Assembly: GCA_964505555.1 (NCBI GenBank) | Contig: CAZDIO010000102.1 | Coordinates: 13,355-77,354 of the forward strand | DNA from: an uncultured Bdellovibrionales bacterium | GTDB lineage: Bacteria; Bdellovibrionota_C; UBA2361; SZUA-149; CAZDIO01 | Reading direction: 5' to 3' | DNA: 64,000 nt | Part shown: in pieces, positions 1 through 64,000 of the stretch | Layout: each line of letters begins with the position of its first letter | How positions within the stretch are numbered: the first letter of the stretch is position 1 | Translations under genes and position numbers: made by a program | Notes under the pieces: generated by a model | The model's input: only the letters and a program-made list of their open reading frames with translations | Database searches by the model: none | Told to the model about the DNA's origin: nothing

Positions 1-720
1 TTGTAAGTAGGCGGTAGTGAGAAAAATTACCGTTCCACTACAAAACAGTAAGATCACTTCTTGTTGATGATTAAAGGCGATAAGAAAAAAAAGTGCTGCG
101 ATCTCTCTCCATCTGCTTGACTGACCAGAAAAGAGTTCTATCAATACGGTGAGTGCTCGAAAGTACGCTGCGTAGGCAATAATTGTCGAAGAAAGTGCAT
201 AGTAACGAACTCCAAATGAACTTGTGCCAAAAATGCAAAAAAAAGCGATAACATGAACATAGGCGCTCCACTTTGAAAAACGCAGTGTTCTTGCAAAAAG
301 ATAAAGCTGATACGCAAGTAAGAGCTGACTACAAGCACTAAGAAGATCAAGGGCTTCTCGCCTTGAAAGTAACGGAATAAAACGCAAAAAGCTCCAAAAA
401 AAGAAATAGGAAAACTTTCCCCTTAGGTCATGTTCACCGATTGTTGTCGCAGAGGTCCAAGAAAAAATCCGCCTCACATGCTCCCATGGATCAGAAGGGT
501 ATTCTAGGTACGCACCTGGGAGAAATAACAGCAAGAAAATTAGTAGCCAAAAAAGAACATCGAACACTTGAAAAGAGGAGATTCGCTTGAGACAAAAAAG
601 CAAAAACAGCAGACAAAACCCCACATGAAGGACAGTAAAAATCGAAAGAATGATAGATATTTTGAGATTCAAAACCCATCCAAAAAGATACACGGCTAGA
701 TAAGGGATAAAGAAACTCAC
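1..720 (-). pseudogene. Possible degraded membrane-protein gene running off the left edge. Three short hydrophobic minus-strand ORFs (71-271, 141-350, 491-679) lie in two different frames.
   Basis: The ORFs are F/L/W-rich and adjacent in alternating frames with no long intact ORF. This is consistent with a frameshifted Wzy/ligase-like gene, but there is no clear motif. Confidence 0.2.
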
Positions 721-955
721 TCCATCCCTAAAAAGATTAACGGAGATTTTATCGATTATTTTCTGACATTGCGTCATACAATTTTGTCTGGAATGGCACC
801 GATCAATTATCGATTCTTTATATGGTCATTGCACTAACACACCCCCACGAGAAGCCACAATCTTGTTGAGTCGCTTGCAATCGTTCTGACCTCAATTTGA
901 ATCCATTTCCTCCTTATGCTATGAAAAAATTGAGTCTAAAAGAACGTAAACTACT

Positions 956-1828
956 TTGACAATGTTAGAAGTTTTGAAAAAGCAAGAATCGAACGTGGTA
1001 AATATCGAGCGTCAAGCAGTTGAGCTGCAACCATTTACTCTGCTACTTTCAATCCGCAAACGATACCTGCTTTTTTTATCGCTCTTGATACTTGCTATTA
1101 CTGCTAGCGTGGTGAGCTACTATCTTACTCCTCCACAGTTTGAAAGTAGGGTTGTCGTTATAATTCCAAAAATAACCGATGACGCATTTAATGTGTTTCC
1201 AAATGTAGCGAGTGTTACCTCGAGTTTTATTGAAAAATACGATGTGACCAATGCTCGTCGATCCACAAGAAAGCTGCCTTATATAAATTCTGTGCATCCT
1301 ACTTCTGGTGCTTATGTCAAAGACAGTGATGCAATAGCAATCTCTGCTCGCGGGACAACGATTGGAGAATCAGAGCACTACCTCACTATCGTCGCCAAAC
1401 AGCTCGTTGAGGAACTAAACCTCCCTCTTACTATGGTAAAAAAGAATTGGACCGATTATCTTGATTGGATAACAAGAGAGAGCATTTCATTAGAAGGATC
1501 GATAAAGGATCTCGAAACAAAAACAGCGAATCTTTCTGGAGAAAATGTAGCATTTCATGCGCTGTTGACATTAGAACAAGCAAAAGCTCGCGATAACCTC
1601 TCTGAAATGCGCTCAAAGCTTGCCGCAACGAAGCGACAGTTAGTAATCGCCGATACCTATGCAGCCTCGATCCTTGTAGGACCAAGTCCCGTCTTCGATG
1701 GCAAACCTGTGACACCACGATTTAATGAATTTTTGTTTTTCGGAGTTTTCTTTGGTCTTTTCTTGGCGTGTGTCGGTATATTAGCCGCTGAATGTCTTCC
1801 GCGTATCTCCATTTTTAAGCGGACCTGA
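956..1828 (+). CDS. Polysaccharide chain-length determinant (Wzz/PCP-like) protein
   Basis: 290 aa with an N-terminal TM (LLFLSLLILAITASVVSYYL), a long periplasmic-type middle with coiled-coil-like KDLETKTANL..LEQAKARDNLSEMRSKLAATKRQL, and a C-terminal TM. Located in a glycan locus. Confidence 0.5.
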   Translation: MTMLEVLKKQESNVVNIERQAVELQPFTLLLSIRKRYLLFLSLLILAITASVVSYYLTPPQFESRVVVIIPKITDDAFNVFPNVASVTSSFIEKYDVTNARRSTRKLPYINSVHPTSGAYVKDSDAIAISARGTTIGESEHYLTIVAKQLVEELNLPLTMVKKNWTDYLDWITRESISLEGSIKDLETKTANLSGENVAFHALLTLEQAKARDNLSEMRSKLAATKRQLVIADTYAASILVGPSPVFDGKPVTPRFNEFLFFGVFFGLFLACVGILAAECLPRISIFKRT

Positions 1829-2656
1829 GCATTCAAACACCATCTTGAAGCTATATGGTTCGAGCAACAAAAAACGTTGCATCAGACCCTTATCAAGCTC
1901 ATCAATCAAAGCAAAAAGTTTCTTACAGAGCTTTTCTGGAAGGAGGTGGCGAAGGGGTGCAATGCAAGGCAGAAAAAAATGGAAATGTTTTTTTTCCGCC
2001 CTTGAAAATGAACTTTCAAGTAGAGTAAAATCTTGAGTTTTCATAACGTGCGAAGCCGCCCATCGAGTTCGCGTTCCGCGCCAAACTCCAACCGACCGAT
2101 TGAGGTTAAATATCGGGTTATGACCCAAACATTCGATTCCAAGGAGAACCCCTCGAGGACTTAGCACCCGACACATCTCTTTTAGTGCAGAGGGAAGATT
2201 AAAACTCGAAAATGCTTCATGGTTAATCACGACATCAAAACTATCATCCGCAAAATTGAGTGTGTCCGTATCCATCGTCTGAAACGAAACCTTTTGATGC
2301 AAGCCCCGCTCAAAAGCTCCCTGCGAGGCAACTTGCACAGCCGCTGGAGCGATATCAATACCGATTACTGAAGCAGCACCAAAAGCACCTGCCAAGATAC
2401 TATGTTTTCCAGTTCCACAGCCAACCTCAAGAATTCGTGCTCCCTGACAGATCGCACGAAGCCGGGTAAGAAAAAAATCTTCACTCCTATGGAGGATCTG
2501 TTCGCGCACCTCTGGCGAAGTAAAGTGACGAGAGGCCGCATAAAGCTCTTGATAGACCTCCCGTTCAGTCGCCTTCCACGGATCCTCTGGTAGTAATTCT
2601 CGACCGGAATTAACCACAGTGATCTCTTCCATCGGTCGTTCTTTGGAACTTTGCAT
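1781..2656 (-). CDS. Class I SAM-dependent methyltransferase
   Basis: SAM-binding motif ILEVGCGTGKHSILAGAFGAASVIGIDI (motif I E/DxGxGxG). Convergent with wzz-like gene. Confidence 0.7.
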   Translation of the reverse strand: MQSSKERPMEEITVVNSGRELLPEDPWKATEREVYQELYAASRHFTSPEVREQILHRSEDFFLTRLRAICQGARILEVGCGTGKHSILAGAFGAASVIGIDIAPAAVQVASQGAFERGLHQKVSFQTMDTDTLNFADDSFDVVINHEAFSSFNLPSALKEMCRVLSPRGVLLGIECLGHNPIFNLNRSVGVWRGTRTRWAASHVMKTQDFTLLESSFSRAEKKHFHFFLPCIAPLRHLLPEKLCKKLFALIDELDKGLMQRFLLLEPYSFKMVFECSGPLKNGDTRKTFSG

Positions 2657-2865
2657 TACTCTTTCTTATGAACTCTAGCACTGTATTTTTGACACTATAG
2701 AAGAAGGATAAAGAGAAGACAAATTCTCCACTCCTCTGTAAGCCTTGAATTTGTTATGTAATAAAATATCATCAAATGAGTGCAAAACAAGTGCCCTTAT
2801 GTTATGTAGTGCGGCTTAATCAGTATGGTCAAGCTGAGATTATTGTTGGAGATTATTAAGACCTT

Positions 2866-3969
2866 ATGAAGCAAATTCCCTATTTTGACTATCCTCATAC
2901 CTTTCGTTCAGAAGAAGAATCTCTTCTTGCGATTATTACTGATATCGGGCGAAGAGGAGCGTTTGTCCTGCAAAACGATCTCACACAGTTTGAAAAGAAT
3001 TTGGCGATCTTTGCAGAGTCCCCCTTCGCGGTAGGAGTTGCAAATGCCACAGATGGACTAACTATCGCTCTGCGAGCAGCAGGGATTGGTCCTGGTGATG
3101 AGGTAATCTTTTGCTCACACACCTTTGTGGCAACTGCTGCTGCAATTCACCATACGGGTGCTACGCCGGTGCCTGTTGAATGCCAAGCTGATCATTTGAT
3201 CGATCCTCACTCAGTGAAAAAAGCGATAACAAAACGCACAAAAGCGATCCTTCCTACACAGCTCAATGGGCGAACCGCAGAAATGGATCTCTTGATGGCG
3301 ATCGCCGAAGAAAACAATCTCCTCCTTATTGAAGATGCGGCACAAGCTCTTGGCTCTCGTTTTAGGGGGAGACAAGCAGGCACTTTTGGGGTTGCCTCAG
3401 CAATTAGCTTTTTCCCTGCAAAATCGCTTGGCTGCTTAGGAGATGGTGGCGCAGTACTTGTTCGAAATGAAGAGCTCTATCACAAAATACGATTAATGAG
3501 AGATCACGGTCGAAGCGCAACCGGTGAAGTTGTGATGTGGGGGGTTAATTCCCGCCTTGATAATTTACAAGCAGCGATATTGGATTATCGATTAAAATCT
3601 TTCGATACGGTCATTGCGCGCCGCAGAAAGATCGCTCAAATCTATCAAGAAGAACTAGAAGCAACGTCCCAAGTTGTTCTCCCACCCGGGCCAAATGCAA
3701 ACAGTGATCACTTTGATACCTTTCAAAATTATGAGATCGAGGCCGAACTGAGAGATGCTTTAAAGAATTTTCTTCGTGAGCAAGGTGTGGGCACTTTGAT
3801 TCAATGGGGAGGAAAAGCGGTACATGAATTTCCAGCGCTGGGATTTCAGGTGAAACTTCCCTTCACAGAAAAAATGTTTGAACGATGTTTGATGCTCCCG
3901 ATGAACATGTCTCTAGCGGATGAAGATGTTCGACATATTTGTACGGTGATAAGAAAGTTTTATGGCTAG
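2866..3969 (+). CDS. DegT/DnrJ/EryC1/StrS-family PLP-dependent sugar aminotransferase
   Basis: Conserved family blocks: GxANATDGLTIAL, DEVIxxSHTFVATA, LIEDAAQALGS, and the SFFPAKSLGCLGDGGAV block with PLP lysine. 367 aa. Confidence 0.85.
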   Translation: MKQIPYFDYPHTFRSEEESLLAIITDIGRRGAFVLQNDLTQFEKNLAIFAESPFAVGVANATDGLTIALRAAGIGPGDEVIFCSHTFVATAAAIHHTGATPVPVECQADHLIDPHSVKKAITKRTKAILPTQLNGRTAEMDLLMAIAEENNLLLIEDAAQALGSRFRGRQAGTFGVASAISFFPAKSLGCLGDGGAVLVRNEELYHKIRLMRDHGRSATGEVVMWGVNSRLDNLQAAILDYRLKSFDTVIARRRKIAQIYQEELEATSQVVLPPGPNANSDHFDTFQNYEIEAELRDALKNFLREQGVGTLIQWGGKAVHEFPALGFQVKLPFTEKMFERCLMLPMNMSLADEDVRHICTVIRKFYG

Positions 3970-4807
3970 TAGTTTTGACGGCCTTGTGCCCGATCCCATC
4001 AGCTCGAAGGAGCTGGCAAAAAGGATTCGAATCCACGCATTAGAAATGGCAAACCGAGGCTCTAGCTCGCATATCGCTTCTAGCCTTTCTATTGCGGACA
4101 TTCTTGCCGTTCTTTATGGAGAGGTTTTGCAGGTAGACCCCACCAATCCTCAGTGGCCTGCTCGAGATCGCTTTATCTTGAGCAAAGGTCATGCTGGAGC
4201 AGCTCTTTATGCAACCCTGGCGGAAAGAGGGTTTTTCCCGCCTGAACGTCTCCTCTCACACTATCAGAATGGTTCCGATCTTAGTGGACATGTATCTCAC
4301 AAAGGTATCCCTGGGGTGGAGCTCTCCACGGGATCTCTAGGACATGGGCTTGGGGTCGGTGCCGGAATGGCATACGGAGCAAGACTTGATGCACAGACTC
4401 ATCGAGTCTTTGTGTTGATGAGTGATGGAGAGTGTGACGAAGGTTCAAATTGGGAAGCTATTTTATTTGCTGCACATCATCAACTTGATAACCTGGTGGC
4501 AATCATCGATTATAATAAGATACAAAGCCTTGCTCCTGTTTCAGAAACGTTGGGACTTGAGCCCTTCCGTGCAAAATGGGAGGCCTTTGGTTGGGAAGTA
4601 AAGGAATTAGATGGTCATCACCATCAGGAACTTTTTAGTGCTTTCTCAAAAATTCCTTTTGAAACAGGAAAGCCAAATTGCATTATTGCTCACACAACCA
4701 AGGGAAAAGGAGTTAAGTTCATGGAAGACTCTGTACTTTGGCACTACCGCACTCCTCAGGGAAGTGAATTTGAACGAGCATTAGCAGAGCTTCATTCTAC
4801 CTTATGA
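3962..4807 (+). CDS. Transketolase, N-terminal (ThDP/PP-binding) subunit of a split transketolase
   Basis: 281 aa. Motifs SKGHAGAALYATLAERGF and GSLGHGLGVGAGMAY, with GDGECDEGSNWEA (ThDP-binding GDG...E/N). Overlaps upstream DegT stop (ATGGCTAG). Confidence 0.85.
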   Translation: MASSFDGLVPDPISSKELAKRIRIHALEMANRGSSSHIASSLSIADILAVLYGEVLQVDPTNPQWPARDRFILSKGHAGAALYATLAERGFFPPERLLSHYQNGSDLSGHVSHKGIPGVELSTGSLGHGLGVGAGMAYGARLDAQTHRVFVLMSDGECDEGSNWEAILFAAHHQLDNLVAIIDYNKIQSLAPVSETLGLEPFRAKWEAFGWEVKELDGHHHQELFSAFSKIPFETGKPNCIIAHTTKGKGVKFMEDSVLWHYRTPQGSEFERALAELHSTL

Positions 4808-5760
4808 GAGATTGTTTTATCTTTAGGCTCTGTCAGATCGCAGAACACAATCCGCGTGTCATGCTCCTTACTGGAGATCTCGGATTTGCGGTGTTTGATG
4901 AATTTCGCAGTCGGTTTCCTCGACAGTTTCTTAATGTCGGTGTTGCAGAACAGAACCTCACCGGGGTAGCAACTGGATTAGCTCTAGAAGGGCGCGTTGT
5001 GTTTACCTACTCAATTGGAAACTTTCCAACTTTGCGTTGCTTAGAGCAGATTCGAAGCGACGTGCTCTATCATAACGCCAATGTAAATATTGTATCCGTG
5101 GGCTCTGGCTTTAGTTATGGTGCGCTTGGAATGTCTCATCATGCGACTGAGGATATAAGCATTATGCGCGCACTCCCTGGTCTGACGATCATGTCCCCAG
5201 GTGATGATTGGGAAGCTGAAGAATGCACCCAGGCACTGGTCATGAAGCAAGGTCCTGGATATCTACGGCTCGATAAATCAAGCGCTGGAAACACAAAAAA
5301 GCCTGGCGAAATCTTTCAATTAGGCCAAGGCCGGGTACTTCGCGAGGGGAATAACGCAACTTTGATTACGACAGGTGGAATTTTGAAGTTAGTGCTTGAA
5401 GTCGCTGATCAACTTGCTCTTGCCAAGCTCCCTTGTCGAGTGATTAGTCTCCCAACTCTAAAACCGTTAGATTGGGGGCTTATTGAACGTGGAGCGATGG
5501 AAACAGGTGGAATCGTGACGATTGAAGAACATACCGTCGAGGGTGGGTTGGGAAGCCTCGTCGCAGAACACTTATTAGAATCAGGAATTATTCCAGAAAA
5601 GTTTTTCCGTATCGGATTGCGAGATGGATTTCCTACTGTCGTGGGAAGCCAGGAGTATCTACGATCAATATGTAAAATTGATTCTCGCAGTATTTTTGAA
5701 ACCCTCGCTAAGTTCCTTCAGCGCGAGGAAAAGCTCCCCCACAGAGGTGTAGCAAGATGA
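4804..5760 (+). CDS. Transketolase, C-terminal (pyrimidine-binding + C-term) subunit
   Basis: 318 aa. Motifs NVGVAEQNLTGVATGLALEG and HHATEDISIMRALPGLTIMSPGD. 4-nt overlap (ATGA) with the N-subunit gene. Confidence 0.85.
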   Translation: MRDCFIFRLCQIAEHNPRVMLLTGDLGFAVFDEFRSRFPRQFLNVGVAEQNLTGVATGLALEGRVVFTYSIGNFPTLRCLEQIRSDVLYHNANVNIVSVGSGFSYGALGMSHHATEDISIMRALPGLTIMSPGDDWEAEECTQALVMKQGPGYLRLDKSSAGNTKKPGEIFQLGQGRVLREGNNATLITTGGILKLVLEVADQLALAKLPCRVISLPTLKPLDWGLIERGAMETGGIVTIEEHTVEGGLGSLVAEHLLESGIIPEKFFRIGLRDGFPTVVGSQEYLRSICKIDSRSIFETLAKFLQREEKLPHRGVAR

Positions 5761-6527
5761 AGCGAACACTGGACATCATTGCGGCAACACTTGGACTCAC
5801 TTTTCTGGCTCCTATTTTATCGTGTCTCGCATTTGCAATATGGCTCCAAGATCGGCACTCCCCATTCTATATTAGTCAACGAGTAGGGCGTGGGGGTAAT
5901 GTGTTTCAGATGGTGAAGTTGCGTTCGATGATCGCCTTTGCAGATCGTGCGGGAATTGATTCCACATCAGCAACGGATTCGCGCATTACACCGCTTGGTC
6001 ATTTTATTCGACGGTATAAAATGGATGAGTTATGCCAACTTTGGAATGTTCTAAGAGGTGAGATGAGCTTAGTCGGACCAAGACCGAATGTTCAGTGGGA
6101 CACTCAGCGGTACACCACAGAAGAGAAAAAGCTTCTTACCGTCCGGCCTGGAGTTACTGACTTGGCTTCGATCGTCTTCTCAGATGAGGGAGAAATACTT
6201 CGAGACAGTAGCGATCCGGACCTGGATTACAGCCGCATCATTCGGCCTTGGAAAAATCGGCTTGGATTGATTTATATCGAAAACCAATCCTTTTTCCTTG
6301 ATCTTCGAGTTATTTATCTTACCTGCATTGCGATCATTTCTAAAGATCGCGCACTGCAATCAGTCGTCAAAATTCTTATCGGATTTGGCGCTGACCCACT
6401 CCTGATAAGAATGGCTAGCCGAAAAGAGGCCTTACTTGCATATCCTCCTCCAGGAAGTAACTCCATTGCCACTACAGGGAAACCCGCAGATGAGGGTGCT
6501 GCGATGCCTAAACGACAATGCGGTTAA
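5757..6527 (+). CDS. Polyprenyl-phosphate sugar phosphotransferase (bacterial sugar transferase, PglC/WbaP-C-like initiating enzyme)
   Basis: 256 aa. N-terminal TM, then RVGRGGNVFQMVKLRSM...DELCQLWNVLRGEMSLVGPRP motif typical of the PF02397 family. ATGA overlap with upstream gene. Confidence 0.85.
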   Translation: MKRTLDIIAATLGLTFLAPILSCLAFAIWLQDRHSPFYISQRVGRGGNVFQMVKLRSMIAFADRAGIDSTSATDSRITPLGHFIRRYKMDELCQLWNVLRGEMSLVGPRPNVQWDTQRYTTEEKKLLTVRPGVTDLASIVFSDEGEILRDSSDPDLDYSRIIRPWKNRLGLIYIENQSFFLDLRVIYLTCIAIISKDRALQSVVKILIGFGADPLLIRMASRKEALLAYPPPGSNSIATTGKPADEGAAMPKRQCG

Positions 6528-6536
6528 AACACCAGA

Positions 6537-7292
6537 TTAGTCAATGAAGGCGTACGCCACATAAGGATCGAAATCAAAACGCCGGAGCCTCAATTTATTT
6601 GGTCCTAGCACATCGAGTAGAGCCCCTGTTTCGCCAGGCCAAATCGGATTGTCGAGTTCGTCAAATGCAATAACAGCTCCTTTCGGCATCCGGGGAACAA
6701 AATACTCAAGAGCAATCTTTGTCGGCTCATACAGATCAAGATCTAAATACAAAAGACTCACGACAGTGTGTTTGTTGTTTTCAATAAAAGTTGGGATCGT
6801 TTCACGAACATCTCCCCGGACAAGGTGTACTTTATCAACATGCCCAAGAAACCGGTTATCATCATAAATAGAGATGAGCTGCAAGATTTCATCATAAGAA
6901 TTAGCCGCAAGATCTCCTTTTTGTGGCAAATACTGCTTGCTGTGATCTCGTTGCGTAATTCCATTTAACCCTGAAAAACTATCAAATCCATATATTCTCC
7001 GGGTAAGATTATTTGGTTCAAGAACAGAAGAAAAATGTGCCCAACTCATTAAACCAAACCCCTGATTCACTCCACACTCTATGATTGAACCTTTGACAGG
7101 GAGGCAAAGTTTAAAAAGCTCATAGAGCGTAAGAAATCGTGTTACCTTTTGACGGCGAATGTATTTGGGAAAGTTCTCGAGATTCTGTTCTGTAATCAGG
7201 TTATTTCCGTTAAAGAGCGCCGCAATTCGTTCTCCGATCTCTGCTTCAGTTGTGGTTCTAAGCCCACCTTCAGGAACGACTGATGATTTCAT
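6537..7292 (-). CDS. TylF/MycF-family SAM-dependent O-methyltransferase
   Basis: 251 aa. Motifs GSIIECGVNQGFG..., DVRETIP and LYLDLDLYEPT, characteristic of macrocin-O-methyltransferase-like sugar O-MTs. Confidence 0.7.
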   Translation of the reverse strand: MKSSVVPEGGLRTTTEAEIGERIAALFNGNNLITEQNLENFPKYIRRQKVTRFLTLYELFKLCLPVKGSIIECGVNQGFGLMSWAHFSSVLEPNNLTRRIYGFDSFSGLNGITQRDHSKQYLPQKGDLAANSYDEILQLISIYDDNRFLGHVDKVHLVRGDVRETIPTFIENNKHTVVSLLYLDLDLYEPTKIALEYFVPRMPKGAVIAFDELDNPIWPGETGALLDVLGPNKLRLRRFDFDPYVAYAFID

Positions 7293-7457
7293 ATGTCTAA
7301 TTAAACACTAGCTTAGCGGTATTATTCGAGCCGTTTCCGCTCTTTCGTTGACATCCAAAAAGTTATACTCGGAATTAGTAGGCAATAGCAAGTTTTCTTC
7401 TAGAGAGAATTTCTCTCCTCAACCCTTCATTAGGCTCGAGAGAGCACTTTTTTTCAA

Positions 7458-8594
7458 CTATGCTGCCTCCCTCTTCTGTCTCCGATAAAACTCTTCGTAT
7501 CTGCTTGTAATCGCCTGAATGCTAAAAAAAGATTCTATTCGGACCCGAGCGGCGGCGCCTAAGGCTTCTTGTTCCGGTCGACTCATGACGATAATTTTCT
7601 CCCAGCCCTGTGCTAACGCCACAGGAGAGCCGATCGGAACAATGATACCGCTGCTACCGATAAGCGTTCTACAATCTCCGACGTCAGTAACCACGCATGG
7701 GATGCCACAAGCCATCGCTTCTCCAACCACGTTTGGGAAACCTTCACTCTTTGAGGATAAGGTAAAGATATTAAGTGCTGCCATAATTTTCTCAGCATCT
7801 TTTCGTTCCCCAAGCAGACGCACATGAGACGCAAGATCTAATCGCTCAATAATTTTTATAAGCTCAGCATTTGATGAATCAAAACCCTCTCCACAAAGAA
7901 GAAATGTGCATTGTTTGCAACTTTTTCGAAGCTCCGTTGCTGCATTTAAAAAGTTTTCAGGGTCCTTGATAGGATCGTATCGCGCAACCATCCCAATAAG
8001 CATCTCTGTAGGCCCAACATTTAACTCCCTTCTAATTTGCGCTCGTGCTTCTTGATCAGGACGAAACACCGTTGTGTCAAAACCGTTAGGAATTATCTCA
8101 AATCTCTTGGTGTTATATCCCAAACGTTTGTGACTTTCTTTTGCTGCTGAAGAGTTACAGATAATTGCCTTTGGGACACTGTATGAAAGCCACGCGCAGA
8201 GTTTCATTACCATCCATGTTGTCTTCTTTGTTCGTGAAATCTCCACATCACTTCGTCGACAATTCCAAATAACGGGAGCCTTACTTATCAATCGTGTTAC
8301 GACTCCACCAAGAAGATCGGCATGATACATCCATGTTTGAACAATATCTGGAGAAAAAGTTTTTATATAGCGCGCAAGTTTAAAGCTTGCTGATAAGTCA
8401 GGAACCCCTCTTTTCATATTAAGAGTTCTGACAACAATTCCAATCTCCTCAAGACGTTGAGCGATGGGGCCGGGAGAAATAAGAGAGATAACTTCGTTCT
8501 CGAATTCATCCCGATTCATATGTGCAAGCAATTTAAAAAGCATCATTTCAGCACCACCAACGTGCAAACCAGTGATGATGTGGAGGACCTTCAT
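7458..8594 (-). CDS. Glycosyltransferase family 4 (GT-B, Glycos_transf_1)
   Basis: 378 aa. N-terminal MKVLHIITGLHVGGAEMMLFKL and C-terminal EGFPNVVGEAMACGIPCVVTDVG (E-x7-E region). Confidence 0.85.
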   Translation of the reverse strand: MKVLHIITGLHVGGAEMMLFKLLAHMNRDEFENEVISLISPGPIAQRLEEIGIVVRTLNMKRGVPDLSASFKLARYIKTFSPDIVQTWMYHADLLGGVVTRLISKAPVIWNCRRSDVEISRTKKTTWMVMKLCAWLSYSVPKAIICNSSAAKESHKRLGYNTKRFEIIPNGFDTTVFRPDQEARAQIRRELNVGPTEMLIGMVARYDPIKDPENFLNAATELRKSCKQCTFLLCGEGFDSSNAELIKIIERLDLASHVRLLGERKDAEKIMAALNIFTLSSKSEGFPNVVGEAMACGIPCVVTDVGDCRTLIGSSGIIVPIGSPVALAQGWEKIIVMSRPEQEALGAAARVRIESFFSIQAITSRYEEFYRRQKREAA

Positions 8595-8673
8595 TACCTA
8601 AAACATCTCCTTGCTTTCATAAGAAAATCCATGTTTATTATATACTTCTGGAAAAATCTATAATTGCCATTAC

Positions 8674-9963
8674 ATGATATTCTCCTTACTTCCGATGTTT
8701 GTTGTCACCACCACTTCTGTCGTAATGCTCTTGGTATGGGGGCTTTCGCAACGTTTCAACCTGCACTCATTGCACAACATTTTTATCCTTATTTGGGCAT
8801 ACTATACGTTTTGTGTCCCGTTGGATTTGATGTTTTTCCCTGAATTACTTTCTCCCTCAGTCGGTGGCATGCCTAATCTCGGAGATGAAACCTTCGGAGA
8901 TGAGATAGGAATTACATTTTTTCATTATCTGATACTTGGCGGCTCATTTTTTTTAATCTACCACTTTCTGCCGGGTGGATCTCATAAAAACCCCAGGTGG
9001 AAATTATTGGAACTTCCTCTTCCCCCTCTCTGGGTGGTGATTACTTTAAATACGTTGGTCTTCGTAGCCTCAGTGGTGCTCATCGGCAGCCTTTCGCGAA
9101 GCGAAGCCGCGCTCTTGGGTGCGACAAATGTTTCATATAAGTTTTTTACGATCCTCACTACATTCGTTCAGGCGCTTAATATTATTTATGTTCATGAGAT
9201 TAACGACCGACGGAAAGCGCTTCTCATAGTACTTGCTTCATTTCTTTTTACACTCGCCACTGGTGGTCGAACGACTTTTGTAATTTTCATGCTCATCTTT
9301 CTCATCCGTTATGAAATACCGATTTCACGAGTTGGGCGAATTGTAACCGGAGTACTCGCCATTTGTTTTGCTGCTTTTTGGAAATTAATCTGGAGCAGTT
9401 TATCCCAGATGATTTTTTTTGGAGGCTCGGCTTCTGCGCTTTTAGACTTACCCTCTGTGACGGTTTCTAACTTTGAGGGGATCGGTCCCTATGAAATATC
9501 GGTATCCCTTCTTCGTCACTGGGGCTCCTCCCCTTGGTTACTGGGAGAGACCTATATCGTTACTCCGTTGCAATTATTGTTCCCACGTTTTCTTAGTTGG
9601 GAGCCGGTACAAACGCTTGCCGAATATTATGGTCAGTTATTCTCGCCAAACTTTGTTGCTCTTGGTGGTGGTATTGGTTTTTCAGCCGTTGGCGAGGCTT
9701 GGCTTAATTTTTCCCACTTTGGGCCTTTTTTACTCGGCTTGGTTTTTGGTTATATCGCTAAATATTATGACAGCCACCCGCGAGGATTGAGTTATTGGAT
9801 AGTCGTTATTGTTTTCTGTAGATTGTTTCGTTCAGATTTTGCTTCCATTTTTAAGAGTTGGTTGCTGATCTTGGGAATCTCTATACTTGTGGTAACAGTA
9901 TGTCTAAGGCTGCTTGGTGAGTTGCAGGCCAAAATGCTGACACAATGCAAGGAAAACCATTGA
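8674..9963 (+). CDS. Polytopic membrane protein, O-antigen/oligosaccharide repeat-unit polymerase (Wzy)-like
   Basis: 429 aa with about 10–12 predicted TM segments and no soluble domain. Location is between a GT4 gene and other glycan genes. Assignment is by context only. Confidence 0.4.
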   Translation: MIFSLLPMFVVTTTSVVMLLVWGLSQRFNLHSLHNIFILIWAYYTFCVPLDLMFFPELLSPSVGGMPNLGDETFGDEIGITFFHYLILGGSFFLIYHFLPGGSHKNPRWKLLELPLPPLWVVITLNTLVFVASVVLIGSLSRSEAALLGATNVSYKFFTILTTFVQALNIIYVHEINDRRKALLIVLASFLFTLATGGRTTFVIFMLIFLIRYEIPISRVGRIVTGVLAICFAAFWKLIWSSLSQMIFFGGSASALLDLPSVTVSNFEGIGPYEISVSLLRHWGSSPWLLGETYIVTPLQLLFPRFLSWEPVQTLAEYYGQLFSPNFVALGGGIGFSAVGEAWLNFSHFGPFLLGLVFGYIAKYYDSHPRGLSYWIVVIVFCRLFRSDFASIFKSWLLILGISILVVTVCLRLLGELQAKMLTQCKENH

Positions 9964-10010
9964 AGCAACCGGTTAATTTGGTGGTTTAACGTTAGCGTTA
10001 AAAAGAAACT

Positions 10011-11399
10011 ATGAGATACAGCACACGAATAATATTTCTTCTCTTTCTCTGCTACGTCGTGCTTTTTTGGCTCAATGGCTTAGGCTTTCGTCGGAAAGGA
10101 TACGTCCAAGATGATGCTCTTCAACATGTAATGTATGCTTACAATTTAGTTCATCACGGAGTAATCTCAGATGTACAATGCAGTAAGGAACCGGCCCCAG
10201 AAGCATGCAACCGCTCCCCAAGCGCCTATCGTGGTCCAGGCTATCCCTTCTTTCTCGCTCTCAACATTGCATTGAATCCCAAACTGCGCGCGCTTGACGA
10301 ACAACAGATTGTAAAACCTGAATTCCTTAATCCCCTTAGAAACAGTGAACTGTTGCTTCTCTGGCTCACTTCGATTTTCATTTATAAAATTGTATTTATT
10401 TTGACACAAAGAAGATTTCCCGCATTTGTTGCGCTCCTGAGCGTTGGTTTTAATCCGATTCTCCTAGACTATCAGAATGAATTTTATTCGGAAAATTTCG
10501 GCGCCCTTTTGGTTACAATCCTTTCTTACGCACTGCTCATGGCATACAGAAGTGGCCGATATAGATATTATGGATTGAGTGGATTTCTTACCGGTTGTTT
10601 GACATTAACGATCCCCATTTTTTACTACCTCCCATGGCTTTTTATAATCGTTTCCTTTGGTTTATCTCGAAGCAAAAAGATTCATTATCAACAATGGCTG
10701 AAAACTTCAGGGATATTTTTGATTTGTTTCGCGGGTGTTGTGCTTCCTTGGATGGTGCGTAACTACCTCCATTTTGATCGGTTCTACATTACAGAGCGTG
10801 CTGGAGCGATGCTCAACGTTCGTGCGGAGAAAGATCTCATGAATAAAAAAGAGTTTTTTGCGGCGTTTTGTTATTGGAGCAACTGTTCTTTTTTACAGAG
10901 TTTAAGAAAACCATTTGAGAATGATCCCGCATTTCATCGCCTTATTCGCGGCAATCCAGATAGTTTCTATCGAACCGGAAGAGTTCGCCGATTGGAACTA
11001 AACCGTGAGCATGGTCCGGTGGTGGCAGACAAACTATTACTTCGAGAAGCAGTAGAAAAAATTACTTCGCATCCATTTCGACATCTTGCAGTAACCCTCC
11101 CGGTGATGTTTCGTGGCATGGGAATGCAAAGCTGTGGACTAGATTTTATTCTTTTTGGAAGCACATTACTGTTGTTCCTTGCTTCAATTGCGAAACGTGA
11201 TGGACAACTTTTTATTCTCTTATTACCAACCGCTTACTGCTATGCTTTTTATAGCTTGGTAACTTACCATCTCCCACGGTACAGCCTACCACTTTTGCCA
11301 ATGTTTTGGGTCGCCACAATTGTGGCTCTTTATCGTCTGACAAAGAGAATGGAAACTAACAAAGACGATATGTTCCAAAGCTCTCTTACCAACACTTAG
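10011..11399 (+). CDS. Polytopic membrane protein, GT-C-fold (ArnT/PMT-like) glycosyltransferase candidate
   Basis: 462 aa, multi-TM with a periplasmic-loop-rich architecture. No certain motif. Confidence 0.35.
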   Translation: MRYSTRIIFLLFLCYVVLFWLNGLGFRRKGYVQDDALQHVMYAYNLVHHGVISDVQCSKEPAPEACNRSPSAYRGPGYPFFLALNIALNPKLRALDEQQIVKPEFLNPLRNSELLLLWLTSIFIYKIVFILTQRRFPAFVALLSVGFNPILLDYQNEFYSENFGALLVTILSYALLMAYRSGRYRYYGLSGFLTGCLTLTIPIFYYLPWLFIIVSFGLSRSKKIHYQQWLKTSGIFLICFAGVVLPWMVRNYLHFDRFYITERAGAMLNVRAEKDLMNKKEFFAAFCYWSNCSFLQSLRKPFENDPAFHRLIRGNPDSFYRTGRVRRLELNREHGPVVADKLLLREAVEKITSHPFRHLAVTLPVMFRGMGMQSCGLDFILFGSTLLLFLASIAKRDGQLFILLLPTAYCYAFYSLVTYHLPRYSLPLLPMFWVATIVALYRLTKRMETNKDDMFQSSLTNT

Positions 11400-11438
11400 T
11401 ACATGACCACAATTCGTTATGGGTAACGAAAATGAATG

Positions 11439-12557
11439 CTATTGTTCCTTGGATACGGTGCGTGGAAAAGGACTTTGATGCAAGGAATCACTCCCGGGCG
11501 CCCCTGGAGATGAGTCTCCAAATGTCACCGTTCTTCCCAGCTTACGAGATTCGCTCGCAGCTTCCAAGAGCGAAACAACGTCAACACCAGAATTACCATC
11601 CGTAAGTGGGTTTTCATTGTTCACAATACAATGAATGAAATGCTCTGCTTCAACCTGAAGCGGCTCTCGAAATGAAAGTTTCGGAATGACAATATCTCCT
11701 GCTCGTTGAATCAGCGCAAACTGATCATAAGAGTGAAATGGTCTTGCACCCCAAGTATCTTTTACACTTTTTCGCTCAACTCCTTTGTCAAAAACAGTGA
11801 TTTTTTGATCTAGAGAGGTATCATCATAAATCACCATCTTTTTGCTTCCAACGAGTACCCCCTTTCGGGTCTTACTCGGGTCAAGCCAACTTACGTGGAT
11901 GTTGGCAAACTTTCCGCTCGGGAAGCGAAGACTTACGAAGGAGATATCGTCAATATCCTGTTGCAGGTAAGACATCCCGGTTGCGATTACTTCCGTGGGC
12001 TGCTCACCAAACCAGTAGAGCACAATAGAAAGATCATGTGGCGCTAAATTCCATAGCGCATCGACATCTTGCCTTACCTGACCCAAAGCCAAACGCTGCA
12101 TATACACGTAATAAATCTGGCCAAGCTCACCGTCATCAATAAACTTTTTAACCCACCGCACGGCATCGTTGTAAAGGAAGGTGTGTCCCACAGCGAGCTT
12201 AACGTTTTGAAGCTGTGCAAGCTCAACGAGTTCTTTGGCTTCTATTACGGTCGTAGCAAGTGGCTTCTCAACAAAAACATGCTTTCCTCGAAGGATCGCT
12301 GCTTTTGCCTGCCGATAATGTTCCTTTGCAGGACTAGCGATGATTACCGCCTCAATTTCTGATCGGGACAGAAGATCATCCAAAGAACGATCGATATATC
12401 GAACTCGTGGATATTTCTTCTCTATTTCTCTATGTTGCTCCTCTCGCGGCTCACAACAAGCAATAAGATCGCATCCTTCAAGAGAGGAAAAACAGCGCAG
12501 GAGGTTTGCACCCCAGTATCCATAGCCGATCAGTGCGCAATTTATTGTTCGTGACAC
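11439..12557 (-). CDS. Gfo/Idh/MocA-family NAD(P)-dependent oxidoreductase (sugar-nucleotide dehydrogenase-like)
   Basis: 372 aa. N-terminal Rossmann IGYGYWGANLLRCF plus the EKP motif (VFVEKPLAT). Confidence 0.8.
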   Translation of the reverse strand: MSRTINCALIGYGYWGANLLRCFSSLEGCDLIACCEPREEQHREIEKKYPRVRYIDRSLDDLLSRSEIEAVIIASPAKEHYRQAKAAILRGKHVFVEKPLATTVIEAKELVELAQLQNVKLAVGHTFLYNDAVRWVKKFIDDGELGQIYYVYMQRLALGQVRQDVDALWNLAPHDLSIVLYWFGEQPTEVIATGMSYLQQDIDDISFVSLRFPSGKFANIHVSWLDPSKTRKGVLVGSKKMVIYDDTSLDQKITVFDKGVERKSVKDTWGARPFHSYDQFALIQRAGDIVIPKLSFREPLQVEAEHFIHCIVNNENPLTDGNSGVDVVSLLEAASESRKLGRTVTFGDSSPGAPGSDSLHQSPFPRTVSKEQ

Positions 12558-12752
12558 CGAGTAATCCTTCTTCTGTAATCGCCTTTATTTGCAATCAGTT
12601 ATACGCGCTGGCTGGAGAAAAGAATACGCACCCAATAAATAAACCATCCCCACTAATTCTCACAGTAGACTTGTAATATTACTGGTGCTTGGATAATGTC
12701 AAGGCGAGCTTCAGTAGCCTTGAGATAAGGTGAATTTCGAGTAAAAAAATCG

Positions 12753-13727
12753 ATGCAACTAACGGGAAAAACAGTTCTTGTAACTGGTGGTGCAGGATTC
12801 ATTGGCAGTCATATCGTTGATGAATGCCTAAAGCGTGATGCAAAAAAAGTCATTGTGCTTGATAATTTTGTAATCGGCCACAATACCAATATTACCCATC
12901 TTGAGAATAATACTCGGGTGAAAATTGAAGCTGGGGATGTAAGAGATTTTGACTCTGTTTCTCCTCTTGTTCGCTCAGCTGACATTGTCTTTCATGAAGC
13001 AGCTTCCAAGCTTGTTGTTTCACGCACCCGACCTCGAATTGATCTGGAAACAAATGTAATCGGCACTTTCAATGTGCTTGAAGCCGCGCGGGGAAATAAT
13101 ACACTTATTGTTCACGCTTCTACAGGCTCTGTCCTAGGAAGCGGAGATGATGCAATGAAGGAGCAACACCCTCATAACCCAAGCACCCTTTATGGAATCA
13201 GTAAAAGCACAGCAGAACGGTACTGCCAATTCTATGCGCGCGAATTTGGGGTTCGAGTAGGAATCCTTCGTTACTTTCACGTTTTTGGCCCAAGACAAGA
13301 CTTCGATGGGGAGGCAGGCGTGGTAAGTATCTTTCTTGGTCGTGTACTTCGTAAAGAACCTCCAATTATCTTTGGAACTGGAGAGCAGATTAGATGCCTT
13401 ACTTTTGTAAAAGATGACGTGCAGGCTAATTTTTTACTGCTCAATGAACTTGCGAAAGGAAATTACCTTGGAGAAGTTTTTAATGTTGCCTCAAAAACAC
13501 GCATCGAAGTTGGTGAATTGGCCAAGATGATTATTAGCAAATATGGCCCGGTAAATATGAAACCACAATATGGTCCCTCTCGTCCGGGAGAAAATCTTCG
13601 TCCGATTCCAGATACAGCGAAGATTGAGAGCTTAGGTTTTCGTGAATCCGTAACTTTTGAGCAAGGGTTAGAACACACAAAACAGTGGGTAGAACAAAAA
13701 CTTCATCGGCCTACAGGTTCTTCATGA
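12753..13727 (+). CDS. NAD-dependent epimerase/dehydratase (extended SDR), sugar-nucleotide modifying
   Basis: 324 aa. VLVTGGAGFIGSH Rossmann motif and YxxxK (YGISKSTAE). Confidence 0.85.
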   Translation: MQLTGKTVLVTGGAGFIGSHIVDECLKRDAKKVIVLDNFVIGHNTNITHLENNTRVKIEAGDVRDFDSVSPLVRSADIVFHEAASKLVVSRTRPRIDLETNVIGTFNVLEAARGNNTLIVHASTGSVLGSGDDAMKEQHPHNPSTLYGISKSTAERYCQFYAREFGVRVGILRYFHVFGPRQDFDGEAGVVSIFLGRVLRKEPPIIFGTGEQIRCLTFVKDDVQANFLLLNELAKGNYLGEVFNVASKTRIEVGELAKMIISKYGPVNMKPQYGPSRPGENLRPIPDTAKIESLGFRESVTFEQGLEHTKQWVEQKLHRPTGSS

Positions 13728-14803
13728 AGAAGCTCAGTTGGCTACAGCTCGTTGGCGTAGTCATTATCGCGCGAATTATTTACAAGCTTGATTTTCAGCA
13801 ATTCTTATCTGTTTTTTCAAATGTTGATTTTCAAGCTCTTACTCTCTCCGCAATATGTTTACTGATTTTTGGTCTCAGTAAAAGTATTCGGTGGTATTCT
13901 TTTTTGCGAATACAAAAATTGCCGCTCCGATTGTTTCAAACGATTAACATCTATCTTATCGGCCAGCTATTTTCTCTTGTAACACCAGCAAAGCTTGGTG
14001 AATTTATCAAGGTTTTCTATGTTGAAAAAGAAACGCCAGTAAATCATTCGCAGGCACTTTCTAGTGTTGTTGCGGATCGTTTATGTGACTTACTCATGCT
14101 TTTTAGTATCGCAATCATTTGTATTCAAGAGAACTTCCTTCCAAAACCATACCAAACCCCGTGCGAGATTGTTAGCGGCCTACTTCTCCTTTCCCTCCTC
14201 CTTCTTCTTCACCGCCGTTCTGCCCTTGTACTGTACGACCTGATTAAGCGCTTGCCGTTTATTGGTTCATATTTCGCAATCAGCCGTAAATTTTTTTCTG
14301 ATTTCTATAATAGCTTCTCACAGTTTAAGTGTAGGATGGTAATCATTCCGATCGCCTTAACTTTTTCAGCTTATCTTTTTCTTTTCTTTCACGCATATTA
14401 CCTTGCTCAAGCCTTACGGATTGATATGACATTGAAAGAAACTGTTTTCTGTATCACGATTTCAAATATCGCAGCACTTCTTCCTATTTCAGTAGGAGGA
14501 TTAGGGCCACGAGAGCAAGCAATGAAGGAGTTTTTCACACGTGTACTTCCTCGGGGAAATACTCTCTCTACAGAAGCACTCTCGTATTTGAGCGCATCTG
14601 CTGTCGGCTTCTCACTTGCTTTTTATGGAATGTTTTTGCTCACTGCTGGTGTTTTTGGGTATATTGCATGGCTGCGAAATCCGGTAAGTTTGTCAAGCGT
14701 ACAACGCCTTGCTGACGAGATTCGATTACAAACAACAAAGCATCGACGAGAAGAAGTTTCTCTTGTGGAAGTAGGTGAGGTTAACGAGGCATGCCACCAA
14801 TAA
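13724..14803 (+). CDS. Flippase-like / LPG-synthase-TM (UPF0104) family membrane protein
   Basis: About 8 TM. Start chosen at MKKLSW (ATGA overlap with epimerase stop). The longer ORF from 13685 is less likely. Confidence 0.45.
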   Translation: MKKLSWLQLVGVVIIARIIYKLDFQQFLSVFSNVDFQALTLSAICLLIFGLSKSIRWYSFLRIQKLPLRLFQTINIYLIGQLFSLVTPAKLGEFIKVFYVEKETPVNHSQALSSVVADRLCDLLMLFSIAIICIQENFLPKPYQTPCEIVSGLLLLSLLLLLHRRSALVLYDLIKRLPFIGSYFAISRKFFSDFYNSFSQFKCRMVIIPIALTFSAYLFLFFHAYYLAQALRIDMTLKETVFCITISNIAALLPISVGGLGPREQAMKEFFTRVLPRGNTLSTEALSYLSASAVGFSLAFYGMFLLTAGVFGYIAWLRNPVSLSSVQRLADEIRLQTTKHRREEVSLVEVGEVNEACHQ

Positions 14804-15564
14804 ATTCTCAAGCTGCGGCAGTTGCATCTCCCGAATTGAACGCTCAAGCTCGACCGCGAGTCGCAGTCATTATTCCTGTCTATAATGAAGAAAAAGTTAT
14901 CGGACGAGTTCTTGATGCCATTCCACGAGAACATGTTGATGTGGTGATCGTGGTTGATGATGGTTCAACTGATTCGACCCCAACTGAATTAGAAAAAAGA
15001 GATGTTCAGGTCATCCGTCACGAGAAACAACTCTTTATCGGGGCGGCTATTCGAGATGGACTTCGGAAGGCAAAAGAGCTGGGAATAGACATTGTGTGCG
15101 TTTTTGCCGGGAACGGAAAGGACGATCCTCAAGAATTACCATTATTACTTCGACCGATCATCGAACAAGGTTATGATTTTGTCCAAGGCTCTCGCTATCT
15201 TCCGGGTGGGCGATCCGGAAAAATGCCTCGTCATCGTCGGATCGTAACAAAGGTTTACCCACTTCTTGTGAGATTTTTCACCGGAGTCAAGATTACTGAT
15301 GGAACTAATGGATTTCGGGCTTATCGCTTACAACTCCTTGATGATCCGGAGATAGATCTCGATCAGCCATGGCTCAGTGAGTGCCTAGAGTATTATTTTT
15401 CACTCAGAGTGTTTCAGCAAGGGTATTCAGTGACCGAAGTCCCTGTTTCAAAAATCTATCCTGATACTGCTGTGTATAGTGAGTATACAAAAGTTCGTCC
15501 CGGAATTGGATGGCTCAATCGCCTTAAACCACTTTTTTTTCTTGGTTTCCGCCTGAGAAAGTAA
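14791..15564 (+). CDS. Glycosyltransferase family 2 (polyprenyl-phosphate glycosyltransferase, DPM1/GtrB-like)
   Basis: 257 aa. VAVIIPVYNEE...VVDDGSTDST and the DGTNGFRAY motif of GT2 Dpm1-like enzymes. Confidence 0.85.
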   Translation: MPPINSQAAAVASPELNAQARPRVAVIIPVYNEEKVIGRVLDAIPREHVDVVIVVDDGSTDSTPTELEKRDVQVIRHEKQLFIGAAIRDGLRKAKELGIDIVCVFAGNGKDDPQELPLLLRPIIEQGYDFVQGSRYLPGGRSGKMPRHRRIVTKVYPLLVRFFTGVKITDGTNGFRAYRLQLLDDPEIDLDQPWLSECLEYYFSLRVFQQGYSVTEVPVSKIYPDTAVYSEYTKVRPGIGWLNRLKPLFFLGFRLRK

Positions 15565-16825
15565 GCTCGCCTCGAATATCTTCGCGAAGGCTGATGAGAA
15601 AAATAACGGCGGCACCAACAAAAAAGACTGCACTTCCAGCCAGCGTTGCATATGCTGCTCCCTCCGTGGAAGTTTCAGGGATAAGGAGCAGTCCGATAGA
15701 AACGTTTATGATCAGCGATATTCCTGCAAGAACTCCTTGTATTCGAAGACGCCTCATGATGGTAATTGCTGCGTTGAGATATCCATAGAGATACATCATT
15801 GCAGCAGCAACCATGAAGATTCCGAGAATCTTTCCTGAGTGTGCAAGATCTTTTCCATAAATGAGCGACAATAGCTGATCCCCATAGGCAAAGCTGATTA
15901 CAATACCAACCGCACCGATACTGAGTGCAAATAATAACAACCCCCTTAGAAAAAATATGAACCGCTTTCGAGAAGCATGATACGTTTGAGCAAGCGGAGT
16001 AAGTGCCGATGCAGTTAACGCCTCACAGAGCGTCACGCCGATGTACATAAAGTAGCTCACCGCCGTATAGATTCCAAGCGAACCAAGACCTTGCAAACGC
16101 TCTAATAAATATCGAGGAGCATTCGTGTTAAGAGAAACCAGAAGTCGTCTTGCACCCAGAGGCGAGGCTTTTTTTGCAAGTAAAAAGAGCTGTTGATATC
16201 TAATTGGCTGAGCAAGTTCTCTCCATGAAAGATTTTCAGCAAGAAACGTGCGCGCACGTTTTGAAATGAAATACAGCACGATTCCACGCGAAAGAATGAG
16301 AAAAAACAACGCTGATATTAAATCACTAAAAAAATACATCCCAATCAAAATAGAAAGAACACTGAGTACTCCATTGATGATTTGAAACTTCGCAACTTCT
16401 CCTAAGCGTTCCTTGCGCTGAAAAAGTGCTTCGACCATATCGTGGAAGGAATCAACAACCTTTACCAAAGCAACAAGAAGTATCACCTGCCACTGCTCCA
16501 CATCTTTGGTGTAAGTAAAACCAACACCCATAATGACAATAAAGCAGATGATCGAGGTAAAGAAGCGGAGATGAAAATACGTACACGGTTCATTGTCACG
16601 ATTAATATCCGTAACCAGTAAATCCCGGGCACTAAAATTAAAAAATGCAAAAAATGGTGCGCTCAATGCAAGTGCGAGCCCAAAAAGGCCCACCATTTCT
16701 ACATCCCCTAACCACATCAGAATAACCAATATCATCCACTGCGAAAACGAGTAGAATACGTTTCCGATGAGCATCCAGACAAAATTTGACCCGATGCGGC
16801 TTTGTAGAGAAAACCACCTAACCAT
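15524..16825 (-). CDS. Polysaccharide biosynthesis protein / Wzx-type flippase (MOP superfamily)
   Basis: 433 aa, 12–14 TM. N-terminal pattern (NFVWMLIGNVFYSFSQWMILVILMWL) typical of PF01943. Confidence 0.7.
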   Translation of the reverse strand: MVRWFSLQSRIGSNFVWMLIGNVFYSFSQWMILVILMWLGDVEMVGLFGLALALSAPFFAFFNFSARDLLVTDINRDNEPCTYFHLRFFTSIICFIVIMGVGFTYTKDVEQWQVILLVALVKVVDSFHDMVEALFQRKERLGEVAKFQIINGVLSVLSILIGMYFFSDLISALFFLILSRGIVLYFISKRARTFLAENLSWRELAQPIRYQQLFLLAKKASPLGARRLLVSLNTNAPRYLLERLQGLGSLGIYTAVSYFMYIGVTLCEALTASALTPLAQTYHASRKRFIFFLRGLLLFALSIGAVGIVISFAYGDQLLSLIYGKDLAHSGKILGIFMVAAAMMYLYGYLNAAITIMRRLRIQGVLAGISLIINVSIGLLLIPETSTEGAAYATLAGSAVFFVGAAVIFLISLREDIRGELTFSGGNQEKKVV

Positions 16826-17014
16826 GAATTGTAAAGCCTCAGCTTTTTAAGTAGGAGCAGAACTCATATCACACGTCATTTGGCAGTGTCTATTATAGCT
16901 AGCAGGCGGACAGACCGTGGTTGTATTTTGGCACGCAAGAAGGTATTGAGAACGGTGTTATTTTTGTAGGTACATCAAATAATAACTAGCTCTTAAAGTG
17001 AAGGAAAATAGATC

Positions 17015-18118
17015 ATGAGCGGAGTCCCTTTTGCAGATCTCAGTAGACAGCATTCGTCGATGAAATCAGAGCTCCAAACTGCCTTTGATCGAGTTGTCGG
17101 TAAAGGTGATTTTATTCTTGGTGCAGAAGTAAAACATTTTGAAGAGGAGTGGGCAAACTTTACCGGCGCAAAAGCTGCTATCGGTTGCTCGAATGGAACA
17201 GATTCTCTCGTGCTGATCTTACTCGCATTAGGTATTGGTCCTGGTGATGAAGTCATCACTGTTTCACATACATTCTTTGCAACTGTTGAAGCAATTCAAA
17301 GCGTGGGTGCAACCCCTATTTTGGTTGACATTCTTCCACGCAATGGGTTGATGGATCCTCAATTAATTGAACCCGCTATTACTCCTCGGACAAAGGCGAT
17401 TATTCCAGTTCACCTCTATGGTCAGCCGGTTGAACTGGATGAGATTCTTGCAGTTTCAGAGAAGTATAATCTTTACTGTATCCAAGATGCCGCTCAAGCG
17501 CATGGTGCTCTCTATAAGAAAAAGCCACTTGCCAATTATGGTATCGCTTCATCATACAGTTTCTACCCGGGCAAAAATCTCGGCGCTCTTGGAGACGCAG
17601 GCGCTGTAGTCACTAATGATTTAGAACTTGCAAAGAGAATGAGATCGTTACGTGATCATGGGCGAAGCGAAAAATACAGTCACAATGAATTTGGCTGGAA
17701 TATGCGCATGGATGGTTTACAAGCGGCATTTCTATCTGCAAAACTCCCTAAGCTTTCCGGCTGGAACGATGATCGAAAGAAAGTTGCTGCAATGTACCTA
17801 GAAAGCTTGCGCGAACTACCAGGCCTTACCTTTCTGGAAATTTCTCGCCATGTCGATCACGTTTTTCATCTTTTTGTAGTTTGCCATGAACAACGAGACG
17901 ACCTCCAAAGGAAATTAAAAGCTGAAGGAGTCGCAACAGGAATTCACTACCCGTTAGGATGTCACCAACAAACTGCTTGGAAAAACCGCTACGGCGAGAT
18001 GAATCTTCCGCATACAGAGAAACTTGCCCGTACCTGTCTCTCGCTGCCGATCTTTGGAGAGATGAGGGAAGAGGAGGCAATGATGGTTGTCTCTGCACTT
18101 CGTCGCGTGCTTAGCTAA
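17015..18118 (+). CDS. DegT/DnrJ/EryC1/StrS-family sugar aminotransferase
   Basis: 367 aa. GCSNGTDSLVLIL, DEVITVSHTFFAT, IQDAAQAHGA and SFYPGKNLGALGDAGAV (PLP Lys). Confidence 0.85.
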   Translation: MSGVPFADLSRQHSSMKSELQTAFDRVVGKGDFILGAEVKHFEEEWANFTGAKAAIGCSNGTDSLVLILLALGIGPGDEVITVSHTFFATVEAIQSVGATPILVDILPRNGLMDPQLIEPAITPRTKAIIPVHLYGQPVELDEILAVSEKYNLYCIQDAAQAHGALYKKKPLANYGIASSYSFYPGKNLGALGDAGAVVTNDLELAKRMRSLRDHGRSEKYSHNEFGWNMRMDGLQAAFLSAKLPKLSGWNDDRKKVAAMYLESLRELPGLTFLEISRHVDHVFHLFVVCHEQRDDLQRKLKAEGVATGIHYPLGCHQQTAWKNRYGEMNLPHTEKLARTCLSLPIFGEMREEEAMMVVSALRRVLS

Positions 18119-18156
18119 TTTTAAGAAGCATGCGTATCGTTTCGAGCAAAGAACGA

Positions 18157-18801
18157 TCACTTTCGTCCGAGGTGTATCGGACCTGAAGGTGAGGGAGAAA
18201 GAAGCACACAGCTTGTTTGATCAAGTGCATATTTAAGATCGCATCGGGGACAACTTACTTCGATCTTCACTGAAAAATCCTTCATCGCTCCAAGTTTTTC
18301 ACCGCATTCGCATATCCATCCAACCTGCTTTGCTGGAACACCAAGCATAAAAGCATAGTCGGGAACGTTTTTTGTTATAACTGCGCCAGCGGCAACAAAA
18401 GCGTGTTTCCCAATGGTGCGGCCACATACGACAGTGGCATTAGCACCGATCGAAGCACCTTCCCTAACGAGAGTCTTTTTATAAAATTCAGCTCCTCGTT
18501 GGGGATACTTAGAGCGGGGATCTAAAACGTTGGTAAACACCATCGAGGGGCCACAGAAGACAAAATCTTCAAGTTCAACCCCTTCGTACACAGAAACGTT
18601 GTTTTGAATTTTTACATAATTTCCAATTTTTACACCCTCTCCCACAACAACATTTTGCCCAAGAGAGCAATGAGCACCGATACTTGCATTTTTTTGCAGA
18701 TGACTAAAATACCAGATCTTTGTCCCCTCTCCAATGGTAACATCTTCATCGATAATGCTTGAGGAATGAACAAAATATGATTTCTTCTCTGCCACGTTCA
18801 T
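18157..18801 (-). CDS. Hexapeptide-repeat (left-handed beta-helix) sugar N-acetyltransferase with C-terminal Cys4 tail
   Basis: 214 aa. Repeated [LIV]G.... hexapeptides (IGAHCSLGQNVVVGEGVKIGNYVKIQNNVSV). The C-terminus CECGEK...CPRCD resembles a zinc ribbon. Confidence 0.8.
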   Translation of the reverse strand: MNVAEKKSYFVHSSSIIDEDVTIGEGTKIWYFSHLQKNASIGAHCSLGQNVVVGEGVKIGNYVKIQNNVSVYEGVELEDFVFCGPSMVFTNVLDPRSKYPQRGAEFYKKTLVREGASIGANATVVCGRTIGKHAFVAAGAVITKNVPDYAFMLGVPAKQVGWICECGEKLGAMKDFSVKIEVSCPRCDLKYALDQTSCVLLSPSPSGPIHLGRK

Positions 18802-18825
18802 AACTATTCTCTCTGCTCTCTGAGT

Positions 18826-19965
18826 TTACTGATAGAAACTTTGTAACGTTTCAACTACATATTGTTGCATCTCGGTAGTAAGCTCCGGATATATCGGCAA
18901 GGCAAGTGAGTGCGCCGCTGCAAACTCGCTCTGTGGAAAATCTCCCTTTTTATAGCCGAGTGAGGAAAAACACTCTTGAAGGTGAAATGGGACTGGATAA
19001 TAAATCTCAGTTCCAACGTTATGGGCAGTAAGAAACGCCCGTAACTCGTCTCGTTTTTCACCTACAGAGATAACGTATTGGTTATAGATATGGTACTCAC
19101 GTTGATAGGCGATGGGCGGTTTCTTGATCTGTTCAACCTGAATATGTTGGTCATAAAAGGCGGCATTATTTTGCCTCATTTCATGCCACCTACTGAGGTG
19201 CCCAAACTTTACTAACAAGACCGCTGCCTGCAGGGTATCAAGACGAAAATTTCCGCCAATGAGCGAATGATAATATTTTGGGTTTGCACCATGGTTACGA
19301 AGAGAAGTAATTTTTTCTGCAAAAGCTTTATCATTTGTTACCACCATCCCACCATCACCCATCGCACCTAAGTTTTTACTAGGAAAAAACGATAGGCATC
19401 CCGCAAGGCCGATGCTCCCCGCTTTTTTCACTCCGTGTTTTGATGGATAACGTGCTCCAATTGCCTGTGCAGAATCTTCAATAATAGGAATACCGTAAAG
19501 TTCCCCTACCTCCTTTATTGGATCCATATCCGCACACTGTCCATAAAGATGAACAGGAATAATTGCTTTGATCTTACCTTTTTTGTCTGAGTGCTCGAGA
19601 AACGTTGCTAATGCTCTCGGGCAAATATTATAGGTCAGCGGATCAATATCGACAAAAAGAGGTGTGGCACGAAGCCTTGCAACAACACCTGCGGTCGCAA
19701 AAAAAGAATACGGTGAGGTAATAACGAACTCTCCGGGTTCGAGATCAAGTGCCATCAGCGAAACCAACAAGGCATCAGTCCCCGAAGAAACCGCTATTCC
19801 AAACTGTGAATCACAGTAGGTAGAGATAGTTCTTTCGAGCTTTCCTATCTCTGGTCCCATTATATAGGCAGTAGAATTGATTACTGCCTCGATCGCCGGG
19901 TTTAGTTCAGGACGAATGGACTCAAGTTGAGCTTGGAGATCAAGAAGTGGTACCTTCAATGGCAT
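18826..19965 (-). CDS. DegT/DnrJ/EryC1/StrS-family sugar aminotransferase
   Basis: 379 aa. SGTDALLVSLMAL, IEDSAQAIGA and SFFPSKNLGAMGDGGMV. Confidence 0.85.
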   Translation of the reverse strand: MPLKVPLLDLQAQLESIRPELNPAIEAVINSTAYIMGPEIGKLERTISTYCDSQFGIAVSSGTDALLVSLMALDLEPGEFVITSPYSFFATAGVVARLRATPLFVDIDPLTYNICPRALATFLEHSDKKGKIKAIIPVHLYGQCADMDPIKEVGELYGIPIIEDSAQAIGARYPSKHGVKKAGSIGLAGCLSFFPSKNLGAMGDGGMVVTNDKAFAEKITSLRNHGANPKYYHSLIGGNFRLDTLQAAVLLVKFGHLSRWHEMRQNNAAFYDQHIQVEQIKKPPIAYQREYHIYNQYVISVGEKRDELRAFLTAHNVGTEIYYPVPFHLQECFSSLGYKKGDFPQSEFAAAHSLALPIYPELTTEMQQYVVETLQSFYQ

Positions 19966-20101
19966 TCCTTATTTCACGGTGTAGTATAGTATCGTGTATC
20001 TGAATTTTCCAGCGTATCTAATTTGCCGGTGCTTAATATTGATCTTCGAGACAAAAAAGTAAAGGCACTAAAAACCCCGGATTTCACGATCGGTCTTTAA
20101 A

Positions 20102-21352
20102 TCACAGTAACAAAATTACGTTACCACTAAAGAGCATTACTATAAAAAAAACACTGGGAATCAATGGTGCCCACCTTTCGCAAACACCTACTTTTAAAAG
20201 CAACTGCGAATTCAAAATGATTGCAAAGAGAATAAAGAACGCTCCTAATTGCAACAATAGTCGTCCTTGAATTGCTAACTCCGTAGTGAGCGCAAGGGGA
20301 AGGTATGTCGATACAAGGAGCACTGGAGTAGCAAAAAGAATCAATCGAGAGACACCAGGACAGATAGTCTTCCCGCTTAGTTCCATTCCAAAGACTGCTC
20401 CAAAAAGTGCTAAAATATATGCCATCATCAAGGAGACTAAATACCACTCGGGAAGACTTCCAAGCTGTCGCCATCCACCCCAGGTCGTTCTCCATACGTA
20501 AGGAAGCTCCTTGATACGGCGTTTTGTTAGTTCTTCATTGAAGTATGCTCCAGGAATCTCAAGCGTTCCCTCTCCTTTAAATGTTGAGCGCATCAGCGCT
20601 AAGTGATCTTTACCAGCAAGAATATGTCCATTCCCAAGTTCTTTATATACCCAAAAATGAAACCAACCAGAAAATACGAGGGGAAGAGCAAGAGCAAGAC
20701 CGATGCTTCGCCATTTGAAAGAAAATTTCTCTGATCCTTTTACCATGCGATAAAGAAAAACTCCCAAGAGAAGAACTCCCACAGGAAAAGTGTTGTATTT
20801 TGCATGAGCAATCAGCGAAAGTGCTAATCCAACAAGAACTCCCTCTCGGAGATGGAACTTCGTGGTTTGCACTACACGAAAGAGAACAACTATTCCAAAT
20901 GTCGCGGCACAGATTGAAAATGAATCTGCATTTATGTAACCATGAATATAGCGAAGTTGAGGGATTAAGTTAATGCTTAGCGCTGATAATAACGATACGG
21001 TTTTTGAATAAAATATCTGCTGCGTTAGCGCTAAACAGAGAAAAAATTGAATCAATGCATAGACACAGCCTCCTAGTCGAATTACGGTTCTCTTTGAAGC
21101 GGTATCTACGTGTTTTGATATCCAAGCAAAGGGAAGATAGATCAGATACGGCACAGGAGAAAATAAATGATAGGCATGTCCACGATGTGTTCCGTACTGA
21201 GTATCTTTCCAAGAAGCAAGCCGTAATTGAACAGCATAATGCTCTACCATATGGAGGTGATTCCCCTCATCCGGAGCATCCTTTATACGAAAGGCTAAAA
21301 AGGCCGATATTGAGACTACCAAAAAACACGCCACCAGTATTGAACCCTTCAT
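20102..21352 (-). CDS. Polytopic membrane protein (GT-C/DUF2142-like glycosyl or phospholipid-carrier-dependent transferase candidate)
   Basis: 416 aa, about 11 TM. Conserved-looking N-terminus DEGNHLHMVEHY. Assignment tentative. Confidence 0.35.
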   Translation of the reverse strand: MKGSILVACFLVVSISAFLAFRIKDAPDEGNHLHMVEHYAVQLRLASWKDTQYGTHRGHAYHLFSPVPYLIYLPFAWISKHVDTASKRTVIRLGGCVYALIQFFLCLALTQQIFYSKTVSLLSALSINLIPQLRYIHGYINADSFSICAATFGIVVLFRVVQTTKFHLREGVLVGLALSLIAHAKYNTFPVGVLLLGVFLYRMVKGSEKFSFKWRSIGLALALPLVFSGWFHFWVYKELGNGHILAGKDHLALMRSTFKGEGTLEIPGAYFNEELTKRRIKELPYVWRTTWGGWRQLGSLPEWYLVSLMMAYILALFGAVFGMELSGKTICPGVSRLILFATPVLLVSTYLPLALTTELAIQGRLLLQLGAFFILFAIILNSQLLLKVGVCERWAPLIPSVFFIVMLFSGNVILLL

Positions 21353-22146
21353 AGCATCTCCAAGGAAACTCGGTGAATGACTGCTTTTGTTTTTGTTTCG
21401 CTAGTACTGCGATGAATAAGATCGATTATGACCTCTTTACTTTTTGTTCCTTTCCTTTGTTCTTCATTGAGATCAAAGCGAAAGTCTAATCGAAAGGGGT
21501 TTTCTACTACACGTTTTAAAGTAAATGAGCTTTGCTCGATCGCCCGATTATGACTCTTCACCGCGATCTCAATTACGCTTTCATTTTTCTTATTTCTGAC
21601 AAATGCCTCCACAGAAAAACGATACGACCCCTCTGTAAGAACGTAATGAAATTGTCGATGCTCATTCACATTCAGCATCGTACTTTCATAAAGCGGCGAA
21701 TAGAGAAACGGTCGGCTATATTCGATAGGAATCTCCTCTCCAGAACGAAGAGGAGTAAGCGCGGCTTTTTCCAGATCAAAAAAGACAAGATGCCAGTTTT
21801 TAAAAGTACTCGTATGAGACGAAACGTCAGGGAATTGTTGTAAAACATCTTCTCTCATTATCGCTGCAGGGACTTGATGAACTGAGAAAAATTGTAGGGA
21901 GAGCCTCTCCTCATGATACAAGACCGGAGTAATTTTCTGATTGAGAAACGATGAGACCTGATCTCTCATTTCAAATGGTATTCCTACCCGAGCGGGTTCC
22001 TTCAAGGATACTTTGGATAAAAGGTTTTTGGTAATCTGCTGGTAGATATGTTTGTTCCATGCATGAGACCCAACAACACTCAAGGCAATGGCAAAAACAA
22101 AAAGAATGAAGAGATCAATTAAATAGAGATAACCCGTTTTGCTCAT
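21349..22146 (-). CDS. Hypothetical protein with N-terminal TM anchor
   Basis: 265 aa, single N-terminal TM. 4-nt overlaps to both neighbours indicate an operon. Confidence 0.4.
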   Translation of the reverse strand: MSKTGYLYLIDLFILFVFAIALSVVGSHAWNKHIYQQITKNLLSKVSLKEPARVGIPFEMRDQVSSFLNQKITPVLYHEERLSLQFFSVHQVPAAIMREDVLQQFPDVSSHTSTFKNWHLVFFDLEKAALTPLRSGEEIPIEYSRPFLYSPLYESTMLNVNEHRQFHYVLTEGSYRFSVEAFVRNKKNESVIEIAVKSHNRAIEQSSFTLKRVVENPFRLDFRFDLNEEQRKGTKSKEVIIDLIHRSTSETKTKAVIHRVSLEML

Positions 22147-22152
22147 AAGATT

Positions 22153-24027
22153 CTACGGAACCCCAGCGAAAAGTGCTGGGTCAAACCCCTTTGCTGTAAG
22201 GTGCCCGAGTAAGAATCCTCTCATTTCTTCTCCTGAAGGGATTTCTTTTTTGGGACATGAAGCAGTGTGTCCTTTGATGTGCTTAGTAACAAAGCGTTTT
22301 TTTCTAAAATCGAGTTGAAATATCTGATCACAAACCACACTACCAATCGAGCCGATACTCTGTATCGGGGAAAGTGAGGGGAACTTCTCAAATCCTCTAT
22401 TGCCCCGCCTGTGAAATGCACTATTTGAAGCAACACTAATGATTGGGCGTTGTTTCCCTTCTCCATTTTTGAGTAACGACTCTCCTTCCATCCAGTGGGG
22501 CTTTTCAATACCAAGATAGTCCAAGATAGTCGGCGCAATATCTAAGTTCTGAACATTCCGGGTTATTCTTCCCTGATATGTTTTTTTCGGGAACCGGACG
22601 AGTAAGGGAAGTCTTTCATCTGTTTTAAAACCCTTTCCATGATCGGTATGCACAATAAGTAAGGTATCTTCTAAAAGATCTTCTTTTATTAGCAACGAAA
22701 CCATCTGCTCTAGATAGTGATCAAAATCAAGAATGGCGTCATCATAAAAATCTCTCATCCATTCCTTTGTCTGCTCCCTTCCTCCTGAGAACATTTGGGT
22801 GGTTGGAAGATACTTTGGTCCATGGGTTCCGATAAGATGGAGATGAATAAAAAAGGGGCGCGGCAGACGGGTGATGTTTTTTAAAACTAACTCTATCCTT
22901 TCGGGATCCAGTTGATGAATATAGTTTGCCTGCACGACCTGATCGTACTCGTTAATCATGTTTCGAATTCCGTACGCATGAAACAGCCGATCTTCAAGTC
23001 GGTGATAGATCTGACTTAGAAAATACTCAACAAGTCCAAATCGCTTAAAAAAACTAAATTTTGTCTCACGGATCTGTCGATTATTTGCCTCATCAAATGC
23101 ATCCCTCATTCCCAGATCGTAAGGGTCAGCATAGTGCCTCATACTAATATCGACGTTGTAGTACCCTTGGCGACGAAGAATTCCGGGGAGATGTTCATAC
23201 GCGGCACTTCCTCGCAAAATATCAGGGGGATAGAGAAGCTTTGTCTCAGTAGGAAGTTTCCCAGTAAGAATCGAAGCTAGTGAGCACCCGGTATTAGCGC
23301 AATTGGTAAATGCATTTTCAAAAACGAGACTCTCCTCACCAAGTTTTTGAAGATACTCCGTCGTTTTTCGTTCATACCCATAGAGCGATAAATTCGATGC
23401 ATTTAAACCATCAGAGGAGATAAGCATAATATTTGGAAGTAAATCGTGAGGAGAATTTTTTGGGTGCGAAGTTTCATTCAATGCTATTGAGCCCCCACGA
23501 AAGTTTGAAACACAGAGGATTCCTAAAGAGAGAACGAAGAACGAAAGTGCCACTCTATGCTGAACTTTTAAAGATCGTTCTTCGCCGTCGTTTTTAGCCA
23601 TCGTTCTATAGATTCCAAAAAACAAAACGATAAACAGCCCCCCATAGAGAAATCGCCAAGAACCTGCGGTAGAGATTACCCCGAGATGAAATACTGAATA
23701 AGTGAAATTATCGATTAAAAGAAATATTGAGGAGGTAAGCACCACGGCTGAAAAAATCGTCACCAACGTAACGATTCTTTTTTTCCCAAAAAACACGGCG
23801 AGAGGAAGAGAGAAGACAAGAAGAAACAGTGCTCCAAAAAAAATCCCCACAAGGGGGGAGAGCGAAAGAACAAGGAGCTTTTCACCCCATGAGACAGGGG
23901 AGAGAAACGATGGTTTGGTTACAAAAAATAACCACTCCATCGAGACAAGAAAATAACAACTGAGAATCGCTGGAGAAGTTAACAGAATAATTCGTTTGAC
24001 ATTCACTTCGCAAACTGGCGCACGCAC
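22153..24027 (-). CDS. LTA-synthase/sulfatase-family (alkaline-phosphatase superfamily) membrane protein, phosphoglycerol/phosphoethanolamine-transferase-like
   Basis: 624 aa. Five-TM N-terminal domain followed by a sulfatase-like domain (LISSDGLN..., FTNCANTGCSLASILTG, HLHLIGTHGPKY). Confidence 0.6.
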   Translation of the reverse strand: MRAPVCEVNVKRIILLTSPAILSCYFLVSMEWLFFVTKPSFLSPVSWGEKLLVLSLSPLVGIFFGALFLLVFSLPLAVFFGKKRIVTLVTIFSAVVLTSSIFLLIDNFTYSVFHLGVISTAGSWRFLYGGLFIVLFFGIYRTMAKNDGEERSLKVQHRVALSFFVLSLGILCVSNFRGGSIALNETSHPKNSPHDLLPNIMLISSDGLNASNLSLYGYERKTTEYLQKLGEESLVFENAFTNCANTGCSLASILTGKLPTETKLLYPPDILRGSAAYEHLPGILRRQGYYNVDISMRHYADPYDLGMRDAFDEANNRQIRETKFSFFKRFGLVEYFLSQIYHRLEDRLFHAYGIRNMINEYDQVVQANYIHQLDPERIELVLKNITRLPRPFFIHLHLIGTHGPKYLPTTQMFSGGREQTKEWMRDFYDDAILDFDHYLEQMVSLLIKEDLLEDTLLIVHTDHGKGFKTDERLPLLVRFPKKTYQGRITRNVQNLDIAPTILDYLGIEKPHWMEGESLLKNGEGKQRPIISVASNSAFHRRGNRGFEKFPSLSPIQSIGSIGSVVCDQIFQLDFRKKRFVTKHIKGHTASCPKKEIPSGEEMRGFLLGHLTAKGFDPALFAGVP

Positions 24028-25436
24028 GAATAGAGAATTCTTGTGTTTGACTGAAGCTGTTCTTTCTTTTCAATACGATAATACTTACTCAAACAAGTTT
24101 CAAAATTCTCAATACTATAGTCCCAATAGATGTCCTCTTTATTCTGGAGGAGTCTTTTTACCATTACATCTTCTTTGGTGACAAACTCGATCACGAGATC
24201 TGATTCGAGAGTTGAAAGCCACTGAACAAGCTCATCAAGAGGAATATTTGCAGAGATCACCAGGTGATGAATCAATGCGAGTGCTAAGATGAGTTCCGGT
24301 TTTTCTCGATTGGTGATGCTCTTTCGTTCTAATCCACGCCAACCAAGATTCGGTGAAGGATCAGAGATATCAGAAACTAACGGAAGAATTTTTCTATTCC
24401 CCTCCTCCGCAAGTTGTCGATACAAACGCTCTATCGAGAGATGATCACTATCAAAAGCAACTACGTAGTCCGCGTTCTTTGCAGCAATTCGTGAATACCT
24501 TCCCGTATTGCACCCAAGATCCCACACAAGGTGTCGATGCTTCTGACTTACTACCGTATCAACAAATCGCACCTTTGCTTGATCATCTGCATCGGTATAG
24601 CTTGTCTGCGTAACATAATCTGCCCACACGGAGGTAGATTCCTTCCAAGTCAACGAGGAAACAAGTGCTCGTAACCGTTTTGCGTTTGCCTGAATAAGCT
24701 CGTGATGAAACCCTGCGGCTTTTAATTCGGCTTTTATATTTGTCTTTGTTCCAGAAAGTGCGTTTTTTAATTTATTATGGAGATAGACATGCTTAAAAAC
24801 GCCTCCTTTAAAAAGATCAAAGAAGCCAAGTAAGCGGTTCATCTCTTCAATTTCAATCCCATCGAGTCTCCCTCGGAGCCATCGTTGAAAAGAAACGTTC
24901 TTATACGCCTGAAGAAACAGCGGATAGAGAAACAATTGACAGAACTGTCGGTACCCTGCCCAGGGAGTTCCCGGTTGCCATTTTTCAAAGGAACAAACAT
25001 CAATAAATACTGGGAGGCACCCTTGCCATTGAACATTAAAAGAAGAGGCATCTTTTAATGTCATCTGCTCCTTGAGCGCAGCAATCAAGAGATCAAGCTG
25101 CAAAAGTGCTGCAGCTTTGAGCATGCTAAAGCTCCATTCATACGGATAAGAAAGAAAGGGAATTCGTTCATGTCGTAACACTCCGTGCCATTCTTGGTCG
25201 AAGCGCACTCCCTCAAACGTCGCCTCTTTAGTAGCAACAAGCTGACCGGTGTTAAGAAAGCTCTGAAAGAAATGTGTCTTTTTTAGAAAGAGAAAATCAT
25301 CGTATGCTTTCTTACTCAGCACCCGATAAACTTCCCCATCCCGATAGACAACCCTCCCTTCTCGATCACGAAAGGAGCCCGGCTCATAGATTAATTCTGG
25401 AGCGCTTTCTACGCTTTTCACTCCGAGGACAGACAT
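24003..25436 (-). CDS. Two-domain protein with C-terminal class I SAM methyltransferase domain
   Basis: 477 aa. VWDLGCNTGRYSRIAAKNADYVVAFDSD (motif I). N-terminal ~250 aa unassigned. Confidence 0.5.
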   Translation of the reverse strand: MSVLGVKSVESAPELIYEPGSFRDREGRVVYRDGEVYRVLSKKAYDDFLFLKKTHFFQSFLNTGQLVATKEATFEGVRFDQEWHGVLRHERIPFLSYPYEWSFSMLKAAALLQLDLLIAALKEQMTLKDASSFNVQWQGCLPVFIDVCSFEKWQPGTPWAGYRQFCQLFLYPLFLQAYKNVSFQRWLRGRLDGIEIEEMNRLLGFFDLFKGGVFKHVYLHNKLKNALSGTKTNIKAELKAAGFHHELIQANAKRLRALVSSLTWKESTSVWADYVTQTSYTDADDQAKVRFVDTVVSQKHRHLVWDLGCNTGRYSRIAAKNADYVVAFDSDHLSIERLYRQLAEEGNRKILPLVSDISDPSPNLGWRGLERKSITNREKPELILALALIHHLVISANIPLDELVQWLSTLESDLVIEFVTKEDVMVKRLLQNKEDIYWDYSIENFETCLSKYYRIEKKEQLQSNTRILYSCVRQFAK

Positions 25437-25441
25437 ATAAA

Positions 25442-25705
25442 CTACTTTGAAGCGGCCCGTTTTGGAGTTTGGTTTTCATCCTCAGAAGAGAGTTCCTCAT
25501 TGGAGGCATCCTTACTTCCCTTTGAGTGAAAAAATCCCATAATCCTCCCCCAGAACAATTTAAAAACAACTCCCGCTCCTGCAACACCAGCAAGGATAGC
25601 TTGTAGCAAAATACTTCCCGTTCCTGGATCAAGATAAGCAAACGCTTTGGTGGGATAGAACAGAGGAGAGAAAACAAATAGGGCTATTAAGAACAATACT
25701 CTCAT
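25442..25705 (-). CDS. Small membrane/secreted protein (hypothetical)
   Basis: 87 aa. Signal/TM MRVLFLIALFVFSPLF, Gly-rich TM and acidic C-tail. RBS-like GGAG upstream. Confidence 0.35.
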   Translation of the reverse strand: MRVLFLIALFVFSPLFYPTKAFAYLDPGTGSILLQAILAGVAGAGVVFKLFWGRIMGFFHSKGSKDASNEELSSEDENQTPKRAASK

Positions 25706-25851
25706 AGAAAGCTCCGCAATTTAGTAATTGAACCTAAGCCCTACAAATTTTTAGAAGCATAGTCAAGATATTCGGTCTCCTGCCGCCGATGTATTTGCGA
25801 AGACACTATGGAAACACTGTGGAGCCCCTAAGATTCTTGAAGTTTATACTG

Positions 25852-26904
25852 ATGGAAGCTATAAAAGCCCAAATGAAAGTGGTAATTCAGATCCCCTGCT
25901 TCAATGAAGCAAGCACTCTTCCCCTTGTTTTTAACGACATGCCTCGTTCTATTCCTGGAGTCGATATCCTCGAGTATCAGATCATTGATGATGGCTCTAC
26001 AGATGGAACCGCTGAGGTTGCTCGTAAATTAGGTGTCCATTATGTCGTAAATGTTGGTTCGCCAAATCGTCGATGGCTTGGAAGGGCATTTAAGTTAGGG
26101 ATTGATAATGCACTCAAAAATGGCGCGGACATCGTTGTCAACACTGATGGAGATAACCAGTATCCATCGTTTCTTATCCCAACACTCATCGAACCGATCC
26201 TCAATGGACGCGCTGACATCGTCATCGGAGATAGAGATCCGGGAGCTGTTGAAGAGTTTTCTATGCTCAAACGTTTCTTACAAAGACTCGGAAACCGCAC
26301 TATCCAGTATTTGACAGGAGAGCCTGCGCGAGATGCCGTCAGTGGCTTTCGTGCCTACAGTAGAGAGGCACTTTTAAAACTTCATGTTTTTACAAACTAT
26401 ACCTACACGGTAGACACCTTGATCCAGGCGAGAAAAAAAGGTTTAGAGATCGCCTGGATAAAAGCAAGCCCGAATAGAAAAACGCGAGATTCCCGATTAA
26501 TTACGAGTTTAAGCAGTAAGGTGCGGAAATCTGTGGCAACAATTCTCCGGCTGACTACTGTGTATGAGCCCTTTAAAACATTTTTATTTTTTAGCATCGC
26601 TTTCTTGCTTCCTGGGCTTCTCCTCTTGTCTCGATTTGGGTACTACTATTTCTTTGTGCCATTTGAGGCTAAGGGGCATATCCAATCGGTAGTAGTAGGA
26701 TGTGTGCTCATTGTAATCGCTGTGCAGATGTTTGTACTTGGGATATTAGCGGATCTGCTTGCTGTCAATCGACACTTCGTTGAAGAGCTCTTGACCCGAA
26801 TGCGACGTCTTGAAATTACAATCGAAAAATCTCATAAGTTCCCAGAAGCAAAAGAGCACGGATTAACACAAACCGAGAACGAAAAATTACGCATTAACGC
26901 TTAA
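25852..26904 (+). CDS. Glycosyltransferase family 2 with C-terminal TM helices (DPM/Ppm1-like polyprenyl-phosphate GT)
   Basis: VVIQIPCFNEASTL...IIDDGSTDGT, DGDNQYP and DAVSGFRAY motifs, then 2–3 C-terminal TM. An alternative longer start lies at 25789. Confidence 0.8.
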   Translation: MEAIKAQMKVVIQIPCFNEASTLPLVFNDMPRSIPGVDILEYQIIDDGSTDGTAEVARKLGVHYVVNVGSPNRRWLGRAFKLGIDNALKNGADIVVNTDGDNQYPSFLIPTLIEPILNGRADIVIGDRDPGAVEEFSMLKRFLQRLGNRTIQYLTGEPARDAVSGFRAYSREALLKLHVFTNYTYTVDTLIQARKKGLEIAWIKASPNRKTRDSRLITSLSSKVRKSVATILRLTTVYEPFKTFLFFSIAFLLPGLLLLSRFGYYYFFVPFEAKGHIQSVVVGCVLIVIAVQMFVLGILADLLAVNRHFVEELLTRMRRLEITIEKSHKFPEAKEHGLTQTENEKLRINA

Positions 26905-26923
26905 GGAAAAAAGGAGAGGAAAA

Positions 26924-27412
26924 ATGTTTCGCTCAAAGTTTACAAAGAAGGTGCTGGTAATTCTCATCATCGTTTTTTTATTGAGTGGTTGTAGTAGCAT
27001 GCGCTCAGCAAAGCCAACACGAGAGATGCAGATTGCCGTAGCCCTGGTCGCCTTTGAGTACCTTAATAACGTCATTCAAACCAATATCGGCTATCTTCAA
27101 TCTGCGGTGGTCTGGGATGATTATTCAAAAAATATTGGGGTCTCCAAAGATCAGTACCGTTCTCAGTTAGCATTACTTCGAGACACCTCCACTCCGACAA
27201 CTCACCCCCTGGTGGATCTCGATCTTGTTGAGACAAAAATTCATGGTGACGATGCAGAGGTTCTTGTTCAAAAGCATAAACAACCAGATGCCCCGATAAT
27301 TTCAATCAAGCTTCACTGGTCAGGGGAAGCTTGGTTAGTGGTTGAAGATTCGATTTTTGGAAGAAACGGACTTATCGCAACTCACGCTGCAAAAAACAAA
27401 ACGGTAAGTTAA
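26924..27412 (+). CDS. Lipoprotein (hypothetical)
   Basis: 162 aa. Signal peptide plus lipobox LLSGCSS. Strong RBS AAGGAGAGGA. Confidence 0.5.
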   Translation: MFRSKFTKKVLVILIIVFLLSGCSSMRSAKPTREMQIAVALVAFEYLNNVIQTNIGYLQSAVVWDDYSKNIGVSKDQYRSQLALLRDTSTPTTHPLVDLDLVETKIHGDDAEVLVQKHKQPDAPIISIKLHWSGEAWLVVEDSIFGRNGLIATHAAKNKTVS

Positions 27413-27421
27413 GTATTCCGA

Positions 27422-29185
27422 GTGTCACTTCTTTACCGCGATCTTCGGAGCTTTCTCCAAGCACTTCAAAAAGAAAAGGTGCTTGTGGAGATTCATGCGC
27501 CAGTGGACCCACACTTAGAGCTTGCAGAAATTCATCGCAGAGTTATCGAACAAAACGGACCTGCTCTTTTATTTACTCAGGTAAAAGGAGGTCGTTATCC
27601 GGTTGTTACAAATCTCTTTGGAACAAAAAAACGGGTGGATCTCGCCTTTGGTCAAAACGGTCCTGCTCTTGTTCAGCAAGCCGTAGAGCTCGTATGGGAG
27701 CTTTTTCCCCCAAGCTACTCAGCACTTTGGGAGAAACGAAATCTGCTCAAACAATTCTTCTCTTTGGGCAGCGACTCAATTAAAAATGCTCCTGTCCTTG
27801 AGGTCCATGAAAGCCCGCCAATGTTATCTCAGCTCCCTCTTCTTACCACCTGGGAACAAGATGGTGGACCGTTTATAACACTCCCTCTCGTGTACACTGA
27901 GCACCCAGAGACTGGCATTTCAAATCTCGGCATCTATCGCATGCAGCGCTACGACGATCAAACCACCGGGATGCATATGCAGATCGGAAAAGGCGGGGGA
28001 TTTCATCTTGCCCGTGCAAAAGAGTTAGGGAAAAAACTCCCGGTGAATGTTTTTGTAGGAGGCGCCCCAGCAACAATTCTTGCCGCTATTGCTCCATTAC
28101 CTGAAAATATCCCAGAGATTCTCCTTGCCTCGTTTGTGCTTGGGGAAAAGCTTCGTGTTACAAAAAACCCTGCTGGTTCCCTACCCCTCTTTGCGGATGC
28201 GGAGTTTGCGCTTACAGGTTTTGTTGATCCTTTAGAAACTCTTCCAGAAGGACCATTTGGTGATCACTACGGGTATTATTCGCTCAAGCATGATTTCCCC
28301 GTATTTCGTTGCCAGTCAGTATTTCATCGAAAAGACGCGATCTATCCGGCAACCGTCGTTGGAAAACCACGACAGGAGGATTTTTTTATTGGCGATTACT
28401 TACAGGAACTCCTCGCCCCAATTTTTCCAATCGTCATGCCCACGATAAAAAATATCTGGAGTTACGGCGAAACCGGTTTTCATTCCCTTGCTGCTGCCGT
28501 AATTACAGAACGTTATAAGAGAGAAGCAATGGTCAGCGCTTTTCGAATCCTTGGAGAAGGTCAGTTGTCACTAACAAAGTTTCTCCTTCTTGTTGATCAA
28601 GCACTTGATTTAAAAGATTTCCGCTCTGTCTTTGAGCATGTTCTTGAACGAGCAGATTTTCGCTCCGATCTCTACGTATTTTCTCACACTTCGATGGATA
28701 CTCTTGATTATACCGGTCCAAGACTCAATGAAGGGAGTAAAGGGGTGCTCCTCGGAATTGGAAACCCAATTCGTTCACTCCCTGCTGAGTTTCATGAAAC
28801 ACCACCAAATGATATTGATGCCGTTTTTGTGTTTTGCCGGGGATGTCTTGTCATCAGTGGACCAAGCTACACTGCGGATAAAGATGCTCCCCAACGTCTT
28901 GCAAATCATCCCGCATTTTCAAAGTGGCCAATAATAGTCCTCTGCGATAACGCTGAATTTACTGCAAAAGAAAGTAGCTCATTTCTTTGGAGTACGTTTA
29001 CTCGATTTGAGCCCGCTTCAGATATCTATGCAAAGCAGGTATCTCTTCGAGCTTTACATCCAAGTTTTGAATCTCCGATCGTCATTGATTCGCGAATGAA
29101 GCCAAATTATCCTGAAGAACTTTTTTGTGATCCAAACACAAAAAAACTCGTCGACGATCGCTGGTCGGAATACTTTAAAAGCTAG
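27422..29185 (+). CDS. UbiD-family (prenylated-FMN dependent) decarboxylase-like protein
   Basis: 587 aa. The N-terminal region and the stretch ELGKKLPVNVFVGGAPATILAA are typical of UbiD/3-octaprenyl-4-hydroxybenzoate carboxy-lyase. Longer than canonical UbiD. Confidence 0.7.
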   Translation: MSLLYRDLRSFLQALQKEKVLVEIHAPVDPHLELAEIHRRVIEQNGPALLFTQVKGGRYPVVTNLFGTKKRVDLAFGQNGPALVQQAVELVWELFPPSYSALWEKRNLLKQFFSLGSDSIKNAPVLEVHESPPMLSQLPLLTTWEQDGGPFITLPLVYTEHPETGISNLGIYRMQRYDDQTTGMHMQIGKGGGFHLARAKELGKKLPVNVFVGGAPATILAAIAPLPENIPEILLASFVLGEKLRVTKNPAGSLPLFADAEFALTGFVDPLETLPEGPFGDHYGYYSLKHDFPVFRCQSVFHRKDAIYPATVVGKPRQEDFFIGDYLQELLAPIFPIVMPTIKNIWSYGETGFHSLAAAVITERYKREAMVSAFRILGEGQLSLTKFLLLVDQALDLKDFRSVFEHVLERADFRSDLYVFSHTSMDTLDYTGPRLNEGSKGVLLGIGNPIRSLPAEFHETPPNDIDAVFVFCRGCLVISGPSYTADKDAPQRLANHPAFSKWPIIVLCDNAEFTAKESSSFLWSTFTRFEPASDIYAKQVSLRALHPSFESPIVIDSRMKPNYPEELFCDPNTKKLVDDRWSEYFKS

Positions 29186-29233
29186 AACCATCCTACGGCC
29201 ATTAAATTAAGGATCTGAAAGAAAGATCTATAG

Positions 29234-29307
29234 AACCACAGAGACACAGAGCCGCAGAGAAGATTAATAAAATCCCTTTCCTCTGTGTCTCTGCGCCTCT
29301 GTGGTTT
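29234..29307. repeat. Family B palindromic repeat, copy B1 (arms built from CCACAGAG/ACACAGAG/CCGCAGAG 8-nt units, AT-rich loop)
   Basis: Seen directly: aaccacagagacacagagccgcagagaag...cctctgtgtctctgcgcctctgtggttt. Second copy at 63097-63190. Confidence 0.85.
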
Positions 29308-29350
29308 AATAAAGAATCTTTAACTTAATGGCCGTGAGAATCCTCCTAAC

Positions 29351-29430
29351 GTTAGCTGTAACAAGAACCCCGGTCGTTGCGAGCCGGGAAACCTCCGCTC
29401 GCAACGACAGGGGTTCTTGTTACAGCTAAA
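29351..29430. repeat. Family C palindromic repeat, copy C1 (perfect ~35-bp stem containing the cgttgcgagc/gctcgcaacg core)
   Basis: ttagctgtaacaagaaccccggtcgttgcgagc cgggaaacctcc gctcgcaacgacaggggttcttgttacagctaa. Core shared with 56134-56235 and 59726-59782. Confidence 0.85.
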
Positions 29431-29822
29431 GTGGAATTGCTTTTAGTGTTTAAAATCTTATCGTGAGGACGCGTTGACTAGTGCTAGAACAACTCGAATG
29501 TTTAATTGCCGTGCATCGCGTTTTCCATCTCTGTTGCAGTATGTTCCAGATCTTGATTTAACGATTGGCCAAAGTTTGCAACTCCTGCCAAACAAACAAG
29601 CAACACAGAAGCTGCAAGTAGCAGATACTCAAGTAACGATGCTCCACGCTCGTTTTTTCGAATGTTCAATACCATAACCTCTCCTTTCCGGTGGCTAACC
29701 CCCTTCCAGCCTTATTATGCACGCGAATGCCTAAGGAATTAATCGAGAAATTATGGGAAAATCTTTAGATAAACTTGAAATCTTTGAATTGAGAAAAATA
29801 CTTAACTTACTGAAATAACTAG

Positions 29823-30071
29823 TTAATTACTCCAGTACTGCCCACCCTTTTTAGTAACTCCCCGCCTAAACTGCCAATCTTTCCATGCAAAGGCGAGAAA
29901 AAACATCCCAGATACAATAAACAAACTAGCAACCATAGCCGCAAGAATCCGTGGAAACTCAAGGATCAGTAACCCAAGTGCCACAAAACAAATTCCGAGG
30001 GTGAAAAACATTGAAGTCAGCCCACCCCAAAAATTTGATGCTCTTTGAAAAAACACAACTTGTCGAAACAT
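29823..30071 (-). CDS. Small two-TM membrane protein (hypothetical)
   Basis: 82 aa, two hydrophobic helices. Confidence 0.35.
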   Translation of the reverse strand: MFRQVVFFQRASNFWGGLTSMFFTLGICFVALGLLILEFPRILAAMVASLFIVSGMFFLAFAWKDWQFRRGVTKKGGQYWSN

Positions 30072-30336
30072 CTTTTTATCTCTTACGTAATTAATCTATT
30101 TGAAGTCTGCTATCATCTCGTAAGCACCCCTTGGAAGATAAGGACGTAAGCCAACTTTGGCAAGAGCCGCACCAAGAAAAGCTCTCTTCTGAAGATAGCT
30201 GGGCAAACAGCATTTGATAAAAACTATCGTCAAATACGGTAAATCCGTCGCTACCCCTTCCTGTAGTAGCACTGGGTGTAGATAGAGATACTATCAAAAA
30301 GGGGGGTAAGTGTCATTCCTACCCTTTGGGAATAAC

Positions 30337-30376
30337 AAAGAGGCAGTGGGGTAGCGTTCTACCCTACTGCCTCTTT
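30337..30376. terminator. Strong hairpin (18-bp stem, tetraloop) immediately 3' of the flagellin gene, T-run on + strand
   Basis: aaagaggcagtggggtag cgtt ctaccctactgcctcttt followed by aatagtctttttt. One G·U wobble in the stem. Confidence 0.55.
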
Positions 30377-30395
30377 AATAGTCTTTTTTAATTGT

Positions 30396-31259
30396 CTACT
30401 GCAGCAACGTCAACGCCAAGGCTGGCTGTTGATTTGCTTGTGCTAATACTGAAGCACTTGCTTGCTGGAGAATATTTAGTCGCGTAAGTTCCGCCGCTTC
30501 GAACGCTACGTCAACGTCACGGATTCGACTTTCTGCAGCGAGGAAGTTTTCTCGAGCCACTTGCAAGTTACTAATCGCCACATTCAGCCGACTCTCGGTA
30601 GAACCCAATGTTCCTCGAGACGCTGTCAAACTTCCGATGGCGAGGTTAATAGCATCAAGAGCTGATCGTGCAGAGATCTGAGATTCATTCGCCGTTGCCG
30701 CCAAGATCGAAAACAACGGTATAGAACTCCCCTCAACTGCCAACCCAATTGATGCCAAGGTAGCAGAAACTGCAGAGTAGGATACCTGTGAGGTAGTCTG
30801 CCCATCAAACCCTACCTGAAACACCGTCTGTGCTCCTCCAGAGAGAAGGTTTACACCGTTAAATTCAGTTGTTAAGGCGATTCGCTCAATTTCGCTTGAG
30901 AGCGCGAGAAACTCTAAATGCAACGCAGAACGTTGGGTGTTACTAAATACACCGTTGGCTGATTGTTCAGCAAGCTCTGCAAGCCTTGTTAATACGTTTC
31001 CGATCTGCTCCATCGCACCGTCAGTAATGGAGATCATCGAAACACCATCGCTTGCGTTTCGTATGGCGACAGTAGCTACTCGAGAATCTGAACGCAGCTG
31101 ATCGGCGATCGCAAGTCCAGCAGCATCGTCTGATGCTTTGGTAATTCGCAAACCGGACGACAACCGCTCATAGGCTTTCTGTAAACGATCCGTTGTTGAA
31201 CTTAAGTTTCTCTGCGCAGTAAGCGAGGAAACGTTAGTCCGTATATTAATTGTACCCAT
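30396..31259 (-). CDS. fliC: Flagellin (short, D0/D1 only)
   Basis: 287 aa. N-terminus NVSSLTAQRNLSSTTDRLQKAYERLSSGLRITKASDDAAGLAIADQL and C-terminus LNILQQASASVLAQANQQPALALTLLQ match the conserved flagellin N- and C-domains. Confidence 0.9.
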   Translation of the reverse strand: MGTINIRTNVSSLTAQRNLSSTTDRLQKAYERLSSGLRITKASDDAAGLAIADQLRSDSRVATVAIRNASDGVSMISITDGAMEQIGNVLTRLAELAEQSANGVFSNTQRSALHLEFLALSSEIERIALTTEFNGVNLLSGGAQTVFQVGFDGQTTSQVSYSAVSATLASIGLAVEGSSIPLFSILAATANESQISARSALDAINLAIGSLTASRGTLGSTESRLNVAISNLQVARENFLAAESRIRDVDVAFEAAELTRLNILQQASASVLAQANQQPALALTLLQ

Positions 31260-31427
31260 TTCTTACCCTCCTTGACACCCTTACACCTCCTCCGAGACCT
31301 CTACTACAACCGATACTGCTCCTAGGAACTCGATCCGTATCCAGCACGGAGATAGGTTTCAGCACTTTTGTGCATGTTAACCAATAAAACGCTCAAGATA
31401 TGTATCGCTAAACTGCTCTGACCAAAC

Positions 31428-31446
31428 AGCTACTACCGTAAGACTA
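31428..31446 (-). promoter_or_regulatory. Candidate sigma-54 (-24/-12) promoter upstream of flagellin
   Basis: On the minus strand, cTGGCACgagaaGTGCTa (TGGCAC-N5-xTGC), about 185 nt upstream of the flagellin ATG. Confidence 0.3.
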
Positions 31447-31485
31447 CTCCTAGCACTTCTCGTGCCAGGTTTTGTGATCAGCGTC

Positions 31486-32490
31486 TTAGGCGATATTTTG
31501 AAATGGAGTTTCCCGTTTGAGTGCGGCTCGAAGTTCTGCAACACGCGTCACATAAGCCCGAGTACTCGCGGGTAAGTGCGGTTCGATGCTTTCAAAGTTT
31601 GTCGGATCTTTTCCTAAACGAAGTGCCTTCGCTTGTGCTTTTGCAACATTTCCTTCACCTGCGTTAAAGGCAGCGATGGCAAGTTTTTCCAAATCGTCGG
31701 CACTTTTAGCCGGCACGGTTTTTAATCCCGGTCTTAAAAATGTTTCTCGACTAAAAATGTCGTGGAGTTTTCGTAAATACCCCACTCCTAAGTGTGCATT
31801 GAGTCGGGGATCAAAGGGATCATAACCTGCAGGCATTTTGTAACGAACAAGCATCTCACTTGCGGTTTGATCCAGAAGCTGAAATAGCCCCTTTGTTTCA
31901 TGACCATCTTTACTCACCACATGTGGCCTCAGTGATGACTCTGCTTTCGCAACCGCAATACTTAGCTCAGGATCTACACCATGGTACTTCCCTGCTGTCT
32001 TAATAATCTCCTTTATATCCTGACGAGAGTAATCGCTATAAGGCTTAATACTTGCTCGATCTGGGTACACCCTCTTAGCGCTTACAAAAAGTGGGGTGAT
32101 CGGCTTTTCTACTTTTTCTACCGCTGATATTTTTTTGACACTCTCGCTCACCGGATTGACACGGAGCGAGGCATGAATAACCCCACTACTTCCACTTCCA
32201 GAAACTGCAGTAGCGTTCTTTATTAAGGGAGGAAGGTCTGCTTCAAGCATACCGTGCTCTTTGGTGTTAAGATTAGAAACTATCTCACCTGAAGGATTTA
32301 TGGAGGGTGTAGCTTGCTTTAAGTCTTCAGAAGGAGTTGATTTTGCAGCACGCTTTTCAATATCTGAAAGGAGCTCAGAGAAATCCTTCTGATTTGAGCC
32401 ATGGGTGGCCGTATCATTACCGGAGCGACCCCTTGGGGAGTCGATCCTGTTTTGATTTTTCTCGTAGCCTACATTAAATATCGTTGTCAT
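31486..32490 (-). CDS. Lytic transglycosylase (SLT domain) with Ser/Pro-rich N-terminal region
   Basis: 334 aa. C-terminal half has the SLT motifs (ES...; GLFQLLDQTA; AYNAG-like AIAAFNAGEGNV). Directly upstream of flagellin on the same strand. Confidence 0.75.
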   Translation of the reverse strand: MTTIFNVGYEKNQNRIDSPRGRSGNDTATHGSNQKDFSELLSDIEKRAAKSTPSEDLKQATPSINPSGEIVSNLNTKEHGMLEADLPPLIKNATAVSGSGSSGVIHASLRVNPVSESVKKISAVEKVEKPITPLFVSAKRVYPDRASIKPYSDYSRQDIKEIIKTAGKYHGVDPELSIAVAKAESSLRPHVVSKDGHETKGLFQLLDQTASEMLVRYKMPAGYDPFDPRLNAHLGVGYLRKLHDIFSRETFLRPGLKTVPAKSADDLEKLAIAAFNAGEGNVAKAQAKALRLGKDPTNFESIEPHLPASTRAYVTRVAELRAALKRETPFQNIA

Positions 32491-32578
32491 CTGAACTAAT
32501 CCTTCACACTACTAGTGGAGTATTAAAGGATAAGCACGATCCATACCAAACACTTCCTACTAAAAAAGGCAGTTTAAT

Positions 32579-33031
32579 ATGTCACATCACACAGCTGCGA
32601 TTTACTGGAAAAGAGCTACCCCCACATTTACCTACGATGCATATAACCGCGATCATGAGTGGCGCTTTGATAACGGAGTAAAAATAGCGGCATCAGCAAC
32701 CCAAGCCTATCGGGGTAATCCCGCTAACATCGATCCTGAAGAGGCGTATGTCGCCTCACTCTCAAGTTGCCACATGCTGACCTTCTTGGCGTTGTGTTCA
32801 AGAGCAAAGTTCGTTGTTGATACGTACGAAGACACCGCCGAAGGATTATTAGAAAAAAACGCCGCAGGAAAATTAGCGATCACCAAAGTTGTTTTGCGAC
32901 CAAAGATCACCTTTAGTGGAGACAAAGTTCCAAATAGTGCGGAACTAGAGAATCTCCATCACCGCTCCCATGAAGAGTGCTTCATTGCAAATTCCGTCAA
33001 CACAGTGGTGAGTGTTGAGGAGGCTAGCTAG
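32579..33031 (+). CDS. OsmC/Ohr-family peroxiredoxin-like protein
   Basis: 150 aa. Conserved Cys-containing segment YVASLSSCHMLTFLALCS. Confidence 0.6.
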   Translation: MSHHTAAIYWKRATPTFTYDAYNRDHEWRFDNGVKIAASATQAYRGNPANIDPEEAYVASLSSCHMLTFLALCSRAKFVVDTYEDTAEGLLEKNAAGKLAITKVVLRPKITFSGDKVPNSAELENLHHRSHEECFIANSVNTVVSVEEAS

Positions 33032-33063
33032 AGTTGCTCTACGTAACTTCTGGTCAATTTGGA

Positions 33064-33126
33064 TTGAACACAGAGTTTCACAGGGTTACACAGAGTAAAG
33101 ATTTTAAAATTCAACTCTGTGTTCAA
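33064..33126. repeat. Family A palindromic repeat, copy A1 (right arm shortened)
   Basis: ttgaacacagagtttcacagggttacacagagt aaagattttaaaattca actctgtgttcaa. The right arm lacks the internal gtaaccctgtgaaactct present in other copies. Confidence 0.8.
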
Positions 33127-33171
33127 ATAAGATCGGAATGACCTTAGAGCTACCTTCATATTTCTTATTCA

Positions 33172-33408
33172 TTATATCCACTCTTTCATCAGTCGTTTGA
33201 TCTGACTCTGATACGGCACATTTTGTAGATCACATTTATGCCGAAACGCAGCAAGAAGGGTCTGGGGAATTTTTATACTAATGAGTTTACTCTTTTCTGG
33301 CCGTTCATTCATGAGCCGAAAATCTTCAAGAAAACGTGCTATTTCATCCGGAGAGAGCTTCTTTGAATGATGAAGATACTCTTTAGAAAAAAACTGAACA
33401 CTTTTCAT
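33172..33408 (-). CDS. BrnA-like ribbon-helix-helix antitoxin-family protein
   Basis: 78 aa. C-terminus ISIKIPQTLLAAFRHKCDLQNVPYQSQIKRLMKEWI resembles the BrnA/CopG-type RHH antitoxin C-terminus. Confidence 0.55.
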   Translation of the reverse strand: MKSVQFFSKEYLHHSKKLSPDEIARFLEDFRLMNERPEKSKLISIKIPQTLLAAFRHKCDLQNVPYQSQIKRLMKEWI

Positions 33409-33414
33409 CTCTTC

Positions 33415-33882
33415 TTACTCTCTACTTAATTCTTGTAGCGCTTCAATATCGGCGAGATCTTGTGGTCGACCCGCTTCTTGTTTCATTCGAATAAGATCTG
33501 ACAATGAAAGAAGGGAGATACTTGTTTGCTGAACCCGAACACGTTTTGTTCTTTGGGTCGAAAGATCATGGGTAATAATGATGTCAACAAGCTCTGCTGG
33601 AGTACGCGGATTTACAAAACTCCATGCAGTAAGGTTTCGATTCTTAATGTACTCCTTTCGAAATTTAAACACCTCTTTGGCGGTGATCGGAAGCTTTGCT
33701 TGAAGGCCGATACTATTTAGCGCCGCTTCCGCCTTTATAAACTGCTCCTCTTCAAAACGAAGAATAATGTCAATGTCGAGCGTTCCTCGTACCGCCCCAT
33801 GAAGAGATACGGCATATCCACCAACAAGTGCATACTTAACGTGGTTCGTATCTAAGGCCTTAATAACGCTTAAAAGAAACAT
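33415..33882 (-). CDS. Nucleotidyltransferase-fold protein (Pol-beta superfamily), putative TA-system partner
   Basis: 155 aa. GGYAVSLHGAVRGTLDIDIIL (GS/GG...D.D NTase signature). 6-nt gap to the downstream RHH gene. Confidence 0.55.
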   Translation of the reverse strand: MFLLSVIKALDTNHVKYALVGGYAVSLHGAVRGTLDIDIILRFEEEQFIKAEAALNSIGLQAKLPITAKEVFKFRKEYIKNRNLTAWSFVNPRTPAELVDIIITHDLSTQRTKRVRVQQTSISLLSLSDLIRMKQEAGRPQDLADIEALQELSRE

Positions 33883-33997
33883 GGTATATACTAGTATATA
33901 CCTAGAGCGTTATTAATACAATGCTTATTTTTTTGCTCCGTTATTTAGTTTAAATCCCATAACAAGGTAGCTGTACGGTATTTCATAAGGGGGTTTT

Positions 33998-34882
33998 ATG
34001 TCACGTTTTGCAGCGCTTCGCGCTATTGCTACGTCTGCGGGGGTAGACGGTCCAGGCACCTATCTTCCAAAAGTAATAGAGAAAATTCCGAGAGATCAAT
34101 TACACCTTCCAAATGCAGCGAGCGTCTCAGATCAAAGCGAACCAAATAATACCGAACAAAAAAGCATCATTGAGTGGAATAAAACCCCTCCTCCTGTTGT
34201 CGCTCAAGAAAACGTAAGAGGGGGTATCGAAATCGGGGCTGGTGAGGATCTTCAAAATCCGCAGGTATCTAATAAAGTCGCCACCGCCCAAAAAGCTTTA
34301 GCTCGTGTAAATGAAGTGCAAAAAGAGATCTGGTCAAATGCCCACCTCTGGAGCTCTCTTCCTAACGTTGATGATTTTAAAGAGAGAAGTTCTCAACAGA
34401 TTCAACAATTAACAAATGGCCTTACTAGTCCTGATCTCAGTGGGGTGTTTGCCGATTTAAATCAATCGGTACAGGAGAAGGCAAATAGGATTGAGCTCCG
34501 TCTAAAACAACTTGGAGTTGATCCAGCTGAGGCCGGTCATTGTAAGGAGCTGTTCTTAACAGTCGATCCGTTAAGTGGCTTTGCTAAAAACCTCCCGCAA
34601 GATAGCGCGGGACTAAAACAACAGTTGTCTCTAATGACCCCTGACTCAAGGCGGCTAGCCCTTCAAGCTTGGGTATCTAAAGAAACTGCAAAAGCACTCG
34701 AGCCAGTTGTGGGAAGGGAAAACTCTGCGCGGATTGAAACGATCTTACATCAACTGAGTTTTGAAGTTGATCGTTCGCTCGGACAGGTAGCAGCAACAAT
34801 TGCAGTTCGTCGAGAGTTTCCTGCTCAGACGCCCCATTTCATAACGAATGACGCGGTAAACCAGATGTGGGGAAAAAAGTAG
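33998..34882 (+). CDS. Hypothetical soluble protein (no TM, no signal peptide, Q/S-rich)
   Basis: 294 aa. RBS-like AGGGGG upstream. No recognisable domain. Confidence 0.45.
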   Translation: MSRFAALRAIATSAGVDGPGTYLPKVIEKIPRDQLHLPNAASVSDQSEPNNTEQKSIIEWNKTPPPVVAQENVRGGIEIGAGEDLQNPQVSNKVATAQKALARVNEVQKEIWSNAHLWSSLPNVDDFKERSSQQIQQLTNGLTSPDLSGVFADLNQSVQEKANRIELRLKQLGVDPAEAGHCKELFLTVDPLSGFAKNLPQDSAGLKQQLSLMTPDSRRLALQAWVSKETAKALEPVVGRENSARIETILHQLSFEVDRSLGQVAATIAVRREFPAQTPHFITNDAVNQMWGKK

Positions 34883-35117
34883 CGCGGGAATGAATAGTAG
34901 TAAACCGGACCGTTTTAAGTTTGCAAGAACTTGTCTTTCTGTCGTTGCGATACCTAAAGTGGAACTGCTCTAGTCACATCTTATGAAAAATCAAAATTAC
35001 TTAATTACAGGAGACACATGTAGATAAAAAACAGCCATAACTATTAATGAAAGTTGATGATGTAAAGGTTACCAGTTACGAAAATTTTCGTAACCATAAT
35101 TTAGTAGGGGGAGATAT

Positions 35118-35306
35118 ATGAGACAGTTAATTAGCGCCTTTGTTCTCTTAAGCATGTTGATAGCGTTTTGTACTTCAAACGCTTTTGCGGCACATATTAG
35201 AGAAGAAACTTATTGCGTAAAGGATCTGGGGTGTTTTTCATGCATGGTGTCAGGCTTTATTGATAATCAGACAGGACGCATCATTGGTGGATGCTATCCT
35301 CTGTAG
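35118..35306 (+). CDS. Small secreted Cys-rich peptide (signal peptide + ~38-aa mature peptide with 5 Cys)
   Basis: MRQLISAFVLLSMLIAFCTSNAFA|AHIREETYCVKDLGCFSCMVSGFIDNQTGRIIGGCYPL. Strong RBS GGGGGAG 6 nt upstream. Confidence 0.45.
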   Translation: MRQLISAFVLLSMLIAFCTSNAFAAHIREETYCVKDLGCFSCMVSGFIDNQTGRIIGGCYPL

Positions 35307-35387
35307 ATTGTCAAAAAGAAAGCGTGTAGCGAACTGCCAAAAAAAACAGCGCCAGCTCTTTGAGGTCGCTGACGTTTCCTGAGATCA

Positions 35388-36614
35388 CTACATCCGAGAA
35401 ACCATTGCCTCAGCAAACCCTGAGCAGGACACCTCGGTCGGTTTCTCCATTCCTCGGGCAAGGTCGTATGTGACGATCCCCTCCCCGATTGTTTTAGCAA
35501 AGGAATCCTCAATAAGTTTTCCAACCTCTGTCCACCCAAGATGCTCAAACATCATCTTCCCAGAGAGCATTAACGAACCGGGGTTGACCTTATCCTTTCC
35601 TGCATACTTCGGAGCAGTACCGTGCGTTGCTTCAAAAATGGAGGCTTCAACACCGATATTTGCTCCCGGTGCAAGACCAAGTCCTCCAACTTGAGCAGCA
35701 AGTGCGTCAGAGAGATAATCTCCATTTAAGTTCGTGGTGGCGATTACTGAATAGTCCTTCGGTCGGGTTTGAACCTGTTGAAACATGTTATCTGCGATAC
35801 AGTCCTTAATGAGGATCTTCCCTGGTGGCACAGCTCCGTTATGATTTTTGTTTACCTCTTCTTCTGAGATCGTAAAGGGAGCAAACTTCTCTTTTGCAAG
35901 TTTATACCCCCACTCACGAAACCCTCCTTCGGTAAACTTCATAATATTACCTTTGTGAACAAGGGTAACACTGGTGCATCTCATCGCCACCGCATACTCA
36001 ATGGCCATCGCAATTAATCTTTTTGAACCAAACTCACTAATCGGTTTAATCCCTATCGCACTCCCCTCTCGAATTTTTTTCCCTGAGATCTCTTCAATAG
36101 TTTGTGCGAGTTTTTTTGCCTCAGCGCTTCCGGCCTGAAATTCAATCCCCGCATAGACATCTTCTGTGTTTTCGCGAAAGACGATCATGTTTACATCTTG
36201 AGGACGTTTTGCTGGACTAGGCACTCCAGGAAAATATCGAATTGGCCGCACACAAGCGTAGAGATCAAGAACTTGACGAAGCGTTACATTAATTGAACGC
36301 ACCCCTCCCCCAACCGGTGTTGTGAGCGGACCTTTGATCGCAACTTTGTGTTCCTTAATGGCTGTTAAGGTATCATCTGGAAGCCAATTCCCGGTTTGAT
36401 TAAAGGATTTCTCTCCTGCAAGAATCTCAACCCAGGTAACTGATCTCTTTCCTTGAAAGGCACGTTTTATTGCAGCATCAAACACCATCTGTGAAGCTCG
36501 CCACACATCGGGTCCAACCCCGTCCCCTTCAATGTATGGGATCAGCACCTGGTCAGGAACTCGCAACTTCCCTCCCTCACCAAGTGTTATTTTCTGTGCG
36601 CTTCCTTCAGCCAT
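35388..36614 (-). CDS. icd: NADP-dependent isocitrate dehydrogenase
   Basis: 408 aa. Conserved IDH blocks: GDGVGPDV; the isocitrate/Mg site [27 protein letters not shown]; GTAPKYAG. Confidence 0.9.
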
Positions 36615-36657
36615 GAATTCTCCTTTCCAAGAGCGGTGCTAAGTTTTATCAGCCCCG

Positions 36658-38235
36658 CTAAACGCTACGATTCCTTTCTCGTTTTCTTTTCCAAGTTTCA
36701 AAGTCTACTACCGCAATTTTTTTTGCAAGCTCCTCACGAACACATCCTTCAACCGCTTCATGAAGACTTCTTCGATCAAGAGCGGTTTTTAAGCAGTTCA
36801 TCTTCTTTTCAACCTGATCATAGAGGTTTGAAAGAGACTCAGAAGAGAGTGTTTTTCGATAGCGATCGACTTCGGTAGAGAGGTATTCCTGATACTCTTT
36901 TTTCTCAACTGGATTGGCCTCTCCCCGCCCGCTAGAGATTGGGGCTTTTGGAAAGTCCCGCCCAGTATTTTTAAGGATTTTCTCTTCAAAACTCCGGGGA
37001 ATAATGAATTTATGTGGAGTTTCTACTGCCCGATAGAGAAAACCTACCCGATTTTTTGAGACTTTCGTATCATTTGTTTGCACAAGAAAATCGTAATAGG
37101 AGATGATTTTATCAACTTGTAAAAGTTCTGCGGCGTTTTTTTCACTGAGCAGCCGTTTTGCTTGCGAGAGATGAATGCCTCGCGAAAGCAGAGCTTCAAT
37201 GGCTCCTTGTCGTTGTGATTCTAGATCAGTAGAACTGCGTTGGGAGGAATCTTTTTGAAAAACAGGGGGCGAAGAAAGGATAAAGCTTCCTTGCTGCGTG
37301 TGATTTCTAGGAAGAGGGCTCTCTGTTTGCTGGAGATGTTTTTGAGATACGATCTCTTTTCCGGAATGAAAGCGCACAACGGTCTCTACGCCCCTACCTG
37401 CAAACTCATAACTTGAGAGAAACCCAAGCGCTTTTAACTCCTCGCACGCTGGTTCAATTTGTTGCTTAATCTGGGAGATGTATTGATAACTTCGAGAAAG
37501 TCCTAACTTCTCAAAGGCAAAGGTAACAAGTGGTTTTTCAATACTTGATTTGTAGTAAAAATGCTTATCAAGATACCGGTAGAGCCTTCGACTTACAGCA
37601 CTTCGAAGTGAGAAATAAAGGGTTAAATCAAGCTTTTTTATAAACCCTGATTTAAAAGAATGAAAAAGTGCCTCACTCCAAATAAAATAACTCTTTGAAG
37701 CCTCAGCCCCAGAGAGGGCTTTGTTCCCTCGCCCATCGTTTATTTCGTAGGCATCGATAATTCCGAAATTTCTTGTTTGATAGGCTTTTGAAGCATTATC
37801 AAAAAACGCATTTGCTGCCCGAATTCGAACCCCGCTTAAGCGATCAAGTGATTTTGTAAGGCGGGAGTAGCTTCGCCCTTCTGTGGTCCAGCGTAAGATT
37901 CCTAAAAGCTCATACCGGGTAAAATATACCTTTCGGTTTCGAAACCCTTGATCCATCGTTAACCGCATCAAGCCAAGAAGGACATCATCATCCGTAGCGG
38001 TGGGGAGTCCAAACTTGTCTGCCCCGGTAATAATCCACTGGCGTTCAATCACCTCCCCACTGGGGAGCCGTTGGTTGTCACGAAACTCAAGGGTTTTTAC
38101 CTTTGAGTTTGTGCGTGTCGAGAGAACCGCGAGGGGAAACTCTGCAAGGTTCATCTCATCACGTGAGGTAAGCACTACCTCGGATGAGGAGACTTCACGA
38201 TCTTCGGCTCTTTGTTGGTAGAGGGTTTGCTGCAT
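36658..38235 (-). CDS. Replication-initiator-like (RepA-type) protein
   Basis: 525 aa. N-terminus MNLAEFPLAVLSTR... resembles plasmid replication initiator A family N-termini. Basic C-terminus. Lies next to an AT-rich noncoding region and parAB. Assignment tentative. Confidence 0.4.
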   Translation of the reverse strand: MQQTLYQQRAEDREVSSSEVVLTSRDEMNLAEFPLAVLSTRTNSKVKTLEFRDNQRLPSGEVIERQWIITGADKFGLPTATDDDVLLGLMRLTMDQGFRNRKVYFTRYELLGILRWTTEGRSYSRLTKSLDRLSGVRIRAANAFFDNASKAYQTRNFGIIDAYEINDGRGNKALSGAEASKSYFIWSEALFHSFKSGFIKKLDLTLYFSLRSAVSRRLYRYLDKHFYYKSSIEKPLVTFAFEKLGLSRSYQYISQIKQQIEPACEELKALGFLSSYEFAGRGVETVVRFHSGKEIVSQKHLQQTESPLPRNHTQQGSFILSSPPVFQKDSSQRSSTDLESQRQGAIEALLSRGIHLSQAKRLLSEKNAAELLQVDKIISYYDFLVQTNDTKVSKNRVGFLYRAVETPHKFIIPRSFEEKILKNTGRDFPKAPISSGRGEANPVEKKEYQEYLSTEVDRYRKTLSSESLSNLYDQVEKKMNCLKTALDRRSLHEAVEGCVREELAKKIAVVDFETWKRKRERNRSV

Positions 38236-39130
38236 GAAAAAAAATGAAACAAAAAAATTTTAAATTAACTTCAAGTCGTTTGTTATTTTGGTACAACGTA
38301 CATCATAGTTCTTCAACAAGAAGTTTTTTTATAAGTACGTACGTTAGGAGAGAAATTATTCAATCTTTCTAGTAAGTTAAGCCAGAAAATTTCTTTCGAT
38401 TCCCGAATCTTTTGGGCTCAGATCACGATGGACTTGAAGTCAATTCACTTGAGCACTTATCTCATTTCATGAGATTTTTATTCTCCTGCCTAACTTTCTT
38501 ACTTCGACTCTCGACATTGTGAAACCAAAAGCGCGAGATTTTTATGTAAGGCTCTCTGGAGCCTCTAACATGAGTCAGATAGCCAAACATTCCGGAGAAA
38601 ACGGTAGGTGGTCACGGTCATTAAGTTAGTTCCTGTCCATAAAAGCCAATTTTGAGTCCAAGGTCGATTGAACGGCCACTACTTCTAAACTTACTCTGTG
38701 GTTTTATAAAATCTTCTTTCAGACCCTTAATGACCGTGGGTAAGAAACTCTATTTTAGTAAAGTCTCTTAGTTCATTACTCGAACCCTTATTTCAATACA
38801 CGCCTATTTGACCATTTTTGGTTATTCCATTTCACGAACAGCAGCCAAACAAAAACCACAAGATATTCTAACATATTGAAATTATTAATATAATCAGATA
38901 TTCGTGGTTTAATTGACCTCCAAAGATCGCATTATTCTGGGAATGTTCGAGCTTCGAAATAAGTACTGATCACGTTTATAAGCGAGCTTTTGAAAGATGA
39001 TTATTTCAAAGCACGCTACTTTTTGGCCACTAGGTAGGTTTCTTTACTGTTTGGAAGCTTTAGTTTAAACCAGTTATTGTTTAATTTAACCTCTGCCAAA
39101 ATCTCAACTCTTGAGTAACGAAGCTGTAAG
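38236..39130. other. About 0.9 kb AT-rich noncoding region between the rep-like gene and parA; candidate replication origin / partition site region
   Basis: No ORF over 60 aa. A-tracts present. Contains a 15-bp inverted repeat (gtcacggtcattaag / cttaatgaccgtg about 100 nt apart) and short direct repeats (agatattc ×2). Confidence 0.3.
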
Positions 39131-39913
39131 GTGGCCATGGCAAAAGTCTTTGCAATAGTGAATCAAAAGGGGGGAGTTGGAAAAACTACCACCGCTGCAA
39201 ATTTGGCCGCCGCGCTATCTGAGCGAGGTCAAAAAGTGCTTGTTATTGATCTTGATGCTCAAGCAAATCTCTCTGCTCATTTTGGAAGTTCCGTAGATGA
39301 TCAGAGTGAGCAGCTTACAATGTATGATGTGCTCAGGCACAACGCCCCGATTGAAAAAGCAATAATAAACCTCTCTTCGAACTTAAGTATCGTTCCTGCA
39401 AGCCTCCTACTAAGTGCTGCAGATTTAGAGCTTGGTGGTGTTATCGGTCGTGAGTTACTTCTTAAAAAAGCTCTTCAACCGGTAATTGATGACTATGATT
39501 ACACGATCATTGATTGCCCACCCTCACTGGGGATGCTCTCCCTCAATGGGCTTGTTGCTGCTTCACGAGTTATCGTTCCTGTTCAAAGTGAGTTTTTAGC
39601 CCTTCACGGCGTAAGGCAGCTTCTTGATACGATTGACCAGGTACGAAGTGCCTACAACCCCTTACTTGCTGTGGGTGGAGTTCTTCTCTGTCTTCATGAT
39701 TCAAGAAGGAGACTGGCGCGGAGTGTTGCCGATACGGTGCGCGAATATTTTGGAGATCTTGTTTTTGAAACTGTCATTCGCACAAACGTTGCCCTTGCTG
39801 AAGCACCTGCCCAGGGGGACTCAATTTTTCAATACGACCGCCGCTCAAGCGGTGCTGAAGATTATGCTAGCCTTGCAGAGGAGATACTAAGCCGTGGCAA
39901 AAAAGAAGGTTAA
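39131..39913 (+). CDS. parA: ParA/Soj-family partition ATPase
   Basis: 260 aa. Deviant Walker A NQKGGVGKTTT. Confidence 0.9.
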   Translation: MAMAKVFAIVNQKGGVGKTTTAANLAAALSERGQKVLVIDLDAQANLSAHFGSSVDDQSEQLTMYDVLRHNAPIEKAIINLSSNLSIVPASLLLSAADLELGGVIGRELLLKKALQPVIDDYDYTIIDCPPSLGMLSLNGLVAASRVIVPVQSEFLALHGVRQLLDTIDQVRSAYNPLLAVGGVLLCLHDSRRRLARSVADTVREYFGDLVFETVIRTNVALAEAPAQGDSIFQYDRRSSGAEDYASLAEEILSRGKKEG

Positions 39914-40814
39914 ATTCAGTGTAAACCCACTTCTTGGGGGACCAAGTCTTGCATCACGAGCAAAGATGGGGAGCCCTTATCGGGAGCTTTTAATCGACGA
40001 GATCGATTTTGATCCTGATCAACCGCGACGAGTATTTAATGAAGAGCGACTTCAAGAGCTCGCTGATTCAATTAAAGAACACGGAATCATCTCACCAATA
40101 CTTGTTAAAGTAACAGAAGGGGGAACCTATAAGCTTGTATCTGGAGAGAGAAGACTTCGTGCCTCAAAAATTGCTGGATTAGAATCGATCCCCGCAGTTA
40201 TTGAAGACGATGATAAAAGTAGTGATGTAACCCTTCCTAAGCAGCTTGTAGAAAATCTCCAACGAGAAGATCTCACCGTAATGGAGAGGGCGATCGCTAT
40301 TGGCCAACTACGAGATGCTTACAAATTGAGCATTCGTGAGATCTCCTCAAAGCTTTCCATTTCAAAAGGACTCGTTCAGAGAAGCCTTGAAGTTCTCGAT
40401 CTCCCAGACGATCTTCAAGCAGCGTTAATAAACGGTGCCTCAGAGACGAAGATTCTCGTTTTAGCGAAAGTTTCGAATCGTGAATTGAGAAAAGAATTTA
40501 TCGCTCAACTTGATAATTTCACCCGAGCACAACTTGAAGAAGAGGTAGATCGGGTTACGACACTCTTAAATGGCGACAAAGAAGAGGTGTACCACGGTGG
40601 TACACCTCGTAGTCGAAAAAATGGAAGAAATAAACTTTCCCCTCAAGATGAGCAGTTAATTAATGATTTAAAAAACAAACTAGGAACAAGAGTTTCTTTA
40701 ATGCGCAGTCGTGGCAAAGAGGGGCAGGGGAAGCTGATGATCGAGTTCTATTCAGATAACGATCTAAGCGAGATCTTTCGACGACTTTGTCGAACCGCTA
40801 GCGATTCTCTTTAA
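39894..40814 (+). CDS. parB: ParB/Spo0J-family partition protein (GTG start)
   Basis: 306 aa. ParB box ISPILVK...YKLVSGERRLRAS. 20-nt overlap with parA. Confidence 0.85.
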   Translation: MAKKKVKFSVNPLLGGPSLASRAKMGSPYRELLIDEIDFDPDQPRRVFNEERLQELADSIKEHGIISPILVKVTEGGTYKLVSGERRLRASKIAGLESIPAVIEDDDKSSDVTLPKQLVENLQREDLTVMERAIAIGQLRDAYKLSIREISSKLSISKGLVQRSLEVLDLPDDLQAALINGASETKILVLAKVSNRELRKEFIAQLDNFTRAQLEEEVDRVTTLLNGDKEEVYHGGTPRSRKNGRNKLSPQDEQLINDLKNKLGTRVSLMRSRGKEGQGKLMIEFYSDNDLSEIFRRLCRTASDSL

Positions 40815-40888
40815 GCGATTACATTTGTGCGCCAACTGTACCACGGCGGTACACTAATAACAGCACAACAACACAGGAAATTATCCAG

Positions 40889-41716
40889 TTGTCCGTAAAT
40901 TTCTCTAATAATTACAGTCAGTTACAAGAGATTATTGAATCTGCTGTTGTCAGTTCTCTTGAAAACAGTGGTCCACTCTCTGAAGTAATGAGCTATGCCG
41001 TGCTCTCTCCGGGAAAGCGAGTTCGACCAGTCTTAACCCTTGCTGTTTCAGAACTTATAGAGGTGGATAAGAAAAGGTTGATTCCTTTTAGTCTCGCAGT
41101 TGAGTTTATTCACTCAGCGTCACTGATCCATGATGATCTTCCCGCGCTTGATAATGATACTTTAAGACGGGGAAAGCCAACCGCGCATGTTCGATACGGA
41201 GAAGCGTTAGCACTTCTTGGAGGGGATGCGCTTTTTGGAAAAGCATTTCAAATCGTCTCCTCCTCTGGAGAGGATCCAGAGATGATTACCAAACTAAATT
41301 CCCTTCTTAGCCAGACCCTTTTTGATCTGTGTGAGGGACAGGCGATGGAGTTTGCGTATGACAAAGAGGAGATGCTGAATGAAGAGGACATTCGAAATAT
41401 TCATCTGAAAAAAACAGCCTCATTGCTCTCTGCAAGCGCTGCTGCTCCAGGGCTGTTTTTTGACAAAAACCCAAGTCTTTACGGCATCTTAGCCGAGTTT
41501 GGCAGTTGTCTCGGGCTTCTCTTTCAGATTACAGATGATATCCTTGATCAAGATGAAGAAAAGAAGACAACCTACATCCATGCGATCGGACTTGAGGGAA
41601 GTAAGGACCGGGCAAGAGAGGAGCACAGTAAGCTCCTTCAAATATTAAAACCCTTCGGTGAAAGGGCTTGGTTTCTTAGAGAGCTTTGTGACTATGTTCT
41701 CAATCGACAACAGTAA
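40889..41716 (+). CDS. Polyprenyl synthetase (FPP/GGPP synthase)
   Basis: 275 aa. First DDxxD motif SLIHDDLPALDNDTLRRGKPT and second FQITDDILD. Confidence 0.85.
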   Translation: MSVNFSNNYSQLQEIIESAVVSSLENSGPLSEVMSYAVLSPGKRVRPVLTLAVSELIEVDKKRLIPFSLAVEFIHSASLIHDDLPALDNDTLRRGKPTAHVRYGEALALLGGDALFGKAFQIVSSSGEDPEMITKLNSLLSQTLFDLCEGQAMEFAYDKEEMLNEEDIRNIHLKKTASLLSASAAAPGLFFDKNPSLYGILAEFGSCLGLLFQITDDILDQDEEKKTTYIHAIGLEGSKDRAREEHSKLLQILKPFGERAWFLRELCDYVLNRQQ

Positions 41717-41734
41717 CGAAATAAGTCTGACAAA

Positions 41735-42571
41735 ATGAATCCTCCCTTTAGAAGATATCGATTTCTAAACACCCGCCCCAAACACCAGGCAGCATCTCTT
41801 TCAGAAATAGTTGTTAAAAACGGTGGAGAAGTAGTGGAGCTTCCCACACTTGAGATCTGTGCAGTTGAAGCTTCTCTCCAGAGAGATTTTGCAGAGGCGT
41901 TGCGCTCACTTCGAACAGGAGATTGGGTGTTTTTTACAAGTGCAAACGGAGTGAGAGAGGTTTGTAATTACCTGGAGAAGGAAAATCAGGAGGCACTAAA
42001 GGTGCTTTCTCAAGTAGGGATAGCCGTAGTGGGGGAGGTAACGAAAGAGGCTCTCTTTGAATTTGGAATTAAGGCCAGTTTCTGTGGGAAAACCGCTACT
42101 TCAAAATCACTTGGAGAGGAGTTTTTAGCGCAGCTTGGACAGAAGAGAAGGGGACAAAAAGCCCTTCTTTTTCAAGCAAAAAACGCCTCAGCAGAGCTTT
42201 CTGCGCTTTTGGAGGAGGGAGGATTTGAGGTGATAAACAGCGTGGTTTATTACTCAATCTGTCCTGAGGTTAGTAATGACCTGAGGGAGCAAGTGTATCG
42301 TTTAGTAAGAGAGAAGGCGCTTGATGGGATATTTTCTACAAGTAGTGAAGCGCTTCGAAATCTTAGTACTTTTTTTGAAGGTCATCTCCTTGAAGTGATA
42401 AGGAACACCCCTCTCTTTGTTATCGGCTCACAAACCGAAGCGACAGCGATGAAGCTTGGATTTAAGGAGATCTATCAGTCCCCTCATCCAAAGGTGAACT
42501 CTCTTGTAGAGACAGCTTTTCATTACTTTTCTACACAAAATCAATTACTGGAAGGAGGAGGACGAGTATGA
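41735..42571 (+). CDS. hemD: Uroporphyrinogen-III synthase
   Basis: 278 aa with HemD-like two-lobed pattern. Directly precedes and overlaps hemB. Confidence 0.65.
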   Translation: MNPPFRRYRFLNTRPKHQAASLSEIVVKNGGEVVELPTLEICAVEASLQRDFAEALRSLRTGDWVFFTSANGVREVCNYLEKENQEALKVLSQVGIAVVGEVTKEALFEFGIKASFCGKTATSKSLGEEFLAQLGQKRRGQKALLFQAKNASAELSALLEEGGFEVINSVVYYSICPEVSNDLREQVYRLVREKALDGIFSTSSEALRNLSTFFEGHLLEVIRNTPLFVIGSQTEATAMKLGFKEIYQSPHPKVNSLVETAFHYFSTQNQLLEGGGRV

Positions 42572-43539
42572 GTTTTCCTAACACTCGGATGCGAAGACTA
42601 CGACAGAATATCGCTCTTCGTGCCCTTACGGAAGAAACGAAACTTTCAAGTAAGGATTTTATCGCTCCCCTTTTTATTGTTCCAGGAAGGGGAGTAAAAA
42701 AAGAGATCTCCTCGCTTGAGGGGCAGTTTCATCTAAGTGCTGATGCGGCTGTTGAAGAGGTGTATACGCTTAGGAAACTCGGGGTTAAATCGGTATTACT
42801 CTTTGGACTTCCTGAAAAAAAAGATGAGCGAGGGGAGGTAAGTTGTCTTCCCGATGGAGTAGTACAGCAAGCAATTAGTGCGATAAAGAAGGAAGTTCGT
42901 GAGGTGGCCATTATCGCTGACCTCTGTTTTTGTGAATACACAACCCATGGTCATTGCGGAATTATTGTTGATGGGGATGTGGATAATGATCTGACCTTGG
43001 AGATGACCGGAAAGCAGGCGATCTCCCTTGCTCGCGCTGGAGCGGACATTATCGCTCCATCGGGGATGATGGATGGGATGGTGCAAACGATCCGTTTAGC
43101 ACTGGATAAAGAACAATTTATAAACACGGCCATTATGAGCTACTCCGCTAAGTACTGCTCCTCTTTTTATGGGCCATTTCGAGAAGCGGTAGCCTCTTCC
43201 CCCTCTTTTGGGGACAGAAAAACGTATCAGATGAATCCTGCAAATAGCGAGGAAGCACTACGAGAAGTAGCTCTCGATCTGGAAGAGGGTGCTGATATTG
43301 TAATGGTAAAGCCAGCCCTCTCGTATCTGGATATTATTTCCCGAGTAAAAGAGAGATTTCATGTACCACTTGCTGCATACAACGTCAGTGGTGAGTATGC
43401 GATGGTGAAAGCCGCCGCAGAGAAAGGTCTTATTGATGGCGAAAAGGTAATGATCGAAACCCTCCTCTCTATAAAACGCGCCGGTGCAGATACGATCATC
43501 ACCTACTTTGCAAAGGAAGCAGCAACTTTTTTATCTTAG
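42568..43539 (+). CDS. hemB: Porphobilinogen synthase (delta-aminolevulinate dehydratase)
   Basis: 323 aa. RMRRLR near the N-terminus, active-site region around ADIIAPSGMMDG, and MVKPAL...Y motif. Confidence 0.9.
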   Translation: MSFPNTRMRRLRQNIALRALTEETKLSSKDFIAPLFIVPGRGVKKEISSLEGQFHLSADAAVEEVYTLRKLGVKSVLLFGLPEKKDERGEVSCLPDGVVQQAISAIKKEVREVAIIADLCFCEYTTHGHCGIIVDGDVDNDLTLEMTGKQAISLARAGADIIAPSGMMDGMVQTIRLALDKEQFINTAIMSYSAKYCSSFYGPFREAVASSPSFGDRKTYQMNPANSEEALREVALDLEEGADIVMVKPALSYLDIISRVKERFHVPLAAYNVSGEYAMVKAAAEKGLIDGEKVMIETLLSIKRAGADTIITYFAKEAATFLS

Positions 43540-43550
43540 AGGCTGTATCA

Positions 43551-43717
43551 AAACCTCAAGAAACCTTAGACTTAGGGTCTTTAAGCCTTCGACTTAAACT
43601 ACACTTAGCCTTGCTCCTGCACTTGCTAAGTGTAGTTTAAGGAGAGGTCGAAGTGAAAGTCTAAGATAGTGTATAAAAACTTTCAGAGCCTTTGATTTAG
43701 AAGGTTTTGATACAGCG
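43551..43717. repeat. About 170-nt compound palindrome (nested stems) immediately downstream of hemB
   Basis: Outer arms ggctgtatcaaaacc ... ggttttgatacagcg. Inner stem cttcgacttaaactacacttagc ... gctaagtgtagtttaa..gtcgaag. Confidence 0.7.
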
Positions 43718-43781
43718 TCCAAGTAAACACCTGTTTCTCTCTAGGGCGGGTTGGCTAAAGTACGTCGGGCTGTTTTTTTAA

Positions 43782-43869
43782 TGAACACAGAGTTTCACAG
43801 AGATCCACAGAGTAAAGAAAAAAGCTTTTAGATTTAACTCTGTGTAACCCTGTGAAACTCTGTGTTCAA
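43782..43869. repeat. Family A palindromic repeat, copy A2 (left arm variant agatc for ggtta)
   Basis: tgaacacagagtttcacagagatccacagagt aaagaaaaaagcttttagattta actctgtgtaaccctgtgaaactctgtgttcaa. Confidence 0.85.
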
Positions 43870-44020
43870 ACCTACTAAATGAAACGACGCTAGTTGAAAC
43901 CACCTCTATTTGACCCATATAAACCCTAGGGAACTTAAGCTTTAAATCATCGATAAAGATTATGAGGGCAATTCGTCTCTCATCACTATTACGAAATAGA
44001 CTTCAAATAGGGAGGCCATC

Positions 44021-45376
44021 ATGATCGTTACTGATTCACCATTTCGCACGCAATATAGCGCCAATAACGTTGCAATTCGAAACGGAGCAACAAGTACTAC
44101 GCCGGCGCAATTTAGTAATCTTTCTTTTCTTCGATCGACACCACCTTCTTTACCTTCAAGCAATCTCCTTGCCCCATCAAGTAGCGGAGGATTTGTTTCT
44201 CAAGTGCAGTCGATGCTGCAGCAAGTTTCGGTGCTGATGGATCTCATCGGTGCCGCAAGACAATCAGATCAAAGTGCTGGGGTTAGTCTCCTCGATGGGG
44301 CGAAACTCTTTTCTCAAAATGTTTCTCAGGAGCTTTTTAACCTTCAGACAAGAGGAGGTATCGGAGGGGTTTTTGATGCTGTTCCGACCTCTATAGATAG
44401 TCTTGGTACTGCCGCTCAACAGTACGTTCTTGGGAACCTCAAGCGAGAGTTTTTTGACGCAGTTGGTGAGGCGTTTGGGGTGGATGTTTCACAGCTTTCT
44501 GTAACAGATCTTGCCAATTTGGCTTATGAAAGCGTTTTTGGAGAGGGAACATCGCTCTCTAGTACCCTCTCAGATGGGGTGGCAGGAATCTTCTCCGGTC
44601 AGGATCCCTTTGTAGCAGGAGAACTTAGTGGAGAAATTGGTGGAGAAATAAGCACTGAAGTAGGCGGGGCAACTTCAGGAATTGGCCAATTTACAGGCGC
44701 TTTAGCAACCGCGTATTCTCTCTATGGAATAATTAATGACTGGGGAAAGAGCACCCCAGCCATGGGTGCGATGCGAGGTGCTACGGCTGGAGCGTACATC
44801 GGGAGTATTATTCCAGGAGTTGGAACTCTTATCGGAGGTGCCATCGGTGGGGTTGCGGGGGCGATCTCTGGATTGTTTCATAGTGGGAAGCATAAAAACC
44901 AGATTCAACGCGATCAGGTTCGAGAGTTTTTAAGAAATGCCCAAATTATCGATTCAGATAACTCCCTTCAGTTAGCAAATGGTGAACGTTTTGATATCGG
45001 AAAAGATGGAGGTGCTCGCTATCTTGGACTTGACGGAGTTGAGAGACGACCCTACGTGACTGACCCTTCAAATCCACTTACCGCTGAGGCGATAGGGCTT
45101 GTAAATCCGTTAGCAATAATTCTCACCGGAGGTGATCCTGGACTTTCTTCAGCTTTTGCAGGGTATTTTAGTAATGCCATCGTCAGTAACGCACAAGATC
45201 TCGAAGGCGTCCGCCAAAATGCCTTGGCGATATTCTCAAAATTTCAGGTTACCCCAGAGCAATTGATCGCTGGCTTAGAAAATCTTACTGCCTCCGGCAA
45301 AATCCCCCCAGAAGATTTTGCTGCATACGCAAACGGGGTAAGAACTCTCCTTGAAGGGTTTTCTTCACCTTCATAA
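44021..45376 (+). CDS. Hypothetical protein with central glycine-zipper hydrophobic segment; candidate secreted/translocator-like protein
   Basis: 451 aa, no signal peptide. Ser/Thr-rich N-terminus. Segment AGAYIGSIIPGVGTLIGGAIGGVAGAISGLF (GxxxG repeats). Flanked by family A repeats. Confidence 0.5.
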   Translation: MIVTDSPFRTQYSANNVAIRNGATSTTPAQFSNLSFLRSTPPSLPSSNLLAPSSSGGFVSQVQSMLQQVSVLMDLIGAARQSDQSAGVSLLDGAKLFSQNVSQELFNLQTRGGIGGVFDAVPTSIDSLGTAAQQYVLGNLKREFFDAVGEAFGVDVSQLSVTDLANLAYESVFGEGTSLSSTLSDGVAGIFSGQDPFVAGELSGEIGGEISTEVGGATSGIGQFTGALATAYSLYGIINDWGKSTPAMGAMRGATAGAYIGSIIPGVGTLIGGAIGGVAGAISGLFHSGKHKNQIQRDQVREFLRNAQIIDSDNSLQLANGERFDIGKDGGARYLGLDGVERRPYVTDPSNPLTAEAIGLVNPLAIILTGGDPGLSSAFAGYFSNAIVSNAQDLEGVRQNALAIFSKFQVTPEQLIAGLENLTASGKIPPEDFAAYANGVRTLLEGFSSPS

Positions 45377-45390
45377 GAAGCGTTAGATTA

Positions 45391-45479
45391 TTGAACACAG
45401 AGTTTCACAGGGTTACACAGAGTTTGAACTATCTTACTTATCCCACACTCTGTGTAACCCTGTGAAACTCTGTGTTCAA
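45391..45479. repeat. Family A palindromic repeat, copy A3 (followed by ccttccttttttgc extension)
   Basis: ttgaacacagagtttcacagggttacacagagt ttgaactatcttacttatcccac actctgtgtaaccctgtgaaactctgtgttcaa, then ccttccttttttgc. Confidence 0.9.
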
Positions 45480-45546
45480 CCTTCCTTTTTTGCTCAAAAA
45501 GTTTAAAAACATCTTTACTGCTATATCGAATAGTGATATTAATCTA

Positions 45547-45708
45547 GTGGTGATTCGATCGTACAAAAACATTGGCACACGTGATATTGCTGAGAATTCG
45601 AAAGCAGCGCGGCGACTGTTGCCGCAACCATTTAATGCTCAGTATCGCATTTGCTTTCTTTGGAATGGCATTGATGCTGACGCAGTTGAAATAGTGGATT
45701 ATCACTGA
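45547..45708 (+). pseudogene. higB: HigB-like toxin remnant (internally truncated RelE/ParE-superfamily killer protein)
   Basis: N-terminus VVIRSYKNIG... and C-terminus YRICFLWNGIDADAVEIVDYH match the HigB ends (…RVIFRFEDGDAYDVDYIDYH). The central ~40 residues are missing. The longer ORF from 45472 begins inside repeat A3. Confidence 0.5.
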
Positions 45709-45732
45709 GAGATTACAAAAAAGGGCTTCAGC

Positions 45733-46026
45733 ATGTTGAAACCTAGGCGTGTTATAGCAGTGCATCCTGGAGAGATGCTTGAAGAGGTTCTTAAACAGAA
45801 CAAGATTAGCCAATCTTCCCTTGCCGCTCATCTCGGAGTTACTCAAGCAAAGATCAACGAAATCTGTCGTGGTAAGCGAGGAGTGACGCCAGATATGGCG
45901 ATGAAGTTCGGTAAAGCTTTTGGACAGAGCCCAATGTTTTGGATAAATATCCAAAAAAATTGGGAGATGAGCCAGCTCGATGAATCTGATTACAAAGACA
46001 TACAACGGATAAAATGTCGTGCGTAG
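45733..46026 (+). CDS. higA: HigA-family antitoxin (XRE-type HTH)
   Basis: 97 aa. HPGEMLEEVLKQNKISQSSLAAHLGVTQAKINEICRGKRGVTPDMAMKFGKAFG matches the HigA/VapI HTH. Confidence 0.85.
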   Translation: MLKPRRVIAVHPGEMLEEVLKQNKISQSSLAAHLGVTQAKINEICRGKRGVTPDMAMKFGKAFGQSPMFWINIQKNWEMSQLDESDYKDIQRIKCRA

Positions 46027-46142
46027 AAAGCAAGTAAAAGGATTTTACTGGACTTCTGCTGATGCACGGCGACTGCATTTGCTCTCTATTTGAATCCCGA
46101 CTGAGGATCTGGAGAGTTTTATTAAATTACAGCTTATGATTA

Positions 46143-46232
46143 TTGAACACAGAGTTTCACAGGGTTACACAGAGTGTGGGAATAATTAAGATAATTTAAA
46201 CTCTGTGTAACCCTGTGAAACTCTGTGTTCAA
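46143..46232. repeat. Family A palindromic repeat, copy A4 (followed by ccttccctttttgc extension)
   Basis: ttgaacacagagtttcacagggttacacagagt gtgggaataattaagataatttaa actctgtgtaaccctgtgaaactctgtgttcaa, then ccttccctttttgc. Confidence 0.9.
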
Positions 46233-46482
46233 CCTTCCCTTTTTGCCTGTGGGCATGTGGAGTTACCGATTGCTCTAAGAAAAATCATTGATGAAGGCCA
46301 ATTAAGCTGAGGCAAATTGCCTCAGTAGATTCAAAATGCATCAGCGATCATTATTCTAACCCTCTGAAACTGTTCAGATCTTCTTTCACACCAAAGTTGG
46401 CATGACCTTGCAATAGAAACGGTAGGTTCTTGCTACAGGTTCTTTTTGTTTTTTAGTCAGAAAACTTAGCAAGGAGGACTTT

Positions 46483-47196
46483 GTGGTGAAAGGGACAACG
46501 GAAAAATTAACTGAAGAGCAGATTCCCCTCGTAATTGAAAATATTCTTTATGCAAAAAAACTGGCGAGGCAGTTTTATCAACAACGAAGCCACTTCGGTT
46601 TCGATGTTGAGGATTTTGAAGGCGCAGCATTGTTTGGATTATGTGACGCTGCAAGGAGGTTTGAGCCTGATAAGACACTTCATTTTAGAACATTTTCCTA
46701 TTTTCGCATTCGGGGTGCGATGTATGATCTGCTGCGACATGGGGGGGGAATTTCGAAGAAACACTTCAAGTGTTTCATTGAAAATCGAAATCAAACGGGA
46801 GAGGGGACAAAACCTCGAGCAGAGGAAGAAGGGAGCCTCCCCTATTCATTTGCAAGAACTGCTGAGGAGTTATCGAGCATTATTGCCACGATTGAAGAGA
46901 TCGATATCGCTGTGCATGTCAGCACGGACAGCGAGATTCCTGAACTCAGCTACGCACGAGACCTAAATCCTGAAGAGATCAATACCATTCGTGCAACCCG
47001 GTCCTATATTAGAAAACTTATCTCTCAACTTCCCACTGAACAACGAACCGTAATTGAACTTCGCTACTACAATGGCGCTACCTTTGATGAAATTAGCGCA
47101 AATCTCGGTGGGCACTCACGGAGTTGGGTTTCACGAACCCATGTTCGAGCTCTTGATAATTTGCGAGGGATGATTCTTAGCGAAAGGAGAGTGTAA
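46483..47196 (+). CDS. Sigma-70-family sigma factor, FliA/sigma-28-like
   Basis: 237 aa. Region 2 (FEGAALFGLCDAARRFEPDKTLHFRTFSYFRIRGAMYD) and region 4 HTH (VIELRYYNGATFDEISANLGGHSRSWVSRTHVRALDNLR). RBS AAGGAGGA. Stop overlaps the sctJ start (TAATG). Confidence 0.8.
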   Translation: MVKGTTEKLTEEQIPLVIENILYAKKLARQFYQQRSHFGFDVEDFEGAALFGLCDAARRFEPDKTLHFRTFSYFRIRGAMYDLLRHGGGISKKHFKCFIENRNQTGEGTKPRAEEEGSLPYSFARTAEELSSIIATIEEIDIAVHVSTDSEIPELSYARDLNPEEINTIRATRSYIRKLISQLPTEQRTVIELRYYNGATFDEISANLGGHSRSWVSRTHVRALDNLRGMILSERRV

Positions 47197-48131
47197 TGAC
47201 ATCCTCAAAATGGAAAGGAATTTTTCTTGCGCTCGTAGCGTTTTTTCAGGTCAGTTGTAAAGAGACCGTTCTTCATAACTTAGATGAGGTGCGAGCCAAT
47301 CAGGTAAAAGTAACACTAGAGAAACGAGGAATTACTGCGCAAAAGCTTTTTGAAGGGAGCGGATGGAGTATTCGAGTCAAGCGTGCTGACGAAACAGAGG
47401 CACTCTCGATTCTTGAAGAAAGCAGAGTTCTCAAACGGAATCTCCGAACCCCGATAGAACCACCAAAGGGGCTTATTCCAAGCCGAGAGGAACGAGCATC
47501 ATTTTCAGAACGGCAACTGGCGGCAAGTTTAGAAAGTACTCTTGAGCGCTTACCCTATGTGCTAGAAGCTCGAGTTCATCTGAACTTAAATGCCGAAGAG
47601 AACCTTCAAATGGTTTTGCCAAAAGAGGGCCATACGGGAAGTGCTCTGATTGTCACCGATGATCATATGCCTGATCATTTAGCAATTCAAAAATCTCAAG
47701 TACAACAACTCATTGCAGGAGCATCAGGAGTAAACCCACAATCAATCTCGGTAGTAATCGCCAAAGCAAGTGCTGAAAACTACGCAGAGCCACAGATCCA
47801 TAAAGTAGCAAAGCCAGTAGAGACGACGAAAAAAGATACTCCCTCCCATTCTCCATCGTGGATAAAAAAGCTGATAGTGCATGCTCGACAGTATCAAACA
47901 TTTTTAATCTATCTCGCTGGGGTATTAATTGCAGTTCTTGCACTCCGATTGATTTTTCGAAAAAACCCATTTCGAAGTGAGCAAACAATACCGAGTTTTC
48001 AAATGCCTCCTCTGAAGAACTCAAAAAATACCGTCTCCTCTGGTGTTCTGGTCAACGGTACCCAACACGGAAATGGCAGTCAGTTTAAACTGCAACCAAA
48101 CAAACAACATGAAACATTGGAGGTGTACTAA
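47196..48131 (+). CDS. sctJ: Type III secretion inner-membrane ring lipoprotein SctJ (YscJ/PrgK/CdsJ family)
   Basis: 311 aa. Signal plus Cys (FFQVSCKE), then LDEVRANQVKVTLEKRGITAQKL...ETEALSILEESRV (YscJ-like secretin/ring-building motif pair). Single C-terminal TM (FLIYLAGVLIAVLALRLIF). Confidence 0.75.
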   Translation: MTSSKWKGIFLALVAFFQVSCKETVLHNLDEVRANQVKVTLEKRGITAQKLFEGSGWSIRVKRADETEALSILEESRVLKRNLRTPIEPPKGLIPSREERASFSERQLAASLESTLERLPYVLEARVHLNLNAEENLQMVLPKEGHTGSALIVTDDHMPDHLAIQKSQVQQLIAGASGVNPQSISVVIAKASAENYAEPQIHKVAKPVETTKKDTPSHSPSWIKKLIVHARQYQTFLIYLAGVLIAVLALRLIFRKNPFRSEQTIPSFQMPPLKNSKNTVSSGVLVNGTQHGNGSQFKLQPNKQHETLEVY

Positions 48132-48132
48132 G

Positions 48133-48408
48133 ATGATGGCTTCTTCTTTAAATATCCATTGCTCACGGCGATGTGAATTGCTTCTCTGCTTAAGTTATCT
48201 CCTTACCCCAGAAGCAGTTACTTCCATCGCCTCAAAATTAGCAACCAATCGCGATCAAGCCGCGAGAAACCTTGCTCAGGCGATGATGTCACTCTCTCCT
48301 CAGTATGTACGAGACCTGAGTTTAAAAACACTTGCCAATGCCGGAATGAGTATCGGTAATTATAAAAACCAAACGCATGCTCACGGGGTAGCCTCGAGGA
48401 AGTTGTAA
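48133..48408 (+). CDS. Small T3SS-locus protein (hypothetical)
   Basis: 91 aa from ATG immediately after the sctJ stop. The longer ORF from 48043 overlaps sctJ. No motif. Confidence 0.3.
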   Translation: MMASSLNIHCSRRCELLLCLSYLLTPEAVTSIASKLATNRDQAARNLAQAMMSLSPQYVRDLSLKTLANAGMSIGNYKNQTHAHGVASRKL

Positions 48409-48409
48409 A

Positions 48410-49333
48410 ATGAAAGAGAACGACAACAATACGTTTGTTGCTGTAATCAGAGCAAAACTTCAAGCAGGGGGGCGCACTCTCGCATCAACGGAAAATGCAC
48501 CACTGCATACACTACGATTTCGGATGATGGCAAATCAATTTCTCTCTATTCTTTCTTCGTTACTTTCTTTACATCTTACAAAGGAAGTTCATATCTCACT
48601 TGATGAGTCATCAACCTTTCCTCGATCACCTGAAGAGGGGTGCGATGGAGAACAGGTGATCGTGAATCTTCGAGTGTATCATCAAAATATACAACTTGTT
48701 TTACCCGGAGAGCTTGTTCATGACCTTGGTGCTTACGTCCTTCATAAGATGCCAACAGCGGTAATCTCTTCTCTCACGAACGAAGAGATTACCGCTGTGA
48801 GTTTCTTAATCGCTTCAGTCCTTGCTGATCGAGCGCTCTCGAAACAACGAATCTACCTCTCTTCAGTGCACAAAAAATGTAACGAAGAAAAACAAGAGAC
48901 CTCAAAACGCGATCGAGAACAAAATCAGCAACTCTGTGTATCAGCCACGGTTGATAAGAGTCACTACCGAGTGCTCGTACGTATCCCCGAGGAGCTTGTT
49001 GGGCGTTTAGAAAGTTATGGGAAATTAATCTTTCATAGGGAACAAACAACACGTCTTCTTTCAAGGGTGTTTGCGCAGTGGTCGCTGCAACTTCGACTCA
49101 ACGTAGGATCGCTTCACGGTCTTACTGCGCTAAAAGAAGGTCAACGTTTTCCACTTACAGAGTCTACGGGGGCACTTTTTTCTCCAAGCCCTCTCTGTGG
49201 TGAAGAAGGGGTAGCGGTTGAAATACTTTCTGCAAGTATTCCTGGACTTTTAAAATTACGAATTAGGGGAGAAAAAGATTTATATCAACGCACTCAATGG
49301 AGGAATAATGACCAGAGAAGATGCCCACAGTAA
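48410..49333 (+). CDS. sctQ: SctQ-like protein, N-terminal part of a split cytoplasmic-ring/sorting-platform protein (contains a SpoA-like C-terminal segment)
   Basis: 307 aa. C-terminal LQLRLNVGSLHGLTALKEGQRFPL...VAVEILSASIPGLLKLRI fits the SpoA/FliN-fold pattern. Overlaps the next SpoA gene by 26 nt. Confidence 0.45.
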   Translation: MKENDNNTFVAVIRAKLQAGGRTLASTENAPLHTLRFRMMANQFLSILSSLLSLHLTKEVHISLDESSTFPRSPEEGCDGEQVIVNLRVYHQNIQLVLPGELVHDLGAYVLHKMPTAVISSLTNEEITAVSFLIASVLADRALSKQRIYLSSVHKKCNEEKQETSKRDREQNQQLCVSATVDKSHYRVLVRIPEELVGRLESYGKLIFHREQTTRLLSRVFAQWSLQLRLNVGSLHGLTALKEGQRFPLTESTGALFSPSPLCGEEGVAVEILSASIPGLLKLRIRGEKDLYQRTQWRNNDQRRCPQ

Positions 49334-49673
49334 TGAATTGTTTAGAGAATTTACAAATCACCATACCCAGACGATGAACCAAAATGGGGAATCGGCTCGT
49401 GAAATAAAGCGAGAAAGCGGCTCATTGCTTACATTGCAGCAAGCAAAATTTCTTTCAGAGATACAGGTTGGGCTTGATGTCGAGATCGGAAAACTCTCCA
49501 TCCCAGCAGATAAACTCATTGATCTCCTTCCTGGGCAAACATTTGAGTTTGAGTTTGATCCGCTTCTAGAGGTTTCGCTCTCACTGGGAGGAGAAAAGAT
49601 AGCAAAAGCTAAATTCATGCTTGATGGAGAGACGCTCTATCTTGAAGTGAGCTCAGTAAAAACCACTTTATGA
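49308..49673 (+). CDS. SpoA/FliN/SctQ-C domain protein (separate C-terminal SctQ gene)
   Basis: 121 aa. VGLDVEIGKLSIPADKLIDLLPGQTFEFEFDPLLEVSLSLGGEKIAKAKFMLDGETLYLEV is the classic SpoA domain. Confidence 0.7.
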   Translation: MTREDAHSNELFREFTNHHTQTMNQNGESAREIKRESGSLLTLQQAKFLSEIQVGLDVEIGKLSIPADKLIDLLPGQTFEFEFDPLLEVSLSLGGEKIAKAKFMLDGETLYLEVSSVKTTL

Positions 49674-49768
49674 CAAAACCGATCGGAAACCATTGATGGA
49701 AATAAACGATAATACGTACGAGACCTAAAAACTGTTGTGAATTAATTGAATTAATAAGGAGAAATAAC

Positions 49769-50071
49769 ATGTCAGATGTAGCCTCGGCGCTTTTTAATAT
49801 CGGAAGTGTTGTGCGTGAAACCGCAAGTTACTTACCAGAACCTGCAACGCAAGGCGTTAGTATGTTTTCTGACGTTATGGATATCGTAAAAAGCCTCACC
49901 GGTAATGGTGTTGGTGGAGTTCCTACCGAGATCGGCGGGGACTTTATGGAACTTCTTGAATTGCAGATTCAAACTCAGCTTGAGCTTCAGACGGTATCAA
50001 TGGTGTCAAACGTTGAGAAGTCTGAACACGAATCAAAGATGGCTGCGATTCGAAACGTTCGCGTAAACTAA
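49769..50071 (+). CDS. Small T3SS-associated protein, needle/inner-rod (SctF/SctI)-like candidate
   Basis: 100 aa, helical. C-terminus ...KMAAIRNVRVN. Position between sctQ and sctV. RBS AAGGAGA. Confidence 0.3.
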   Translation: MSDVASALFNIGSVVRETASYLPEPATQGVSMFSDVMDIVKSLTGNGVGGVPTEIGGDFMELLELQIQTQLELQTVSMVSNVEKSEHESKMAAIRNVRVN

Positions 50072-50099
50072 AACAAGAAAATTAGATTGGAGAAATACT

Positions 50100-50417
50100 A
50101 TGGCCGTATCAAGTGTAACCACCGCTGCACCTCAAACAGCCGAAGGAAAAGCAGCAAAGAGTGAAGGTGAAGATAAAAAGGAGCGCACCTCTCAGGTGAA
50201 CCAATGGGGAAAAGAGATCCTTGATTTAAAAACCTCAAATGCGCGTCTTCTTGAGATCGTTGAAGCAGCAACAAAAGAGGCAAATGATAGCCCCTGGGTG
50301 ATGAACATGATTGAAAAGTTCATCGGTCAACGGGCGGTAAAGGGTGCCGCTGTTTCAAACATGATTCAAGCAATCATGGAAACGATGAAACGAATCGCTA
50401 ATAATATTGGGCGTTAG
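50100..50417 (+). CDS. Small T3SS-associated protein, needle/inner-rod (SctF/SctI)-like candidate
   Basis: 105 aa. C-terminus VSNMIQAIMETMKRIANNIGR resembles needle-family C-termini (…IIQNFR-like). RBS GGAGAAA. Confidence 0.3.
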   Translation: MAVSSVTTAAPQTAEGKAAKSEGEDKKERTSQVNQWGKEILDLKTSNARLLEIVEAATKEANDSPWVMNMIEKFIGQRAVKGAAVSNMIQAIMETMKRIANNIGR

Positions 50418-50428
50418 TTTCTGATTCC

Positions 50429-52507
50429 ATGAGGCAGCACGCCAAAATACGCGATATTTTACTCCCTATCGCTGTTGTTGCGGTAGTAGGGATGATGATT
50501 TTTCCTTTACCATCAGGAGTGCTCGATGCGCTCCTGATGGTAAATATCGCGTTTTCTTTAGTTCTTCTGGTAAGTTCTGTTTATCTTTCTGAACCAAGAC
50601 ACTTTACCTCCCTTCCAGCGATCCTTCTCCTCTCCACTCTTTTTCGCTTAGGATTAAACGTTTCAACAACACGACAGATTCTTGGTCATGCCGAGGCACC
50701 TGAGATTATTGTTGCCTTTGGTTCTTTTGTTGTAACTGGAAGTTTAATTGTCGGTGCGGTGGTATTTTTGATTATCACCGTAGTGCAGTTTCTAGTGATC
50801 ACCAAGGGGGCAGAGAGAGTTGCTGAGGTTGCCGCGAGATTTACCCTCGATGCGATGCCTGGAAAACAGATGGCGATTGATGCTGATGTGCGTTCAGGTT
50901 CCATTAGTGTTGAAGAGGCAAAGGAGCGAAGGCTTGAATTACAACAGGAATCAAAACTCTACGGTGCCCTTGATGGGGCGATGAAGTTTATCAAAGGGGA
51001 CGCAATTGCTGGTTTGATCATCATCGTTATTAATATCACCGCAGGCCTTGCTGTGGGGGTAACACAGATGGGGCTTAGTTTTTCAGAGGCTCTTCATAAG
51101 TACACCCTCTATACGATTGGTGATGGCCTTGTTTCACAACTTCCGGCACTTCTTGTCTCTGTGGCAGCGGGGATTGTAATTACCAGGGTTGAAAATAAAA
51201 GTGGGGCTTTTCTCGGAAGAGATATCTTTGTTCAACTCGGTGCAGAACCTCAAGCCGTGGCCACCAGTGGAGGAGTGCTTCTTCTTCTCTCACTTGTTCC
51301 TGCGTTGCCAGGAATTCCTTTTTTTGTTGTTGGGGTAATTCTTCTTTCTCTTGCAAGAAAGACAAGTCTTCGACAGAAAAGCTCTGAACAGGGAAGGACA
51401 GATTCAGAGTTTCGACCAAAGGTATTTTCTCCACTCGTTTTAGTTCTCTCCCCCGGAGCTGCCGTTCTTCTTCAACGGCTCGGCACCCTTCCCAAGGCGA
51501 TTCATCAATTACGAAGCGAGATGTTTCAAAAATGGGGGGTGATTGTTCCCGATGTCCAATTTGATCTAGAAAAAGGGGAGAGTGAGATCGCTCTCTGGGT
51601 TACTCTTCATGGAGTGCAAGTTGATTCGCTTCGTGGAGATGAAAAAGATTCTGGAGTTTTTGTTGAGAAAACTATTCAATGCTTACAACAGTCCATTGAA
51701 GCTCATCTTTCTGAACTCATCGATGATACGCAAACAAGAATGCTTCTTGAGGTTCATCAAAGCGTTGCCGAGGATCTGATCAATAGTGTCATTCCTGAGA
51801 TGTTGAGTATTACGGCGCTCACGACAATTCTTCGGCAGTTAGTTATTGAGGGGATCCATATTCGTCAGATGCGTTCGATCCTCCAAGCCGTAGCAGAATC
51901 TCATCTTCGCGAGCAGGAGATGAGCCTTTCACTCCCGAGTGCTTCCGGTGCAAATTCACAACGTCTGCAACTTTTAGGGAAGAAAGAAGGAGCGACAAGG
52001 CAAGGACGAGAGCTCCTTGCTGATGTGAGAATCTCTTTAAAGCGAGTTATTTCAAAACAGATCACGGATGATAATTGGAATTTACAAGCCTTCATCTGTG
52101 CGCCTCTTTTGGAACAGATATTTTCCTCTCCCGTTGCCCTTGGAGCGCCCATTGAACCGGGAATACGTGAAAGCATTTTGAATCAGATTAATAAAGCATT
52201 CTCTACACAAAATACCCCCACAAAAGTTCTCTTAACTTCTAAACAGTCACGAACAAATCTCTTCAACCTGATTCGTTTTGACTGTCCAATGGTCTCAGTT
52301 ATCGCAATTGATGAGCTGGCTCCTGAAGTGACGCTCAGTATTCTTGGGGAGATAAAATTAGAAACTGGAGAGACAGCAGACAGTGAGGAGCAGGAAGGGG
52401 GCAAGAGTAAGAAGATTCAGGAAGAGACTCAAGCTAAACCGGAGCGGAGAGTTTTTCGAAATGTTTCTGAAGTGAGAACAAAAGATTCTCAGAAGATCGC
52501 AGCATAA
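50429..52507 (+). CDS. sctV: Type III secretion export-gate protein SctV (LcrD/InvA/CdsV family; injectisome-type rather than FlhA)
   Basis: 692 aa. FLVITKGAERVAEVAARFTLDAMPGKQMAIDAD, AMKFIKGDAIAGLIIIVIN and TIGDGLVSQLPALL match the LcrD/YscV variants (SLDAMPGKQM, FVKGDAIAGLIII, GDGMVSQVPALL) more closely than the FlhA variants (VLDGMPGKQM, FVRGDAIAGILIM). Confidence 0.85.
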   Translation: MRQHAKIRDILLPIAVVAVVGMMIFPLPSGVLDALLMVNIAFSLVLLVSSVYLSEPRHFTSLPAILLLSTLFRLGLNVSTTRQILGHAEAPEIIVAFGSFVVTGSLIVGAVVFLIITVVQFLVITKGAERVAEVAARFTLDAMPGKQMAIDADVRSGSISVEEAKERRLELQQESKLYGALDGAMKFIKGDAIAGLIIIVINITAGLAVGVTQMGLSFSEALHKYTLYTIGDGLVSQLPALLVSVAAGIVITRVENKSGAFLGRDIFVQLGAEPQAVATSGGVLLLLSLVPALPGIPFFVVGVILLSLARKTSLRQKSSEQGRTDSEFRPKVFSPLVLVLSPGAAVLLQRLGTLPKAIHQLRSEMFQKWGVIVPDVQFDLEKGESEIALWVTLHGVQVDSLRGDEKDSGVFVEKTIQCLQQSIEAHLSELIDDTQTRMLLEVHQSVAEDLINSVIPEMLSITALTTILRQLVIEGIHIRQMRSILQAVAESHLREQEMSLSLPSASGANSQRLQLLGKKEGATRQGRELLADVRISLKRVISKQITDDNWNLQAFICAPLLEQIFSSPVALGAPIEPGIRESILNQINKAFSTQNTPTKVLLTSKQSRTNLFNLIRFDCPMVSVIAIDELAPEVTLSILGEIKLETGETADSEEQEGGKSKKIQEETQAKPERRVFRNVSEVRTKDSQKIAA

Positions 52508-52528
52508 TCTTAGCGCGCTGTATGGGAG

Positions 52529-53146
52529 GTGAAAATGAATATATCTTATAGAAAAATCTCTCTTCATCATTTAGCACTCTGGAGTTTTGTCTGTTTCATT
52601 CTTTTCTTGAGTACTGGCTGTATTTACCGAAATAAAAATAGCCTTACGGCTCATGAAGCCGTAACTCGGGAAACAAAGATGAAGTCACTCCTTGCTTTTA
52701 GTGTTTCACAGCTTCGAATCGGAGATGAAGTGGCACTTGATCGCGCCTATGCAACGCTTGAGCTTGCACGAGAGTTAGACCCAAACGATGCACGAGTGTT
52801 TGATGGTTTAGGAAGTGTGGAATGGCGTCGCGAAGGGTATAAGTTAGCGGAGTTCTACTTTAAAAAAGCGGTATCTCTTGATCCTAACTATTCTCGTCCG
52901 TATGCACATCTTTCGCTTGTTGCAGAAAGAAATGGTGATTATCAGGCAGCAAAAGAGCTCCTTCTAAAATCTCTTGAACTTAATCCTCTTAATTACCGGG
53001 CAAGAAACAACTACGCCGCCCTTCTTGTTCGTTACGGAAATCAAACAAGTAATGAACAAACGGCGTACTATGAGTTTCTAAAAGTTGCCCGAGGTGCTTC
53101 AAAAGAAGATCCCGTTCTTCAGTATAATCTAGGTCGGTTTGAGTAG
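52529..53146 (+). CDS. TPR-repeat lipoprotein
   Basis: 205 aa. Signal plus LSTGC lipobox. At least three TPR units (AYATLELARELDPNDARVF..., AEFYFKKAVSLDPNYSRPY..., AKELLLKSLELNPLNYRAR...). Confidence 0.6.
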   Translation: MKMNISYRKISLHHLALWSFVCFILFLSTGCIYRNKNSLTAHEAVTRETKMKSLLAFSVSQLRIGDEVALDRAYATLELARELDPNDARVFDGLGSVEWRREGYKLAEFYFKKAVSLDPNYSRPYAHLSLVAERNGDYQAAKELLLKSLELNPLNYRARNNYAALLVRYGNQTSNEQTAYYEFLKVARGASKEDPVLQYNLGRFE

Positions 53147-53183
53147 GCGTTATCCGTAGTCGCAGGAGGAACCTGATTTTTAA

Positions 53184-53271
53184 TTGAACACAGAGTTTCA
53201 CAGGGTTACACAGAGTAAAGAGAAGAGATTTTAAATTTAACTCTGTGTAACCCTGTGAAACTCTGTGTTCA
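53184..53271. repeat. Family A palindromic repeat, copy A5
   Basis: ttgaacacagagtttcacagggttacacagagt aaagagaagagattttaaattta actctgtgtaaccctgtgaaactctgtgttca. Confidence 0.9.
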
Positions 53272-53329
53272 TACCAGAAGCTAAATGGACCTACTCTAGC
53301 CTTACAATTCAAAACTTGCTAAGTATTCA

Positions 53330-54337
53330 TTGGAAATCCCTCTTCGGATATTTATGCAAGATCCTCAATCAACGATAAATGTTTCTTCAATAGATTACTC
53401 GCCAACGGTAGGGATAGTAATTATCAATTATAACTGCGCTCCTTATACGCTAGACTGCCTGCGCACAGTAGAGAAGCTTTCCTATACAAATTATTTTGTA
53501 GTGATCATTGATAACAACTCCCCAGATCTCTCCGGCTACTACTTACAACAAGCGCTCAAAGATAAGCGGGTAACCGTCATTATCAACCCTGAAAACTGTG
53601 GCTTCGGGGCAGGAAACAATATCGGTATTCGTCATGCGTTAGAAGGGGAGGCAGAGTATATCTGGCTTTTAAATGCAGATACCTTTGTTCATCCTGAGGC
53701 ACTCTCCCAACTTGTAAAACAAGCAAACGAATATCCTGAGGTTGGAGCGTTTGGAAGTAAGGTTCTGTATGAGGAAGAACCTTTGTCTCCTAAAAAAGAA
53801 GAGGGAAAACCGATAATATGGAGTGCTGGAGCCTCGATAGATTTTTCTAAAGAAGAAGTAAAGATGTTTGGTTCCCATGAAGAAGATCGAGGGCAGCACG
53901 ATCAGCTCCGCGAGTGCGAATACATTCCCGGATGCTCACTTTTCTTTCCTGCAAAGGTGATCTCAGAAGTTGGCTACCTGCCGGAAGAATACTTTATGTA
54001 TTTTGAAGAAACAGAGTGGTGTACGAGGATGAGAAAAAAGCATTTCAAACTGCTCTATGTTCCAGAAAGTGTAGTTTGGCACCGGTTTCAAGATAACAAA
54101 ATGCAAACCCCTTTTGGAGTGTATTATTACAACAGAAATAATCGTTACTTCTGGTTTCGTCAGGGAGATATCTTTAAAAAAATCGCGATGATTGTGCGAA
54201 CACTTTTTAAAGACCTTCCCCGTGCACAGAGAGCGTTTAAAAAAGCCCCCGATGAAGCTTCTCGCGAAATCTTCTCTGCTCACCGAGCTAGCTGTCTTGA
54301 TTTTCTTTTTGGGAGGTTTGGGAAGAGACGGTATTGA
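53330..54337 (+). CDS. Glycosyltransferase family 2
   Basis: 335 aa. VGIVIINYNCAPYTLDCL...VVIIDNNSPD, DxD-like NADTF, and GCSLFFPAKV. Start may be downstream of 53330. Confidence 0.8.
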   Translation: MEIPLRIFMQDPQSTINVSSIDYSPTVGIVIINYNCAPYTLDCLRTVEKLSYTNYFVVIIDNNSPDLSGYYLQQALKDKRVTVIINPENCGFGAGNNIGIRHALEGEAEYIWLLNADTFVHPEALSQLVKQANEYPEVGAFGSKVLYEEEPLSPKKEEGKPIIWSAGASIDFSKEEVKMFGSHEEDRGQHDQLRECEYIPGCSLFFPAKVISEVGYLPEEYFMYFEETEWCTRMRKKHFKLLYVPESVVWHRFQDNKMQTPFGVYYYNRNNRYFWFRQGDIFKKIAMIVRTLFKDLPRAQRAFKKAPDEASREIFSAHRASCLDFLFGRFGKRRY

Positions 54338-54379
54338 GTTAAATATTGATATGTTAAATGTTTGCGAGTGTTTTTAGGA

Positions 54380-54457
54380 TGAACACAGAGTTCAACAGAG
54401 GAAAGAAAACAAACCAATAATTTTAACTCTGTGAAACCCTGTGAAACTCTGTGTTCA
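54380..54457. repeat. Family A palindromic repeat, copy A6 (diverged)
   Basis: gaacacagagttcaacagagg aaagaaaacaaaccaataatttta actctgtgaaaccctgtgaaactctgtgttca. Confidence 0.75.
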
Positions 54458-54516
54458 TTATAAAGAAACTAATCAATACTTACGGAATCCTTTTTTGGGA
54501 ATGATGTTCAATCTGA

Positions 54517-55671
54517 CTACGCCATCGCGCTCGTAATAAAAAATCCCCACATGATCGTCATCGCTGCTAGCAAGGCGGTAAATACAATATAGAGAGTTTT
54601 TCTAAATCCCGTTGAATCCTCACTTTTGGCAAGAAGTAAAAAGATAGGAAAGAGCACCATAACGATTCTTCCCATCGATTGTAAGGTTCCGGTGAGAATT
54701 GATACAACAACGGGAAGAAGGGTAAGTAACGATAGTGAATAATTCTTTTTACGAAAAAGTTCGGCAGAAGATAAAAAAGCAATCAGTACACACAGACAAT
54801 TAAAAAAGGTAAAGTTCCAGTCCGTCATTACATGTTCTGGGTGCTTAAAAAGTGAACCGACAAGGGTAAAAAGTGAATTTTCTCCTCCCCGACCCCACGC
54901 GGCCTGGTTTTTTGAAAATGCCAAAGGATCTCCTGTAAGTGCATAGAGATGAAGCATGAAAAGGACTATCCCGAGTGGAGCGATAATCGTGATCAACACG
55001 CTTTGAATGGAAAACAATCTCACCTTTTTATGGCAAAACAGTAAGTATCCAGGAAGCATCAGGAGACCAAGGGGTCGTGTGGCAGTGGAGAGGGAGAAGC
55101 AAAGAGCAGAGAGAAGAAACTTATCTTTTTGAACTAAGTAGAAACTTCCAATAACCAGTAACAAAAAGAGCGATTCGGTAAAAGGCGCTGAGAAGAAATA
55201 ACTTGTTGGAAACAAACATAACAGCCAAAGCGCTTCAGCTGCTTGGGATTTAGTCATCCCGTATTGCAATGAAAATTTATAGAGAAGCACTAAAGCGAAA
55301 AAAAATGAGATGTTTGAGAGAATAACCCCGACCCCAACATAACTGTTCCAGAACTTAGAGAAAAATGAGAGGAGGAGTGGATAGAGGGGAAAGAAGGCCC
55401 AATTTCTTTGGATCGTTCCCTGTGCCGGCTCGCGATGGTAACCATTTTTTGCAATATTAATATACCAACCCGCATCTGCAGCGCTGAAGATACTCAGAAG
55501 AGTTTGAGTAATCTCTTTTTTTGAAAGAAAGATTTCGGGATGACGTACAACTCCTCCAGGAGACGCTGAGGGGGAAACGTGGAGTTGTGAACTAAAAATT
55601 AATAAGACTAAAATCAGCAATCTTGAGATAAAAAACGGCTTGGCTGACTCAATTATCGGTTCAGATAACAT
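54517..55671 (-). CDS. Polytopic membrane protein, GT87/DUF2029 (PIG-V-like mannosyltransferase) family candidate
   Basis: 384 aa. DAGWYINIAKNGY...NWAFFPLYPLL resembles the DUF2029 N-terminal signature. 9–10 TM. Confidence 0.5.
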   Translation of the reverse strand: MLSEPIIESAKPFFISRLLILVLLIFSSQLHVSPSASPGGVVRHPEIFLSKKEITQTLLSIFSAADAGWYINIAKNGYHREPAQGTIQRNWAFFPLYPLLLSFFSKFWNSYVGVGVILSNISFFFALVLLYKFSLQYGMTKSQAAEALWLLCLFPTSYFFSAPFTESLFLLLVIGSFYLVQKDKFLLSALCFSLSTATRPLGLLMLPGYLLFCHKKVRLFSIQSVLITIIAPLGIVLFMLHLYALTGDPLAFSKNQAAWGRGGENSLFTLVGSLFKHPEHVMTDWNFTFFNCLCVLIAFLSSAELFRKKNYSLSLLTLLPVVVSILTGTLQSMGRIVMVLFPIFLLLAKSEDSTGFRKTLYIVFTALLAAMTIMWGFFITSAMA

Positions 55672-55835
55672 AATTTTACAAACAGTAACCTTAATTAAGT
55701 GAATTTAGAGATAGAGTTCTTGCAGGAAATCACTTTTTTTTCAAACCCCATATCTTAGGGTTTTTTCAAACGATATAATAGGCGCCTCTCCTGGAGGAGC
55801 TTTTTTAACAATTAGAGGAAAATAAAGGGAAACTA

Positions 55836-56048
55836 GTGGTGGATGAGGTAACTTTGGAAACAAGAAACGAAGTAAATAATGATTTATTCCTCTCAGCAGC
55901 TGCAATAGTCGATGCTGCTATTGCTTGTCAGGAAGCCAAGGGCCACGAAGTAAGCCCAGAACTTCGCCCGACACTCATTCAGGCAATTATCGATGATCCA
56001 CTCTTAACGGCAGCGATTTTTAAGAACCCAACCTGTCTTATTCAATAG
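55836..56048 (+). CDS. Small hypothetical protein
   Basis: 70 aa, acidic, no TM. Weak evidence. Followed by repeat C2. Confidence 0.25.
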   Translation: MVDEVTLETRNEVNNDLFLSAAAIVDAAIACQEAKGHEVSPELRPTLIQAIIDDPLLTAAIFKNPTCLIQ

Positions 56049-56133
56049 TGGAAACTTCTCACTGAAGTATTTACCTTTTAATCTTCTATTTAGACTAAGT
56101 AGAAGATTTAGAGCTTCTGATACAATGAAAACA

Positions 56134-56235
56134 CCTGTCGTTGCGAGCCGGGAGGCCCGGCCGCCGGGCGAAGCGAAGCAATCTCGTATTACCAATGAGG
56201 GTTCGAGATTGCTTCGCTTCGCTCGCAACGACAGG
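56134..56235. repeat. Family C palindromic repeat, copy C2 (outer cctgtcgttgcgagc/gctcgcaacgacagg arms enclosing nested inner hairpins)
   Basis: cctgtcgttgcgagc cgggaggcccgg ccgccgggcgaagcgaagcaatctcg...cgagattgcttcgcttc gctcgcaacgacagg. Confidence 0.85.
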
Positions 56236-56267
56236 AAGGAGTTATTCATTAAATTGTGAAAGTCTCA

Positions 56268-57695
56268 TTACCGAAAGAACAAAAACAAAAGAAGGAAAGT
56301 TCCTCCGTTTACCAAAGCGTGAGCAAGCATTGGGGCGATTAGGGAATTTCTCCACTCTCGAAGGAACGCTAACATCATTCCCACGATAGTCAGCGGAACT
56401 ACTCCGATCGGGCCTTGGGGGTGAACTGCCGCAAATATTACGGCTGAGGCAAAGATTGAAAACCCTGCTCCAAAGTGGTCCCGCAGCCATGAATAGAGTG
56501 CACCCCGAAACATGAGTTCCTCAACAAATGGTGCGACTACCACCCCAAGTACCAGTATCAGGAACACTGTTTTATTATCTGCAGAAAGAAGCATCGGAAC
56601 TACCGGATGAGCTCCTTGGTTGAGGTCCACTCCAAGAGCTTCAAGAGCGAGTGAATAAGGAACGATGACAATGAAGATGATCGTCCATAACGCAAGATAG
56701 GAGATAACGGCAGTTCCCGCGTTTCCAAAAAACCATCGAATTCCGCCACAGGTAATTCCTAACATCTTTTTTATCTCTACCCATTGTACCTTAAAAAATT
56801 TGGGCCAAAGCACAAGTAAGGAGAGGCTTACAATACCTACAAGATTTACTAACAAGGGATCTACAGAGGGGTTTCTTACCGCTACAAACCTCAACCCCAC
56901 AGAGGCGATCAACATCCCAAGAAGATAGAGACAAAAGATCTCCAGTCCATAGGGAGAAACACCGGGGACCTGTTGAAACCGAAAGTGAAACTTTCCCCGA
57001 ATAAGCTGTATTCCAAGAATGAGCGCGGAGAGAAAACTTATTACGGCTAAAATAATAAAGATAAAAAGTGCAACGAAAACCTTCATAAAGGTGTAATTTG
57101 CCTCCTCATATAAAGAGGACTCAAGCGCAGACAGCGTTTCCTTTGTGTCTTTTGCCAGAGCTACAACATAGAGCTTTCCAAACCACCCCCAACTGTTTAC
57201 CGCAACGGTAGCTTCTGCTTCGCTGAGGGGTGTATCTTTTGTGAGTATTTCATTCTTTTTAGGATCGTTATTTTGGGATAATTTCCCTCTCAGTTCAGTT
57301 ACAACATCGGAGAGTCCGAAATACTTTGCAGCGATAATCTTTCTTATAAGCAATGCTTGAGCAGAGGCATTATCTGATTTGTTCAATGGAGATTCTGCGC
57401 GGAGGATAGATCGAAACATCTCTCGCGCTTGTGCGCTGACCTCTTTTACCTCCTCTGGGCTATCTGCGATCTCTGTGGGATTTGCTTCGATGTAGCGAAG
57501 TGCACCGATGACCAACTGGGTTTGAATGGTAAAGAGCTTGATCTCTAAATCAGTACGAAAATCAATGGTTTGCGAGGGATCAGGGAGCGTTTTTGGTGCG
57601 GGGGACTTTTGCCAGGAACTAACGATCGTTAGCCCAAGGAGCACAACAAATAGTGATAAAAAAAAATATCTTCTTTTCTTTTCCATAAAGAACAA
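56268..57695 (-). CDS. CPBP-family intramembrane glutamic endopeptidase (CAAX protease/Abi domain) with large N-terminal extracytoplasmic domain
   Basis: 475 aa. C-terminal EELMFRGALYSW...FAAVHPQ...HALVNG motifs (EExxxR, FxxxH, HxxxN). Confidence 0.75.
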   Translation of the reverse strand: MFFMEKKRRYFFLSLFVVLLGLTIVSSWQKSPAPKTLPDPSQTIDFRTDLEIKLFTIQTQLVIGALRYIEANPTEIADSPEEVKEVSAQAREMFRSILRAESPLNKSDNASAQALLIRKIIAAKYFGLSDVVTELRGKLSQNNDPKKNEILTKDTPLSEAEATVAVNSWGWFGKLYVVALAKDTKETLSALESSLYEEANYTFMKVFVALFIFIILAVISFLSALILGIQLIRGKFHFRFQQVPGVSPYGLEIFCLYLLGMLIASVGLRFVAVRNPSVDPLLVNLVGIVSLSLLVLWPKFFKVQWVEIKKMLGITCGGIRWFFGNAGTAVISYLALWTIIFIVIVPYSLALEALGVDLNQGAHPVVPMLLSADNKTVFLILVLGVVVAPFVEELMFRGALYSWLRDHFGAGFSIFASAVIFAAVHPQGPIGVVPLTIVGMMLAFLREWRNSLIAPMLAHALVNGGTFLLLFLFFR

Positions 57696-57768
57696 TGTGC
57701 ACTCTCTTCGTTTCGGATATATAACTGAGGAAACGTAACATTGTTTGTACGCGAATTAAAAGCTTATT

Positions 57769-58488
57769 TTGGTAACAAGAGTTTTTCATAGGGATTTAGA
57801 ACTGCTCTTCATCAGAGCGGTACGAACCCTTTTTGGCTATATTTTGAGCTCTACAGAGAGCAAGCTCCTTGTTGGGCTCCCCGGTGGAAGAAGTGTCACG
57901 CCGTTTCTTGAGCAGCTTGTGCGGCTTCATGATGAATTAGGAAGAAGGGAGTGGGAGAGACTGCACTTTTTTTTTGTAGATGAAAGAATGGTTTCACTTC
58001 AGTCACCAGAGAGTAATTATCACTTAGTGCAGAGTGTGTTTTTTGAACCTGCCCTCAATGAGGGGTTTCTTACTGAAAGTCAGATTCATCCCTTTATCTA
58101 CGATCAAGAAAAAAAAGATGAGGGACTCTCAGACTATAATGATGCCTTTAATTCTTTGGGGGGAAGGTTTCACATCGTCATCTTAGGAGTAGGGGAGGAT
58201 GGTCATATCGCCTCACTTTTTCCAAAGCACCCTTCGATACGAGAGACCGTTGAGCGATTTGTTTTTACCGAGAACTCACCAAAACCTCCCCTTCGAAGAA
58301 TTACAGCGACACGTTCGATGCTTTCAAAGGCTGAGTGTGGAATGGCGATCTTTGTAGGAGAGGGGAAGATGGAGGCGTATCAGCGCTTCTATAATAACGA
58401 TCTTACGGTAGAAGAATGTCCAGTAAAGCTCTTAAAAGATATTGACGAAATGTATCTCATTACTAATCTCCCCGGTAAGGATGAATGA
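57769..58488 (+). CDS. pgl: 6-phosphogluconolactonase
   Basis: 239 aa. VGLPGGRSVTPFLEQL and FHIVILGVGEDGHIASLFP motifs. Confidence 0.8.
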   Translation: MVTRVFHRDLELLFIRAVRTLFGYILSSTESKLLVGLPGGRSVTPFLEQLVRLHDELGRREWERLHFFFVDERMVSLQSPESNYHLVQSVFFEPALNEGFLTESQIHPFIYDQEKKDEGLSDYNDAFNSLGGRFHIVILGVGEDGHIASLFPKHPSIRETVERFVFTENSPKPPLRRITATRSMLSKAECGMAIFVGEGKMEAYQRFYNNDLTVEECPVKLLKDIDEMYLITNLPGKDE

Positions 58489-59705
58489 GCAACACCTCTT
58501 TTCCCAAGCAAAAGTTAAAGATCTTAATTCTTGAAAACATTGATCATATCGCCTGTGTGCGGTTTCAAGAAGCGGGATACTCCCCAGAGGAGATAACTCG
58601 TTCTCTTAAAGAGGATGAGTTACTAGAGGCGATTGAAGATGCTCATGTTCTTTGCATCCGTTCAAAAACCAAGGTCACGAAGGAACATTTAAAAAAGGCA
58701 AAACGACTTCTGGTTATTGGGTGCTTTGGTGTGGGCACCAATCAGGTTGCAACCGAAGAGGCAACAAATCTAGGAATCCCAGTTTTTAATGCGCCCTACA
58801 GTAGCACACGAAGTGTTGCAGAACTTGCGATCGGATGTGTAATTATGCTTGCCCGGAATGCTTTTTCTGCAAGTGAAAAGATGCATCAGGGGATGTGGGA
58901 GAAGAGTTCCTCAGGATCCTATGAGGTCCGAGAAAAAGTTATCGGTATCGTTGGCTATGGTCATATCGGTCAACAGGTGGGGCTTCTTGCAGAAGCACTT
59001 GGTCTTCAGGTACTTTTTTATGACTCCATAAAGAAGCTCCCCCTTGGTCGGGCACGCCAGGTCTCCTCACTTCAGGAGTTATTAAAAGAATCAGATTTTG
59101 TATCGCTTCATGTGCCCGGGCTTTCTCGCGAACTTCTTGGGGCAAGTGAGCTCTCCTTAATGAAGCAAGGAAGTTATCTGTTGAACTTCTCTCGAGGAAA
59201 CACCGTATCTCTTGCCGCATTAAAAGAAGCTCTTCAATCGAACCACCTTGCAGGGGCAGCGATTGATGTTTACCCAAATGAACCAAAAACAAACAAAGAA
59301 CCGTTTCAGTGTGAACTTGCCACCCTCAATAACGTAATTCTTACTCCGCACATCGGAGGAAGTACGGAAGAAGCACAATATAAAATTGCGTTAGAGGTAA
59401 GTGCCTCTCTTCTTGGATATATTGAGTCAGGAGCTACAATGGGCGCAGTGAATTTTCCTCAAGTCAATCTTCCCCCATTTCCAAATTCCCACCGCATTCT
59501 CAATATTCACCGAAACGTTCCTGGGGTGTTGAGTGAGGTAAATAAAATCATCTCCGATCTTGGGGCGAATATAGATGCTCAACACCTCAGCACCTATAAA
59601 GAGATAGGGTATCTAATCATGGATATCAATAAAACACTCTCTGACGAAGTGAGGGAGAGTATCTCACGACTTGATAGCAATCTTAAAACGCGGGTGTTGT
59701 ACTAA
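58485..59705 (+). CDS. serA: D-3-phosphoglycerate dehydrogenase (2-hydroxyacid dehydrogenase + C-terminal ACT domain)
   Basis: 406 aa. GxGxxG (GIVGYGHIGQQVG), catalytic region HIGGST-E, and C-terminal ACT-like ~70 aa. Confidence 0.85.
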   Translation: MSNTSFPKQKLKILILENIDHIACVRFQEAGYSPEEITRSLKEDELLEAIEDAHVLCIRSKTKVTKEHLKKAKRLLVIGCFGVGTNQVATEEATNLGIPVFNAPYSSTRSVAELAIGCVIMLARNAFSASEKMHQGMWEKSSSGSYEVREKVIGIVGYGHIGQQVGLLAEALGLQVLFYDSIKKLPLGRARQVSSLQELLKESDFVSLHVPGLSRELLGASELSLMKQGSYLLNFSRGNTVSLAALKEALQSNHLAGAAIDVYPNEPKTNKEPFQCELATLNNVILTPHIGGSTEEAQYKIALEVSASLLGYIESGATMGAVNFPQVNLPPFPNSHRILNIHRNVPGVLSEVNKIISDLGANIDAQHLSTYKEIGYLIMDINKTLSDEVRESISRLDSNLKTRVLY

Positions 59706-59725
59706 CTGACCATCCCTTGGTCATT

Positions 59726-59782
59726 CCTGTTCCTACGACCCGAATATCCTGGATGATGCGCCCCTTCGCTCGCAACGACAGG
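59726..59782. repeat. Family C repeat, degenerate copy C3 (intact right arm cttcgctcgcaacgacagg, decayed left arm)
   Basis: cctgttcctacgacccgaa ... cttcgctcgcaacgacagg. The left arm has ~5 mismatches versus cctgtcgttgcgagccggg. Confidence 0.6.
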
Positions 59783-59979
59783 ATTCTTGCCACCCTTAAG
59801 GTAGAACACTCTAGTTTAGAAGCGAGCAGCGGTTTGACCCATATGGAGAGTTCTGTTACTTCGAGGGCACCTCGATGAGGTGTTGTTATCACTGGTTGTT
59901 CTTTTCATGATTCCAATTTTCTTTGGGTATTTGACTAAAGACATTCCCTTCCTTTCTTACGTTTCGCAAACGTTGGAGA

Positions 59980-60450
59980 GTGCGGGTATGTCTGTCTATG
60001 GGGGTTGAAGAAAGGAGGAGAAAGGCTGTGAATGTTTTAGCGTATGGGACGTTGATGTTTCCTGAAGTTATGGAAGCACTTACCGGGAAGCAGTTTCCCT
60101 CTGAAGCATATGAGCTGAAGGGGTTTGTGCGGAGAAGATTGATCGGCCAACTCTATCCAGGTCTTATAGAGAAGGTTGGAGAAACAGTTTGCTGTTCTCT
60201 CTATTTTGATATCGATCCAGCTTCGTTGCAAATTCTCGATCAGGCCGAAGATCAATGTTACGAACGTAGAATGATGGAGGTTGTTTCGGTATCAAGAGGA
60301 GCTCTCTCCGCGCGAGTCTACGTAATACCTCTGACACGTGCGCGCTTGTTGAGTGAGGAGAGGTGGGATCATGAAGCATTCAGAGAGAGGCACTTAACTG
60401 AGTATGTCATGCTGTGTAAGCAGCATCGACAGAGTCTGGGAAGTCAGTAA
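59980..60450 (+). CDS. Gamma-glutamyl cyclotransferase-like (AIG2/GGACT fold) protein
   Basis: 156 aa. VLAYGTLMFPEVM... (YGTL motif) and Glu-containing core. True start may be GTG near 60030. Confidence 0.65.
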   Translation: MRVCLSMGVEERRRKAVNVLAYGTLMFPEVMEALTGKQFPSEAYELKGFVRRRLIGQLYPGLIEKVGETVCCSLYFDIDPASLQILDQAEDQCYERRMMEVVSVSRGALSARVYVIPLTRARLLSEERWDHEAFRERHLTEYVMLCKQHRQSLGSQ

Positions 60451-60677
60451 AGGGTGCGGACGCTAGAGAGTTCTTGGTTTTAAGAAAGGAGGTTAAAACG
60501 AACCATCATAGCGCACTATCCGCACTTTATCTTCCATTTTATCTCTTACGTTTTTCATTCTATTGCTAGAAATTACGAATATCGTTTAAAAATATTTAAT
60601 GTTGTAAAGGGGTTTGGGCAGACTTCGAGAGGATAGGGGGTTTTACTTACAGCGCTTTTTTCAGTCTCGCCCAAAGG

Positions 60678-61130
60678 TTGCCGATACACCCATGGAGCTT
60701 CCATCATAGAGAGGGTTTCTTGGAAGAAAACGAAATAGCAAATTACACCGTACTAGTTGCAGAAGACGAGAGCATATCACTCTATGTTCTTGGAACTCTT
60801 GTCCAATGGGCGGGAGGCGTTCCGATTCTTGTGCGAGATGGAAAGGAGGCATGGGAGTATCTTGAAAGTGGTGCTTCCTGCGATGCGCTCCTTACCGATC
60901 TCAAAATGCCAAATATGAGTGGAGAAGAACTTATCGCAAAAATTCGAAAAACTCCCTCACTTGCAAAACTTCCAATTATTATTGTTTCTGGAGTCAATAA
61001 CGAAGAGGTTGCTCCCTATCTTAGTGACCCTCATACCGCATACTTAGAAAAACCTATCGACCACACCACCTTTAAACGTGTATTGTCAGAAATGACGCCG
61101 CTCAATCCCTTTCGACCGTTACATTCCTAG
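60678..61130 (+). CDS. Single-domain response regulator (CheY-like receiver)
   Basis: 150 aa. VLVAEDE..., phospho-acceptor region ALLTDLKMPNMSG, and PIIIVSG. Confidence 0.8.
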   Translation: MPIHPWSFHHREGFLEENEIANYTVLVAEDESISLYVLGTLVQWAGGVPILVRDGKEAWEYLESGASCDALLTDLKMPNMSGEELIAKIRKTPSLAKLPIIIVSGVNNEEVAPYLSDPHTAYLEKPIDHTTFKRVLSEMTPLNPFRPLHS

Positions 61131-61169
61131 AAAGCGGCTCTCTGGTAAGTAAAACAATAGTTTTAGACA

Positions 61170-61649
61170 TTGATGAGAAACAATCTACCTACCTCCATTA
61201 TTTCTGGTCTTATCTGTGGAATAGTGGGTTTGTTTGCTGTGATGCATAGTGTCGGGATCGGCTTATTTTCGATGGGGTCCTTTCTCAAAGTCCCTGCGTA
61301 CTTACGGGTTATCGTTTCTCAAGCTAAAGAACCACTCGATGTTCAACTAGCTAAGAAGCTCAGTCGACGTGAAAATGTCGATTATCTTTCGCCTGTTCTC
61401 GCCCTTCGTGCTCTTTCTACAAATTGTATCGGTGTAACACAAAAGGCCCGCAGCGCTTTAGAAGAGGAACTCTATTTTTATCGTTATTTCTTGATGGAGA
61501 AGCAATTAGTTTTTACAGAAACGTATGTTGAAGATCAATTGCTTCCATGTTCTCATTTTATTTTAACCACGAAAGAGGCAGCAAATTACGAAACTTCGCT
61601 AAAGACTCTGCAGATATTAACTACATCACTTCGATTATATCAGAGATGA
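61170..61649 (+). CDS. Hypothetical protein with N-terminal TM
   Basis: 159 aa. Stop overlaps the next gene start (ATGA). Confidence 0.35.
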   Translation: MMRNNLPTSIISGLICGIVGLFAVMHSVGIGLFSMGSFLKVPAYLRVIVSQAKEPLDVQLAKKLSRRENVDYLSPVLALRALSTNCIGVTQKARSALEEELYFYRYFLMEKQLVFTETYVEDQLLPCSHFILTTKEAANYETSLKTLQILTTSLRLYQR

Positions 61650-63070
61650 AGATCGTTATTCTTCTAAGTTTTTTTCTTCCAGGTTTAGTGCTCTTCTACG
61701 GCGCACGCATTGATTTCGTGTTGAAGGTTCTTTTTGCTCTCGTCTACTCAATGGGAATTACCGTGCTTCTGTATTTAACAATTCTTGTTATCTCACCAGC
61801 ACCGATCGGGACAAACCTCACACTGACAATGCTTTTTGGGATAATGCTTAGTATTTACCTGCGAACAGCTGTTTTTTCCGAAGTAAAGAGAGAACATTTC
61901 CCGGATAATAAGAATCATCAAACGATAAAAAATATTGTGTTTGGATGCTCTTGTCTTCTTTTAGGTGTTCACCTGCTTTCAACACTTGCTGCAATCAAGA
62001 TCTCACCAGGAGTTGAGTGGGATGAGTTTGTTATTTGGAATATTCGGGGAAGGAGTATCTTCCAAACACAATCGTTAGCCGCAAATGTAAACTTCTTAGA
62101 TTATCCAGGATACCCCCCTCTCTGGCCTGCTCTTCTTTCAATCTGTTGGTATTTTGATGAACATTGTACCTATTTTCTTTCCCCCATTCTTTTAATGTTT
62201 ACAGTGCTTTTCTGCCTGCGGTGGATGCAGGAGCGAAGTCGATCAACAGTATTTCAGTTTCTTCTTCTTGGGTTTGCTCCAATAGTATATGGGCACTTCT
62301 TTCTTTGGGGAAACTCCTATCAACTGTATATCCCGTATGCAAATGTATGTGCGGGATGTTTTTTTACGATCGGTGTTCTCTGCTCTCTCTCGTATCTAGA
62401 AACAAAAGCACCACACGAGCTACTTCTTGGAGCGCTGAACTTGGCAGTAACCGTGTTGGTTCGTCCAGAAAGTTTGATCCATGTGTTGATTTTTTTTGGA
62501 TTGTTTACCCCAGTTCTTGTCAAGACCTTTCAAAAAGCGGGGATGGGAAAAAAAATAATTACCAAACGGGTTGTTCAACTGTTTTGTCCTGCAGGTGGTT
62601 TTTGGATCGTCTGGTCGGGATATCGAACGCTTTTTAAACTTGAAAATATCGGAGATCGGTACTTACAACGAGGAATTTCAGAGACATTTGCCATGTCTCT
62701 ATCTGACATAGTGTTTAAAATAAAATCTATTTTTGCCTACAGTTTTACACCATCTCGGCTTATTACTCCTTTTGAAAAGGAATTTTGTTTTTTACTGTTT
62801 CTTGTTTTCTTTATCTTAGGAAGTGGGATGTATTTTGTGGCAAAAAAGAGAGCGATGTTTCCTTCGCTATTTTTAGGGGTGTTGGTTTTTCTGCAGATAA
62901 GTGCGGTAATGATGATCTACTTAGTAACTTCAAACGTTAAGCCAATTGATTGGTGGTTAGTAACAGGCTACTGGCGAATGACCGCTTCTTACATGCTCTT
63001 ACTTTTTGTTTTTCTCTTTGAAACAGCCAATGGGATATTTTCTAGAGTAGAACAACATCACGGCGATTAG
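61646..63070 (+). CDS. Polytopic membrane protein (GT-C-like glycosyltransferase candidate)
   Basis: About 474 aa from MKIVILLSFF. 12 or more TM. Followed by repeat B2. Confidence 0.4.
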   Translation: MKIVILLSFFLPGLVLFYGARIDFVLKVLFALVYSMGITVLLYLTILVISPAPIGTNLTLTMLFGIMLSIYLRTAVFSEVKREHFPDNKNHQTIKNIVFGCSCLLLGVHLLSTLAAIKISPGVEWDEFVIWNIRGRSIFQTQSLAANVNFLDYPGYPPLWPALLSICWYFDEHCTYFLSPILLMFTVLFCLRWMQERSRSTVFQFLLLGFAPIVYGHFFLWGNSYQLYIPYANVCAGCFFTIGVLCSLSYLETKAPHELLLGALNLAVTVLVRPESLIHVLIFFGLFTPVLVKTFQKAGMGKKIITKRVVQLFCPAGGFWIVWSGYRTLFKLENIGDRYLQRGISETFAMSLSDIVFKIKSIFAYSFTPSRLITPFEKEFCFLLFLVFFILGSGMYFVAKKRAMFPSLFLGVLVFLQISAVMMIYLVTSNVKPIDWWLVTGYWRMTASYMLLLFVFLFETANGIFSRVEQHHGD

Positions 63071-63096
63071 TTAGGGTTCTGGAAGAAAGATTATAA

Positions 63097-63190
63097 AACC
63101 ACAGAGACACAGAGTCGCAGAGAAGATCAACAAAATCCTTTTCTCCGTATTCTATCTCTGTGTCTCTGTGTCTCTGCGTCTCTGTGGTTT
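63097..63190. repeat. Family B palindromic repeat, copy B2 (one extra ctctgtgt unit)
   Basis: aaccacagagacacagagtcgcagagaag...tctatctctgtgtctctgtgtctctgcgtctctgtggttt. Confidence 0.85.
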
Positions 63191-63459
63191 TATTAAAAAT
63201 CTTTAATTTATGGCTGTAAAAGCGAGAGGACTTCTATATCTAAATTGTTTACACACTAATCAAGTCGACAATCCTTCTGCAATTGTCTATCCAAAAACCG
63301 TATTTCGACACTATTTCTTATCGTCATGCATCAAAAAAGAATGATCAAAAGCCATAGTTTTGCCTGAATTTTTAGGGAGTTGTGAGTTGTTTTGTAGGTG
63401 ACTGTAATCCGGGCGATCCAGAAGGGCGATAATAATTTTTCAGAAACGGAAATTCCACC

Positions 63460-64000
63460 ATGACAAAAGACCAAGTGTTGGTAGTTGTGCCTAATTACAA
63501 CGGTGGAAAAATCGTATTGGAATGTATCCAATCAATTTTAAAACAAACCTACCCACACATTGAACTGGTTGTTGTTGATAATGCCTCCACAGATGGCTCT
63601 CGTGCTGAAATAGAAAAAACATTTCCACAACTCCGAATCATCGATTCCGGATACAACGCGGGATGGGGTATCGCCTGTAACATCGGAATGAAGGCAAGTG
63701 AAAGCGAATACATCGTTCTTGTAAATAATGACGCTGTTTTAGATCCTCACTGCGTAGAGGAGATGGTCAAAGTTGTTACTTCAGACAAACGTTGTGGTTC
63801 GGTAGCAAGCCGTATTTTGTTGATGGATAAACCAGATACCATCGAAGTATGTGGCTTGGTAATTTATCGAGACGGTTTTTCCTGCGGACGGGGTCGGCTT
63901 GAGAGCGCAAACCGTTACTTAGAAGCTGAAGAGGTATTTTGTGCCAACGACTGTTGTTGTCTCTACCGTCGTGAGATGATTAACGACATTGGAGATTACG
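63460..64000 (+). CDS. Glycosyltransferase family 2 (5' part; runs off right edge)
   Basis: MTKDQVLVVVPNYNGGKIVLECIQSI...VVVDNASTDGS...DNDAV. Open to the window end. Confidence 0.75.
   Translation, partial: MTKDQVLVVVPNYNGGKIVLECIQSILKQTYPHIELVVVDNASTDGSRAEIEKTFPQLRIIDSGYNAGWGIACNIGMKASESEYIVLVNNDAVLDPHCVEEMVKVVTSDKRCGSVASRILLMDKPDTIEVCGLVIYRDGFSCGRGRLESANRYLEAEEVFCANDCCCLYRREMINDIGDY

What the first reader, a model, noticed from the sequence alone, without database searches (positions are those of the whole stretch)
33064..54457. Family A: six copies of an ~85-nt hairpin repeat built from CACAGAG-type sub-repeats, clustered around the T3SS locus
Copies lie at 33064-33126, 43782-43869, 45391-45479, 46143-46232, 53184-53271 and 54380-54457. 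Each has ~31-nt arms (gaacacagagtttcacagggttacacagagt / actctgtgtaaccctgtgaaactctgtgttc) around a copy-specific AT-rich loop of ~20-25 nt. Each arm is itself three tandem ~10-nt units (cacagagt, cacagggt, cacagagt). All copies lie just downstream of a + strand gene end, and two (A3, A4) carry a T-run after the hairpin. This looks like a REP/MITE-like element acting as a terminator or mRNA-stability element. The conserved arms with variable loops argue for selection on the structure or on a protein-binding half-site. No RAYT-like transposase is visible in the window.
Basis: seen in the sequence. Interest (0 to 1): 0.7.

Follow-up and report, generated by a model that had tools for sequence, protein, structure and literature searches.

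The report
Hairpin repeats of GxxExxY nuclease cassettes
The six hairpins are real, gene-less copies of a palindromic repeat found in at least five bacterial phyla, and the same arms flank genes of a very large uncharacterised nuclease family (GxxExxY), so they look like a so-far undescribed kind of selfish DNA element rather than dedicated terminators.

Summary
The window has four full copies (33-bp perfect stems, RNA MFE about -59 kcal/mol) and two truncated ones; chance expects none. The loops are not copy-specific. There are two loop types, and A3 and A4 carry the same loop in opposite orientation.

The repeat is not private to this genome, a Bdellovibrionota-like MAG rather than Chlamydiae. 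Hairpins ending TGAACACAGAG...CTCTGTGTTCA, with arms of tandem CACRGAG units, occur in at least 35 genomes of Bacteroidota, Planctomycetota, Verrucomicrobiota, Acidobacteriota and others. One 20-nt arm word hits over 120 metagenome contigs. Copies are mostly intergenic. They match no Rfam family, are absent from phage and plasmid collections, and show no RAYT link.

The key result is that the same arms lie beside genes for GxxExxY proteins (TIGR04256, Pfam PDDEXK_3). This held at 9 of 9 independent loci, five of them fully bracketed. One such arm is 30/33 identical to the window's arm. The family has 30,583 clusters, intact D...ExK residues and no known function.

Best reading: these are ORF-less members of a foldback element family whose full form carries that nuclease. 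Nuclease-driven mobility is inferred, not shown. A role as terminator or RNA element is not supported but is not excluded.

The parts
33064..33126 (.). A1: truncated copy. The left arm is complete (3 units); the right arm keeps only the outer unit. Loop type 1. Lies between convergent ORFs (OsmC-like + strand, CopG-like - strand).
43781..43869 (.). A2: full-length copy with a diverged left arm (3 mismatches). Loop type 1. Lies 242 nt after hemB (ALAD).
45379..45493 (.). A3: full copy (hairpin 45391-45479, 33-bp stem) plus sub-family flanks GCGTTAGATTA and CCTTCCTTTTTTGC. Loop type 2. Starts 15 nt after the stop of ORF 44021-45376.
46131..46246 (.). A4: full copy (hairpin 46143-46232) with the same outer flanks as A3 but the loop inverted (flip-flop). 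Lies between the HTH_3 ORF and the sigma-factor ORF.
53184..53272 (.). A5: full copy, loop type 1. Lies between the TPR chaperone-like ORF and the GT2 ORF.
54379..54458 (.). A6: degenerate copy (left arm has lost or altered inner units). Loop related to type 1. Lies between convergent ORFs.
29228..29312 (.). B1: related hairpin family with 8-nt units (AACCACAGAG-ACACAGAG-CCGCAGAG). Lies 43 nt after a + strand ORF.
63092..63192 (.). B2: second copy of the 8-nt-unit family; the right arm has one extra unit.

Best explanation
The six copies, and the two 'family B' copies, are ORF-less, non-autonomous members of a cross-phylum family of foldback (palindromic) elements.

Anatomy. Each arm is an array of 2-4 tandem units with the core CAC(A/G)GAG and 1-3 nt spacers, usually ending in TGAAC or AACC at the outside. 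The two arrays are inverted around a free loop. In the full-length form the 'loop' is a ~125-aa GxxExxY gene, a minimal PD-(D/E)XK nuclease (TIGR04256, PF13366).

Proposed mechanism, inferred and not shown:
- The arrays are the recognition sites of that nuclease, probably acting as a dimer on the inverted arrays or on the extruded hairpin.
- Cleavage, followed by repair copied from another arm-flanked copy (homing-like gene conversion with the ~30-bp arms as homology), spreads both the gene-bearing and the short-loop versions into intergenic DNA.
- Recombination or template switching between the perfect arms inverts the loop.
- Slippage between units truncates arms.
- Ectopic recombination between copies breaks synteny.

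In this window the copies are passive residents of intergenic DNA. Any effect on transcript 3' ends is secondary.
For: Shown:
1. The copies are real and far beyond chance.
2. The same architecture with the same terminal 11-mer occurs at over 102 sites in at least 35 genomes of at least 5 phyla. About 1-2 chance sites are expected, by my own arithmetic for 22 fixed bases and 31 gap lengths in 596 Gb. One 20-nt arm word hits over 120 metagenome contigs.
3. Arms co-vary within a copy. The inner 16 nt are 85% complementary within a copy and 59% between copies, with 77 distinct inner 16-mers in 105 copies.
4. Whole elements including loop and asymmetric flanks are copied within a genome, and loops occur in both orientations relative to the flanks.
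5. All 9 independent GxxExxY loci examined have CAC/CGC-RGAG arms within 70 nt. Five are fully bracketed: L129, L236 (arm ends 1 nt before the ATG and restarts 4 nt after the stop, with no other arm in 5.4 kb), L246/L247, L256 and L259. Three have an adjacent tight hairpin (L069, L226, L262). One has only the right arm (L260).
6. The right arm of L129 is 30/33 identical to the window's arm.
7. N- and C-terminal extensions of database GxxExxY proteins translate the arms (NTESHRVSQS, NTEFHRGPQS, PLCSSVSSVV...PLR*). Among 150 diverse representatives, 16 of 77 N-extensions carry left-arm pentapeptides against 4% in controls.
8. GxxExxY keeps an invariant D67, E77-x-K79. The AF2 model has pLDDT 94.5. 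The best fold matches are Cas4, lambda exonuclease and splicing endonuclease.
9. Strains of one human-gut species share the left flank and left arm, but differ in unit number and in everything to the right of the hairpin.
Against: - No GxxExxY gene lies in the 64-kb window. The rest of this genome could not be read, so co-occurrence in this organism is untested.
- In 1.5 Mb of arm-selected loci only 2 GxxExxY genes were found among over 300 arms. Small ORFs next to arms show no enriched family. The nuclease could therefore be cargo that prefers hairpins rather than the driver.
- No empty-versus-filled orthologous site, target duplication or insertion polymorphism was found. Hairpins were retained across about 20% nucleotide divergence.
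- The window loops show no similarity to the ends of a GxxExxY insert.
- The nine loci come from one GxxExxY sub-family, at least 62% identical to L129 except L069. In the wider family the arm signal is partial.
- Arms also occur in reversed order (20 of 77 hairpins) and as solo arms next to ordinary genes.
Confidence: 0.5

Rival explanations
1. RNA-level element. The hairpin is selected because, once transcribed at the 3' end of genes or between cistrons, it terminates transcription, blocks 3' exonucleases, or is cut by RNase III. In this view arms around a GxxExxY gene work like the stems of 23S rRNA intervening sequences and let the insert be cut out of the host transcript.
For: - All eight window copies follow a + strand gene.
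- The convergent to divergent ratio is 33:9 in the genome sample.
- The stems are very stable.
- The hairpin is kept 65/65 identical between two Prevotella species whose flanks are 81% identical. There is one compensatory A-T to C-G change between two Spirosoma species.
- GxxExxY genes sit inside operons in the same orientation as their neighbours, with 17-62 nt spacers.
Against: - There is no G-U over A-C bias on the sense strand (21 v 17).
- Most copies lack a U-tract, and many have T upstream and A downstream.
- No copy is called by the terminator scan.
- There is no convergent enrichment in the metagenome sample.
- A terminator does not need a specific core conserved across phyla, and spacers between cores are often unpaired.
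- A perfect 33-bp stem is a typical RNase III substrate, which argues against stabilisation (general knowledge, not tested).
Confidence: 0.2
2. Ordinary MITE. This would be a deletion derivative of an insertion sequence with a DDE transposase. The arms are its terminal inverted repeats (TG...CA termini) with reiterated transposase-binding sites, and GxxExxY genes are passengers.
For: - Termini are TG...CA.
- Within a genome the copied unit is longer than the hairpin. In Prevotella it is about 130 nt, with outer ends AGTAAGTAT.../...ATACT next to TA on both sides.
- The distribution among species of a genus is patchy.
Against: - No pair of arms flanking a transposase was seen in about 1.5 Mb of copy-rich sequence. 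The only long-range pair checked (L107, 3.2 kb) holds ordinary genes.
- Arms co-vary within copies, which transposase binding alone does not explain.
- No target duplication could be defined.
- There were no hits in the phage or plasmid collections.
Confidence: 0.15
3. REP/REPIN elements mobilised by a RAYT (Y1/HUH) transposase.
For: It is an intergenic, high-copy palindromic repeat, often between tandem or convergent genes, like REPs (PMC3733652).
Against: - There is no GTAG or CGTC tag, and a single arm is not itself a palindrome.
- A search with 21 RAYT/TIRYT sequences and IS608 TnpA over all six frames found one RAYT in about 870 kb. That gene carries its own GTAG REP pair and lies 1.1 kb from the hairpin.
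- None was found in the window.
Confidence: 0.03

Closest known systems
REP / REPIN elements and their RAYT transposases (Nunvar 2010; Bertels & Rainey 2011; Di Nocera 2013, PMC3733652)
   Same: Short, high-copy, intergenic palindromic repeats, mostly between tandem or convergent genes. Inverted pairs fold into a long hairpin. A dedicated nuclease-type gene is flanked by the same repeats.
   Different: There is no GTAG/CGTC tag. The arms are tandem arrays of 8-10 nt units rather than small palindromes. The flanked gene is a PD-(D/E)XK protein, not a Y1/HUH transposase. The core motif is shared across phyla, whereas REP sequences are species-specific.
Bacterial MITEs (Correia/NEMIS, ERIC/IRU, RUP, Nezha)
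   Same: The size (60-130 nt), terminal inverted repeats, AT-rich centre, intergenic location and sub-families with lineage-specific flanks are all alike.
   Different: No parental IS and no target duplication were found. The two arms co-vary, the loop flips, and the arms are internally repetitive.
Foldback (FB) transposons of Drosophila and other eukaryotes (from memory)
   Same: Long inverted terminal repeats built from short tandem sub-repeats. The central 'loop' is variable and sometimes coding. Both are recombinogenic.
   Different: They are eukaryotic, much larger, and have different proteins. The resemblance is architectural only.
Intervening sequences of 23S rRNA with an internal ORF (Leptospira, Coxiella; 'S23p'/four-helix-bundle protein TIGR02436; from memory)
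   Same: A small selfish ORF is bracketed by inverted repeats that can form a long stem in the host transcript, inside essential transcription units.
   Different: The ORF family and the repeats are different, and those sit in rRNA. RNase III excision is shown there and untested here.
Free-standing homing endonuclease genes, including PD-(D/E)XK types
   Same: A small nuclease gene sits between host genes with no other mobility gene. A fold match to the I-Bth0305I catalytic domain appears among weak hits.
   Different: The flanking tandem-unit inverted arrays and the huge excess of ORF-less copies are not features of known homing endonuclease genes.
Cyanobacterial STRR (short tandemly repeated repetitive heptamers; from memory)
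   Same: Tandem 7-8 nt units in intergenic DNA, sometimes as inverted arrays, with unknown function.
   Different: The unit sequences and the phylum differ, and no nuclease gene is known to be associated.

Membership tests
CACRGAG-array foldback repeats that flank GxxExxY genes (family defined here) | Two inverted arrays of 2-4 tandem units with core CAC(A/G)GAG and 1-3 nt spacers around a loop | tested here: met
   Window arms are GAACACAGAG-TTTCACAGGG-TTACACAGAG. Loci L002-L103 and L106-L225 have the same build.
CACRGAG-array foldback repeats that flank GxxExxY genes (family defined here) | Arm sequence similar to arms that bracket a GxxExxY ORF | tested here: met
   The reverse complement of the L129 right arm, TTGAACACAGAGTTTCACAGAGTCCCACAGAGT, matches the window arm at 30 of 33 positions.
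CACRGAG-array foldback repeats that flank GxxExxY genes (family defined here) | GxxExxY ORF between or beside the arms (full-length form) | tested here: not met
   jackhmmer over six frames of the window finds none. The window copies are therefore ORF-less forms. The rest of the genome was not available.
REP/REPIN-RAYT | 20-40 nt imperfect palindrome with an unpaired GTAG (or CGTC) tag | tested here: not met
   There is no tag, and a single arm is not a palindrome. The definition is taken from PMC3733652.
REP/REPIN-RAYT | RAYT (Y1/HUH) gene flanked by the repeat | tested here: not met
   There is one RAYT in about 870 kb, associated with a different (GTAG) REP, and none in the window. The full genome of the MAG was not testable.
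MITE derived from a DDE insertion sequence | Terminal inverted repeats shared with an autonomous IS | tested here: not met
   No transposase was found between or beside arms in about 1.5 Mb. The sample is limited.
MITE derived from a DDE insertion sequence | Target-site duplication at the element ends | tested here: inconclusive
   No direct repeats are evident at the hairpin ends. Prevotella 130-nt units are next to TA on both sides. No empty site was available for comparison.
Intrinsic (Rho-independent) terminator | Short G+C-rich stem followed directly by a U-tract | tested here: not met
   The scan calls none of the copies. Four of six have no T-run. In A3 and A4 the T-run starts 6 nt after a 33-bp stem.
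Integron attC site | R''(RYYYAAC)...R'(GTTRRRY) boxes and imperfect stem with extrahelical bases | tested here: not met
   The ends TTGAAC / GTTCAA do not fit the boxes, and the stems are perfect. The consensus is from memory.
Any curated RNA family (Rfam 15) | Score at or above the family's gathering threshold | tested here: not met
   There were 0 hits in the window. In eight copy-bearing loci only sub-threshold miRNA-precursor-like hits to the long stems appeared.

The most novel reading that the evidence does not exclude
GxxExxY proteins (30,583 clusters at 50% identity, function unknown) are the nucleases of a previously unrecognised, cross-phylum class of selfish foldback elements. These are neither transposase-based IS/MITEs nor RAYT/REP systems. 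The nuclease recognises tandem CACRGAG arrays and propagates itself and a large excess of ORF-less hairpins by break-induced copying, and the hairpins then act as recombination hotspots that reshape genomes.
Probability: 0.3. Interest if true: 0.85.

Novelty: new variant of a known kind. Interest (0 to 1): 0.74.

Why it matters
Small palindromic repeats are among the commonest unexplained features of bacterial genomes. Only the REP-RAYT pair has a known enzyme.

This work found a repeat architecture with a core motif conserved across at least five phyla. It is physically linked to one of the largest uncharacterised small-nuclease families, which has tens of thousands of clusters and is annotated only as 'GxxExxY protein'.

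- This gives that family a testable function and substrate: arm DNA.
- It may explain many 'hypothetical' N- or C-terminal extensions and fused tandem ORFs in databases, which are read-through of arms.
- It identifies sites where synteny breaks between strains of a gut bacterium.
- A sequence-array-specific minimal nuclease could also be of practical interest.

If the link turns out to be only an insertion preference, the hairpins still mark a widespread safe-haven or recombination site.

Tried and rejected
- **Chlamydiae origin.** I guessed this from the T3SS genes and 43% GC. It is rejected: the best SctV relatives are 55-57% identical and the named ones are Bdellovibrionota/Oligoflexia. The Waddlia genome paper was read for nothing.
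- **Exact 31-mer in GTDB genomes.** There were 0 hits, so the source genome is not in that collection. hemB is found only on a 1.1-kb Logan contig, and the SctV contig look-up failed.
- **Rfam.** No family matched.
- **Literature by sequence strings and key words.** Only primers turned up. GxxExxY is mentioned in passing in 5 papers.
- **Phage and plasmid carriage.** None was found. The BLAST low-complexity filter may have hidden hits in 36 and 37.
- **RAYT / IS200 association.** Rejected. The weak hit in L050 is a spurious ORF.
- **Recurrent neighbouring protein family.** All-against-all BLAST and Pfam/NCBIfam scans of ORFs beside arms found only housekeeping genes.
- **G-U versus A-C mismatch bias as a sign of RNA-level selection.** None was seen, but the sample is small.
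- **Strict arm polarity (CACAGAG arm always 5').** It looked true in the pattern-selected set. It is false in the unbiased set, which has 57 of type 1 and 20 of type 2.
- **Window loops as deletion remnants of a GxxExxY insert.** There is no similarity.
- **Cargo of a 3.2-kb arm pair (L107).** It holds ordinary genes and no transposase.
- **Known defence or phage family for GxxExxY.** Only a weak Cas4-core similarity was found, and no PHROG match. No solved structure matches by sequence.
- **Four-helix-bundle (TIGR02436) genes between the same arms.** Not tested, because I had no seed sequence.

Full report
**1. The observation**

The 31-nt arm GAACACAGAGTTTCACAGGGTTACACAGAGT occurs ten times in the window with at most 3 mismatches. 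All hits are at the six reported places, and none of 100 shuffles gave a match. Inverted-repeat detection recovers arms of 33-36 nt with 89-100% complementarity and 17-24 nt between them for A2-A5.

Folded as RNA, A3, A4 and A5 give -58 to -59 kcal/mol (z about -13) and A2 gives -42. A1 and A6 give -18 and -26 because one arm has lost inner units.

All six copies lie 15-242 nt after the stop of a + strand ORF. The neighbouring genes are OsmC-like, hemB, a 451-aa ORF, an HTH_3 ORF, a TPR protein and a GT2 glycosyltransferase. A1 and A6 lie between convergent ORFs.

One statement is wrong: the loops are not copy-specific.
- A1, A2, A5 and A6 share one loop (GTAAAGA...TTTTAAATTTAA) in one orientation.
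- A3 and A4 share another loop, and it is inverted between them.
- Their outer flanks (GATTA on the left, CCTTCCYTTTTTGC on the right) keep the same orientation.

A related family with 8-nt units (AACCACAGAG-ACACAGAG-CCGCAGAG) lies at 29228-29312 and 63092-63192.

**2. Whose genome**

The window has 43% G+C. The SctV/FlhA-type protein has its best relatives at 55-57% identity, and the named ones are Bdellovibrionota or Oligoflexia MAGs. The locus (sigma factor, SctJ-like, SctQ-like, SctV, TPR, GT2) is syntenic in two such relatives. The exact arm is absent from the GTDB species collection, so the rest of this genome could not be read.

**3. The repeat is not private to this genome**

I scanned the GTDB genomes for only the two outer 11-mers, TGAACACAGAG N{39,69} CTCTGTGTTCA. 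By my own arithmetic, about 1-2 chance sites are expected for 22 fixed bases and 31 gap lengths in 596 Gb.

The 105 sites come from at least 35 genomes:
- Bacteroidota: Bacteroides, Phocaeicola, Prevotella, Alloprevotella, Saprospiraceae, Spirosoma, Fibrella
- Planctomycetota: Tepidisphaerales, Phycisphaerae
- Verrucomicrobiota: Limisphaerales
- Acidobacteriota: Terriglobus, Bryobacteraceae
- a 'Deltaproteobacteria' MAG

The interior was not specified in the pattern. In nearly all sites it is nevertheless a run of (N)CAC(A/G)GAG units, with a period of 8 nt in Bacteroidales, 8-9 in Saprospiraceae and 10-11 in Terriglobus.

The inner 16 nt take 77 different forms in 105 copies. Even so, they are 85% complementary to the partner arm of the same copy, against 59% to arms of other copies.

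A relative of the window organism has a hairpin of ACCAC(A/T/G)AAG units between convergent genes.

A second scan, of metagenomes with one 20-nt arm word, also hit its limit at 120 contigs from soil, termite gut, human gut, sediment and water. That sample is not biased towards any arrangement. It contains 57 tight hairpins with the CACAGAG array first, 20 with the arrays in the reverse order, and 82 solo arrays. In many of these the cores pair but the spacers do not, so the conserved thing is the core motif as much as the stem.

**4. What it is not**

- *Rfam.* No family reaches threshold. The only sub-threshold hits are eukaryotic miRNA precursors, which simply means 'long hairpin'.
- *Phages and plasmids.* There were no hits in 2.9 million viral contigs, nor in the phage and plasmid collections.
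- *REP/RAYT.* There is no GTAG or CGTC tag (definition from PMC3733652). A search with 21 RAYT/TIRYT sequences taken from that paper's supplement and with IS608 TnpA found one RAYT in about 870 kb. That gene carries its own GTAG REP pair.
- *IS-derived MITE.* No transposase lies between or next to arms.
- *Canonical terminator.* The scan calls none. Only A3 and A4 have a T-run, 6 nt after the stem and as part of a sub-family flank. In other genomes the flanks are often T-rich upstream and A-rich downstream. Mismatches in stems show no G-U excess on the sense strand (21 v 17).

**5. Behaviour as a repeat**

*Location.* Copies are mostly intergenic. In the genome sample there are 33 convergent, 39 tandem, 9 divergent and 6 inside naive ORFs. 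In the metagenome sample the tight hairpins are 28 tandem, 6 convergent, 5 divergent and 6 inside. So copies avoid genes, and avoid divergent regions only in part.

*Copied unit.* Within a genome the copied unit is longer than the hairpin and is asymmetric. In Prevotella it is about 130 nt, and the loop occurs in both orientations relative to these flanks. This is the same flip-flop seen in A3 and A4.

*Persistence.* Copies persist at orthologous sites.
- Two Prevotella species with 81% identical flanks have a 65/65 identical hairpin.
- Two Spirosoma species have a 90% identical hairpin with one compensatory A-T to C-G change, and also some decay.
- At another site a third Prevotella species has an unrelated hairpin instead.

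*Recombination.* Fifteen human-gut contigs of one species share the left flank and left arm. They differ in the number of units in the right arm. They also fall into three groups with different sequence to the right of the hairpin, and in one group with a different loop. The arrays therefore slip, and the hairpin is a recombination breakpoint.

**6. The link to GxxExxY nuclease genes**

In contig L129, an arm and its inverted partner lie 374 nt apart. The whole interval is an ORF that scores 139 bits against TIGR04256 'GxxExxY protein'. Its right arm is 30/33 identical to the window's arm.

I then fetched loci chosen only by their GxxExxY protein. All of them have the arms:

| Locus | Arrangement |
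|---|---|
| L236 | ACCACAGAGGGCACAGAGGAACACAGAGG, then ATG...TAA, then CCCTCTCTGTGTTCCTCTGTGCCCTCTGTGGT; no other arm in 5.4 kb |
| L246/L247 | one array on each side, none elsewhere |
| L256 | CGCAGAG-type arrays abutting start and stop |
| L259 | arrays about 70 nt from each end |
| L226, L262 | tight hairpins directly beside the gene |
| L260 | array after the stop only |
| L069 | hairpin abutting the 3' end |

That is 9 of 9 independent loci, five of them fully bracketed.

Over-long GxxExxY ORFs in the protein database also translate the arms...NTESHRVSQS......NTEFHRGPQS......PLCSSVSSVV...PSASSAVN......RPLR*. In 150 diverse representatives, 16 of 77 N-terminal extensions contain pentapeptides encoded by two consecutive units, against 4% in control segments. 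Eight of 49 C-terminal extensions contain the reverse-arm peptides, against 5%.

The family is very large, with 30,583 clusters at 50% identity at E up to 0.001. It keeps an invariant D, E-x-K and folds with high confidence (pLDDT 94.5) into a minimal PD-(D/E)XK domain. Its nearest solved relatives are Cas4, lambda exonuclease and splicing endonucleases, all weak matches. It has no solved structure by sequence and matches no defence or phage family. The published classification lists its function as 'Unknown' (PMC3424549). I found no paper describing its flanking repeats.

**7. Interpretation**

*Shown.*
- The window copies belong to a cross-phylum family of inverted tandem-unit arrays.
- The same arrays flank GxxExxY nuclease genes.
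- ORF-less hairpins outnumber gene-bearing ones by far. Only 2 GxxExxY genes were found among over 300 arms in 1.5 Mb.
- Loops flip, units slip and synteny breaks at copies.

*Inferred.*
- The nuclease recognises the arrays and drives spread by break-induced copying.
- The window copies are non-autonomous forms.

*Alternative reading of the same data.* The GxxExxY gene may be a passenger that prefers hairpin loops, and the arrays may serve another master, either an unseen transposase or an RNA-level function.

*Evidence against the driver model.*
- There is no GxxExxY gene in the window.
- No neighbouring family is enriched around arms.
- There is no empty-site evidence.
- The window loops do not look like remnants of a GxxExxY insert.
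- Arms also stand next to ordinary genes such as leuC/leuD, sucC/sucD and adk/obgE.

I put about 0.85 on the family link and about 0.35 on nuclease-driven mobility.

**8. Limits**

- The genome scan fixed the terminal 11-mers.
- ORF calls are naive longest-ORF calls.
- The nine GxxExxY loci are mostly from one sub-family.
- Several comparisons rest on MAGs.
- Resemblances to Foldback elements, STRR and 23S rRNA intervening sequences are from memory and were not tested.

Noticed in passing
window 29228-29312 and 63092-63192: A second hairpin family with 8-nt units (AACCACAGAG-ACACAGAG-CCGCAGAG). It belongs to the same superfamily as family A. Each copy follows a + strand ORF, and B2 has one extra unit in its right arm.
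   Followed up: partly
window 46483-53146; L104 6145-12630; L105 6284-12488: The secretion locus is injectisome-like (sigma factor, SctJ-like YscJ_FliF, SctQ-like FliMN_C, SctV FHIPEP, TPR chaperone-like). It is syntenic in two distant relatives (55-57% SctV identity). The organism looks Bdellovibrionota/Oligoflexia-like, not chlamydial. A flagellin and a MinD/FlhG-like gene are elsewhere in the window.
   Followed up: partly
window 33172-33882 (- strand): A CopG-antitoxin-like 78-aa ORF next to a DUF6036 nucleotidyltransferase ORF. This is a likely toxin-antitoxin pair directly beside copy A1.
   Followed up: no
window 45733-46026 (+), between A3 and A4: A 97-aa HTH_3 (XRE-type) ORF is flanked by two full hairpins whose loops are mutually inverted. 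It could be a cassette bounded by two copies. An alternative 153-aa ORF lies on the other strand.
   Followed up: no
L078 5977-6594 (- strand), repeat at 6166-6262: A RAYT-like Y1 transposase ORF in Candidatus Phocaeicola merdavium contains, in frame, a GTAG-tagged REP pair (TTGTAGGGGCGTATTGCATACGCCC / GGGCGTATGCGATACGCCCCTACAA).
   Followed up: partly
L013 4731-5164 and L021 6751-7175: In Prevotella sp. RGIG5970 the hairpin is one end of a non-coding repeat of about 430 nt (88% identical between the two loci). Several other copies in that genome also sit beside 200-700 nt of non-coding DNA.
   Followed up: no
L011 1990-2050: At the site where two Prevotella species have the CACAGAG hairpin, a third has an unrelated hairpin (GTTACGGAGTCATCGCTCC...GGAGCGATGACTCCGTTAAC). 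Hairpins turn over at this intergenic site.
   Followed up: no
L111, L126, L135, L139, L144, L147, L151, L152, L160, L187, L196, L205, L212, L217, L219: Fifteen human-gut metagenome contigs share an identical left flank and left arm. They split into three groups with different right flanks, and the right arm has 2 or 3 units. Synteny breaks inside the hairpin.
   Followed up: partly
proteins P0241-P0250, P0252, P0256, P0257 and others: Many database 'proteins' of 240-295 aa are two GxxExxY domains in tandem. They are probably two adjacent genes read through because the arm region between them has no stop codon.
   Followed up: no
L114 5341-5706; L204 105-443: Two arm pairs enclose about 290 nt with no ORF. 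At L114 the interval holds other REP-like hairpins (for example GTAGAGACGTTGCGCGCAACGTCTCTAC), so the loop may be a landing site for other small repeats.
   Followed up: no
L189 6380-9099: In a Bacteroidota-like contig the arrays have spacers of 1, 2 and 3 nt from the outside inwards. One left and one right array lie on either side of a 2.6-kb gene for an 849-aa protein.
   Followed up: no

Follow-up and report, generated by a model that had tools for sequence, protein, structure and literature searches.

An RPA-family initiator, phased iterons and parAB mark the replication origin of a chromosome-sized replicon in uncultured Bdellovibrionota

We analysed a 64-kb stretch (the window) of contig CAZDIO010000102.1 from an uncultured Bdellovibrionales bacterium. 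Positions 36658-40814 of the window hold a divergent module in which rep and parA-parB are separated by an 895-bp gap. The rep gene (36658-38235, minus strand) encodes a 525-aa replication initiator of the RPA family (Pfam PF10134). On the other side, parA (39131-39913, plus strand) encodes a 260-aa Soj-type Walker ATPase matched by Pfam AAA_31, CbiA and ParA, and parB (39894-40814, plus strand) encodes a Spo0J-type protein with ParB_N, HTH_ParB and ParB_C domains. An earlier note on this DNA had described an ORF-free, AT-rich gap running directly into parA-parB, on a replicon that also carries housekeeping genes, and each of these features was recovered. The gap (38236-39130) contains no ORF of at least 60 aa and is 64.7% A+T, compared to 56.7% for the window. 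Pfam matches identified icd, hemD, hemB, pgl, a serA-like dehydrogenase and a polyprenyl synthase gene, together with flagellar genes. Toxin-antitoxin genes were present near the module, at 33172-33882 in the window and several times in a related locus, L083. Neither Rfam nor tRNA scans gave a match in the window.

The note had called the rep product a RepA-type initiator. Its assignment to a replication family stands, since Rep matched RPA (PF10134, replication initiator protein A) over residues 25-226 with 67.5 bits against a cut-off of 27, but RepA_N (PF06970) had no Pfam match to Rep at E values up to 0.01. TrfA (PF07042), the initiator of RK2, scored 16.9 bits, below its cut-off of 22, indicating a distant relationship only. 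A PDB sequence search with Rep gave no match, so a fold search was needed, for which we used an AlphaFold2 model (pLDDT 79). In the model, a disordered N-terminus with an invariant SRDEMNLAEFPL motif precedes a dual winged-helix core at approximately residues 45-292, a linker, and two C-terminal helical domains at approximately 333-423 and 442-524. Foldseek matched the model to RctB domains 2-3 (E 1.6e-5), and fold comparison placed its dual winged-helix arrangement with RctB, the pi-iteron complex and RepE. As modelled, Rep therefore has the fold of iteron-binding initiators, the class of RctB, pi, RepE and RepA with two tandem winged-helix domains.

Full-length homologues of Rep at 45-60% identity number more than 1000, and PF10134 was present in 120 of 120 homologues among the matches listed. 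A Rep relative is encoded in 203 species-level genomes, all of them uncultured Bdellovibrionota metagenome-assembled genomes; the best 80 of these 203 matches came from 80 different assemblies, one per assembly. Across 91 sequences, 83 Rep residues are invariant. Outside the clade, RPA initiators are known from plasmids, megaplasmids and secondary chromosomes only.

A weight matrix from which this window was left out, applied with a threshold of 11 bits, detected a bipartite 20-nt repeat ten times in the gap, compared to a mean of 0.08 (maximum 2) in shuffled gaps; elsewhere in the window, no 895-bp stretch contained more than one site. The earlier note had reported repeats here and raised iterons or parS as candidates; the iterons are present, and no canonical parS was found. 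An AT-rich stretch (38236-38389, 70-82% A+T in the A+T profile) extends from the rep start codon to the first iteron and is a candidate DNA-unwinding element that would also contain the rep promoter and leader. A sigma-70-like match at 38286-38257 (minus strand) within it is weak and no better than chance. The stretch is followed by iteron array 1 (38390-38517, plus strand), with five repeats starting at 38390, 38412, 38434 and 38456, at exact 22-bp spacing, and at 38498. A second cluster (38767-38840, plus strand; repeats at 38767, 38787 and 38821) precedes another AT-rich patch (38850-38925, approximately 80-85% A+T), which is flanked by iterons and is a candidate alternative unwinding site. 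Approximately 110-190 bp upstream of parA lies an iteron pair (38944-39019), inverted at 38944-38963 (minus strand) and direct at 39000-39019 (plus strand), which may serve as a control site or as the parAB operator. The gap also contains a perfect inverted repeat of 13 nt, which was set aside; it is specific to this genome and gave no RNA-fold signal (z = -0.8).

In related loci, read for approximately 10 kb on each side of rep, the order rep, iterons, parAB was found at all 74 loci with upstream sequence. All 74 gaps contained the 20-nt motif (clade consensus yTTAyyTCRAwnCACGAta, which includes no GATC), with a median of 9-10 copies per gap and a density approximately 30 times that outside the gaps, where it equalled chance. 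Intervals between sites were dominated by 22 bp (178, with a further 50 at 23 bp), and 81% of sites shared one orientation. In 56 of the 74 gaps, the most AT-rich 60-mer (mean 78% A+T) lay between rep and the iteron array. Directly repeated, helically phased iterons beside rep and an AT-rich region are thus present, as in the iteron-binding initiator class. The related gaps yielded no further conserved motif; a 22-nt single-copy element, AAGATTGTTTAACTAACTAAAA, considered as a core part of the origin, was rejected, as it is conserved only in a distant subclade and is missing from the window. We propose that Rep monomers would read the two halves of each iteron (TTAyyTC and CACGA) with their two winged-helix domains and load side by side on the 22-bp-phased arrays. 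Since 22 bp corresponds to two helical turns, all monomers would sit on one face of the DNA. Rep could then melt the adjoining AT-rich stretch and recruit the host helicase, with DnaA boxes uninvolved.

The cumulative GC skew of the 64-kb window reached its minimum at 36-39 kb, at the gap, as the earlier note had anticipated. With parAB and rep excluded from the comparison, skew changed sign at the gap, negative before it and positive after it, in all 46 related loci with adequate flanks. Independent of gene strand, skew at third codon positions was -0.08/-0.09 to one side of the gap and +0.07/+0.06 beyond it, and 63% of genes in the related loci point away from the gap. The skew sign change expected of an origin, independent of transcription direction, is therefore found here. 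The largest contigs bearing the module were 1.87 Mb and 709 kb in length; the former carries the label of second contig in its bin, which leaves room for a still larger replicon. Divergences of Rep, ParA and ParB co-vary (Mantel r 0.75), and the module is clade-wide and vertically inherited, rather than a peculiarity of one contig as it had first appeared. Taken together, the skew switch, the conserved layout of rep, iterons and parAB, and the 1.87-Mb contig indicate that the gap works as the origin of a chromosome-sized replicon and has been inherited vertically. The plasmid-type Rep and the nearby toxin-antitoxin genes, in the window and in L083, would also fit the remnant of an integrated plasmid or mobile element, with rep and iterons that have ceased to fire and the true origin elsewhere on the same chromosome. 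Against such a remnant, the skew switch falls exactly at the gap in every genome compared, position and synteny are the same at every locus, Rep is strongly conserved, and iteron arrays are kept in every genome, leaving that explanation close to refuted.

The apparent lack of dnaA and DnaA boxes, also remarked on earlier, was confirmed: there were no DnaA boxes in the gap, matches in the window were at chance level, and no dnaA was detected in the 64 kb. DnaA boxes were not enriched in the 74 related gaps (0.28 vs 0.21 per kb), nor was dnaA found within approximately 10 kb of the related origins (1.3 Mb of origin-proximal sequence, searched with an approximate E. coli DnaA query sequence). The DnaA-box cluster that marks a DnaA-dependent oriC at the skew minimum, beside dnaA or dnaN, is not found at this gap. 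To our knowledge, DnaA/oriC is near-universal for bacterial main chromosomes, with reduced endosymbionts and some cyanobacteria as exceptions, and very few free-living bacteria lack DnaA. A literature search for PF10134 on chromosomes or for DnaA-less Bdellovibrionota retrieved nothing relevant, and preprints on DciA and on plasmid phylogeny were silent on the matter.

ParA matched the ParA of PDB 8RAY with 205 bits and Thermus Soj with 177 bits, and shares 48% identity with Bacillus Soj but only 32% with the ParA of D. radiodurans chromosome II. The pair has the composition of chromosomal ParABS systems, a Soj-type ParA with a ParB carrying ParB_N, HTH and C-terminal dimerisation domains. The DNA-recognition helix of ParB departs from the canonical form: SISKGLVQRSLEVL in the window and LGISKSAVQRSLEILSLPDDL as the clade consensus across 60 genomes, in which most positions are conserved in at least 80% and the VQRSL core in at least 90%. 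Across the clade the helix reads SKxxVQRSLExL, compared to the canonical SRxxVANxxRLL. The canonical parS, TGTTTCACGTGAAACA, was not found in the window with up to 3 mismatches, nor in 1.3 Mb from the 74 related loci with up to 1 mismatch, and there were no other recurrent palindromes near parAB in the related loci. The atypical ParB and absent canonical parS are more plasmid-like than chromosome-like.

Iteron-like sites also occur outside the gap. The best-scoring site of the window (21.7 bits; 40475-40494, minus strand) is isolated inside the parB coding sequence, at approximately residue 201, and its position is kept in L002, L003 and L008. One or more sites scoring at least 16 bits lie between the 3' half of parB and approximately 1.3 kb past its stop codon in 51 of 62 related loci, compared to none in the rep body (0/72) and one downstream of rep (1/65). 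A strong-looking site at -598 inside parA occurs in many relatives and may be a coding coincidence, because it encodes the conserved ParA peptide LICLHDS. The bracketing of parAB rather than rep by strong sites raises the alternative that the 20-nt repeats are mainly a re-specified, parS-like centromere for the atypical ParB, with Rep binding partly or elsewhere and origin and centromere overlapping. The missing canonical parS, the changed yet conserved recognition helix and the lack of another conserved motif in the gaps would all agree with this alternative, and the equivalent iterons of D. radiodurans are reported to bind their cognate ParB (bioRxiv 10.1101/2020.03.28.013953). However, the motif is non-palindromic, bipartite and in tandem 22-bp phase, as Rep iterons are, the modelled Rep has the iteron-binding fold of pi and RepE, and similar phased iterons accompany RPA genes on plasmids without adjacent parAB. 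Spo0J-type ParB dimers, moreover, normally read palindromes. We therefore consider a mainly centromeric role unlikely. Under the preferred reading of the repeats as Rep iterons, the Soj/Spo0J-type ParAB, with its re-specified DNA-reading helix, would segregate the new origin, and the extra sites in or just past parAB may serve copy-number control, through Rep pairing or titration, or act as a centromere.

The earlier note had proposed a chromid origin or an unusual chromosomal one, and the RPA match, initiator fold, phased iterons and GC skew support that proposal. We assign a probability of roughly 0.55 to the reading that the gap is a working bidirectional origin of a chromosome-sized, vertically inherited replicon that is most likely the main chromosome. 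The same Rep-iteron-parAB origin could also lie on an ancient chromid beside a DnaA-dependent main chromosome, as in Vibrio chromosome 2 and D. radiodurans chromosome II. The Rep family is of plasmid or chromid type, canonical parS is absent, ParB is divergent, and the replicon combines a plasmid-type replication system with core genes: across the window and related loci, origin-linked genes include icd, hemB, hemD, ispA, folC, argS and flagellar genes. The origin of Vibrio chromosome 2 lies between the initiator gene and parAB in the same divergent layout, with regulatory sites toward parAB, and is likewise conserved taxon-wide. However, at 1.87 Mb or more the replicon is large for a phylum with genomes of usually 2-4 Mb, ParA is Soj-like and far from that of Deinococcus chromosome II, and flagellar, TCA-cycle, haem, folate and argS genes lie beside the origin. 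We also know of no multipartite genome in the Bdellovibrionota. tRNAs, found near the origin at only 2 loci (44 flanks scanned), did not discriminate between chromosome and chromid. On this balance we lean towards the main chromosome and regard the ancient chromid as a real possibility but the less probable of the two.

The closest parallel in layout is D. radiodurans chromosome II and megaplasmid, where the cisII/cisMP iterons lie between parAB and a gene for an initiator of the same Pfam family, and chromosome II shows the same divergent parB-parA, iteron array, rep order that favours a chromid. Both origin and centromere functions are reported for that iteron region (bioRxiv 10.1101/2020.03.28.013953). 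The iterons there have 22/33-bp spacing and are reported to bind DnaA, in contrast to the clade gaps with their lack of DnaA-box signal. Rep identity between the two is only 23% and ParA identity 32%, the phyla differ, and the 412-kb D. radiodurans chromosome II is clearly secondary to a DnaA chromosome, whereas the clade replicon reaches at least 1.87 Mb. Vibrio cholerae chromosome 2 (RctB, ori2 iterons, parAB2) is likewise a large replicon with essential genes driven by a non-DnaA initiator. However, RctB shares 11% identity with the clade Rep, with no sequence-level membership of the family, and has extra domains; its iterons are 11/12-mers with a Dam methylation site, unlike the GATC-free clade consensus, and Vibrio ParAB2 is of plasmid type Ia.

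If the main-chromosome reading is correct, an entire uncultured branch of the Bdellovibrionota, bacteria of predatory type, replicates a megabase chromosome with a plasmid-style initiator and its repeated binding sites and with no visible DnaA-type origin, a rare exception among bacteria. The sequence defines a replacement candidate for DnaA/oriC that comprises an initiator, iterons, a putative unwinding region and partition genes; it is conserved across hundreds of species, making the question of how chromosomes swap initiators directly testable. If the replicon is instead a chromid, it would represent the first multipartite genome architecture in the Bdellovibrionota, by far the largest known replicon dependent on an RPA-family initiator, and one whose Spo0J-type ParB has abandoned canonical parS. 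Tentatively, and at a little under even odds, we suggest a free-living clade, spanning 203 or more species-level genomes, in which an RPA-iteron origin of plasmid descent, next to the ancestral parAB, drives replication of the main or sole chromosome. This would amount to a fixed 'integrative suppression', in which DnaA/oriC was lost or demoted and ParB was re-specified to a new centromere sequence.

Iteron plasmids such as R6K (pi), F (RepE), pPS10 (RepA) and RK2 (TrfA) share direct iterons of approximately 20 bp, 22-bp spacing and an AT-rich neighbour with the clade origin. These are small plasmids, most of which depend on host DnaA boxes within their origins, whereas the clade system has two extra C-terminal helical domains in Rep, no DnaA boxes and a megabase-sized replicon. 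The closest relatives of Rep outside the clade (31-34% identity, residues 22-417) are encoded by Planctomycetes RPA plasmids of 34-81 kb (pEP7_04, pISOP01, pPL62-3 and pSINAC01), where 22-nt iterons with a related CGATA/CACG core lie upstream of rep and parAB is usually non-adjacent (three of the four). All four plasmids and D. radiodurans chromosome II carry 22-bp-phased iterons directly upstream of the RPA gene, and several RPA replicons share the CGATA/CACG sub-motif.

The rep gene (36658-38235, minus strand) encodes a 525-aa protein, Rep, that matched the Pfam family RPA (PF10134, 'replication initiator protein A') at 67.5 bits against a cut-off of 27; a match to TrfA fell below threshold. 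The earlier note had recognized a RepA-type N-terminus and considered both RepA_N and RPA as the family, of which RPA was supported whereas RepA_N produced no match. More than 1000 database proteins matched Rep. The best 120 shared 44-71% identity with it, and for most the match covered >90% of Rep; PF10134 was present in every one. In an alignment of 91 of these best 120 homologues, 83 residues were invariant, among them the SRDEMNLAEFPL motif and residues in a conserved core and in two conserved blocks of the C-terminal part. In an AlphaFold2 model (mean pLDDT 79), two winged-helix units (residues ~45-292) are followed by a disordered linker and two helical domains. A PDB sequence search with Rep returned no match, and a Foldseek search with the model returned domains 2-3 of RctB as the only significant matches (E 1.6e-5). 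Rep is an RPA-family initiator by HMM, with a pi/RepE/RctB fold. Outside the clade of this Bdellovibrionales bacterium, Rep is closest to RPA proteins encoded by Planctomycetes plasmids (31-34% identity); megaplasmids of Deinococcus, Thermus, and Rubrobacter encode more distant kin, as does D. radiodurans chromosome II.

The start codon of rep faces an 895-bp gap (38236-39130) that contains no ORF of at least 60 aa and is 64.7% A+T, versus 56.7% for the window. As the earlier note described, the gap runs directly into parA (39131-39913) and parB (39894-40814), both on the plus strand and transcribed away from it. Using k-mer enrichment over 74 rep-parA gaps followed by weight-matrix refinement, we derived a 20-nt, bipartite, non-palindromic iteron motif, yTTAyyTCRAwnCACGAta. 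Every one of the 74 gaps has the motif (median 9-10 copies, minimum 2-3, maximum 15), at ~30 times the density of the flanks, where density equalled chance expectation. One orientation was common to 81% of sites, and start-to-start spacing was predominantly 22 bp (178 intervals), then 23 bp (50), then 44-45 bp. With a weight matrix made without the window sequence, the window gap contained 10 sites of at least 11 bits, compared to an average of 0.08 in shuffled gaps and at most 1 in other 895-bp stretches. Iterons start at 38390, 38412, 38434, and 38456 in exact 22-bp phase, joined by one at 38498; a second cluster starts at 38767, 38787, and 38821, and further copies at 38944 (inverted) and 39000. 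The rep-side end of the gap (38236-38389) is 70-82% A+T, and the most AT-rich 60-mer lay on the rep side of the iteron array in 56/74 gaps. Phased iterons beside an AT-rich block are the classical layout of an iteron origin.

Two smaller elements were observed around rep. Between the two iteron clusters is a perfect 13-nt inverted repeat, CACGGTCATTAAG / CTTAATGACCGTG (38613-38625 and 38726-38738, 100 nt apart), specific to the window's genome; a further copy, differing at one position, is at 29324-29336. RNA folding gave nothing unusual (z = -0.8), and the repeat may represent a small insertion or paired sites for a regulator. Over 20 genomes of a distant subclade (comparison loci L021-L082; for example, ~9718-9739 of L058) share an identical, single-copy 22-nt element, AAGATTGTTTAACTAACTAAAA, that the window lacks. 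Situated 100-300 nt upstream of the conserved rep core, this element is a candidate promoter or operator for rep.

Cumulative GC skew in the 64-kb window fell steadily to 36-39 kb and then rose, with its minimum near the gap, where the earlier note had placed a candidate origin. Among 46 related loci in which both flanks of the gap reached 5 kb or more, skew turned from negative to positive across it in 46/46, even with parAB and rep removed. Third-codon-position skew, read on one strand for both gene orientations, was -0.077 and -0.094 on the parAB side and +0.066 and +0.061 on the rep side. Since its sign was the same for either gene orientation, the asymmetry follows replication rather than transcription. 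Flanking genes were directed away from the gap in 63% of cases, and this orientation, together with the skew sign, points to an origin rather than a terminus. Skew, phased iterons, and an RPA initiator thus bear out the earlier proposal and indicate that the gap is very probably a replication origin; it is very improbable that the module (rep, iteron-bearing gap, and parA-parB) is a non-functional relic.

The window contained no dnaA gene, and DnaA-box matches were at chance level in the window and zero in the gap, in agreement with the earlier note, which had seen neither. Nor did an approximate E. coli DnaA query find dnaA beside the other origins, where sequence to either side was covered for at most 10 kb. 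The module failed the tests for a DnaA-oriC, and the gaps of related loci showed no enrichment of DnaA boxes, which suggests that DnaA does not act at the rep-parA origin; dnaA may be located elsewhere in clade genomes. Judged by its sequence, the module would work as an iteron replicon.

ParA resembles main-chromosome Soj, with 48% identity to Bacillus Soj and scores of 205 bits against PDB 8RAY and 177 bits against Thermus Soj, but only 32% identity to the RPA-associated ParA of Deinococcus chromosome II. This Soj-like character, remote from the Deinococcus protein, suggests retention of an ancestral chromosomal parAB, next to which a plasmid-type initiator was placed. ParB shows the domain set of Spo0J-type proteins (ParB_N, HTH_ParB, and ParB_C). 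Its recognition helix reads SKxxVQRSLExL, largely conserved in 60 genomes, versus the canonical SRxxVANxxRLL (window residues ~150-175, SISKGLVQRSLEVL; clade consensus, LGISKSAVQRSLEILSLPDDL; canonical, GKSRxxVANxLRLL). The parS site that the earlier note had envisaged in the gap had no match in the window with up to 3 mismatches, and canonical parS was absent from 1.3 Mb of origin-proximal sequence. No other recurrent motifs or palindromes were found in the gaps or near parAB. The ParB of this clade seems to have changed its DNA specificity.

Isolated sites of at least 16 bits were present between the 3' half of parB and ~1.3 kb past its stop in 51/62 loci, compared to 0/72 rep bodies and 1/65 loci downstream of rep. 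The top iteron-like site of the window (21.7 bits; 40475-40494, minus strand) is inside parB, where it codes NRELRK. Three relatives have it in the same place, and most others have one or more strong sites just past parB instead. Sites bracketing parAB fit either Rep-mediated pairing/titration control, with the P1 incA and Vibrio incII regions as the comparison, or a centromere. The 20-nt repeats as a centromere would accord with this bracketing, with a ParB helix that is altered yet largely conserved, and with the lack of parS or another recurrent motif; moreover, the equivalent iterons of D. radiodurans are reported to have origin and centromere function and to bind ParB (bioRxiv 10.1101/2020.03.28.013953). 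However, arrays of 4-14 iterons with 22-bp (or 22/33-bp) spacing also lie directly upstream of the RPA gene in pEP7_04, pISOP01, pPL62-3, pSINAC01, and D. radiodurans chromosome II, and three of the four Planctomycetes plasmids have no adjacent parAB. Several of these iterons hold CCGATA, TCGATA, or TCAAnnCACGG, resembling the TCAAwnCACGATA of the clade, whose motif has two conserved blocks about one helical turn apart. Because of the RPA-adjacent plasmid iterons, the pi/RepE-like fold, and the bipartite motif, we favor Rep, which is quite probably the main binder of the repeats.

One genome per GTDB species was scanned for Rep relatives, and 203 genomes encoded one. The best 80 of these, retrieved as one locus per assembly, were all uncultured MAGs labelled Bdellovibrionota, Bdellovibrionales, Oligoflexia, or 'Deltaproteobacteria', and the module was single-copy in each. 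It lies at 577-599 kb of the 1.87-Mb contig JAXLVP010000002.1 (assembly GCA_046328905.1), with the rep-parA gap at ~586 kb, and another copy is on a 709-kb contig. Other rep-bearing MAGs include JBMNIF01, DAOLCO01, and JAIBBU01. The rep / gap / parA-parB layout was present in 74/74 loci, with a polyprenyl synthase gene after parB in most and folC between them in 42. Pairwise identities of Rep, ParA, and ParB co-varied (Mantel r 0.75, reached by 0/999 permutations), indicating vertical co-inheritance. Essential genes linked to the module include argS in two loci and folC in those 42; icd and hemB are linked in the window and a few loci.

We estimate a probability of roughly 0.55 that the module is the origin of the main chromosome. 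The 1.87-Mb and 709-kb contigs, single copy per assembly, identical layout, co-varying identities, linked essential genes, and Soj-like ParA are the evidence for this. Location on a chromid (secondary chromosome) is possible but less likely: the Rep family is otherwise found on plasmids or chromids, and Vibrio and Deinococcus show that exactly such a module can persist on a secondary chromosome. That a free-living clade replaced DnaA-oriC is put forward tentatively.

No paper describing the RPA-iteron module of this clade was found. Among described systems, D. radiodurans chromosome II and its megaplasmid come closest, sharing the family and layout of the module; in concept and structure, Vibrio chromosome 2 with RctB does. 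New here are the phylum, the replicon size (at least 1.87 Mb versus 0.4 Mb for the Deinococcus RPA replicon), vertical conservation clade-wide in 203 species-level genomes, a Soj-type ParA with an apparently re-specified ParB, and the real possibility of main-chromosome status. In the D. radiodurans chromosome II locus (L090), 11 iterons upstream of the RPA gene (2511-2824) overlap a 'hypothetical protein' CDS (2536-2991) that is probably a mis-annotation, and three more copies closely follow the gene on its downstream side (4348-4597).

Elsewhere the window has the gene content of an ordinary chromosome, including ubiD, flagellin, a lytic transglycosylase, an OsmC-like gene, and a probable toxin-antitoxin pair; no tRNA gene or Rfam match was found in the window. 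The housekeeping genes listed in the earlier note were all present: icd lies on the rep side of the gap, and the parAB side has hemD, hemB, pgl, and a serA-like gene, together with an ispA-like gene and a putative flagellar export cluster. A ~26-kb cluster of sugar-modification genes (956-27412) encodes three DegT-type aminotransferases, a split transketolase, glycosyltransferases, a Wzy-like polymerase, a flippase-like protein, and a sulfatase. It may be an O-antigen or flagellin-glycosylation island; the flagellin gene (30396-31259) is on that side of the origin too, a few kb away. A two-gene cassette on the minus strand (33172-33882), ~3 kb from rep, encodes a 78-aa CopG-like antitoxin and a 155-aa DUF6036 nucleotidyltransferase, probably a toxin-antitoxin pair, and several such pairs lie beside the origin of another related locus, L083. 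The plus-strand cluster at 46483-53146 encodes a sigma-70-family factor, a TPR protein, and a clear FHIPEP (FlhA-type) export gate, with weak Pfam matches to YscJ/FliF and FliN and interspersed ORFs without a Pfam match; it is possibly a divergent export cluster, flagellar or type III.

Follow-up and report, generated by a model that had tools for sequence, protein, structure and literature searches.

A glycine-zipper protein next to a type III secretion operon in an uncultured Bdellovibrionales bacterium belongs to a large unannotated family with members in phage virion modules

We analyzed a stretch of 64,000 nucleotides from an uncultured Bdellovibrionales bacterium (contig CAZDIO010000102.1, assembly GCA_964505555.1), referred to as the window in the following. 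It contains an open reading frame for a protein of 451 amino acids that is framed by two hairpin repeats and followed by genes of a type III secretion system (T3SS). A first-pass annotation, made from the letters alone, had suggested this protein as a candidate secreted translocator or effector of the T3SS. The features of the locus are as follows:

43782..43868: upstream 87-nt hairpin repeat with arms of 32-35 nt and a 17-nt loop
44010..44015, plus strand: ribosome-binding site GGGAGG (Shine-Dalgarno), read from the sequence, 5 nt before the ATG
44021..45376, plus strand: ORF of 451 aa with ATG start, member of an unannotated family with glycine zipper and C-terminal domain
44021..44191, plus strand: aa 1-57, N-terminus rich in S, T, P, N and Q, without signal peptide, without secondary structure in the model and mostly of low pLDDT
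44192..44755, plus strand: aa 58-245, variable acidic helical region (helices in 58-173), then a G/E/S-rich low-confidence linker
44756..44875, plus strand: aa 246-285, two-helix glycine-zipper hairpin (helices 246-261 and 267-285, turn P265-G266)
44888..45355, plus strand: aa 290-445, conserved alpha/beta C-terminal domain of ~155 aa (block-mean pLDDT ~89-98)
45392..45478: downstream 87-nt hairpin repeat, beginning 16 nt past the stop codon
45472-46026: pair of a degenerate HigB and an intact HigA, between the ORF and the T3SS operon
46483: FliA/WhiG-like sigma factor gene
47196: SctJ gene
49308: SctQ/FliN-like gene
50429: SctV gene
52529-53146: gene for a TPR protein (class II-like chaperone), followed by a GT2 glycosyltransferase gene

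The annotated ORF is real; it has both an ATG and a Shine-Dalgarno sequence. Further upstream a candidate promoter, TTGAAA-18-TATAAA, was noticed by eye at 43894-43923; the sigma-70 scan of the region upstream of the ORF called no promoter, and a sigma-28-like sequence (TAAA-N14-17-CGATAA) was found there neither by scan nor by eye. The properties that had been ascribed to the protein itself were all recovered. A signal-like hydrophobic run is absent from its N-terminus, where no 12-aa window within the first 36 aa scores above -0.05. The first 60 aa, described as Ser/Thr/Pro-rich, consist of 22% S, 10% T and 10% P, and the combined fraction of S, T, P, N and Q in the first 50 aa is 0.54, compared to 0.25 +/- 0.06 in 44 other ORFs of the window. 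The single long glycine-rich hydrophobic segment comprises the motif AGAYIGSIIPGVGTLIGGAIGGVAGAISGLF at aa 256-286. It is the sole strongly hydrophobic stretch of the protein: the best 19-aa Kyte-Doolittle windows (1.61) all lie inside aa 260-285, and the next-best window (1.43) corresponds to a helix in the C-terminal domain. Basic residues occur on either side of the hairpin: K243 and R252 precede it, and K290, K292, R297 and R301 follow it.

Hairpins of the repeat family named in the first-pass annotation are indeed present on both sides of the gene, with arms of 32-36 nt that are 89-97% complementary. Additional copies of the repeat are located at 46144-46231 and 53185-53271. A 32-nt arm probe furthermore matches once each at 33065-33096, where the partner arm is shortened, and at 54426-54457, where it has diverged. 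Altogether the window holds 10 matches to the hairpin arm, against 0 expected by chance. Searching the region 43400-46600 against Rfam gave sub-threshold matches only, to miRNA precursor families lying on the hairpins, which fits generic long hairpins. The hairpin is a dispersed repeat found in many intergenic gaps, and being flanked by it is therefore not specific to the glycine-zipper gene.

The gene precedes true T3SS genes, as had been stated: the operon encoding the sigma factor, SctJ, the SctQ/FliN-like protein, SctV and the TPR protein starts 1.1 kb downstream of the ORF. The two are kept apart by the HigB/HigA pair and a third hairpin. The window SctV is nearest to proteins from Bdellovibrionota and Oligoflexia metagenome-assembled genomes (MAGs). 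A flagellin gene is also present in the window, so that a flagellar export route exists as well.

We compared the operon with three related loci (L051, L052 and L053), in which it is kept gene for gene from the sigma factor to the glycosyltransferase, in the order sigma, SctJ, a ~90-aa and a ~280-aa protein, FliN-like, two ~100-aa proteins, SctV, TPR and GT2. In two of the three loci the genes further downstream are kept too. The genes upstream of the sigma factor differ in each of them. No member of the glycine-zipper protein's family was detected within 10 kb in L051 and L052, using hmmsearch on six-frame translations as well as the gene lists, or within 8 kb of the operon in the called-gene list of L053. 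Because the three relatives that keep the operon have other genes upstream and no family gene nearby, the adjacency is local and a peculiarity of this genome. Its site is a synteny breakpoint that holds repeat elements and the toxin-antitoxin remnant. The reverse comparison, a search for homologues next to T3SS loci elsewhere, gave the same picture: in 50 homologue loci no match to any window T3SS protein was obtained, and none of these homologues adjoins T3SS genes. In a second genome, GCA_046328905.1, operon and family gene occur together but on different contigs, the operon on contig 1 (3.26 Mb) and the family gene on contig 2 (1.87 Mb). Their joint presence in two genomes agrees with shared ancestry and is by itself no argument for a functional link.

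A word-indexed search returned five relatives of the protein only. It took an exhaustive profile search to expose a large family, with 3235 representatives at E<=1e-3, of which 416 reach E<=1e-30. Most of the conservation lies in aa ~231-447, that is the zipper and the C-terminal domain, while the N-terminal half varies. Across 148 family members the glycines G253, G257, G261, G268, G272, G276 and G280, spaced i, i+4, show a conservation of at least 90%. Alignment A4 has K290, R297 and D298 of the C-terminal domain as invariant residues; Q294, R301, D329, N385 and N400 are nearly invariant in alignments A3 and A4, and S389 in A3. The lack of a hydrophobic N-terminus is a general property as well, shared by 144 of the 145 members with an initial Met. 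An AlphaFold2 prediction based on 6 sequences was too poor for use (mean pLDDT 47.6). The prediction based on 148 sequences gave block-mean pLDDT values of ~89-98 for aa 290-445 and placed the helices 246-261 and 267-285 in a hairpin.

We then asked which known families the protein resembles. The Pfam families Gly-zipper_Omp (PF13488), Gly-zipper_YMGG (PF13441) and Gly-zipper_OmpA (PF13436), whose typical representatives are small outer-membrane lipoproteins such as SlyB/Pcp, have in common with it a hairpin of two helices that each carry (G/A)xxxG repeats. Unlike these, the 451-aa protein has no lipoprotein signal and adds an N-terminal region of 245 aa and a C-terminal domain of 155 aa. It scores below the gathering thresholds of the three models (20.9, 18.8 and 15.5 bits against 25, 28.9 and 27). 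Pfam glycine-zipper models match 39 and 28 of 107 members at E<=1e-3. Judging from the sequence, with the motif clearly present and conserved, the protein probably works like the glycine-zipper families without being a curated member of them. For the C-terminal domain no Pfam family was matched in any of the 107 members scanned, and no PDB or BFVD match was obtained. Identities suggested by PADLOC, Pfam, NCBIfam and PHROGs were rejected since they are matches at the level of the glycine zipper only, including the one to LeoB over aa 239-306. Likewise a profile search of PDB sequences gave marginal matches only, the best of them to the Gly-rich stretch in a protein of the OmpA family (6x65_N).

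Phage tape-measure proteins and tail-associated lysins resemble the protein to the extent of weak PHROG matches over aa 111-293, with 8e-8 for the lysins (phrog_1047) and 2e-7 for the tape-measure proteins (phrog_167). These matches take in the helical segment together with the glycine zipper, on which they are centred, cover only part of targets of 1250-1550 aa and leave the C-terminal domain uncovered. Minor tail and tape-measure proteins are also among the weak top matches in BFVD. The phage members P0341 and P0278 introduced below gave no PHROG match at all. The protein belongs to a large, unannotated family in which the glycine zipper, a module of a known kind, is joined to a C-terminal domain that found no match.

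The family has a chromosomal and a phage side. All ten matches in species-representative genomes belong to Bdellovibrionota, a phylum that includes predators, to Oligoflexia or to unclassified MAGs. The neighbors of the chromosomal homologues are ordinary cellular genes (RtcB, AspRS, GreA, a radical-SAM enzyme), and no phage markers, T3SS genes or shared neighbors were found within 10 kb of them. In particular, ~11 chromosomal homologue loci showed neither a T3SS gene nor a shared neighbor, and in an all-against-all comparison of the ORFs of 12 loci nothing was shared except the family gene itself. The gene stands alone on the chromosome and has an RBS of its own; in L001 and L005 its neighborhoods are non-mobile. 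As a possible phage marker in the window we considered an SLT gene at 31486-32490, the sole match to a phage SLT domain in the window; it proved to be an unrelated gene.

In a neighbor-joining tree of the core the window protein falls into one clade of chromosomal members, set apart from the phage clades. This tree is midpoint-rooted and carries no support values; the gene may have passed from phage to chromosome. For 137 of the 148 top representatives the nearest clade is the chromosomal one. The two types also differ at their N-termini. Phage-type members share the conserved motif ..AYYAWLTSNGFPH..AYDQTT.IFG.PKTPE.., which members of the chromosomal clade lack, having a low-complexity polar segment instead. 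Accordingly the fraction of S, T, P, N and Q in the first 50 aa is 0.46 +/- 0.08 in the chromosomal type (n=52) versus 0.36 +/- 0.04 in the phage type.

On the phage side, profile-based searching revealed two further subfamilies of ~400 and ~515 aa on contigs topping out at 25-38 kb. Their proteins align to the family profile over almost the whole length. P0341 and P0278 are encoded on phage contigs of 29-36 kb, which carry genes for virion structural proteins and where the family gene directly follows an SU10_adaptor-like gene; the major head protein is encoded upstream, and a 510-aa virion protein and an SLT protein of 690-768 aa downstream. More than 20 loci from IMG/VR and metagenomes have this gene order, MCP..p224-adaptor-[family]-p510-p313-p394-SLT. 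Across the phage loci the MCP is 65-98% identical, whereas the family gene is strongly diverged into the ~400-aa and ~515-aa subfamilies. Two further loci look like additional phage lineages carrying the family gene: L040, whose terminase, portal and head genes are of a different type, and L024, an IMG/VR viral contig with a head-closure gene. In one member, P0219, an SLT (lytic transglycosylase) domain at aa 2-131 is fused to the family core. Its gene is the last in a same-strand run of unannotated, possibly structural genes and adjoins RecT/YqaJ. When the window protein and a phage member were used as tblastn queries against 50,697 isolated phage genomes, no match was obtained. Other branches of the family are fixed structural-module genes of uncultured podophages.

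This setting recalls the ejection (pilot) proteins of podophages, such as T7 gp14-gp15-gp16, P22 gp7-gp20-gp16 and SU10 gp20-24. Ejection proteins are soluble in the virion, have predicted transmembrane segments, diverge fast and have a lytic transglycosylase as partner or as fused domain (PMC8954989). Similarly, the phage homologues are located in the virion structural module upstream of the lytic-transglycosylase protein, the family gene diverges faster than the capsid gene, and the proteins combine the lack of a signal peptide with a latent membrane-spanning segment in the form of one Gly-rich hairpin. The SLT fusion of P0219 is in addition reminiscent of T7 gp16. By analogy, the slot of the family gene and the SLT fusion would correspond to the architecture and setting of ejection proteins. 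Against this reading, no similarity in sequence or fold to characterised ejection proteins was detected. The window copy also differs from them in being chromosomal, with no phage genes found nearby. Furthermore, the position directly after the adaptor does not by itself identify an ejection protein, because in T7 and SU10 this slot is taken by a nozzle or fibre.

Considering these data together, we think it fairly probable that the ORF encodes a chromosomal member, from a Bdellovibrionota-specific clade, of a phage envelope-penetration type of protein with a membrane-inserting hairpin. Lacking a Sec signal, the protein would be made in the cytoplasm and would stay soluble, since its Gly-rich hairpin has a marginal hydrophobicity only. 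When it encounters a membrane, the hairpin would insert and self-associate via its GxxxG faces, and so may hold the C-terminal domain, with its basic collar of K290, R297 and R301, at the membrane surface. We infer such insertion and oligomerisation, and a role as pore or anchor, by analogy to the systems above. In the phage members insertion would serve envelope penetration; the chromosomal clade may represent a membrane-active factor that has been co-opted, or else a protein residing in the membrane.

The latter possibility, a protein that resides in the inner membrane after co-translational insertion of the hairpin, keeps its N- and C-terminal domains on the cytoplasmic side and has a cellular role such as an envelope or stress function, unrelated to attack on other cells, seems rather unlikely to us. 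The basic residues on both sides of the hairpin would agree with the positive-inside rule and, as far as the sequence tells, fit a resident inner-membrane hairpin equally well. The stand-alone gene with an RBS of its own, the non-mobile neighborhoods in L001 and L005, and the size and conservation of the clade also speak for it; being large and diverse, the chromosomal clade could have a cellular function unrelated to phages. Yet the hairpin is very Gly-rich and with a Kyte-Doolittle value of 1.6 only marginally hydrophobic, full-length homologues occur in phage virion modules, where a constitutively inserted protein would be hard to package, and the SLT fusion in P0219 points to an action in the periplasm.

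Turning to secretion, a substrate of the T3SS or of the flagellar T3SS would use the polar disordered N-terminus as export signal and the hairpin as part of a translocator or pore-forming effector. Such a protein would resemble the translocators SctE/SctB (YopB/YopD, IpaB/IpaC), which also have no Sec signal, a polar N-terminus and a helical region followed by a hydrophobic hairpin. The polar N-terminus is present throughout the clade (0.54 in the window protein, 0.46 +/- 0.08 in the chromosomal type), the operon 1.1 kb downstream contains a TPR chaperone-like gene and no recognisable translocators, gene and operon co-occur in at least two genomes (that of the window and GCA_046328905.1), and the flagellin gene would offer a flagellar route too. 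Nevertheless we regard this explanation as improbable. A polar N-terminus is not diagnostic, and no translocator or effector family was matched in scans of Pfam and NCBIfam at E<=1, which gave glycine-zipper and other non-translocator matches below threshold. Unlike SctE/SctB genes, which are typically found next to a class II TPR chaperone gene, the family gene lies 7 kb from the TPR gene, which is followed by GT2. The toxin-antitoxin remnant and the repeats stand between gene and operon, a sigma-28-type promoter is missing upstream, the adjacency is lacking in all three syntenic relatives (within 8-10 kb) and in all other homologue loci, and homologues are genes of phage structural modules. 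Of the original translocator/effector proposal, the signal-less protein with its polar disordered N-terminus and probable, conserved membrane-inserting hairpin holds up; the link to the T3SS, a matter of position only, finds no support. Homology to a well-known non-secreted family, which the first-pass annotation would have taken as evidence against secretion, did not turn up in Pfam or NCBIfam.

Both ideas could be combined: the lineage may have taken over a phage penetration protein, swapped the N-terminal motif for a disordered polar export signal and deliver the product, possibly via the unusual sigma-headed T3SS without recognisable translocators, into the membrane of prey or host. We consider this scenario quite improbable.

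Glycine zippers are also known from delivered toxins. The zipper of the Agrobacterium T6SS effector Tde1 is reported to be needed for membrane translocation (PMC10240207), and that of the Streptococcus T7SS effector TelE for toxicity (PMC10434224). Like these, the family described here consists of signal-less proteins with a glycine zipper, but it lacks an LXG or other trafficking domain and has no homology to them beyond the zipper. An antibacterial pore-forming toxin of this kind, comparable to T6SS/T7SS effectors or bacteriocins and delivered by another route, would suit a lineage that includes predators and a family whose N-terminal half varies, but is very improbable, as no conserved adjacent immunity gene emerged from the comparison of 12 loci, no T6SS, T7SS or T1SS genes were found near the homologues examined, and a conserved C-terminal with a non-conserved N-terminal part is the reverse of the usual layout of polymorphic toxins.

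Our analysis removes a tempting but unsupported annotation of the gene as a T3SS translocator. At the same time it defines a large unannotated family, comprising hundreds to thousands of sequence clusters, in phage virion modules and on Bdellovibrionota chromosomes. The glycine zipper itself is known; what appears to be new from the sequence comparisons is the family with its unmatched C-terminal domain, shared between the phage modules and the chromosomes. Returning to the reading as a penetration-type protein, should the phage members be ejection proteins, the family would constitute a new class of DNA-delivery component, and the chromosomal clade would be a candidate for a phage penetration module that was adopted by a phylum with bacterial predators among its members.

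A palindromic repeat of about 87 nt is dispersed in the window, and each of its copies lies in an intergenic gap. The features considered here are listed by position (window coordinates unless a locus is named).

Features of the window and of one related locus
30396-31259, - strand: flagellin gene with Flagellin_N and Flagellin_C domains
31453-31467: sigma-54-type element TGGCAC-N5-GTGCT, found by eye, ~190 nt upstream of the flagellin gene
33065-33096, 43782-43868, 45392-45478, 46144-46231, 53185-53271, 54426-54457: the ~87-nt palindromic repeat
36658-40814: plasmid-type replication initiator (525 aa, - strand, PF10134 RPA) with ParA and ParB
43535-43723: nested palindromic element, distinct from the ~87-nt repeat, directly 3' of hemB
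45472-46026: HigA antitoxin (TIGR02607) and a preceding 78-aa ORF
46483-54337: compact T3SS operon with counterparts in the related loci L051, L052 and L053
6241-7698 of related locus L054: gene for the natural fusion P0219

The repeat has conserved 32-nt arms (TGAACACAGAGTTTCACAGGGTTACACAGAGT) around variable loops of ~17-24 nt, and 10 arm matches were observed in the window against 0 expected by chance. Since it was found in 0 of the 53 fetched related loci, including the syntenic T3SS loci, it looks like a genome- or lineage-specific, REP/MITE-like element. The separate element behind hemB is bounded by terminal inverted repeats of 22 nt each, spaced by 145 nt, which enclose a perfect hairpin with 17-nt arms at 43593-43641.

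One copy of the ~87-nt hairpin repeat overlaps the start of the 78-aa ORF in front of HigA. HigA itself matches TIGR02607 with 82.8 bits. No family model matched the 78-aa ORF, whose end (..YRICFLWNGIDADAVEIVDYH) resembles the C-terminus of HigB toxins. The ORF seemingly lacks the middle part of a toxin and is probably a decayed toxin adjoining an intact antitoxin.

A search of 50,697 isolated phage genomes detected no homologue of the family gene (44021-45376), and neither of the two tested phage copies (P0341 and P0278) had a match in PHROG. The loci L016-L036 and L042-L048 form a coherent uncultured podophage-like genome group made up of IMG/VR and metagenome contigs, ~26-36 kb long where complete, with 65-98% identity among their major capsid proteins. 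In P0219, a lytic transglycosylase domain (aa 2-131) is fused to the core of glycine zipper and C-terminal domain; its gene ends a same-strand run of unannotated genes and adjoins RecT/YqaJ. A metagenomic dynamin/GTPase-domain protein of 795 aa (P0353; PF01926, PF00350) matches family profile positions 28-218, that is the helical region and the zipper, and PADLOC reports a LeoB match at aa 239-306 of the 451-aa window protein. These matches suggest that the family shares its zipper-containing segment with LeoB/DUF3482-type dynamin-like proteins.

The genes for the RPA initiator and the adjoining ParA and ParB are surrounded by housekeeping genes (isocitrate dehydrogenase, polyprenyl synthase, hemD, hemB). 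Possible readings of the region are an integrated element, a chromid and the origin of a secondary replicon.

The T3SS operon encodes, in order, a FliA/WhiG-like sigma factor, an SctJ lipoprotein, a ~90-aa protein, a ~280-300-aa protein, a FliN-like protein, two ~100-aa proteins, SctV, a TPR protein and a GT2 glycosyltransferase, and at least four Bdellovibrionota-type genomes preserve it gene for gene. For its SctV, the SctV and FlhA models give roughly the same score, and both scores lie under the cut-offs. Genes for an ATPase, secretin, export gate (SctRSTU) or translocators are not annotated in the fetched flanks, which run from SctV 8-12 kb downstream and from the sigma gene just ~4-6 kb upstream. 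The operon may represent an undescribed T3SS variant. Given the flagellin gene with its sigma-54-type element, the organism is probably flagellated, besides bearing the SctJ/SctV operon.
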